DNA from: Deinococcales bacterium
GTDB lineage: Bacteria > Deinococcota > Deinococci > Deinococcales > JAAFIG01
Assembly: GCA_031414595.1 (NCBI GenBank)
Contig: JANNVX010000044.1
Location: 1-18,687, forward strand
Reading direction: 5' to 3'
DNA length: 18,687 nucleotides
Position numbers and translations under genes: made by a program
Notes under the pieces: model-generated
Seen by the model: only the letters and a program-made list of their open reading frames with translations
Databases searched by the model: none
Told to the model about the DNA's origin: nothing
Shown: in pieces, positions 1-18,687 of the stretch
How the letters are laid out: every line of letters starts with the position of its first letter
How positions within the stretch are numbered: position 1 is the stretch's first letter

Positions 1-111
1 CCATATCACTTGGCGACGAGTTTTTTCTTTGGCATCTTTGCACTGTTTGTAGTGTTTCTCGAGTTCTTCAGTCGTATGGTGGGCGGTTAGAGGTGTGCCT
101 AATCTTGACAT
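1..111 (-). CDS. IS630-family transposase N-terminus (partial, runs off the window)
   Basis: My translation from ATG at 111 (not in the ORF track) is MSRLGTPLTAHHTTEELEKHYKQCKDAKEKTRRQVIW. It resembles the 'H-L-S-x-EELExxY-R-x-x-KD-x-x-E-R-x-R-W-Q-x-IW' N-terminus of IS630 winged-helix transposases. Confidence 0.7.
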   Translation of the reverse strand, partial: MSRLGTPLTAHHTTEELEKHYKQCKDAKEKTRRQVIW

Positions 112-132
112 TCCTTATTATCTACCTAAAGT
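105..132 (+). promoter_or_regulatory. Putative outward-facing sigma70 promoter inside the IS end
   Basis: TTGACA (105-110), 16 nt, TAAAGT (127-132), pointing into the DUF4276 remnant and the helicase. Confidence 0.4.
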
Positions 133-137
133 TGGTA

Positions 138-758
138 TCAGGTAAAGTGCTGCTCGAGAAGCTGATTCCTAGGATTCTTGGAAATCAAGGCTCTCCTCAC
201 ACGTGGAATTTGCATTCATATAAAGGCATTGGGCGTATTCCACAGAACTTAAATCATCTTGCAGACCCTTCAAAACGAATTTTACTAGACCGATTACCGC
301 AAATTCTAAGGGGTTATGGTCAAACACCTGGTTATGATGCTGTTGTGGTTGTGCTGGACTCAGACCGTCGGAACTGCCAAGAGTTTTTAGAAGAATTAAA
401 AGACCTTTTACAGAATTCACAACCCGCACCACAAACCTTGTTTCGATTAGCCATAGAAGAAATGGAGGCTTGGTATTTTGGAGACCGAGCAGCCTTATTA
501 AAAGCCTATCCAAAAGCCAAAAAAGGTATTTTGGAAAAGTACAAGCAAGACAGTGTTTGTAGCACATGGGAATTGCTTGCCGATGCCATTCATGCTGGTG
601 GTTCGGCAGCCTTACCAAATTTTGCACTGGCTGGAAAAGCCAAAAACGAATGGGCAGAACGCATTGGTGAGCATATGTCGCTCGAGGAGAATCAATCACC
701 CAGTTTTATAAAATTTCGTGATGGTGTAAGACGCTTAATCAGTATGGCTAACTCATAA
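138..758 (+). pseudogene. DUF4276-family (TOPRIM/RloB-like) protein, N-terminally truncated by the IS insertion
   Basis: Motifs VVVVLDSD, LAIEEMEAWYFGD and N-x-SPSF are typical of DUF4276. The expected N-terminal hhVED motif before SG is replaced by IS-derived sequence. An in-frame GTG at 147 could restart a truncated product. Confidence 0.7.
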
Positions 759-766
759 GGACAATC

Positions 767-2827
767 ATGGAATTTCGCATTGCGGACACATTTACAGGTA
801 GCCTTGCTCGTTTGACCAGCGAAGAACAAAAAGCTGTTAAAACCACAGCTTTTGATTTGCAAATGAATCCATCAGCTACGGGTTTGCAATTTCATCGAAT
901 AGAAAAATCCAAAGACAAGCATTTTTGGTCAGTTCGAGTCAATGCCGATATTCGCTTAATTATCCATAAAACCAATTCGAGTTTGTTATTGTGCTACACC
1001 GACCATCACGATAAAGCCTATGCTTGGGCAGAACGCCGTAAGCTCGAGACGCACCCAAGAACAGGGGCAGCCCAACTTGTGGAAATCCGTGAACGAGTCG
1101 AGGAAATAGTTGTACCTAAATACGTTGAAGTCTCTGTTGCTGCAAAAAAATTATTTACCAAAATTTCGGATGATGAATTACTTGGCTTTGGTGTGCCAAT
1201 AGATTGGCTGTCTGATGTTCGTCATGCCACAGAAACCAGCTTGCTCGAGCTTACTGAATATTTACCTTTTGAAGCTGCCGAAGCGCTCTTGGAGCTTGCC
1301 ACTGGCAACACCCCGAAAGTTGCACCTGTGGTTGCTGGAAATCCGTTTGCACATCCAGATGCACTGCGTCGTTTCCGTGTCATGCAAGATGTCGAAGAAC
1401 TGAGCAAAGCCCTAGATTACCCGTGGGAAAAATGGATGGTTTTTTTGCACCCAGCGCAACGCCAATGGGTGGAACGAGATTACAGTGGTTCGGCTCGAGT
1501 TTCTGGTTCGGCTGGCACTGGAAAAACCGTGGTTGCTTTGCATCGGGCGGTGTACTTGGTTAAACAAAACATGGATACTCGAGTCTTACTGACCACATTT
1601 TCTAAACCTCTTGCCAGTGCCTTGTTTGATAAGTTACGGCTTTTAATTCGTTCAGAACCAATTCTTGCCGAAAGACTTGAGGTTCAAGCCTTGAACATTT
1701 GGGCAGAACGTTTTTATGCACCAAAATTTGGTAAACCCAATTTTGTTACAGATACTTGGTTGGTCGCACATTTATTTGATACCGCTCAAGCAGAAGGTTT
1801 GAAGTTCTCTAAACACTTTCTGATGTCTGAATGGTCAGAAATTATGGATGCTTGGCAACTCCAAACGTGGGAAGAATACCGTGATGTTAAACGCTTAGGT
1901 AGAAAAACCCGTTTATCAGAAATACAACGCACCAGTTTATGGGCTGTATTTATATCTGTAAAGCAACAACTTAAAGAAGCTAATCTAATCACTGCCGCAC
2001 AAATGTATAGTCGTCTCACCGAGCATTTTAAGAGCATAGACCATGCGCCATTTGACCATATTGTCATAGATGAAGCTCAAGACATTACTGTTTCGCAAAT
2101 GCGGTTTCTAGCCGTAATTGCAGGCAAAACCAATGGTTTATTTTTTGCTGGCGACCTTGGGCAACGTATTTTTCAAACACCCTTTTCTTGGAAAACAGTA
2201 GGAGTGGACATTCGTGGGCGTTCACGAACCCTATTTGTTAATTATCGCACCTCGCATCAAATCAGAATGCAAGCCGATCAATTACTCGAGCCTCAAATAG
2301 CAGATGTGGATGGAAATATCGAAGAACGCACAGGCACAATTTCGGTGTTCAACGGAACAGCACCACATATCGCCACCTTTACAAGTATGCTTCTCGAGCA
2401 GCAGGCAGTCTGTAAATGCTTACAAGAATTTATTGCCAAAGGGATAAAGCCGCATGAAATCGGTGTTTTTGTACGCTCAAACCTAGAATTGCCTCGAGCC
2501 AAAACTGCGATTCAACAAGCAGCATTACCTTTTAAGATTCTTGATGATAGTTTAGAATTAGCCACAGAAGAAATTTCGTTATGTACCATGCACCACGCCA
2601 AAGGACTCGAGTTTAAGGCAGTTATAGTCATGGCTTGCGATGATGAAATTATTCCTTCACAAGAACGCATTGCGAACGTGACTGACACAGCCGACCTTGA
2701 AGAAATCCACAATACAGAACGACACTTGCTGTATGTTGCTTGCACTCGAGCCAGAGATAAACTTTTTGTAAGTGGTGTCGAGCCAGTTTCCGAATTTCTG
2801 GCTGACCTGAGAATGCGATCATCTTAA
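767..2827 (+). CDS. UvrD/Rep-like superfamily I helicase with N-terminal RelE-like domain
   Basis: Walker A GSAGTGKT, Walker B IVIDEAQD, GDLGQRIF, NYRTS, TMHHAKGLEF, LLYVACTRAR. The first ~90 aa (F..SLARL...LQFHRI...FWSVRVNADIRLII) are RelE-fold-like. AAGGA Shine-Dalgarno upstream. Confidence 0.9.
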   Translation: MEFRIADTFTGSLARLTSEEQKAVKTTAFDLQMNPSATGLQFHRIEKSKDKHFWSVRVNADIRLIIHKTNSSLLLCYTDHHDKAYAWAERRKLETHPRTGAAQLVEIRERVEEIVVPKYVEVSVAAKKLFTKISDDELLGFGVPIDWLSDVRHATETSLLELTEYLPFEAAEALLELATGNTPKVAPVVAGNPFAHPDALRRFRVMQDVEELSKALDYPWEKWMVFLHPAQRQWVERDYSGSARVSGSAGTGKTVVALHRAVYLVKQNMDTRVLLTTFSKPLASALFDKLRLLIRSEPILAERLEVQALNIWAERFYAPKFGKPNFVTDTWLVAHLFDTAQAEGLKFSKHFLMSEWSEIMDAWQLQTWEEYRDVKRLGRKTRLSEIQRTSLWAVFISVKQQLKEANLITAAQMYSRLTEHFKSIDHAPFDHIVIDEAQDITVSQMRFLAVIAGKTNGLFFAGDLGQRIFQTPFSWKTVGVDIRGRSRTLFVNYRTSHQIRMQADQLLEPQIADVDGNIEERTGTISVFNGTAPHIATFTSMLLEQQAVCKCLQEFIAKGIKPHEIGVFVRSNLELPRAKTAIQQAALPFKILDDSLELATEEISLCTMHHAKGLEFKAVIVMACDDEIIPSQERIANVTDTADLEEIHNTERHLLYVACTRARDKLFVSGVEPVSEFLADLRMRSS

Positions 2828-2962
2828 TTTCAATTGGACACTCATGCCATTTCTCGAGACGGAATGTGTCCCGAGTTCGTTTACTTATCTTTGACAGTAG
2901 TCAAACTTTAGTTTGTGAAGTATTTGGCGGACTTTGTTGTTTTACTGACGCATAATGATTTT

Positions 2963-4549
2963 ATGAATCTGACTCGAGTTATTCCACTGGTTCTTATTTC
3001 GGTCGCGGCACTTGGGGCTTGCGGTTCAACCCCACTGCCCGAAATTCCTATTCGTATTTCAAGCGAGGGTGTGACCCACCCGACCAACCTTGCACCGACA
3101 CTGGTACAGCGTTTTTACATCACCAATGAAAGTAAACGCGAAAAAGAAATTCGTCTCGAGCCGAGTTATCGCGGCTTAAAGTACCAACCGCGTAACGTGG
3201 CGTACACAGGTTATGCAGGCTGGGATGGTTTGGTTGTGCCTCGGTCTGATTCGGCTCGAGCCGACTGGCTAACCGTTAAACTCAACCGTGCTGCCACAGT
3301 GGTCGTGGCTTGGAAACTCAGCGCCCCGTGGTTAGCCGATTGGACAGCCAGTTCCGAAATCGCTGGTGGCTATAAAACCTATAAAAAATCTTTTGCGGCT
3401 GGGGATGTTAAGTTGCCCAGTCCTGGCAAAAGCAACGAAGCCTACGAAGTATTGTTTGCCGAAAGCAACGGACAGCCATCAGTTGCGCCCATTTTAGCGC
3501 CGCAAGCTCCGGCTGGGGCAGCTTTGCCACAAGCCAATCAAACTTGCCCAGATTGGTTGCATCATTTGTACGAAGTGACTGGGCGTGATGGCAACAAGTA
3601 CGATTCTTGGCATCCGCAAATAGACCCCGTGTACTGGTGTTATTTTCGGCACGAACACGGTTCTGACCCTGCTTTAATTGGCTATAACGGTGCAGCCCTC
3701 GAGTATGTGGCAAAACTTTTTGGTGACCAAGCCGAAATCCACGAAGGTTTTAAGAGCTTTGTGATTCGTGATGAAACGACGGGCGTGGGTTGGTACATCA
3801 ATGTTCATGCCGAAACGGGTTTTGAACACCGTGTTTGTACCCAAAACCATACGGTGGTGATTGCGGCGGTTGGCTTAAAAGACACCGCTACCTTTGCCAG
3901 TGGTGAGTTACTCGCCGAACTGGGTTTCAAAGGTGATTTTGGGGCAAGCATCACCAATAATCAGATGGGCGGCAAAAACTTTGTGATTCAAAAAACCACG
4001 CTGCAAGGTGGTGTCTGTGCCAACCAACAAGCCATTTTTGATACCACCCAGACCGCAAAATCCAAAGCTGCAAAACGTATTCGCGTAGCTGCCGACGGCT
4101 TTGGAAACAATGGCTACGAAGGCTGGGACGGCGGGATTCAAAAAGAACTTGGTTTTAGTTTCCCCGATTGGAACGCGGGAATTGCAATAGATATTCGCAA
4201 CCCAAGCACGGCTTGCGCCACCCTCGAGTGTAGCGCTTTGGTACGCAATAAAAACGACCACGGTGACGAACGCACAATTTCGATGCGTGGCTTAAAATTG
4301 GCATACCGAAAAATACTCGATGAAGTCAATGGCTCAGCCGCCGATGGCGTGTTTTACACCAATTTATACGGCACAGTACCTTTTGACACCAATGGCGCGG
4401 GGCGAATCCGGCAATTTGTCAAACCTAACTTAAACCTGACCTTACCAGATGGTTTTTTCACCACCGAGGATGCTTGGCGTGGGTTGTACGTCAAAGATGG
4501 CAGCGTGCCACGCACCGAACTCGAGGATGCACTGGGCGAAATCAATTAA
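2963..4549 (+). CDS. Large lipoprotein of unknown function (Cys/His-rich motif)
   Basis: Start revised to ATG 2963 (CATAAT 6 nt upstream). Signal peptide MNLTRVIPLVLISVAALGAC with lipobox LGAC; internal WHPQIDPVYWCYFRHEHGSDP motif. Confidence 0.75.
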   Translation: MNLTRVIPLVLISVAALGACGSTPLPEIPIRISSEGVTHPTNLAPTLVQRFYITNESKREKEIRLEPSYRGLKYQPRNVAYTGYAGWDGLVVPRSDSARADWLTVKLNRAATVVVAWKLSAPWLADWTASSEIAGGYKTYKKSFAAGDVKLPSPGKSNEAYEVLFAESNGQPSVAPILAPQAPAGAALPQANQTCPDWLHHLYEVTGRDGNKYDSWHPQIDPVYWCYFRHEHGSDPALIGYNGAALEYVAKLFGDQAEIHEGFKSFVIRDETTGVGWYINVHAETGFEHRVCTQNHTVVIAAVGLKDTATFASGELLAELGFKGDFGASITNNQMGGKNFVIQKTTLQGGVCANQQAIFDTTQTAKSKAAKRIRVAADGFGNNGYEGWDGGIQKELGFSFPDWNAGIAIDIRNPSTACATLECSALVRNKNDHGDERTISMRGLKLAYRKILDEVNGSAADGVFYTNLYGTVPFDTNGAGRIRQFVKPNLNLTLPDGFFTTEDAWRGLYVKDGSVPRTELEDALGEIN

Positions 4550-4560
4550 GGCTCGAGAAT

Positions 4561-4592
4561 AAAAAAAGGACTGCACTTAGCAGTCCTTTTTT
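4561..4592. terminator. Bidirectional rho-independent terminator
   Basis: AAAAAAAGGACTGC-ACTTA-GCAGTCCTTTTTT: a perfect stem with A and T tracts on both sides, between convergent genes. Confidence 0.9.
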
Positions 4593-4602
4593 GATGCTAT
4601 TT

Positions 4603-4650
4603 TATGGGGCTGGCGGCACAGTCCACTATGGGGCTGGTGGTACAGTCCAC
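4603..4650. repeat. Tandem 24-bp duplication of the 3' end of the 4626-5054 gene
   Basis: TATGGGGCTGGCGGCACAGTCCAC followed by TATGGGGCTGGTGGTACAGTCCAC; both encode WTVPPAP-stop on the minus strand. Confidence 0.9.
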
Positions 4651-5054
4651 TGAAATTTAACCGTCACACCATTAGAAACCACTGGGTTATTGTTCGTGTC
4701 CAAAGCCTGACCGTTGACATAAAAATACGGTTTGTCATTGGTGGCGTTTTGCGGCACAGTCACGGTAATGTCAGCACTGGTGTTGCCCGTTAAAGTAAAG
4801 TCCTTGGGGTCTATTTCTACGCCACTCGAGCCAGAGATACTGATTTTTACTTTCTTAGCCGCAGGGGATAATAGTTTAGAGCTAATACTGACGATTTGAT
4901 TTGTCCCTCGAGCCACAAAAAAATCTGTTGATTTAGGAGGTTTAGGGTTGGTCTCGAGTTGAATCAGGTCGGTTGGTACTTCGACAATTGGCGTGACTGG
5001 TTTAGGCGTGCTTTGACAAGCCATTAAAATCGGTAAAAGCCATAAATAACGCAT
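4626..5054 (-). CDS. Small lipoprotein, probable Ig-like beta-sandwich
   Basis: MRYLWLLPILMAC lipoprotein signal, Pro-rich linker and beta-rich C-terminus. TAGACT -10 lies 6 nt before the ATG. Confidence 0.75.
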   Translation of the reverse strand: MRYLWLLPILMACQSTPKPVTPIVEVPTDLIQLETNPKPPKSTDFFVARGTNQIVSISSKLLSPAAKKVKISISGSSGVEIDPKDFTLTGNTSADITVTVPQNATNDKPYFYVNGQALDTNNNPVVSNGVTVKFQWTVPPAP

Positions 5055-5103
5055 AAACCAAGTCTACTCGAGGAATTGTTTTTTGGCTGTGTGGTTTTTC
5101 GCC

Positions 5104-6465
5104 TTATTTGACGCTAGAAATCGCTTGGCTACCACCGCAATCCCGTCCCAGACGGGCAATGGCTCGAGCCTCGGGGTTTGGATTGGTGTTCTCTACTGGG
5201 ACAGTCCAAACCAATGGATTACCACTCGAGATAATTCCTTCGCTAAACAGTTCGGTAGCGCTGGTGCTGATGGTGTTTGGTAAATCCAGTTCGGCTCTGG
5301 CTGGAATACCGTAAGGGAACAAGGTCGAAACCGTGATCGTCAGTTCTGAATTGCGGTCAATTGGCTTTGGGCTTAGAACAATGCGTTGCAACACAACATA
5401 TTCCACGGTGATTTCGGTGGTTTGGTCTTGAATTGCTACAGCTTTAATCGGACGAATCCATGCTCCGGGTAAACTCAGGGCTTGGATATTGACTACTCCG
5501 GCTGATACTGCCACGCTATCGCCTGTTTTGATACTTGTGCCGTTGACTTTGATTTCAAGGCTGGGCAAATCAGTTCTCGAGCCACACGAAACTGCTACGG
5601 CTTTAACAATTAAATTGGTGGGTGATTGAAAACCGGGCAAAATGGTGTACAGCGCTTCATCGCCTAAACGAACCCGAATGCTAAAGGAATTGGAAAATTG
5701 TTTGGTGCTGGCGACTGTTCGTGCCACCACCCGCCAACGCCCAAGCAGTGCCTCGGTCATCGGAATATCATCGCTTGCCCATTGACCATCCAAAGAAGAA
5801 GTCAGTGGACGGCTTGCGCCGTCTGGGGTGACTAAACTCAGTGCCATTTCCTCGAGACCGTCGGCATCGTAATTGCCAAGTCGGATGGTTTTACCCAAGG
5901 CACTGTTCGGCACATCAATAAAACCGACCAATTGGTCTTGGTTGGCTTCGCCACGCAAATTGACTGTGAATTCGCTGGCTTCAAGCCGCACATTATTAGA
6001 AGCCCGAACTGCAAAAGCGTTTTTGCCATTGCCCTTGGATTCAACTTGGAATTTATAATTGCCCGGACGTAAAACCCCAGCATAGAAACGCTGCAAATCG
6101 TGTTGTTCGCCCACTCCAAAAGTACGCCGCGCCAAAACTCGTCCACTTGATTCACGCAGCGTAAAAGTGGTTTTCAAGTCTGGATTCTGCCCGTATAATT
6201 CATCACCAAAATACGCCCCTGTATTGCGATTGGTGGTCAGGTCAGCTTTATTGGTTTCAGGGCTAAAAATCTCCACCACGGTACGAACCAAATTTGTGCC
6301 GGAGACCACCAAGCGGTAATCCTCGAGACCAAAACCAGCGCTGACCTCATTACCCACCGAGACCAAAGGCAGGGCGACTTGACGCACCTCAAAAGCTGGA
6401 TTGTCTTGCGCCCAAGCCGTACTGCCGCACAGGGCTGCCAATAAAATTAAAGATATTTTTTTCAT
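5104..6465 (-). CDS. Secreted/surface protein resembling N-terminal regions of Deinococcus DUF11-type proteins
   Basis: Sec signal MKKISLILLAALCGSTAWAQ; motifs LPLVSVG, GDELYG, TTFTL, GNGKNAF. TAGGCT -10 lies 7 nt upstream of ATG 6465. The family call is from memory. Confidence 0.6.
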   Translation of the reverse strand: MKKISLILLAALCGSTAWAQDNPAFEVRQVALPLVSVGNEVSAGFGLEDYRLVVSGTNLVRTVVEIFSPETNKADLTTNRNTGAYFGDELYGQNPDLKTTFTLRESSGRVLARRTFGVGEQHDLQRFYAGVLRPGNYKFQVESKGNGKNAFAVRASNNVRLEASEFTVNLRGEANQDQLVGFIDVPNSALGKTIRLGNYDADGLEEMALSLVTPDGASRPLTSSLDGQWASDDIPMTEALLGRWRVVARTVASTKQFSNSFSIRVRLGDEALYTILPGFQSPTNLIVKAVAVSCGSRTDLPSLEIKVNGTSIKTGDSVAVSAGVVNIQALSLPGAWIRPIKAVAIQDQTTEITVEYVVLQRIVLSPKPIDRNSELTITVSTLFPYGIPARAELDLPNTISTSATELFSEGIISSGNPLVWTVPVENTNPNPEARAIARLGRDCGGSQAISSVK

Positions 6466-6597
6466 CACCAAAAGCCTAATGCCTTTTTAAGCTCGAGTCA
6501 CCCAACTTTGGAATGGTTTTAACAAAATCTTTAAGCAATACCGAGCCTAACTCTAGGGATGGTTTCAAGCTGCCCCAAATTAGAGTAGATTTATTGT

Positions 6598-7842
6598 ATG
6601 TCTTTCAAACGCGGATTAACCTCTATGATTTTGTTTTCGGGCATGGCATTGGCGCTCCAAAGCACTTGGCAACGCTCAGAAATCGTGCTGCTCGAGACCT
6701 TAAGTTTATCTCGTTTGCCCGAAACGCCACTAGACCCAAGCAACAAATACCAACAAGACCTGAAAGCTGTTCTGTTCGGACAAAAACTCTTTTATGACCC
6801 GCGTTTGTCTGGCGACGAAGGCATTTCTTGCGCCACTTGCCATATGCCATCAAGCAACTATGTGGATAACTTGGCATTGTCCGAAGGGCGCGGCGTGGGT
6901 ACACGCAAAGCCTTATCGGTGGTTGGTGCAGCCTATAGCCAATGGTTATTTTGGGATGGTCGTGCCGATTCGCTCTGGGCGCAAGCCTTGGGTCCGCTCG
7001 AGAACCCCATCGAACATGCTGGCACAAGGGCGCAGTACGCCACTTTGGTCAGGCGTTTATACCCCAACGACTACGAAGCTATCTTTGGAAAACTACCGCC
7101 CGAAGCAACATGGGCTAAACTTCCTAAGAAGGCGGGACCCACGGGCAACCTAAGCGAACGCCAAGCATGGGAAAAACTCAATTATGCCGAACGCGACGTA
7201 ATCAACCGTGTCTTTGTCAACATCGGTAAAGCCATTGCCGCCTTTGAGACCAAACTTAAACCCGGCACGACTCGAGTTGACCAGTACATCAACAACATCC
7301 GACGAACCAACCCCACCACAACCTTAAACAACAACGAAATCGCGGGCTTAAAACTCTTTATTGGCAAAGCCAACTGTATTGCTTGCCATTCGGGGGCGCG
7401 ATTCACCGATGATAAATTTCATAATGTCGGCGTTCCAACCCCAGAAAAACTCCAAGCCGATGAAGGTAGACAACGGGCTGTCCGCGCCTTAATCCAAAGC
7501 GAATTTGGCTGTTGGTCGCCGTATTCCGACTCGAGCAGCAACTGCGGTTTAATCAGTGGCAACACCAACGCCGCCCAAGCCCCAGACGGCGCATTCAAAA
7601 CCCCAAGTTTACGCAACGTCGCCAATCACTACCCGTACATGCACGCGGGGCAGTTCTATACCTTGGCGGATGTGGTGCGTCATTATAACACTGCCCCCAG
7701 AGCGGTAGTTGGTACAAGCCAGCTTAAACCATTAAACCTGAGCCAACTCGAGCAGCAACAACTGGTGGCATTTTTAGAAAGCCTCAGCGCTCCTGTCAAC
7801 GCTCCAGCCAATTTACTCGAGAGTCCAGAGTTGCCGCAGTGA
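6598..7842 (+). CDS. Di-heme cytochrome c peroxidase / MauG-family protein
   Basis: Two CxxCH motifs (CATCH, CIACH), GQKLFYDPRLS, FWDGRADSL, FKTPSLRNV, PYMHAG, and an N-terminal signal peptide. Confidence 0.92.
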   Translation: MSFKRGLTSMILFSGMALALQSTWQRSEIVLLETLSLSRLPETPLDPSNKYQQDLKAVLFGQKLFYDPRLSGDEGISCATCHMPSSNYVDNLALSEGRGVGTRKALSVVGAAYSQWLFWDGRADSLWAQALGPLENPIEHAGTRAQYATLVRRLYPNDYEAIFGKLPPEATWAKLPKKAGPTGNLSERQAWEKLNYAERDVINRVFVNIGKAIAAFETKLKPGTTRVDQYINNIRRTNPTTTLNNNEIAGLKLFIGKANCIACHSGARFTDDKFHNVGVPTPEKLQADEGRQRAVRALIQSEFGCWSPYSDSSSNCGLISGNTNAAQAPDGAFKTPSLRNVANHYPYMHAGQFYTLADVVRHYNTAPRAVVGTSQLKPLNLSQLEQQQLVAFLESLSAPVNAPANLLESPELPQ

Positions 7843-7857
7843 GCTTTGAGTCCTGAG

Positions 7858-8271
7858 CTATGAGCTTTGAGTTATTAATTTCTTCTGCTCGAGTGTCTCG
7901 AGTTTTGTAACAGCTTCGGGTGGCACAAGAATGCTTTGCTTGGCTTCAAAATCAAACCAGACATGGGTGCTGATGGCTCGAGCCGCAAGTTGTGTGTTAG
8001 CAAAAACATGGTACTCAAATTTTAGGCTTTTACGTCCGATGCTCAGGCAGCGCATTTTAATCTCGAGGGTGTCGTGCAGTAGGACTGGGCACAGATAATC
8101 TATCTCATTGCCGACCAGTAAAGTCGTTGGGTGTGAACCTCGCAAACCCAGAGTCTCGAGGTATTTGGCTCTGGTTTGCTCCAAGTAAGTCAAATAAACC
8201 GCGTTGTTGACATGACCCAGTGCGTCTATGTCACGGAAACGAATTTCTAGGGTATGGACAAAGAAAAACAT
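7858..8271 (-). CDS. Acyl-CoA thioesterase (4-HBT/hotdog family)
   Basis: RFRDIDALGHVNNAVY motif. Start revised to ATG 8271, which overlaps the permease stop (TAATG coupling). Confidence 0.9.
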   Translation of the reverse strand: MFFFVHTLEIRFRDIDALGHVNNAVYLTYLEQTRAKYLETLGLRGSHPTTLLVGNEIDYLCPVLLHDTLEIKMRCLSIGRKSLKFEYHVFANTQLAARAISTHVWFDFEAKQSILVPPEAVTKLETLEQKKLITQSS

Positions 8272-9197
8272 TATGGGTAGGGTTTGCCAATCGCTTTTGG
8301 CGCTCGAGACTTGCCAATAAAACCAGCCAGTACAAACATTGTGATGATAAACGGCAAGTTGTCCACAATTGCACTTGGCAGGATGTTGTCGCCGCCTAAA
8401 CGAATGGCGAGGGCGCGAAAAAAACCAAACAACAAACATGCACCCATGACTTGCCAAGGTTGGTAACGCCCAAAAATCAGGGCAGCGAGAGCGATAAAAC
8501 CTTGTCCAGCGCTCATGCCTCGGTTAAAGCCATCTAAGTTGCCGATGCTTAAAAAAGCCCCAGCCAAAGCCGCCAGAATTCCCGAGATAATCACCGCCGC
8601 GTAGCGAGTTCTAAAAACATTCACACCGACACTGGCGGCGGCTTGTGGGGCTTCGCCAACCGCTCGTAAACGCAAACCAAAGGGTGTTCGGAAAATCACA
8701 TAAGCCGTAATTGGCACGAGCAGAAACGAAATAAACGTTAAAGGCGAAAAAGCAAAACCTTCGATACCCCAAACGGGTAAAGTGTTGCGAACTTTTTCGG
8801 AATCCGAGGTATTGTTGTAAAAAAATTGCAGCACCACAGCCGGACCACCCAAGGCGAGTAAGTTAATGGCTGTACCACTAATCACTTGATCGGCTTTGTA
8901 TTTAATGCTGACCACGGCATGAATCCAAGCAATAAACGCCCCAATCACCATTGCCCCAAACACCCCAACCCAAGGAGTCCACCACAGCACCGCGTTAGGG
9001 TTGGTTGCCAGCATAAAAACCTCGAGTTGCTGCGCTACAATCGCTGCCGTCAAAGCTCCAAATAGCATGATGCCCTCGAGCGCAATGTTGACCACACCCG
9101 CCCGTTCTGAGTACATCCCGCCCAGGGCAGCAAACAAAAGCGGCGTGGTACTGCGAATGGTTGTGACCAGTACGACCATGATGACTGCAATATCCAT
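8271..9197 (-). CDS. Nucleoside/sugar ABC transporter permease (NupC-like)
   Basis: PLLFAALGGMYSERAGVVNIALEGIML, TPFGLRLRAVGE, GQGFIALAALIFG; multi-pass hydrophobic. Confidence 0.92.
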   Translation of the reverse strand: MDIAVIMVVLVTTIRSTTPLLFAALGGMYSERAGVVNIALEGIMLFGALTAAIVAQQLEVFMLATNPNAVLWWTPWVGVFGAMVIGAFIAWIHAVVSIKYKADQVISGTAINLLALGGPAVVLQFFYNNTSDSEKVRNTLPVWGIEGFAFSPLTFISFLLVPITAYVIFRTPFGLRLRAVGEAPQAAASVGVNVFRTRYAAVIISGILAALAGAFLSIGNLDGFNRGMSAGQGFIALAALIFGRYQPWQVMGACLLFGFFRALAIRLGGDNILPSAIVDNLPFIITMFVLAGFIGKSRAPKAIGKPYP

Positions 9198-11087
9198 TTA
9201 GGCATCACCTTCTTTTTTGGCTTGAGTTTGCGCTTTGGGAGGCTCGGGTTTTCTGGACATGTTGATGCTGCGTAAAAAATCACCACTTAGAAAACCTCTG
9301 GTGGCAATAAACAGCACAATTAAGGCTTGTAGGACTGTCACAATTTCCCTCGAGATGTCGTCTAAGGCTTGGTCAAGCCGCAAACCACCACTGCCCAGAA
9401 CCCCAAATAAAATACTCGAGACGACCACGCCAACTGGTGTATTCTGCCCCAGCAGCGCCACAGTGATTCCACCAAAGCCGACGCTATCGGCGGGAATGGA
9501 CTGCTTTAAGCGGTACTCGGCTAACGCGCCACCCATCGTAAAGTGCGTGGCGGCTAGACCACACAATGCCCCAGAAATTGCCATTGCCAAAACGGTATTT
9601 TTAGCGATATTGACCCCGCCATACTCGGCTGCCTTGGGACTTAAACCGACTGCCCGAAGCTCAAAACCCCATTTGGTACGCCATAAAAACACACCAACAA
9701 AACCAGCCGCTAAAATCGCAATCACAAATGATAAATTCAGCGCCGCCGTTTGCATTGCACCAGTAATCGGAATTTCACGCAACACGAAACCAAGCACTAA
9801 ACCTGCCACTGCCCCAATTCCAGCACCAATCCCTCGAGTCTGCAATGTACCTTTGGAAAACGCAAAACCCAGAATTAAACCAAGCAGCAAAAACGGAATC
9901 GGTAACGCCATAAAATTTGCCCCATCTCGAGTGATTGCAAACGGCGCAGTGATATTAGAAAGAACTGCTCCAGCCCCAAACTCGAGGCTGCGAGCCTCAC
10001 CACCCTCGGCTTTGAACGGCAAATTAACAGTCGCACCAAAGAATTTATACTCGTTAGAGCCAATTAAAAAAACCAGAATTCCACTGGCGATGTTATTAAG
10101 CATAATCGTGTTGATCACTTCCGAAGCCCCAAAGCGTCCCTTCAGCCAGCCCGGTAACGCCCCCCAAAGCCCACCACCAAGCGCAGCCGCAACCACACAA
10201 AGCGGCGCGACAATAAACCACGGACCCGGAATGTAAATACCGACAGCCGCACAAAAAATTCCACCCATAATCACTTGCCCCGGCGCACCAATGTTAAAAA
10301 GCCCGGTGCGAAACCCAAAGGCTAAACCCAGACCCGTAAAAATAAGTGGGGTTGCCAAAGATAAACTCTGCCAAACAGGAGCAAAGTCTAGGGCTGGACG
10401 GAACTTAGGCAGAATTGAACCAAATAACATGCTGTAACTAAACCAAAGTAAATCGGCTCGAGCCAACCACGCACTGGCTGGAGCTTTCTCGAGTCCGGGC
10501 GGGACTTGCAGCAGCAGAATCAGGAAGCCACAAACAATCAAAGCCAGTAAAATCGAAATCGCAGGAACAACCGCCGCCCTAACACTCTGAAAAAAACTTG
10601 GAAAACGATTGGCAGCTTGTAGGCTCGAGATGATTGCTCCAAGACCAGTCAAAAAAGCAAAGAATGCCCAGAGCGAAGGTCCAAAATTGACAAAAGGCAA
10701 ACGCCGATACGCCGTGCCACCCGCCAGAAGCGGCGCATGAACTGAATCTAAGGTCATGGCGTAGACCACAAAACTCGAGACAACCAAAAGCACTGTTAAT
10801 GCCCCACCAACCCAGACCAGTTTTGGTTGAAACCAAGCCAAGGCTGCCGTGCCAAGCAGCGCCAGTAGTGTTAGCCAAATAAACAAGGTGGTACTCGAGA
10901 AATCGGGCATGGTTTTTGGCAAGAAACCCGTGAAATCCACAATGCTACTTGGATGGACAAAAATTGCCGCTTGTCCACCAAAAGACCGTGTGATTGTCGC
11001 AAATGGCAGTACAAAACTTGAGAGTGCTGCCACAGCCGCGACAATGGCAAGGGGAATGTTTGGGCGCGGTTGTGATGAGGTGTTCAT
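9198..11087 (-). CDS. Nucleoside/sugar ABC transporter permease (NupB-like) with N-terminal membrane extension
   Basis: ATPLIFTGLGLAFGFRTGLFNIGAPGQ, SEVINTIMLN, GFELRAVG, GFGGITVALLG; about 170 extra hydrophobic N-terminal residues. Confidence 0.9.
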   Translation of the reverse strand: MNTSSQPRPNIPLAIVAAVAALSSFVLPFATITRSFGGQAAIFVHPSSIVDFTGFLPKTMPDFSSTTLFIWLTLLALLGTAALAWFQPKLVWVGGALTVLLVVSSFVVYAMTLDSVHAPLLAGGTAYRRLPFVNFGPSLWAFFAFLTGLGAIISSLQAANRFPSFFQSVRAAVVPAISILLALIVCGFLILLLQVPPGLEKAPASAWLARADLLWFSYSMLFGSILPKFRPALDFAPVWQSLSLATPLIFTGLGLAFGFRTGLFNIGAPGQVIMGGIFCAAVGIYIPGPWFIVAPLCVVAAALGGGLWGALPGWLKGRFGASEVINTIMLNNIASGILVFLIGSNEYKFFGATVNLPFKAEGGEARSLEFGAGAVLSNITAPFAITRDGANFMALPIPFLLLGLILGFAFSKGTLQTRGIGAGIGAVAGLVLGFVLREIPITGAMQTAALNLSFVIAILAAGFVGVFLWRTKWGFELRAVGLSPKAAEYGGVNIAKNTVLAMAISGALCGLAATHFTMGGALAEYRLKQSIPADSVGFGGITVALLGQNTPVGVVVSSILFGVLGSGGLRLDQALDDISREIVTVLQALIVLFIATRGFLSGDFLRSINMSRKPEPPKAQTQAKKEGDA

Positions 11088-11122
11088 GGAAACCTATTCT
11101 AATCAAAATTGGCTTGCAATTG

Positions 11123-11324
11123 CACGAATCAAAAACATGGGCATAACCAAATCTTTTACACCAAGCGAACTCGAACGTACCTTCAAAGCCGAACTTCTGG
11201 CTCGAGACGCGGGGACTTTAAGCGCCAAGCGCGGGAAGCTCGAGGCAAAAGCCTGAGTAAATTAGGTTTGGAACTGGGCATCAGCAAAGGCAGGGTGCAT
11301 CAGCGTGAGCCGAAGCACTCGAGT
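11123..11324 (+). pseudogene. Eroded paralog of the HTH antitoxin at 12547-12918
   Basis: Aligns to the 12547-12918 gene (TPSELERTFKAELLAR..., RQAREARGKSLSKLG.ELGISKGRVHQRE) with a frameshift near 11220 and several internal deletions. Confidence 0.88.
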
Positions 11325-11376
11325 AAAGCGTGGTAAAATTTTGTGTGTTGCCCTGTGCTAAACGCCAAGGCTCGAG
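11325..11376 (+). repeat. 52-bp direct repeat, copy A
   Basis: AAAGCGTGGTAAAATTTTGTGTGTTGCCCTGTGCTAAACGCCAAGGCTCGAG. Confidence 0.9.
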
Positions 11377-11387
11377 CTAAAACAAAT

Positions 11388-11663
11388 TTACACCAAGCGA
11401 ATCTCGAGACGTTTACCAAGGGCAATCGCGGCTCGCTCGAGGGTTTGCAAAGTTGCACTTTGATTATTTGGATCGAGCAAACGGTCAAGGGCAGCACGAC
11501 TGGTATTCATGCGTTTAGCCAATTCAGTCTTACTGAGTTTCTTGGATTCTAAAGTTTCTAAAAGCTGATAAGCAATCACTCGTTTTATCGCTAAGGCTTC
11601 GGCATCAGCAAGAATACCTTCCTCGAGTAAAAAATCATCGAAATTACTGCCAATGTGTTTCAT
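11388..11663 (-). CDS. XRE-family HTH antitoxin (HigA-like)
   Basis: HIGSNFDDFL...KRVIAYQL...SKTELAKRMNTSRAALDRLLDP...TLQTLERAA; ATGA overlap with the upstream toxin. Confidence 0.9.
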   Translation of the reverse strand: MKHIGSNFDDFLLEEGILADAEALAIKRVIAYQLLETLESKKLSKTELAKRMNTSRAALDRLLDPNNQSATLQTLERAAIALGKRLEIRLV

Positions 11664-12028
11664 GGGTTCTCCAATAATTCTTTGAGGCGTTTACGAGCAA
11701 GCTCAAGGTCTGACTTTGGTGTTTTCTGGCTTTTTTTGATAAAAGCATGAAGCAGAATCATTTGGTTGTTCTGCACTGTAAAAATAGTTCTGGCAATCCC
11801 AGTGCTGATATGAGAGCGAACTTCCCATAAATCAGGCTCGAGTTTTCTGACCAAAGGCATTCCAATTGGATAAGCAAATTGCACGGTTTTAATATCTTCG
11901 CCAATGGTTCGGCGCATCTCGAGGCTTTGGGCTTTTAGCCAATCACGGACGGGTTCTTTATTGCTGCTTGTGTGATAAAAGAAAACCAGTAGGACAGGCT
12001 CGAGTTGAGGTCTGGGCTGGTTTAACAC
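11660..12028 (-). CDS. Type II TA toxin, RelE/ParE superfamily (Gp49/HigB-like)
   Basis: FY.T...EPVRDWLK...IGEDIKTVQ...PIGMPLVRKL..DLWEVRS...ILLHAFIKKSQKTP; extended -10 TGGTACACT 6 nt before the GTG. Confidence 0.92.
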   Translation of the reverse strand: MLNQPRPQLEPVLLVFFYHTSSNKEPVRDWLKAQSLEMRRTIGEDIKTVQFAYPIGMPLVRKLEPDLWEVRSHISTGIARTIFTVQNNQMILLHAFIKKSQKTPKSDLELARKRLKELLENP

Positions 12029-12079
12029 AATTAAAGTGTACCAAAAAAGATACGATTTGCCAAGGGAGCAACGCTCGAG

Positions 12080-12131
12080 AAAGCGTAATGGGATTTTGTG
12101 TGCAACCCTGTGCTAAATGCCAAGGCTCGAG
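12080..12131 (+). repeat. 52-bp direct repeat, copy B
   Basis: AAAGCGTAATGGGATTTTGTGTGCAACCCTGTGCTAAATGCCAAGGCTCGAG. Confidence 0.9.
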
Positions 12132-12146
12132 CCTTGGTGAACTTGC

Positions 12147-12175
12147 TTGACAATGATAATCGTCTAGTCTAAGCT
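12147..12175 (+). promoter_or_regulatory. Leaderless sigma70 promoter of the second TA operon
   Basis: TTGACA, 17 nt, TAAGCT, 6 nt, ATG (12182). Confidence 0.75.
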
Positions 12176-12181
12176 ATACTA

Positions 12182-12550
12182 ATGCGGCTATACCTTGCCC
12201 GACACCCAGACCAAATAACCAGCAAGCACCCACGAATCATTGAAGATATGCTTGAGCTTTGCGAACACCATCAGCTTGCTGTGAACGCCATGATTGGAAT
12301 GCTCGAAGATTTATTCGAGTTTGATCTCAAAACCAGATACGCTAAAAAGCTAATGGATTACCCGCTTTGGGAACTGAAAACCCGTTCTCGAGGCGGCGAA
12401 AAAGGCGGAGCAAGAGTCTATTTCTTTGTCGAAAACAACATTGCTTATATTTGCAATGCCGAAGTCAAAACAGGAAGCGAACCAAGCGAACACAAACTCG
12501 AAGAAGCCCTAGAAATTCTAGTCGCACATCGCGCTGGGAGGACAATATGA
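12182..12550 (+). CDS. Type II TA toxin, RelE/ParE superfamily (HigB-like)
   Basis: YAKKL...PLWELK...GGARVYFF RelE-like core; toxin-first order with an ATGA overlap to the HTH gene. Confidence 0.75.
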   Translation: MRLYLARHPDQITSKHPRIIEDMLELCEHHQLAVNAMIGMLEDLFEFDLKTRYAKKLMDYPLWELKTRSRGGEKGGARVYFFVENNIAYICNAEVKTGSEPSEHKLEEALEILVAHRAGRTI

Positions 12551-12918
12551 ACCCACGAATCAAAGCCATGCTCGAGACATTTACGCCCGAAGAAATCCGC
12601 ACTGGAATTCTTGAGAATAAACAAAGTAAAACAGTTCTAACAACCACACCAAGCGAACTCGAACGTACTTTCAAAGCTGAATTACTGGCTCGAAATGCTG
12701 GGGCATTACTACGCCAAGCGCGGGAAGCTCGAGGCAAAAGCCTGAGTAAATTAGGCTCGGAGCTTGGCATCAGCAAAGGCAGGGTGCATCAGCGCGAACA
12801 AGCCAGTGCGAACTTAGAAATCAAAACGATTCTCGAGCAAGCCGAAGCACTCGAGTACGAAGTTGAATTGGTGTTAAGACCAAAGCAAGGTGGGCAGGAA
12901 ATACGAGCGTTGCTGTAA
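12547..12918 (+). CDS. XRE-family HTH antitoxin
   Basis: Start revised to ATG 12547 (ATGA coupling, GGAGG Shine-Dalgarno). LRQAREARGKSLSKLGSELGISKGRVHQRE...NLEIKTI...AEAL HTH. Confidence 0.85.
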   Translation: MNPRIKAMLETFTPEEIRTGILENKQSKTVLTTTPSELERTFKAELLARNAGALLRQAREARGKSLSKLGSELGISKGRVHQREQASANLEIKTILEQAEALEYEVELVLRPKQGGQEIRALL

Positions 12919-12931
12919 AATGCGTTTCAGT

Positions 12932-12982
12932 AAAGCGTGATAGGATTTGTGTGTAGCCCTGTGCTAAACGCTAAGGCTCGAG
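12932..12982 (+). repeat. 52-bp direct repeat family, copy C (51 bp)
   Basis: AAAGCGTGATAGGATTTGTGTGTAGCCCTGTGCTAAACGCTAAGGCTCGAG. Confidence 0.9.
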
Positions 12983-13123
12983 GCAGATTGAATTTTGACC
13001 ACATTGCAATGTTTGATAAACTCTTCGACTTGCACATCTTAAACGTACCTCTACTTTTCAGCAAGATACTTGCAGACGTGTTAAAGTAACTGCAAAAGTT
13101 CTAAACCCATGGGAGTATGACTG

Positions 13124-14161
13124 GTGCAGCGACATACACATTTATATAATTTTGTTGAGATTCTTGTATTTTTCCTTGGGGCTGTTATAGTTTTCCTTCC
13201 CTTGGAATCAAAAACGCCCATCTCTGTGTTTCTGGGGACTACACTTGAAGACATTGGTACAGCCTTAGTAGCTGCCGCTCCTGTTAGTTGGGTCACTCGC
13301 AACTGGAAATTGCGAAGTCTTTACATAGGCATTGCGAGTCTCATTCCCTTCGTACTAGCAAATCTTATCTTATTTCCTAAAGATTTAGAAGCAATTAAAA
13401 AGATTCTAATTAATCTCGCGGGTGGATTGTTGCTTCTCGCAATTTATAACTTCATTTTGGATAAATTATTACTCAATGATGGAACACTGCGAATAAATGC
13501 CATTCAGCGACGAAGAATGGATGAACAGTACCGACAGATGAAAGTGGGAGCAAGGTATAAAATCTATATACTTGCTACAAGTCTCAATGATTCAATTAAC
13601 GATTTCCTTCGGGATACAAAATTATTTAAGAATATAACAGATTCAGATTTGTCCTTAGATATTAGATTGGTTTTTGTTAGTCCCAACTCTGAAGTTATTA
13701 AGGATAGAGCAAGAGAGGATGGTCGAAGTGAGTCAATTATCAAAGGAAGAATAAATTCTACAATAAAAAAATCAGTTCTTTTATATGACCGCATTATTAA
13801 ATTAATGGAGCAAGGAAAAAAAAGCAATTCAACTATCTCGGTAAAAATTACAAATGTTCACCCACTACATAGTTTGGTAATTATAGATGATAAACCTATC
13901 CATTGGACTGTTCATACGTTATCAAAAAATGAAACACTCGAATCTGTTATTTCTGTCCCACTCGATAATGACCCTGTGTATACGGATTTTTTGCGTCATT
14001 TTGATAGTGTTTGGTCTGATCCTTCAACAGTAAAAGTGTTTGAAATTGACCTAAAAAGTAAAGCCCATAAACTTGAGGAAGAATTACTAAATTCTTTGTA
14101 CTCGATTACTCCAAATTTTGACGGAAAATGGAGAAATACTGTTAAAAAATTCCCTGACTGA
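13124..14161 (+). CDS. Membrane protein (3-4 N-terminal TM helices) with DUF5919/PLD-like C-terminal domain
   Basis: Hydrophobic residues ~10-115. The C-terminus KIYILATSL...IRLVFVSPNS...RARED...SLVIIDD...FLRHFDSVW resembles DUF5919. GGAG Shine-Dalgarno 8 nt before the GTG; markedly AT-rich. Confidence 0.6.
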   Translation: MQRHTHLYNFVEILVFFLGAVIVFLPLESKTPISVFLGTTLEDIGTALVAAAPVSWVTRNWKLRSLYIGIASLIPFVLANLILFPKDLEAIKKILINLAGGLLLLAIYNFILDKLLLNDGTLRINAIQRRRMDEQYRQMKVGARYKIYILATSLNDSINDFLRDTKLFKNITDSDLSLDIRLVFVSPNSEVIKDRAREDGRSESIIKGRINSTIKKSVLLYDRIIKLMEQGKKSNSTISVKITNVHPLHSLVIIDDKPIHWTVHTLSKNETLESVISVPLDNDPVYTDFLRHFDSVWSDPSTVKVFEIDLKSKAHKLEEELLNSLYSITPNFDGKWRNTVKKFPD

Positions 14162-14181
14162 TATGAGTACGGAAAAATCTT

Positions 14182-15339
14182 ATGCTTAAATCTCTTTCTC
14201 TTTTCAGTGGTTGTGGCGGCTTGGATAGCGGTGTCTTCCAAGCTGGCTTCACGCCATTGGCTCTTGCCGAAATAGACCCTCATGCCACCAAAACCTTGTC
14301 GCATTGGCTCGAGCAAAAGGGCTTAAACATTCCTATTTTCTCGGATGTTACGCAACTAAATCCTTTTAGCCTACTCGAGCAACTGGGCTTACAAGTCGGT
14401 GAACTCGATTTGCTGTTGGGTGGTTCGCCCTGCCAGTCGTACAGCCTGATTGGTCAGCGTGCATCTCTCGAGGATGAGCGTGGGCAGTTACTCTTTGAAT
14501 TCGTGCGTTTGGCTCGAGTGCTACAACCCAAGGTAATTCTGATGGAGCAAGTTAAGGGTTTGCTTAGTGCGCCGGGCTTGGCTGGTGAGCGTGGTGGGGC
14601 GTTGGCGGTGCTGATGTCTAAACTCGAGGAGATTGGGTATACCGTGCGTTTTCAGGTTTTGAATACGGCTCATTTTGGTGTGCCGCAACTTCGGGAGCGC
14701 TTGTTTTTGGTGGCTGCTCAGGCTGCTTTTGTTTTTCCCGAACCCACCCATACCAGCAATGATTCACTCTTTGGTTTACCGCCATTTAGAACTGTTTGGG
14801 ATGCAATTGCCGATTTACCCGCACCAACGTTGAAGGGCGAACCTGAGCGCTTTCCAAATCACGTGGATGTTACCCCTGCTCGAGACCGTGAACGTATTTT
14901 TCATGTTCCTGAAGGTGATTTCTTGGCGCGGCAGTTTCATTTGCCCGAAGATATTCGTTGTAAGCTCAATCCCAAGAAGGACACCACAAAATTTAGGCGG
15001 TTGTCGCGTTTTCTGCCCAGTTTAACCTTGCGTGGTGGTGAATCGCCGTATCATCCGCTCGAGCCTCGGTACATTACGCCGCGTGAGTCTTTGCGTTTGC
15101 ATGGTTTTTTGGATGATCATATTTTAATTGCGCCAATTCGTGGGCGTTCTGGTACGTTCAATGGTTTAGACCAGCATCGTTTGGTGGCGAATGCTGTGCC
15201 GCCGCCACTTGCTTTTGCGCTTGCCAGTGCGATTAAAGCTCAATTTTTGACTGAATCTCGAGCAGAGGCGCTTTTCGCAGCATTGCCTTTAAGAGTTCCT
15301 TTTTTGGTGGAATCTTTTTCGGTAGCAAAATCCCTGTAA
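14182..15339 (+). CDS. DNA (cytosine-5)-methyltransferase
   Basis: Motif I LFSGCGG, IV GGSPCQ, VI MEQV (variant of ENV), VIII PQLRERLF, IX RYITPRE..RL.GF, X NAVPP. Confidence 0.93.
   Translation: MLKSLSLFSGCGGLDSGVFQAGFTPLALAEIDPHATKTLSHWLEQKGLNIPIFSDVTQLNPFSLLEQLGLQVGELDLLLGGSPCQSYSLIGQRASLEDERGQLLFEFVRLARVLQPKVILMEQVKGLLSAPGLAGERGGALAVLMSKLEEIGYTVRFQVLNTAHFGVPQLRERLFLVAAQAAFVFPEPTHTSNDSLFGLPPFRTVWDAIADLPAPTLKGEPERFPNHVDVTPARDRERIFHVPEGDFLARQFHLPEDIRCKLNPKKDTTKFRRLSRFLPSLTLRGGESPYHPLEPRYITPRESLRLHGFLDDHILIAPIRGRSGTFNGLDQHRLVANAVPPPLAFALASAIKAQFLTESRAEALFAALPLRVPFLVESFSVAKSL
14281..14316 (+). repeat. 36-bp direct repeat, copy inside the MTase gene
   Basis: CATGCCACCAAAACCTTGTCGCATTGGCTCGAGCAA; 34/36 identical to 16308-16343. 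Confidence 0.9.
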
Positions 15340-16288
15340 AAGTGGGGTTGCTGCCCGTAAACGATAGCCCTGCCTTGCCTGTGATGCGGCTAATCGTGCT
15401 GGTTTCGCCTGTGCTGCTGTCTATCGCAAAAATAATCAGGTGGATGTTGTTTTGTGTGCTGCTTTCTTGGTTTCCAATGGCTTGGCTCGAGAGTTGAGTA
15501 GTGGATTCGATTTCGCTCAGGAATTGGTCTTGGAGTAACCAGAAGGTTTTGCCGCCCCAGCTTTCGGCACAGGCAGATTTGGCAAAGAGTTGAGTTGCCA
15601 TGCGTCCCCAGACTTGGCGTTTGTTAATGCTGGGTGTGCTGTGTGGCAAGCCTAGAATAGCTTTTTTGAAAGCACTGGAAATATCTGTGCCTTTACTTTT
15701 GTTTGAGCCAGAGGTGCTGGCAGTCATGACCTCAAGAATTGCAAATGGCTCGAGAGTGGGAACTAAAACCATATTATTTATGGCTCGAATTCGCAGTTGT
15801 CTTTGTAAATCTGGTTCATCTGGGAAAATGGTTTTGATTTCCTCGAGCGTTAGCTTTTGCACTGGCGAGATGACATAATCAAAGTGATAGTTAAAACTGC
15901 TGTCCTCGTCGCGCATATTGATGACGACTTCTGCCCAAATGCCAAGCGGCACATCTGGCAAGTTCATTTGTTCTATGGCGGCTTGTTCGTGTGGCAATAA
16001 GTTTTTTTGGTCGTCACGGACAGCAAATAATCGTCTTGGGCAAACCAACCATGTTTCATCTTCGGATTGAATCGAACAAATTCCGGGTATCACTTGCTTG
16101 AGGTTAGGAAAATAATTTTGTAAGGCTTGGCTTTCGTTTTGTAAGGCAATCGTGGTTTGGTAACGATTTCCACCACCATCACAAGCTGTGTTGCTAAAAG
16201 GACAGTGTGCCTCATGACGTAATCTTTTGGCTTCGGCGGATTGGTCATGCAGTGGTCTGCCGAAAAGTTCAAAGATTTGTTTGGGCAT
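15233..16288 (-). CDS. NotI-family type II restriction endonuclease
   Basis: IFELFG start; four Cys of the NotI metal-binding module (CPF...C, GICSI, VCPRR); FDYV and ILEVMT PD-(D/E)xK-like core; adjacent to a C5 MTase. Start revised to ATG 16288 (TAAACT 5 nt upstream). Confidence 0.78.
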   Translation of the reverse strand: MPKQIFELFGRPLHDQSAEAKRLRHEAHCPFSNTACDGGGNRYQTTIALQNESQALQNYFPNLKQVIPGICSIQSEDETWLVCPRRLFAVRDDQKNLLPHEQAAIEQMNLPDVPLGIWAEVVINMRDEDSSFNYHFDYVISPVQKLTLEEIKTIFPDEPDLQRQLRIRAINNMVLVPTLEPFAILEVMTASTSGSNKSKGTDISSAFKKAILGLPHSTPSINKRQVWGRMATQLFAKSACAESWGGKTFWLLQDQFLSEIESTTQLSSQAIGNQESSTQNNIHLIIFAIDSSTGETSTISRITGKAGLSFTGSNPTFTGILLPKKIPPKKELLKAMLRKAPLLEIQSKIEL

Positions 16289-16307
16289 AGACCAGTTTAC
16301 ATTTTTC

Positions 16308-16343
16308 CATGCCACCAAAACCTTTTTGCATTGGCTCGAGCAA
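16308..16343 (+). repeat. 36-bp direct repeat, copy upstream of the REase gene
   Basis: CATGCCACCAAAACCTTTTTGCATTGGCTCGAGCAA. Confidence 0.9.
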
Positions 16344-16402
16344 GCATATTCTCGAGAGCAAATTCTTTTTGTTCCCTTCTGCTTTAACTCGAGACGAAAG
16401 CC

Positions 16403-17032
16403 TTAAACCCCGCCCAGCAGTGGAATATCTAACCCTCTTGCCTCGAGTTGCCCACAAATCCAGCCGAGGGCATACCTGTCTTCAATAAAGTCTAGCTCGT
16501 CACCCGGAATGGTAATGACGGGTGAGAGGCTGTACTCCCGCATGAATTGGCTGTAGAGGTCGTTCAAACCCACCAAGTACGCTTCGGGGATGCGCTGCTC
16601 GTAATCTCGTCCACGTCCAGCAATTCGTTTTTGTAGGGTTTTCAGACTGCATTTAATGTAAACCGTTAAAGTCGGAACACGAAGCGCGGGGGCAATCCCA
16701 GCATATAAATTTTGGTAGGTCTGCCAATCGCGGTCATCAATATGCCCTTGTTGCCGCAAATTGGTAGCAAAAATCGCCGCATCTTCAAATACGGTTCGGT
16801 CTTGAATCACCCGTGAACCTGTGTTGACTTCGCGTAAGTGCTGCTCGAGTCGTTTGCCCAAAAAAAAGACTTGTGAATGAAAAGCAAAACGCTTCATGTC
16901 CAAGTAAAAATCCTCGAGATACGGGTTTTCGTCCACCGCTTCAAAAATTGGCGTGAGCGCATAGCGTTCTGCCAGTAATTTGGTCAGGCTCGATTTGCCA
17001 CTTCCGATGTTTCCAGCAATTGCAATGTACAT
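16403..17032 (-). CDS. Deoxynucleoside kinase (dCK/dAK/dGK family)
   Basis: P-loop GNIGSGKS, ENPYLEDFY, QDRTVFED, RIAGRGR.YE. Confidence 0.93.
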   Translation of the reverse strand: MYIAIAGNIGSGKSSLTKLLAERYALTPIFEAVDENPYLEDFYLDMKRFAFHSQVFFLGKRLEQHLREVNTGSRVIQDRTVFEDAAIFATNLRQQGHIDDRDWQTYQNLYAGIAPALRVPTLTVYIKCSLKTLQKRIAGRGRDYEQRIPEAYLVGLNDLYSQFMREYSLSPVITIPGDELDFIEDRYALGWICGQLEARGLDIPLLGGV

Positions 17033-17038
17033 ATAATT

Positions 17039-17635
17039 TTACCTGCCTAGTACCTTTCGTACCTGCTCGAGAACCCGTTGTTGGTCAAATAAATTCTCGA
17101 CATAATCGTACTCGAGGGCTTCCAAGGTCAGGACGTTTCCAGTGTAGGAACGAAAATAGGCTTCGTAATGGGTATTTAGGGTTTTTAAGTAATTGGGGTC
17201 TATGTTCTTCTCAAACTCGCGTCCGCGTTTGGCGATTCGCTCGAGCAGCAAGGGCGTTTCGGCTCTTAGGTAAATAATCAGGTCTGGGATTCGCAATTGC
17301 GGTTTTAAGTGGTTGTAGAGGTCTTTGTAAAGCTCAAACTCGGCATCGCGTAAGTTCATGCTGGCAAAGATAAAATCTTTGTCAAATAAATAATCGGAGA
17401 CCACGGCTGCATCAAACAGGCTTTGTTGGGCTAAGCTGGAGAGTTGCTTAAACCGACTGAGTAGAAAAAATGTTTGCACATTAAAAGAAAAACGCTCTGG
17501 GTTTTCGTAAAAAGCTGCCAGAAAAGGATTTTCTTCAACCACTTCAAGATTCAAAGCCGCCGCAAATTCAGCCGCCAAGATACGACATAGACTGGTCTTA
17601 CCGACACCAATTGCACCTTCAACAACAATGTACAC
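17039..17635 (-). CDS. Deoxynucleoside kinase (dGK-like paralog)
   Basis: P-loop GAIGVGKT, EENPFL..FY, SDYLFDKD, RIAKRGREFE. Confidence 0.93.
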   Translation of the reverse strand: MYIVVEGAIGVGKTSLCRILAAEFAAALNLEVVEENPFLAAFYENPERFSFNVQTFFLLSRFKQLSSLAQQSLFDAAVVSDYLFDKDFIFASMNLRDAEFELYKDLYNHLKPQLRIPDLIIYLRAETPLLLERIAKRGREFEKNIDPNYLKTLNTHYEAYFRSYTGNVLTLEALEYDYVENLFDQQRVLEQVRKVLGR

Positions 17636-17656
17636 AAATACCCTCGAGACAATTAC

Positions 17657-17683
17657 AAGGCGTGACTTTAACAGCCACGCCTC
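17657..17683 (-). terminator. Hairpin downstream of acpP (weak terminator/attenuator)
   Basis: Minus strand GAGGCGTGGCT-GTTAA-AGTCACGCCTT; poor U-tract. Confidence 0.55.
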
Positions 17684-17700
17684 TTGCAGACAAAATTTTT

Positions 17701-17937
17701 TTAACCTTGTTTTGAACTGATAAACGCAACTGCATCTTGGACAGTCCGAATTTTTTCAGCTTCGTCATCGGCAATGGTTAAACCGAATTTGTCTTCGAGA
17801 CCCATGATTAACTCGACTGTTTCAAGACTATCAGCCCCAAGGTCATCCACAAAAGATGCTTCAAGAACCACTTTATCAGCGTCAACAGAGAGTTTTTCAA
17901 CGATTACTTCTTTCACTTGAGCGAAAATATCAGCCAT
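17701..17937 (-). CDS. acpP: Acyl carrier protein
   Basis: 78 aa, acidic, with the [12 protein letters not shown] phosphopantetheine-Ser motif. Confidence 0.97.
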
Positions 17938-18054
17938 AAGAAAGCGACTTTACCATAAGAATATCAGGTTAGGGTAGATGGCAAACAGCAAAAGCCTCCA
18001 AAATGTGCTAAGGCGCTCTGCTCGAGAACGGTATCCAAATCTATTGTTTAAGTA

Positions 18055-18093
18055 TTGTAAAAAAAATGTCTATGAATTATGCTTCTAACAGGA
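18055..18093 (+). promoter_or_regulatory. Promoter with overlapping RDRM-like operator
   Basis: TTGTAA, 17 nt, TATGCT. The 17-mer TTATGCTTCTAACAGGA (18077-18093) resembles the Deinococcus DdrO-binding RDRM. Confidence 0.4.
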
Positions 18094-18101
18094 GAAATTC
18101 T

Positions 18102-18548
18102 ATGCCATACCCAGCCAAAGAATACGCCGAAGCCTTTATCAAACACCGCCTACCCTTGCTGGCATTACTCGAGAGAATCCCAGTTGAACACAGTGGCTTT
18201 GCAATTCGTGAAGGCGCACTGAGTCTGCTCGAGATGGTCAATCATTTGTACTTAACCGATGTCTATTTACTAAGCGTCCTGAGTGGCGAGAAGTTTGTAC
18301 CACCCGCACCAGCCCCAGACTTAAGCAGTGCTTTGGTTGCCTTTAAGGTCAGTACGCCAAAAGTTCAAGCCTTTTTAGAGAATTTAAGTCCAGACCAACT
18401 CAGCCAAGACATCAAAGCCTTTGGTCAAACTTGGAAGGCGTACCGTTTAATCGAATTTGGACGCGAACACGAAGCCCACCATAAAGGACAACTGTGGTTC
18501 ATGGCTCGAGCCATAGGAATAGAACCCCCAATGTTCTATCAGTTCTAG
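18102..18548 (+). CDS. DinB/YfiT-family four-helix metalloprotein
   Basis: His triad (VNHL...EHEAHHKGQL). Start revised to ATG 18102 after a GGAG Shine-Dalgarno. Confidence 0.88.
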   Translation: MPYPAKEYAEAFIKHRLPLLALLERIPVEHSGFAIREGALSLLEMVNHLYLTDVYLLSVLSGEKFVPPAPAPDLSSALVAFKVSTPKVQAFLENLSPDQLSQDIKAFGQTWKAYRLIEFGREHEAHHKGQLWFMARAIGIEPPMFYQF

Positions 18549-18604
18549 GATTTGTCCGTAAATAACTTCCCTATTTGGAAATGATGAAACATTGTTTCCT
18601 AGCA

Positions 18605-18630
18605 GGACAGACACAGGGGTCTGTCCCTAC
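18605..18630 (-). repeat. GTAG-type REP element
   Basis: Minus strand GTAGGGACAGAC-CCCTGT-GTCTGTCC: a GTAG tetranucleotide followed by an imperfect hairpin. Confidence 0.8.
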
Positions 18631-18652
18631 AAAATCCATAAAAATACGTCAG

Positions 18653-18678
18653 GTAGGGGCGGACCCCCGTGTCCGCCC
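18653..18678 (+). repeat. GTAG-type REP element, inverted relative to the previous one
   Basis: GTAG-GGGCGGAC-CCCCGT-GTCCGCCC. Confidence 0.8.
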
Positions 18679-18687
18679 TGTGACCAA

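Follow-up and report, generated by a model that had tools for sequence, protein, structure and literature searches.

CTCGAG is a highly iterated palindrome favoured by a selection-like fixation bias in an uncultured family of the Deinococcales

The uptake sequences of the Pasteurellaceae (USS) and Neisseriaceae (DUS) are lineage-specific short words, dense in genes and spacers, that accumulate by point substitution under transmission bias, shape peptides and are missing from imported DNA. They consist of 9-12 nt, are asymmetric and non-palindromic, occur about once per kb and are read by known competence proteins, with biased uptake shown experimentally; in USS, even spacing accompanies the reshaping of peptides. 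In very-short-patch (VSP) repair by Dcm/Vsr in E. coli, the target word becomes more frequent through a repair bias linked to a methylated palindrome, with few-fold effects confined to one transition. The HIP1 palindrome of cyanobacteria (GCGATCGC; variants such as GGGATCCC) is over-represented 15- to 300-fold, reaches 0.3-2.7 copies per kb (Elhai's Table 2), raises natural transformation, an effect that depends on methylation, and is proposed as an uptake sequence. No published report of CTCGAG hyper-abundance in Deinococcales was found in the literature.

The window, the whole 18,687-nt stretch of DNA analysed, contains the following features:

58..18510, no strand: dispersed exact CTCGAG, 97 copies by hexamer count
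1..141, no strand: terminal multi-copy repeat, 99-100% identical to 17 further copies that lie mostly at contig ends
7888..7902, no strand: pair of sites at 7888 and 7897, 9 bp apart, inside a thioesterase gene
12983..14307, no strand: site-free stretch of 1.3 kb, about 41% GC in its 2-kb bin
14182..15339, plus strand: C5 cytosine DNA methyltransferase gene with 8 CTCGAG sites (6.9 per kb)
16335..16393, no strand: cluster of three sites (16335, 16351, 16388) in 59 bp of one intergenic spacer

The sites extend from 58-63 to 18505-18510 at a density of 5.2 per kb, and their number, given as about 97 in the original prediction, is exactly 97. The enrichment of about 25-fold claimed there is right because base composition alone predicts about 4 copies, and it is if anything low: dinucleotide-preserving shuffles of the window (n=200) give a mean of 2.21 (sd 1.34, largest 6), and none reaches 97. 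By the ORF calls made in this analysis, 80 sites lie inside genes and 17 outside. The genic sites occupy all three frames (50 as CTC-GAG, Leu-Glu; 20 as nCT-CGA-Gnn; 10 as nnC-TCG-AGn), and the nine positions assigned to spacers at the outset (2853, 4552, 5067, 6492, 16335, 16351, 16388, 17643 and 18021) are all outside called genes. The enrichment extends well beyond the window. The 4.49-Mb genome, an assembly of 120 contigs, carries 23,235 copies (5.2 per kb, about one per 190 bases), making CTCGAG its commonest hexamer at 23.9 times the base-composition expectation, and all 105 contigs longer than 5 kb contain the word at 2.55-8.59 per kb (median 5.13). Across the family (f1), 19 of 19 genomes in five genera show 4.3-6.8 copies per kb. 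In this uncultured family, CTCGAG is a true highly iterated palindrome.

Genome-wide, the flanks of the sites are near-uniform from positions -10 to +10 and no palindromic extension was found, indicating that the unit is the hexamer alone. The special status is limited to the full word: CCCGAG, CTCGAA, ATCGAA and similar words stay near expectation, and other palindromes are scarce in the genome (TTCGAA 29, ATCGAT 89, GTCGAC 26). CTCGAG density is nearly identical in CDS (5.19 per kb) and spacers (5.29 per kb), is flat across gene starts and ends, and sites occur even in a few tRNAs.

The abundance could be a passive by-product of codon or dicodon usage, of context-dependent mutational bias, or of a CTC-GAG relic from a high-GC ancestor. 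Frame 0 (Leu-Glu) holds 60% of the coding sites, other families of the order are GC-rich (58-67% in their loci) with CTC and GAG as common codons, genus g9 carries about 0.9 copies per kb with the reversed word equally frequent, and the maximal-order Markov O/E is only 1.16. This last value is circular, however: of all CTCGA and TCGAG pentamers, 90% belong to a CTCGAG site. CDS contain 20,853 copies against 2,037 in 20 shuffles that keep the protein and the per-gene codon usage, a 10-fold reduction, and 947 in codon-order shuffles. The CTC-GAG codon pair occurs 12,524 times against 482 expected; outside Leu-Glu pairs, CTC makes up 8.0% of Leu codons and GAG 19.9% of Glu codons, shares that predict only 331. 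Frames 1 and 2 hold 4,044 and 4,285 sites against 2,334 and 2,014 under a dicodon-preserving model, leaving a 1.7- to 2.1-fold excess. In spacers, 2,450 copies stand against 80 ± 9 in shuffles (31-fold), and two high-GC genomes of other families, G037 and G147, are likewise about 8-fold over shuffles in spacers. The earlier statement that codon bias alone does not explain the sites thus survives codon-, protein- and dicodon-preserving controls. Mutational bias, moreover, would neither slow the loss of sites 4-5-fold nor space them evenly, as described below. The passive reading is already contradicted and is extremely improbable.

The effect of the word reaches the proteins. Leu-Glu has an O/E of 2.22, the highest of all dipeptides, compared with 0.98 for Glu-Leu, 0.72 for Val-Glu and 0.53 for Met-Glu. 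In RpoB, 3 of 10 sites require residues seen in none of five outgroups, such as Leu-Glu where the outgroups have Ile-Pro/Ile-Asn, and Ala-Arg-Val in place of an otherwise invariant Leu-Arg-Val. This pattern shows a force strong enough to rewrite codons and proteins, and by our estimate about 11,000 Leu-Glu dipeptides, together with codon choice, have been rewritten by the bias towards CTCGAG.

Between genomes, the exact word is held in place. In the comparison with G003 (251 kb aligned, 78% identity), 1,080 of 1,385 sites are retained (78%) versus 31% of all hexamer windows, placing CTCGAG first among 969 words. Retention is alike in the three frames (76-79%) and in spacers concerns 62 of 73 sites against a 35% baseline. 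In the comparison with G001 (129 kb aligned, 92% identity), 652 of 720 sites are retained (90.6%) versus 68.0%. The codons CTC, GAG, CGA and TCG are 81-85% conserved within the motif and 38-50% outside it. One-mismatch words are unstable, with 117 of 670 conserved (17.5%) versus 31% for all hexamers and 26.8% for 17 other palindromes; of those of the CTCAAG and CTCGAA types, 38-41% stand opposite a complete site in the second genome, against 3.5% for a generic transition neighbour. The flux is balanced (68 versus 82), and existing sites are lost 4-5 times slower than ordinary hexamers. Conservation, variant-to-site alignment and the excess over shuffles show sites being both preserved and created, in line with the active, sequence-specific force first proposed.

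The spacing of the sites in the genome is more even than chance (gamma shape 1.4-1.5). Gaps below 25 bp reach 0.61 of expectation, those of 50-200 bp 1.19-1.22 and those of 500-1000 bp 0.68-0.79, whereas thinned control words cluster (CV 1.18). Gaps of 6-25 bp number 1,294 against 2,119 expected, close pairs being rarer than chance. The three-site spacer cluster at 16335..16393 was considered as a hairpin and is not one. At the other extreme, 42 gaps exceed 1.5 kb where 9 are expected, most of them with 31-42% GC. These site-poor gaps include a polysaccharide locus and a clostripain/PIN stretch, and the low-density contigs contain a copper/redox island, a Cmr CRISPR cassette and patatin/SIR2 genes. 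Within the window, the site-free stretch 12983..14307 holds a 345-aa ORF (13124-14161) of no known family; it is missing from five same-genus genomes and is therefore probably recently imported. The pattern indicates that imported DNA arrives without CTCGAG.

Site conservation, codon conservation, unstable variants, evenness and site-free imports together point to a selection-like fixation bias in favour of the exact word. By two independent measures, a simple mutation-fixation balance would put its scaled per-site advantage S at about 2.5-3, estimated with a two-state model and average hexamers as the neutral yardstick. Both layers of this account, what the word is and how it is maintained, are given a probability of about 0.95.

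The same evidence bears on a binding-site array, in which the hexamers would be selected for an abundant dimeric nucleoid-associated or chromosome-organising protein, with selection acting on local site density and not on transmission. Equal density in genes and spacers, flat across gene boundaries, agrees with such an array, as do strong conservation independent of frame and an even spacing with the deficit of pairs below 25 bp that a protein footprint would give. HIP1 is read in this way by Xu et al. 2018, from conservation and a 10-90-kb periodicity. The array has no candidate protein, however, and keeping a site every 190 bp at the expense of some 11,000 altered dipeptides is costly for a structural function. 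By itself it also does not explain why the same word is driven to depletion in sister families. An array of this kind is unlikely.

The sites arose by point substitutions, independently at about 23,000 positions, and neither a repeat nor a mobile element is their source. Only site 58 of the window lies in a multi-copy repeat, the terminal one at 1..141. The original prediction also placed copies inside an IS; none of the window's ORFs has a transposase-family match in Pfam or NCBIfam, and this part is unconfirmed. The repeat at 1..141 is the sole candidate for the element meant.

A link to methylation had also been proposed, as by Elhai for HIP1: a CTCGAG methyltransferase, probably orphan, would mark the sites, and methyl-directed mismatch or VSP-type repair, or an epigenetic function, would preserve and enrich them. 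A 6-bp palindrome is a typical target of Type II enzymes, and XhoI-type restriction-modification systems circulate in the order, PF04555 (XhoI) being present in 6 of 151 genomes and adjoining a TaqI-class methyltransferase in the sister-family genome G025. This genome is rich in methyltransferases, with 9 N6_N4, 5 C5, 10 N6_Mtase, 8 Eco57I and 1 D12 hits, and the near absence of many other palindromes is a sign of heavy restriction-modification pressure. For HIP1, CGATCG methyltransferases are almost coextensive with the motif, with exceptions.

Within the family, however, the XhoI-family endonuclease and a close homolog of the XhoI-linked methyltransferase of G025 were each found in 0 of 19 genomes, the best match to the latter having 26-27% identity. 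Close homologs (43-60% identity) occur in eight other genomes of families f2, f4 and f5; in genus g13, 4 of 10 genomes have one, with no higher motif density. Only gamma-class and D12 methyltransferases are present in all five genomes tested. The single-contig family genome G033 has no N6_N4 hit, family genome G010 has no Pfam C5 hit, and the C5 and D12 enzymes of G033 reach no more than 33% and 26% identity with any enzyme of this genome. Methyltransferase probes from this genome are patchy (a 663-aa enzyme in 3/19, a TaqI-like one in 4/19, a Type IIG-like one in 6/19), and a fourth matches within the genus only. The C5 methyltransferase gene of the window (14182..15339) has a long match in only one (G007) of five same-genus genomes and, being patchy among relatives, is not the cause of a family-wide trait. 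This survey includes several incomplete MAGs, specificity is not readable from sequence, and non-orthologous methyltransferases could share one specificity. Searches for Vsr gave no hit in any of the 19 family genomes, CTTGAG/CTCAAG is not depleted (O/E 1.07), and divergence shows no increase away from a site (0.061-0.081 over 1 to 640 bp). The proposed link to a methyltransferase or to methyl-directed repair is not borne out by these searches, and a methylation-driven origin is unlikely.

Among sister families, CTCGAG varies from about 8-fold enrichment to strong depletion. Genus g13 of a sister family is about 7-8-fold enriched, spacers included, and G037 and G147 show the same signature at about 8-fold; in sister genus g7, CTCGAG is depleted to 37-942 sites per genome in 35 genomes. 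Such contrary extremes inside a single order, with f1 at 4.3-6.8 per kb and g7 at these counts, would suit an origin in conflict, with CTCGAG kept dense because of a nuclease system. A defence could spare DNA with dense, perhaps modified, CTCGAG and attack DNA without it, or saturation of the genome could stop XhoI-type restriction-modification elements from establishing. The existence of XhoI-type systems in the order fits this idea, as does the extreme degree to which the family avoids other palindromes: 16 of 19 f1 genomes have 0-25 copies of GAGCTC (114-568 in the other three), and this genome has only 152 of GGCC. No candidate system emerged, however, and foreign site-free islands persist in the genome. 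A conflict-related origin is very unlikely.

The preferred explanation, an inference given a probability of about 0.4, is that CTCGAG serves as a 'self' tag. A dimeric protein would read the palindrome during DNA uptake and/or homologous recombination, either between cells or between genome copies, and alleles carrying CTCGAG would therefore be transmitted preferentially. This would amount to a molecular drive that might benefit the cell as well, as proposed for HIP1, and a methyltransferase may take part. In favour of this reading, HIP1 raises natural transformation and has a proposed uptake role, and USS likewise combine evenness with peptide reshaping. ComEC and DprA are present in 5 of 5 family genomes; the same searches find them in 10 and 11 of 14 control genomes, so their near-universal presence says little about uptake. 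Several observations weigh against the uptake reading. The transformation effect of HIP1 depends on methylation, whereas the searches here turned up no conserved methyltransferase; at 5 per kb, density would be the only means by which a hexamer could discriminate; and where a typical fragment has 20-50 sites, adding another should bring little further gain. Conservation and evenness are equally expected for binding sites selected for a cellular function.

Among known systems, XhoI/PaeR7I-type restriction-modification shares its recognition site with the word described here. The depletion in sister genus g7 resembles restriction-site avoidance, restriction targets being usually depleted; the family shows the opposite sign, a 24-fold enrichment, and its 19 genomes yielded no hit for the endonuclease or for a close relative of its methylase. 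VSP repair by Dcm/Vsr also raises the frequency of a palindromic word, but the excess of CTCGAG is 24-fold, protection covers all six of its positions, there is no depletion of CTTGAG/CTCAAG and Vsr was not found in any of the 19 genomes. With USS and DUS, CTCGAG shares its short length, lineage specificity, density, rather even spacing, peptide shaping and absence from imports, as well as the presence of competence genes; it differs as a 6-bp palindrome at 5 per kb and as a tag that is so far putative. HIP1 is an octamer of Cyanobacteria, with 0.3-2.7 copies per kb, whose one-mismatch variants (HIP1*) are more conserved than controls and whose GATC and CGATCG orphan methyltransferases are nearly coextensive with it; CTCGAG is a hexamer of Deinococcota, denser at 4.3-6.8 per kb, with variants less conserved than controls, no flanking extension and no conserved methyltransferase found. 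Both are exact palindromes, over-represented many-fold across a whole lineage, in all reading frames and in non-coding DNA, with weaker or no versions in related lineages. Two observations on HIP1 by Xu et al. are reproduced for CTCGAG: sites exceed control palindromes in between-genome conservation, and constituent codons are more conserved within the motif than outside. In conclusion, this family provides the second case, independent of the first, of the long-unexplained cyanobacterial HIP1 phenomenon.

The window contains exactly 97 copies of CTCGAG between positions 58 and 18510, in agreement with the original hand count of about 97, while 200 dinucleotide-preserving shuffles give a mean of 2.2 and a maximum of 6. 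Of these, 80 fall within genes according to ORF calls made for this analysis (50 as CTC-GAG, 20 as nCT-CGA-G and 10 as nnC-TCG-AG) and 17 outside, the latter including all nine spacer positions named beforehand; the reported use of all three frames and of spacers is thereby confirmed. The whole assembly (G000; 4.49 Mb, 120 contigs, 47.2% GC) carries 23,235 copies, or 5.2 per kb, which is 23.9 times the expectation from base composition and makes CTCGAG its commonest hexamer. The enrichment is not confined to the window, extending to 105 of 105 contigs longer than 5 kb (2.55-8.59 per kb) and to all 19 genomes of the family f1. The hexamer alone is the unit: its flanks from -10 to +10 are near-uniform (0.17-0.30 per base), and palindromic extension beyond it is at chance level. 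The copies are dispersed singles and do not belong to a mobile element or a longer repeat. Outside CTCGAG, words with TCGA have ordinary or low counts (ATCGAA 1,421, TTCGAA 29, ATCGAT 89, GTCGAC 26), and the AvaI-type relatives CCCGAG (980) and CTCGGG (950) occur as expected.

Codon bias, already judged insufficient from the window, fails to account for the sites genome-wide. In 4,010 genes called by a crude combination of ORFs and codon likelihood and covering 89.6% of the genome, coding DNA holds 20,853 sites (5.19 per kb) and the spacers 2,469 (5.29 per kb). A within-gene synonymous shuffle (20 replicates), which keeps a protein sequence and codon usage that the motif has itself inflated beforehand, yields 2,037 sites, and a codon-order shuffle (20 replicates) yields 947. 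By frame (0/1/2), 12,524/4,044/4,285 sites are observed against 1,359/412/266 in the synonymous shuffles. Codon frequencies predict 482 CTC-GAG pairs in place of the 12,524; outside Leu-Glu pairs, Leu is encoded by CTC in 8.0% of cases and Glu by GAG in 19.9%, from which 331 pairs are predicted. The excess also outlasts a dicodon-preserving model, proposed at the outset as a refuting control and circular for frame 0, with 2,334 sites expected in frame 1 and 2,014 in frame 2. In the comparison with shuffles, spacers alone hold 2,450 sites against 80 ± 9. Among CTC codons 52%, and among GAG codons 47%, belong to the motif, which fills 60%, 47% and 37% of the synonymous opportunities in frames 0, 1 and 2. 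A maximal-order Markov expectation (O/E 1.16) was ruled out as a test, since 90% of CTCGA and TCGAG pentamers sit inside CTCGAG and render the model circular.

The motif is also visible in the proteome. Leu-Glu is the most over-represented dipeptide of G000 (20,871 against 9,408 expected, O/E 2.22), with Glu-Leu at 0.98, Val-Glu at 0.72 and Met-Glu at 0.53. The rpoB gene has 10 sites, and its product was aligned with those of four relatives and of five outgroups that represent the other four families. Five sites lie on Leu-Glu pairs found in at least four of the five outgroups, and one on Ile-Ser-Ser, common to two of them; another lies on an Ala-Arg-Asp triplet that is identical in all five and therefore needs no residue change. 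The other three need residues seen in none of the outgroups: a Leu-Glu common to all five family members replaces Ile-Pro or Ile-Asn, an Ala-Arg-Val replaces an otherwise invariant Leu-Arg-Val, and a further Leu-Glu lies in a variable segment. The tRNA genes resist CTCGAG without being immune to it, with 7 sites in 68 tRNAs against 27.5 expected. Separately, at least five tRNA genes (Ser, Ser, Cys, Thr, Glu), four of which encode their CCA, are packed into 3 kb of contig C56 (144-2945). This array holds five of the seven tRNA-internal sites of the genome, at acceptor, D, variable and T-stem positions, and may be a mobile or phage-derived tRNA cluster.

Across the order, the trait is graded and not limited to family f1.

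CTCGAG in the order Deinococcales (151 genomes surveyed; densities from rounded genome sizes)
Family f1, 5 genera, 19 of 19 genomes: 4.3-6.8 per kb
Family f5, genera g13, g22 and g24, 13 genomes: 1.4-3.4 per kb
Family f5, genus g9, 22 genomes: about 0.6-1.1 per kb, matching the reversed word
Family f4, 23 genomes: 0.7-2.9 per kb
Family f2, 37 genomes: 0.3-2.6 per kb
Family f3, genus g7, 35 genomes: 37-942 per genome, strong depletion

Two single-contig genomes of other families, each sampled over 200 kb and with gene calls that are rough at high GC, are enriched about 8-fold.

Enrichment outside family f1 (frames 0/1/2)
G037 (f5, g13): 63.8% GC; 2.46 sites per kb; spacers 58 against 7.0 in shuffles; Leu-Glu O/E 1.43; frames 377/27/30 against 120/2.2/8.5 in synonymous shuffles
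G147 (f2, g36): 61.1% GC; 1.94 sites per kb; spacers 85 against 11.2 in shuffles; Leu-Glu O/E 1.18; frames 205/43/57 against 84.5/3.1/13.3 in synonymous shuffles

The excess over shuffles in both genomes indicates that moderate enrichment is the same phenomenon and that high-GC codon usage does not explain it. Around rpoB, five loci whose products are 85-100% identical (L002, L004, L008, L009 and L015) have 47-60% GC and keep 8-13 CTCGAG in the gene frame each, so the motif persists through a large GC shift within the group. At the opposite end, depletion in genus g7 (for example G014, G092 and G124) holds in 35 of 35 sampled genomes of 1.9-4.8 Mb; the rpoB gene of G014 encodes nine Leu-Glu pairs with zero CTCGAG. 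No XhoI-family endonuclease was found in this genus.

Comparison with same-genus genomes reveals how the sites are maintained. Alignment of 400 kb of G003 to G000, after removal of HSPs that were shorter than 300 bp or overlapping (143 of 169 kept), covers 251 kb at 78.4% identity. In this alignment 1,080 of 1,385 G000 sites (78%) are kept in place, compared with 31% of all hexamer windows, placing CTCGAG first among 969 words with at least 100 occurrences; from the side of G003, 1,080 of 1,645 sites are common to both. The kept share is 77.6%, 76.0% and 78.8% by frame and 62 of 73 in spacers, against a spacer baseline of 35%. In the closer G001 (129 kb at 92.4% identity; 64 HSPs after dropping those below 400 bp or 84% identity), 652 of 720 sites are common (90.6%) against 68.0% of all hexamers, and sites unique to one genome are balanced, 68 against 82. 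Over the window alone, 70-89% of sites are common to each of five genomes; the three-way overlap there, on which polarised counts of gain and loss would be based, spans only about 6 kb with some 13 variable sites. Codons are better conserved inside the motif than outside it (CTC 83 against 38%, GAG 85 against 39%, CGA 81 against 38%, TCG 83 against 50%), a comparison that follows Xu et al. (section 18).

The same protection does not extend to near-cognates. One-mismatch words are conserved in 117 of 670 cases (17.5%), compared with 31% for all hexamers and 26.8% for 17 other palindromes, and a full site stands opposite 38-41% of the CTCAAG and CTCGAA types in the aligned genome, against 3.5% expected for a generic transition neighbour. 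Transversion neighbours are depleted (O/E 0.17-0.69); transition neighbours stand at 1.07-1.23, at expectation because the huge motif pool feeds them. In the G003 alignment, 272, 280, 230 and 88 non-shared sites differ at 1, 2, 3 and at least 4 positions. Relative to ordinary hexamers, the loss rate of CTCGAG is ln(0.78)/ln(0.31) = 0.21 for G003 and ln(0.906)/ln(0.68) = 0.26 for G001. Equating S/(e^S - 1) with these ratios under the standard fixation model would give a scaled advantage per site, S, of about 2.5. The motif outnumbers a single transition neighbour by about 20 to 1 (23,235 against 1,154 CTTGAG or 1,171 CTCAAG), which would correspond to S of about 3, provided that mutation is unbiased; the two independent estimates thus appear to agree. 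The fixation bias is specific to the exact hexamer. It guards each of the six positions and draws near-cognates towards the full word; it operates throughout resident DNA, whatever the compartment, and works against sites that are very close together. Neither codon usage nor a simple mutational bias, nor a relic left by a high-GC ancestor, can account for these features.

The spacing of sites in G000 appears random at first, with a CV of 0.99 over all gaps and a variance-to-mean ratio of 1.01 in 1-kb bins, but the overall value masks two opposed features, an even bulk and a heavy tail. In the bulk, sites are spaced more regularly than expected by chance (gamma shape 1.4-1.5): gaps of 6-25 bp occur at 0.61 of expectation, those of 50-200 bp at 1.19-1.22 and those of 500-1000 bp at 0.68-0.79, while ordinary hexamers of high frequency are clustered (CV 1.18) once thinned to an equal density. 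In the tail, gaps above 1.5 kb number 42 against 9 expected, and genes of at least 900 bp with no site 28 against 4.5. These site-poor islands, read as foreign DNA, are mostly of 31-42% GC and carry accessory functions, such as a clostripain/PIN stretch and 4.9 kb devoted to polysaccharide synthesis; the three lowest-density contigs above 10 kb hold a copper/redox island, a type III-B CRISPR cassette and patatin/SIR2 genes. Within the window, five same-genus genomes lack the ORF that lies in the site-free gap at 12983-14307. Site density is flat over gene starts and rises slightly just 3' of stop codons.

Exactly adjacent sites (gap 6), which would create the avoided GAGCTC, number zero in G000. 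Pairs 7 bp apart with one base between (CTCGAGNCTCGAG) number 101, against 17-20 for gaps of 8 and 9. They do not form a repeat family, as their flanks are unique; several belong to long hairpins next to T-runs, in which a site on one arm dictates a second on the opposite arm. Many other palindromes are nearly missing (TGCGCA 2, CGATCG 3, GGCGCC 3, GACGTC 3, CGCGCG 3, AGGCCT 4, GAGCTC 6, GTGCAC 6, ATGCAT 14, GGCC 152), and the non-palindromic pair ATCGAC/GTCGAT is low as well (63/59). The near-absent palindromes point to intense restriction pressure beside one hyper-abundant palindrome. On viral contigs, at least 128 stretches have three sites within about 100 bp; the 80 examined are of 52-74% GC, almost all 62-74%, and none has at least 3.5 sites per kb below 55% GC, a result uninformative for phages of a 47%-GC lineage.

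Apart from the motif, the window contains the following features:
3-2827: defence-island-like left end, a DUF4276 protein followed by a UvrD-type helicase
1-141: multi-copy repeat, 17 other copies at 99-100% identity
11158-14309: variable-cargo slot, flanks duplicated on contig C70 and middle different
18546-18687: multi-copy repeat, about 60 full or partial copies

For the IS mentioned originally, Pfam and NCBIfam give no transposase match to any window ORF, and only site 58 lies within a multi-copy repeat (1-141). Copies of the end repeats are found mostly at contig ends, which indicates that these elements broke the assembly. An 82-bp core at 18603-18681 has tens of copies in same-genus genomes too and looks like a MITE or IS end. 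The flanks of the slot, consisting of toxin-antitoxin-like Gp49/HTH genes (11158-12969) and the opening 135 bp of a C5 methylase gene (14175-14309), have a paralogous copy on C70 at 92-93% identity; the DNA between these flanks is 2.7 kb there and 1.2 kb here, where it lacks CTCGAG and includes a 345-aa ORF that belongs to no known family. At the left end, which resembles a defence island, the DUF4276 protein is a match to HEC-01B, a PADLOC candidate system (E 4e-84), whose partner would lie past the contig end, and the following 686-aa helicase resembles GajB/NERD-UvrD, with a weak HigB-like N-terminal match.

Tests of the METHYLTRANSFERASE and repair reading bear on whether the word is maintained by methylase-linked repair or serves an epigenetic role, the second choice of three readings and an unlikely one. 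An XhoI/PaeR7I-like MTase accompanying the enrichment had been predicted. XhoI-family endonucleases (Pfam XhoI, PF04555) occur in 6 of 151 genomes of the order and in none of the 19 of f1. In G025, a sister-family genome, the endonuclease adjoins a 583-aa TaqI-class MTase, homologs of which at 43-60% identity are present in 8 other genomes, in f2, f4 and f5. Used as a probe in place of authentic M.XhoI or M.PaeR7I, this G025 enzyme has a best f1 match of 26-27% identity. In genus g13 this type of MTase is found in 4 of 10 genomes without higher motif density there. An XhoI/PaeR7I-type R-M target was rejected on the missing endonuclease and this low match.

The wider hunt comprised five Pfam families (Eco57I over 151 genomes; N6_N4, C5, N6_Mtase and D12 in five f1 genomes) and five protein probes, and with these no MTase conserved across f1 was found. 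Repertoires are highly variable within the family: the single-contig G033 has no N6_N4 match and G010 no C5 match. By local BLAST against G000 proteins, the C5 and D12 enzymes of G033 are 33% and 26% identical to their nearest G000 protein, and the C5 enzyme of G006 is common within the genus only. From G000, a 663-aa gamma MTase, the TaqI-like MTase of contig C89 and a 1,272-aa Type IIG-like enzyme detect 3, 4 and 6 of 19 f1 genomes, respectively. A regex screen for MTase motifs was dropped, having missed the window's own C5 MTase. Judged from these sequence searches, which do not reveal target specificity, the predicted conserved enzyme is not to be found with the probes used; the methylation state of the site is a separate matter. 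A word shaped by VSP repair of the Dcm/Vsr type was ruled out, Vsr occurring in 0 of 19 f1 genomes and the deamination products CTTGAG/CTCAAG showing no depletion (O/E 1.07). Divergence outside the motif is flat with distance from a shared site (0.061-0.081 from 1 to 640 bp, G001), which also counts against methylase-linked repair, in a test that is weak because no base is more than a few hundred bp away from a site.

The first choice among the three readings, at a probability of roughly 40%, is that CTCGAG may act as a 'self' tag in DNA uptake or recombination. A bias in transmission would act as a force akin to S on tens of thousands of sites, each needing no value to the cell; the reading is preferred because it spares the need for every site to matter, because evenness and peptide reshaping are traits of uptake sequences, and because HIP1, the highly iterated palindrome of cyanobacteria, is reported to raise natural transformation and has been proposed as an uptake sequence. 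ComEC and DprA, each encoded in 5 of 5 f1 genomes, are a weak indication, being necessary for the 'self' tag and discriminating little, as most control genomes match as well. Counted against it are the reported dependence of the HIP1 effect on methylation and the length and asymmetry of known uptake sequences. A binding-site array for a chromosome-organising protein, the third choice, is improbable. Put only tentatively, the 'self' tag might be the recognition word of a Deinococcales 'self-DNA' system in which a putative dimeric reader gives motif-bearing alleles a transmission advantage. Such a reader would act in DNA uptake, in recombination or in conversion between copies of a polyploid genome, and the same logic with opposite sign would purge CTCGAG in one sister genus.

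In practical terms, native and imported DNA in f1 genomes can be told apart sharply by motif density, which is also a constraint when designing DNA for these organisms. The order-wide gradient, from 20-fold enrichment via 8-fold to strong depletion, provides a comparative series for phylogenetic profiling of the responsible gene.

Among known systems, uptake sequences (USS/DUS) share with CTCGAG the competence machinery (ComEC, DprA) encoded in f1 but are asymmetric, 9-12 nt long and present at about 1 per kb, whereas CTCGAG is a 6-bp palindrome at 5.2 per kb. HIP1 is the closest known system: both are exact palindromes that are lineage-wide, occur in all frames and non-coding DNA, are conserved above controls and hold codons more conserved inside than outside. 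To our knowledge, HIP1 has been known for three decades and from one phylum only, and the link of its function to transformation is only now being made. CTCGAG belongs to another phylum, is a shorter word with no extension and is two to ten times denser than HIP1 (0.3-2.7 per kb in Elhai 2015, which mentions neither CTCGAG nor Deinococcus nor Thermus). Its near-cognates are unstable (17.5% conserved), whereas conservation of the one-mismatch variants HIP1* above controls is reported as a property of HIP1 outside its definition. HIP1 is also reported to be nearly coextensive with orphan MTase(s) for the word or a sub-word, an association with known exceptions, whereas no conserved methylase was found for CTCGAG in f1 with the families and probes used. 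Searches of the openly accessible literature turned up no account of CTCGAG enrichment; by their titles or abstracts, the papers listed dealt with absent words, a giant-virus methylome, MspJI sequencing and, for Meiothermus, enzyme cloning.

In conclusion, CTCGAG is a second HIP, one of independent origin in a phylum other than that of HIP1. Its different and shorter word, higher density and lack of an obvious conserved MTase allow the general traits of HIPs (conservation, frame independence, proteome reshaping and absence from imported DNA) to be separated from those that may be cyanobacterial only, namely orphan GATC/CGATCG methylases and near-cognate conservation. If the 'self-DNA' system is real, the graded trait, with about 8-fold enrichment in complete genomes of other families, would make this lineage an independent and possibly tractable system for the 30-year-old HIP puzzle, and HIPs would then be a general bacterial phenomenon, not a cyanobacterial oddity.

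Follow-up and report, generated by a model that had tools for sequence, protein, structure and literature searches.

The window analysed here, 18,687 nucleotides long, is one whole contig of an uncultured Deinococcales genome and carries one CTCGAG per 193 bases (97 copies against 2.2 expected); genome-wide, this word occurs 23,235 times. Within the window lie three direct copies (A, B and C) of a 52-base repeat, termed R here, all of which end in CTCGAG. As described in the initial annotation, they give the order relic antitoxin, R, TA(-), R, TA(+), R, 345-aa membrane ORF. The CTCGAG reported in front of copies A and B is also found, at 11318-11323 and, directly 5' of copy B, at 12074-12079, copy A having one extra T at its start. 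Copy C is preceded by TTTCAG, which comparison with relatives shows to be a decayed CTCGAG. At copy B, the end of the repeat and its flank together form an 18-bp palindrome, CCAAGGCTCGAGCCTTGG, that is, CCAAGG-CTCGAG-CCTTGG. The extended -10 previously read in copies A and C is present in both. The features are collected in Table 1.

Table 1. Repeat copies and gene modules in the array region of the window.
Feature	Position	Strand	Remarks
Relic of TA(+) antitoxin gene	11158..11323	+	Decayed paralogue of 12646-12855, two internal deletions
Repeat copy A (R)	11324..11376	+	Extended -10 TGGTAAAAT at 11331-11339; terminal CTCGAG 11371-11376
TA(-) module	11388..12028	-	Gp49/HigB-like toxin 11660-12028; HTH_37 antitoxin 11388-11663
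TA(-) own promoter-like site	12035..12063	-	TTGGCA-17-TACACT with TG; 6 bases 5' of GTG start
Repeat copy B (R)	12080..12131	+	-10 degenerate (TAATGGGAT); terminal CTCGAG 12126-12131
TA(+) own promoter-like site	12147..12175	+	Putative, by eye; TTGACA-17-TAAGCT, 6 bases 5' of ATG at 12182
TA(+) module	12182..12918	+	Gp49-like toxin 12182-12550; HTH_3/XRE antitoxin 12547-12918
Repeat copy C (R)	12931..12982	+	Extended -10 TGATAGGAT; terminal CTCGAG 12977-12982
Foreign cassette	12983..14174	+	345-aa membrane ORF 13124-14161; GC 32-40% vs genome 47%
First 142 bases of C5 cytosine methylase gene (14182-15339)	14175..14316	+	

Both toxins match PF05973 Gp49 (9e-22 and 1.3e-4) and lie beside HTH_37 and HTH_3 proteins, with the stop and start codons of toxin and antitoxin genes overlapping. 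Judged from sequence, these neighbouring genes, in each case for a small toxin and a DNA-binding antitoxin from known families, classify as predicted type II toxin-antitoxin modules. The spacing between the TA(-) promoter-like site and its start codon suggests a leaderless mRNA, and a promoter scan gives a weaker site overlapping the one placed in front of TA(+). In the relic antitoxin, of which 11158-11308 matches 12646-12797 at 89-94%, the second internal deletion puts CTCGAG straight against R. The foreign cassette has its own TTGACC-16-TAAACT site, and CTCGAG is absent from 12983 to 14307; a search for homologues of its membrane ORF returned only the ORF itself among 5,386 candidates. The 142-base methylase start closes every array of the genus, being intact only in the window and a truncated relic in all others examined. 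A 36-base direct repeat (14281-14316 and 16308-16343) was considered as the mark of a deletion behind these methylase stubs and rejected, as the DNA following the stub in the closest relative (G005) and on contig C70 of the window's own genome (G000) is unlike the window after 16343. The ends of the window alone match dozens of contigs and belong to a MITE-like family.

R recurs in six of the seven other genomes of the genus, giving 28 copies in seven of eight genomes (2 to 6 per genome), all of them within islands of toxin-antitoxin and defence modules. A whole-genome nhmmer search of G000 found six copies, together with one that a MITE interrupts, and places all of them in two islands. The copies are spaced 590-2500 bases apart with genes between them, share one orientation within an array, and are about equally diverged in every context (identity 0.82-0.88); the arrays comprise 2-5 modules and adjoin housekeeping genes. 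Among 11 genomes from four other genera of the family there was no strong match, with four partial matches (E 0.0013-0.004) in three of them, and a 37-base pattern allowing up to three mismatches found no copy in 33 genomes outside the genus. A 26-base degenerate core pattern likewise had no match in public metagenome contigs or public viral contigs, and blastn found none in 72,556 plasmid records or in phage sequences. A single metagenome contig recovered with a looser 21-base pattern was dismissed as a chance match, the contig lacking any CTCGAG. The window has no Rfam match at the gathering score (11200-13150 has none even at E up to 1) and no tRNA.

The cargo of the arrays, as classified with Pfam and PADLOC, includes Gp49/HigB-HTH, XisH-XisI, Uma2, PIN/VapBC and DUF433-DUF5615 modules, an NsnB-like AAA_15 ATPase and an N6 methylase-GmrSD-HEPN module. 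R adjoins a variety of sequences, at least 12 on its downstream side and at least 8 upstream, always at the same base, and the upstream genes stop 0-14 bases before it; the stop codon of XisI is the TAA of R itself. Module content differs at orthologous loci, which, together with the varied flanks, bears out the earlier proposal that R marks the junctions in a cassette-like array. Set against the window's TA(+), R, membrane ORF and methylase, G005 has TA(+), R, Uma2, R, AAA_15-p178 and the methylase stub, and similarity between the two ends exactly at 12982 and restarts at 14175. The window's TA(-), R, TA(+) corresponds in G004 to TA(-), R, Uma2, R, TA(+), while contig C70 of G000 carries TA(+), R, XisHI, R, AAA_15, with Uma2 filling the middle slot in G005. 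In one contig from another population the TA(-) cassette is missing between R and TA(+) (joint 11382 to 12146). The slot beside the methylase stub is the most variable, and the breakpoints between species fall at the ends of R, the initial annotation having proposed such mapping between strains. The cassette architecture is real and is not local duplication.

Variation within R follows the modules to some extent. Variants linked to XisH and to TA(+) show that the linker goes as a whole with the module that follows it, in three different upstream contexts. Among the copies compared there was no clear mosaic with an internal switch point, and the two halves of R show only a weak linkage signal with their neighbouring modules (right half 0.91 vs 0.86). 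In G003 all three full copies read AATG where copies elsewhere read AAGG, which is taken as gene conversion. The 3' tails of the modules were also considered as remnants of R, and this was rejected since local alignments scored as shuffles did (8 tails, p 0.17-0.6).

The terminal CTCGAG is exact in 20 of the 28 copies, across the seven genomes, and the same word stands directly 5' of R in 12, with 11 more only 1-3 changes away from it. This is not chance even at the genomic density of CTCGAG, although it had been anticipated that density alone might account for such ends. Other repeats in G000 do not share the feature: among 3,999 internal segment ends, 16 and 28 fall at a CTCGAG edge vs 19.7 and 20.7 expected, so the word has no general enrichment at repeat ends. 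Alignment of G000 with 20 contigs of G005 (57 kb, ~93% identity) yielded only seven indels of at least 5 bases, too few for a junction test. Three other genera of the family, which array the same module families with different linkers, have linker repeats of their own with CTCGAG 0-8 bases from the right end. One of these, the linker of genus g2, has five copies in 3 kb in G008 and three in G012, is uniform within its genus, is unlike R as judged by eye, and was not found in 17 other genomes of the family. The association with CTCGAG holds for four mutually unrelated linker repeats in four genera, and thereby connects the arrays with the family's excess of this palindrome, itself unexplained. 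Of the earlier suggestion that CTCGAG is the crossover point, the association with linker ends therefore stands, in four genera, and it is this association that would make a role in crossover plausible.

The description of R as promoter-bearing agrees with a promoter-like extended -10 in its left half. Of the 28 copies, 16 have TGnTAnnnT and 20 have TAnnnT at that position; where a co-oriented module follows, 15 of 16 copies retain the box, vs 4 of 9 before TA(+) or convergent ones (Fisher p 0.012, the copies not being independent), a pattern consistent with use. In a rearranged copy in G007 the core of R is gone and TGGTAGAAT is retained, about 20 bases 5' of the ribosome site of Uma2, a gene with no other promoter within the 22 bases that follow R. 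The g2 linker has no obvious promoter by eye, indicating that a promoter is not the common denominator of such linkers.

The reading we tentatively favour, with somewhat less than even confidence, is that R links modules and carries a promoter, and that general recombination between its copies allows the modules to be exchanged. According to this model, R would be a genus-specific linker separating modules within toxin-antitoxin and defence islands, with its left half acting as an outward-facing extended -10 promoter (TGnTAnnnT) able to drive the next module. This promoter would be retained where the next module lacks its own and would decay where it is not needed, and the right 30 bases may serve as an operator or leader. 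Since every module is flanked by this one linker, the modules behave as cassettes, which could be lost, duplicated, or swapped between arrays and species. The mover would be general RecA-type recombination together with gene conversion between linker copies, with the methylase 5' stub as a right-hand anchor for recombination and with DNA taken up from relatives probably one source of modules. The CTCGAG at both ends of the linker would mark favoured joining points, possibly since it is the commonest word shared by unrelated DNA in the genome; alternatively, it may itself stimulate recombination, as has been proposed for cyanobacterial HIP1. Counting against general recombination, however, exchange between existing copies makes no new linker-module junctions, and the variety of sequences that R meets at the same base implies that some precise joining process acted, at least at the origin. 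On sequence comparison, the equal divergence of the copies looks like one installation burst near the base of the genus, not steady homogenisation.

A first alternative is a dedicated site-specific system, in which R is the site for a recombinase encoded elsewhere, for example the conserved Xer-like tyrosine recombinase, with exchange in the terminal CTCGAG; a module would be cut out and put back together with its linker, as integron cassettes and Acinetobacter dif modules are. We regard this as unlikely, although the base-precise ends of R against many flanks, the ending of upstream genes at or close to the linker, the linkage of whole-linker variants to the downstream module, and the layout of the copy B palindrome as two inverted arms around a 6-base overlap would all fit it. 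So would the confinement of linkers to arrays and their genus specificity, the g2 linker being different but internally uniform. In sedentary chromosomal integrons, attC sites are described as uniform within species. Against it, no recombinase was found on the three array-bearing contigs of G000 (C44, C70 and C111), where Pfam searches of flanking ORFs gave no intI, nor near the arrays of G013, G006 and G003, including within 228 kb of them in the complete genome G013. The PF00589 matches in G000 lie on contigs C9, C88, C29, C58 and C57, no serine recombinase was found in that genome, and the sole detectable tyrosine recombinase of G006 is on a different contig from its array. R also lacks the structure expected of such a site. 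Folding of eight DNA strands gave z of -2.46 to +0.25, with only copy B standing out, owing to its flank, and the 18-bp palindrome occurs in just three of the 28 copies. The imperfect hairpin described in the initial annotation has a stem of only 3-4 bp and a folding energy like that of shuffles (z -1.0 to +0.25, copy B excepted). End-to-end pairing of R (11 pairs) has no compensatory changes and equals shuffles, so that hairpin or attC-like pairing is rejected; by eye, only the outer TTTnG/CnAAA bases of the consensus pair, with no internal dyad symmetry. Readings of the core as dif-like or RDRM-like were rejected by eye as well.

Nor did contigs from four runs contain a circle or excision joint, rare excision products not being visible in contigs. 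An apparent joint that goes back 1642 bases (12969 to 11328) has base changes that identify it as the paralogous copy on C70, and the copies on C70 and C111 account for loose contig ends at 11376 and 12131. The dedicated insertion and excision proposed at the outset is thus not borne out, in recombinase, site structure or excision product.

A second alternative, also rather improbable in our assessment, is that R is a very small mobile repeat which inserts into CTCGAG, regenerates the word on both sides and colonised the spacers of a pre-existing array, later shuffling being ordinary recombination. The layout CTCGAG, 46 bases, CTCGAG, with short terminal inverted matches (CTCGAG plus GCGT/ACGC), is consistent with this, although CTCGAG is itself palindromic and can therefore pass for either an inverted end or a duplicated target. 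The equidistant copies, as after a burst, and the arraying of the same module families with other linkers in other genera fit as well, and a precedent is offered by SDR5 within HIP1, as described by Elhai (2015, PMC4390886). However, the few copies per genome are all in defence and toxin-antitoxin islands despite the thousands of CTCGAG targets available, whereas the true MITE-like family in G000 has spread across many contigs, one of its copies giving 29 matches. Moreover, no empty site, with two modules joined by a lone CTCGAG, was found, and R and the g2 linker, though unrelated, would both have had to pick the same type of spacer.

On a broader and equally doubtful view, there is an integrase-less cassette system across a whole family within the Deinococcales, in which modules are captured, excised and reshuffled at lineage-specific linkers with exchange at CTCGAG. 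The mover could then be a trans-acting host enzyme, such as an Xer-like recombinase, or one of the numerous array-borne PD-(D/E)XK nucleases (Uma2, XisH).

Much less probable is that R is above all a shared regulatory element, either a common promoter and operator or an RNA leader or processing site, with one regulator for the island and shuffling as a by-product. The conservation of R would suit such a role: 22 nearly invariant columns lie almost entirely in its right two thirds, the 30 bases 3' of the -10 are its best-conserved part, and the core contains, by eye, a direct repeat TGTGC-N5-TGTGC one helical turn apart. Partial copies whose left end has been replaced keep the core and a -10-like hexamer, and HTH antitoxins constantly accompany the arrays. 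However, regulation explains neither the sharp ends nor copies that look towards the 3' end of a convergent module (nine copies face TA(+) or convergent modules), and neither an Rfam match, a structure nor a regulator was identified. Local tandem duplication and decay of one toxin-antitoxin unit with its 3' flank, finally, is refuted: although one antitoxin sequence precedes both A and C, unrelated modules border copy B and the majority of copies in relatives, and across seven genomes the 28 copies are found with at least 10 kinds of cargo.

Comparison with known systems shows that the R arrays are not integrons, dif modules or ordinary MITEs. The initial exclusion of integron attC, CRISPR and IS ends agrees with the folding, pairing and plasmid and phage searches. 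CRISPR repeats of 21-48 bases alternate with short non-coding spacers of similar length, whereas the spacings of R hold genes; MITEs and other small dispersed repeats have many copies in unrelated intergenic sites, and R is not so dispersed. Like sedentary chromosomal integrons, the arrays place a lineage-specific direct repeat after each small module and vary in content among relatives; they include toxin-antitoxin modules that have promoters (here promoter-like sites) of their own and in part lie on the opposite strand, and their genes end at the repeat. However, they have no adjacent integrase or attI, and integron arrays comprise tens to hundreds of modules. An attC site folds as inverted repeats with GTTRRRY at the crossover, while R has neither, ends in GGCTCGAG and itself carries a promoter-like box. 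Acinetobacter dif (pdif) modules are similarly discrete, often toxin-antitoxin, bounded by short conserved sites and shuffled among replicons without a recombinase of their own, being moved by XerC/XerD (PMC13141974, PMC6449649). Each pdif site, however, spans 28 bp, with a 6-base spacer flanked by inverted arms of 11 bp, and the sites alternate in orientation and lie on plasmids, whereas R has 52 bases and no dyad, is always direct, and is probably chromosomal, in arrays beside housekeeping genes. Integron and Acinetobacter dif arrays each need a defined recombinase as well as a site that is symmetric or folded; the R arrays present the same architecture in another phylum, without a linked recombinase and with an unstructured linker bearing a promoter-like box. 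In this sense, the cassette-accretion system first proposed stands as an architecture and is unproven as a mechanism.

The closest parallel for the palindrome is HIP1 (GCGATCGC) and SDR5 of cyanobacteria, where a hyper-abundant palindrome also marks the ends of small repeats. Elhai (2015, PMC4390886) places the insertion of SDR5 exactly after the third base of HIP1 and before the fourth. Links of HIP1 with excision, with recombination of the site-specific or illegitimate kind, and with better transformation and recombination have also been described (PMC4390886; Kamoku and Nielsen, bioRxiv 10.1101/2024.09.10.611283). R differs in its phylum and its word, in being low-copy and confined to toxin-antitoxin and defence arrays, and in that no methylase or nuclease for CTCGAG is tied to it. 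The function of cyanobacterial HIP1 is presented in PMC5861425 and PMC13756078 as a question open for decades. If CTCGAG is the joining point, a highly iterated palindrome would gain a directly testable function, and under the integrase-less reading it would act universally in modular gene exchange, as the place of joining or as a stimulus to recombination.

Reused or 'mobile' promoters (PMC3575422) share with R the placing of one intergenic sequence, with a promoter or, in R, a promoter-like box, before many non-homologous genes, whereas R has base-precise ends on both sides, occurs also at the 3' ends of convergent modules, and belongs to one type of island. Defence islands and hotspots, in turn, carry comparable cargo (NsnA/NsnB-like, GmrSD, HEPN, methylases and toxin-antitoxin modules) and similarly have one slot that is most variable, but the exchange units of the R arrays are bounded by an internal short repeat instead of core genes or prophage ends. 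Even if only recombination between shared promoters were at work, they would clearly illustrate how defence islands keep their modularity.

R, the 52-base linker repeat, occurs three times in the window in direct orientation with CTCGAG at each right end, as the initial annotation had stated; the CTCGAG placed directly before copies A and B is also there, as is the order of genes, from a relic antitoxin through A, TA(-), B, TA(+) and C to a membrane gene. Comparison with further copies that follow the TA(+) antitoxin gene shows the hexamer before copy C to be a decayed CTCGAG. The source genome, G000 (4.49 Mb, 94% complete, G+C 47.2%; the window is its entire contig C44), holds 23,235 CTCGAG sites, one per 193 bases, and the window 97 against 2.2 expected from shuffles. 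A full-text literature search for 'highly iterated palindrome' with CTCGAG returned no paper.

Features of the array in the window
Feature	Position	Strand	Remarks
Antitoxin relic (HTH)	11158-11323		paralogue of 12646-12855, carries two deletions
R copy A	11324-11376	+	preceded by CTCGAG, ends in CTCGAG
TA(-)	between A and B	-	Gp49/HigB-like toxin with HTH_37 antitoxin
R copy B	12080-12131	+	preceded by CTCGAG, ends in CTCGAG
TA(+)	between B and C	+	second Gp49-like toxin with HTH_3 antitoxin
R copy C	12931-12982	+	preceded by TTTCAG, ends in CTCGAG
Membrane ORF, 345 aa	right of C

A profile of the R copies found three more in G000 (C70:1855-1896, C70:2661-2712 and C111:22523-22570) and a seventh, degenerate copy on C70 that is split by a MITE of ~196 bases; this MITE-like insertion (C70, ~806-1001) lies upstream of a TA(+) module. 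The window itself has high-copy repeats at both ends (1-141 and 18546-18687), of a kind present at many contig ends; one is a MITE-like element of ~196 bases with G+C-rich hairpins, and the insertion in the degenerate R of C70 is a copy of it. A 37-base pattern of R, with up to three mismatches, matched in six of the seven other genomes of the genus and had no match in 33 genomes drawn from other genera, other families and the order. Strong matches to a sequence-only covariance model were confined to the genus among 19 family genomes, with four partial matches outside it (E 0.0013-0.004), and nothing R-like appeared in metagenome, viral, plasmid or phage collections. The loci compared gave 28 copies in seven genomes of the genus (G000 six, G001 three, G003 four, G004 six, G005 five, G006 two, G007 two); G002 (82% complete) has no copy. 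With varied cargo between these copies, the possibility that the repeat occurs only here with invariant cargo fails.

At one and the same base, R is joined to no fewer than 12 different sequences downstream and no fewer than eight upstream. The right end is an exact CTCGAG in 20 of the 28 copies, and three more are the XisH junction, which an 8-base deletion has produced from a full copy; CTCGAG stands directly before R in 12 copies and a version with one to three changes before 11 more. The upstream gene stops 0-14 bases from R, and one XisI gene stops at the TAA that begins R, which is all that a deletion in G001 retains. Since the ends of other repeated segments of G000 are not enriched at CTCGAG, the coincidence at the ends of R does not come from density or the aligner, and the possibility that breakpoints favour the hexamer no more than its density predicts does not hold.

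Arrays in the genus. a, TA(+); b, TA(-), inverted; u, Uma2; x, XisH-XisI; v, VapBC, inverted; d, DUF433-DUF5615; e, membrane ORF; k, AAA_15 ATPase (NsnB-like) and 178-aa protein; m, N6 methylase-GmrSD(NsnA-like)-HEPN; stub, methylase stub
Locus	Order
Window	ABC permease, a-relic, R, b, R, a, R, e, C5 methylase
G005:C678	ABC permease, a-relic, R, b, R, a (contig end)
G005:C334	a, R, u, R, k, stub
G000:C70	degenerate R, a, R, x, R, k, stub, SpoIID
G000:C111	BCS1-like ATPase, R, v
G004:C106	x', R, b-relic, R, u, R, a, R, k', stub
G003:C40	LeuA, a-relic, partial R, d, b-relic, R, v, R, x'', R, m, stub, SpoIID
G006:C66	u, R, x, R, m, stub
G007:C142	GlnA, x', rearranged R, u, partial R, x'', R, x
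G001:C490	partial R, x', a-antitoxin, R, 275-aa ORF

The arrays thus hold shared modules in varying order and with varying neighbours (C111 probably runs into C70, judging from two PIN-gene halves). Order and content vary between species with R at the boundaries, which supports the architectural part of the original cassette reading; the mechanism that moves modules is offered as a proposal only. A single module with one R is present or missing between genomes (b, R, u, R, a in G004 against b, R, a in the window), and the slot from the last R to the methylase gene is filled by e, k, k' or m. Between the window and G005, its closest relative (~93-97% identity), similarity ends precisely at 12982 and picks up at 14175. 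The segment between (12983-14174) has a G+C of 32-40% and CTCGAG is absent over 1.3 kb, so that it is foreign DNA of recent acquisition; the protein search found no homologue of its membrane ORF. Contigs from other populations include two runs (X5 and X6) in which the b toxin is deleted and one contig with R followed by module a without b. This deletion, also present in G003 and G004, removes the TA(-) toxin gene precisely (11666 to 12034 in the window) and leaves an orphan antitoxin flanked by two R copies.

At their right end the arrays carry the opening 142 bases of the C5 methylase gene (14175-14316) at 86-97% identity; this stretch is present in five of the seven other genomes of the genus and in no genome from another genus. 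The gene is complete in the window only, other arrays having the stub. A 36-base direct repeat (14281-14316 and 16308-16343, 94% identical) encloses most of the gene and a convergent 361-aa ORF (15233-16318), which has no Pfam or PADLOC match and is possibly the nuclease partner. Recombination between the 36-base repeats as the source of the relatives' stubs was not borne out. Beyond the island (16403-17635) lie two adjoining genes for deoxynucleoside kinases, of 209 and 198 aa, and a gene of the DinB family, all ordinary in appearance. The left end (3-2827) carries another defence pair, a DUF4276 protein (PADLOC HEC-01B, 4e-84) and then a UvrD-type helicase (weak HigB-like N-terminus, C3a187/GajB-like), whose ATPase partner would fall past the contig end.

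Tentatively, and with somewhat less than even confidence, we read R as a promoter-bearing linker shuffled by general recombination. Recombination between R copies would produce the losses, duplications and swaps seen and would require no special enzyme; an AATG variant common to the three full copies of G003 fits such exchange. Divergence among the copies is much the same in every context, as if R had spread in a single burst early in the history of the genus. As recombination explains neither this equal divergence nor the abutment of R on many modules at one base, a precise joining process is required, at least for the origin. An enzyme encoded elsewhere might have carried out exchange at CTCGAG, a tiny element might have inserted into the word, as one study reports for SDR5 in HIP1 (Elhai 2015, PMC4390886), or the process might have been illegitimate joining through the commonest shared word.

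Precise joining could also be the work of a site-specific cassette system acting at R, which we consider unlikely. The co-occurring recombinase sought by the initial annotation is missing from C44, C70 and C111; the five full-length tyrosine recombinase genes of G000 all lie on contigs other than those of the arrays, a short fragment on C57 is below the family cut-off with two internal stops, and the genome has no serine recombinase. In the complete genome G013, 228 kb separate the array from the nearest tyrosine recombinase, and the single one in G006 is on a different contig. R has no internal dyad symmetry, no matching Rfam family and zero compensatory change in the pairing of its two ends; it folds no better than shuffles save for copy B, where the flank completes CCAAGGCTCGAGCCTTGG. 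Of the 19 family genomes, 15 have several copies of the XisH-XisI pair (maximum 10 per genome), and since G000 is without an XisF-type serine recombinase these pairs do not act here as excision factors for an fdxN-like element. A repeat so often framed by CTCGAG might instead be a small mobile one that targets it, a reading to which we give equally little credence: R numbers two to six copies per genome, every one inside islands, whereas a true MITE-like family of G000 is spread over dozens of contigs.

The extended -10 claimed for R is upheld by TGnTAnnnT in the left half of 16 of the 28 copies, with TAnnnT at the equal place in 20, and variation falls on positions that such a box tolerates; the left half is a predicted promoter of this type. 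The box is retained in 15 of 16 copies ahead of a co-oriented module, gone in two of six facing a convergent module, and gone in all three counted copies ahead of module a, which has a putative TTGACA-17-TAAGCT of its own, placed for a leaderless mRNA (p 0.012 for the contrast in retention; the copies are not independent). After R, Uma2 has just 22 bases and a ribosome site, and the rearranged R of G007 has lost its core and kept TGGTAGAAT ~20 bases ahead of that site. That R is mainly a regulatory element strikes us as improbable. Conservation along R is highest in the 30 bases that follow the box. Plain duplication is very improbable. The paralogy of the relic means that A and C partly reflect duplication, and copy B is not accounted for by it. 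The TA(-) antitoxin gene has the 12-mer ACACCAAGCGAA at its 3' end (11390-11401); the 12-mer is found again inside the TA(+) antitoxin gene (12646-12657) and where the relic starts (11158-11169), and may be microhomology used in truncating the relic.

The family was searched with the R-linked XisH protein and short repeats were sought in the 27 loci outside the R arrays. Genus g2 has a repeat of 55-65 bases that is, by eye, unrelated to R; five direct copies of it, spaced 583-818 bases apart (G008:C257, 424-3282), separate Uma2, HigB-HTH, a DUF4258-like pair and XisI-XisH, with HEPN and GmrSD following. This linker, with no obvious promoter by eye, has three copies in the other g2 genome (G012, C805 and C664), and so is in both g2 genomes, and in 0 of 17 other family genomes. 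Perfect direct pairs flank XisH-XisI behind a Phd/ParE pair in genus g5 (32 bases; G011:C5, 5532-5563 and 6419-6450) and XisH-XisI-XisI in g3 (26 bases; G013:C1, 5046-5071 and 6745-6770). In all four linker kinds CTCGAG lies 0-8 bases from the right end, with a chance of ~5% for each at one site per 193 bases. The R arrangement extends to the genus and, in kind, to the family.

Integron, dif module, CRISPR and ordinary MITE each fail on defining features, in line with the earlier statement that R fits neither integron attC nor CRISPR. In its available portions, the literature on TA cassettes with direct-repeat flanks, dif modules, mobile promoters and Deinococcus small repeats does not describe the R arrangement. 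A preprint reports that cyanobacterial HIP1 makes transformation and recombination more efficient in the manner of Chi (bioRxiv 10.1101/2024.09.10.611283), and by analogy it is not far-fetched that CTCGAG at the linker ends stimulates recombination.
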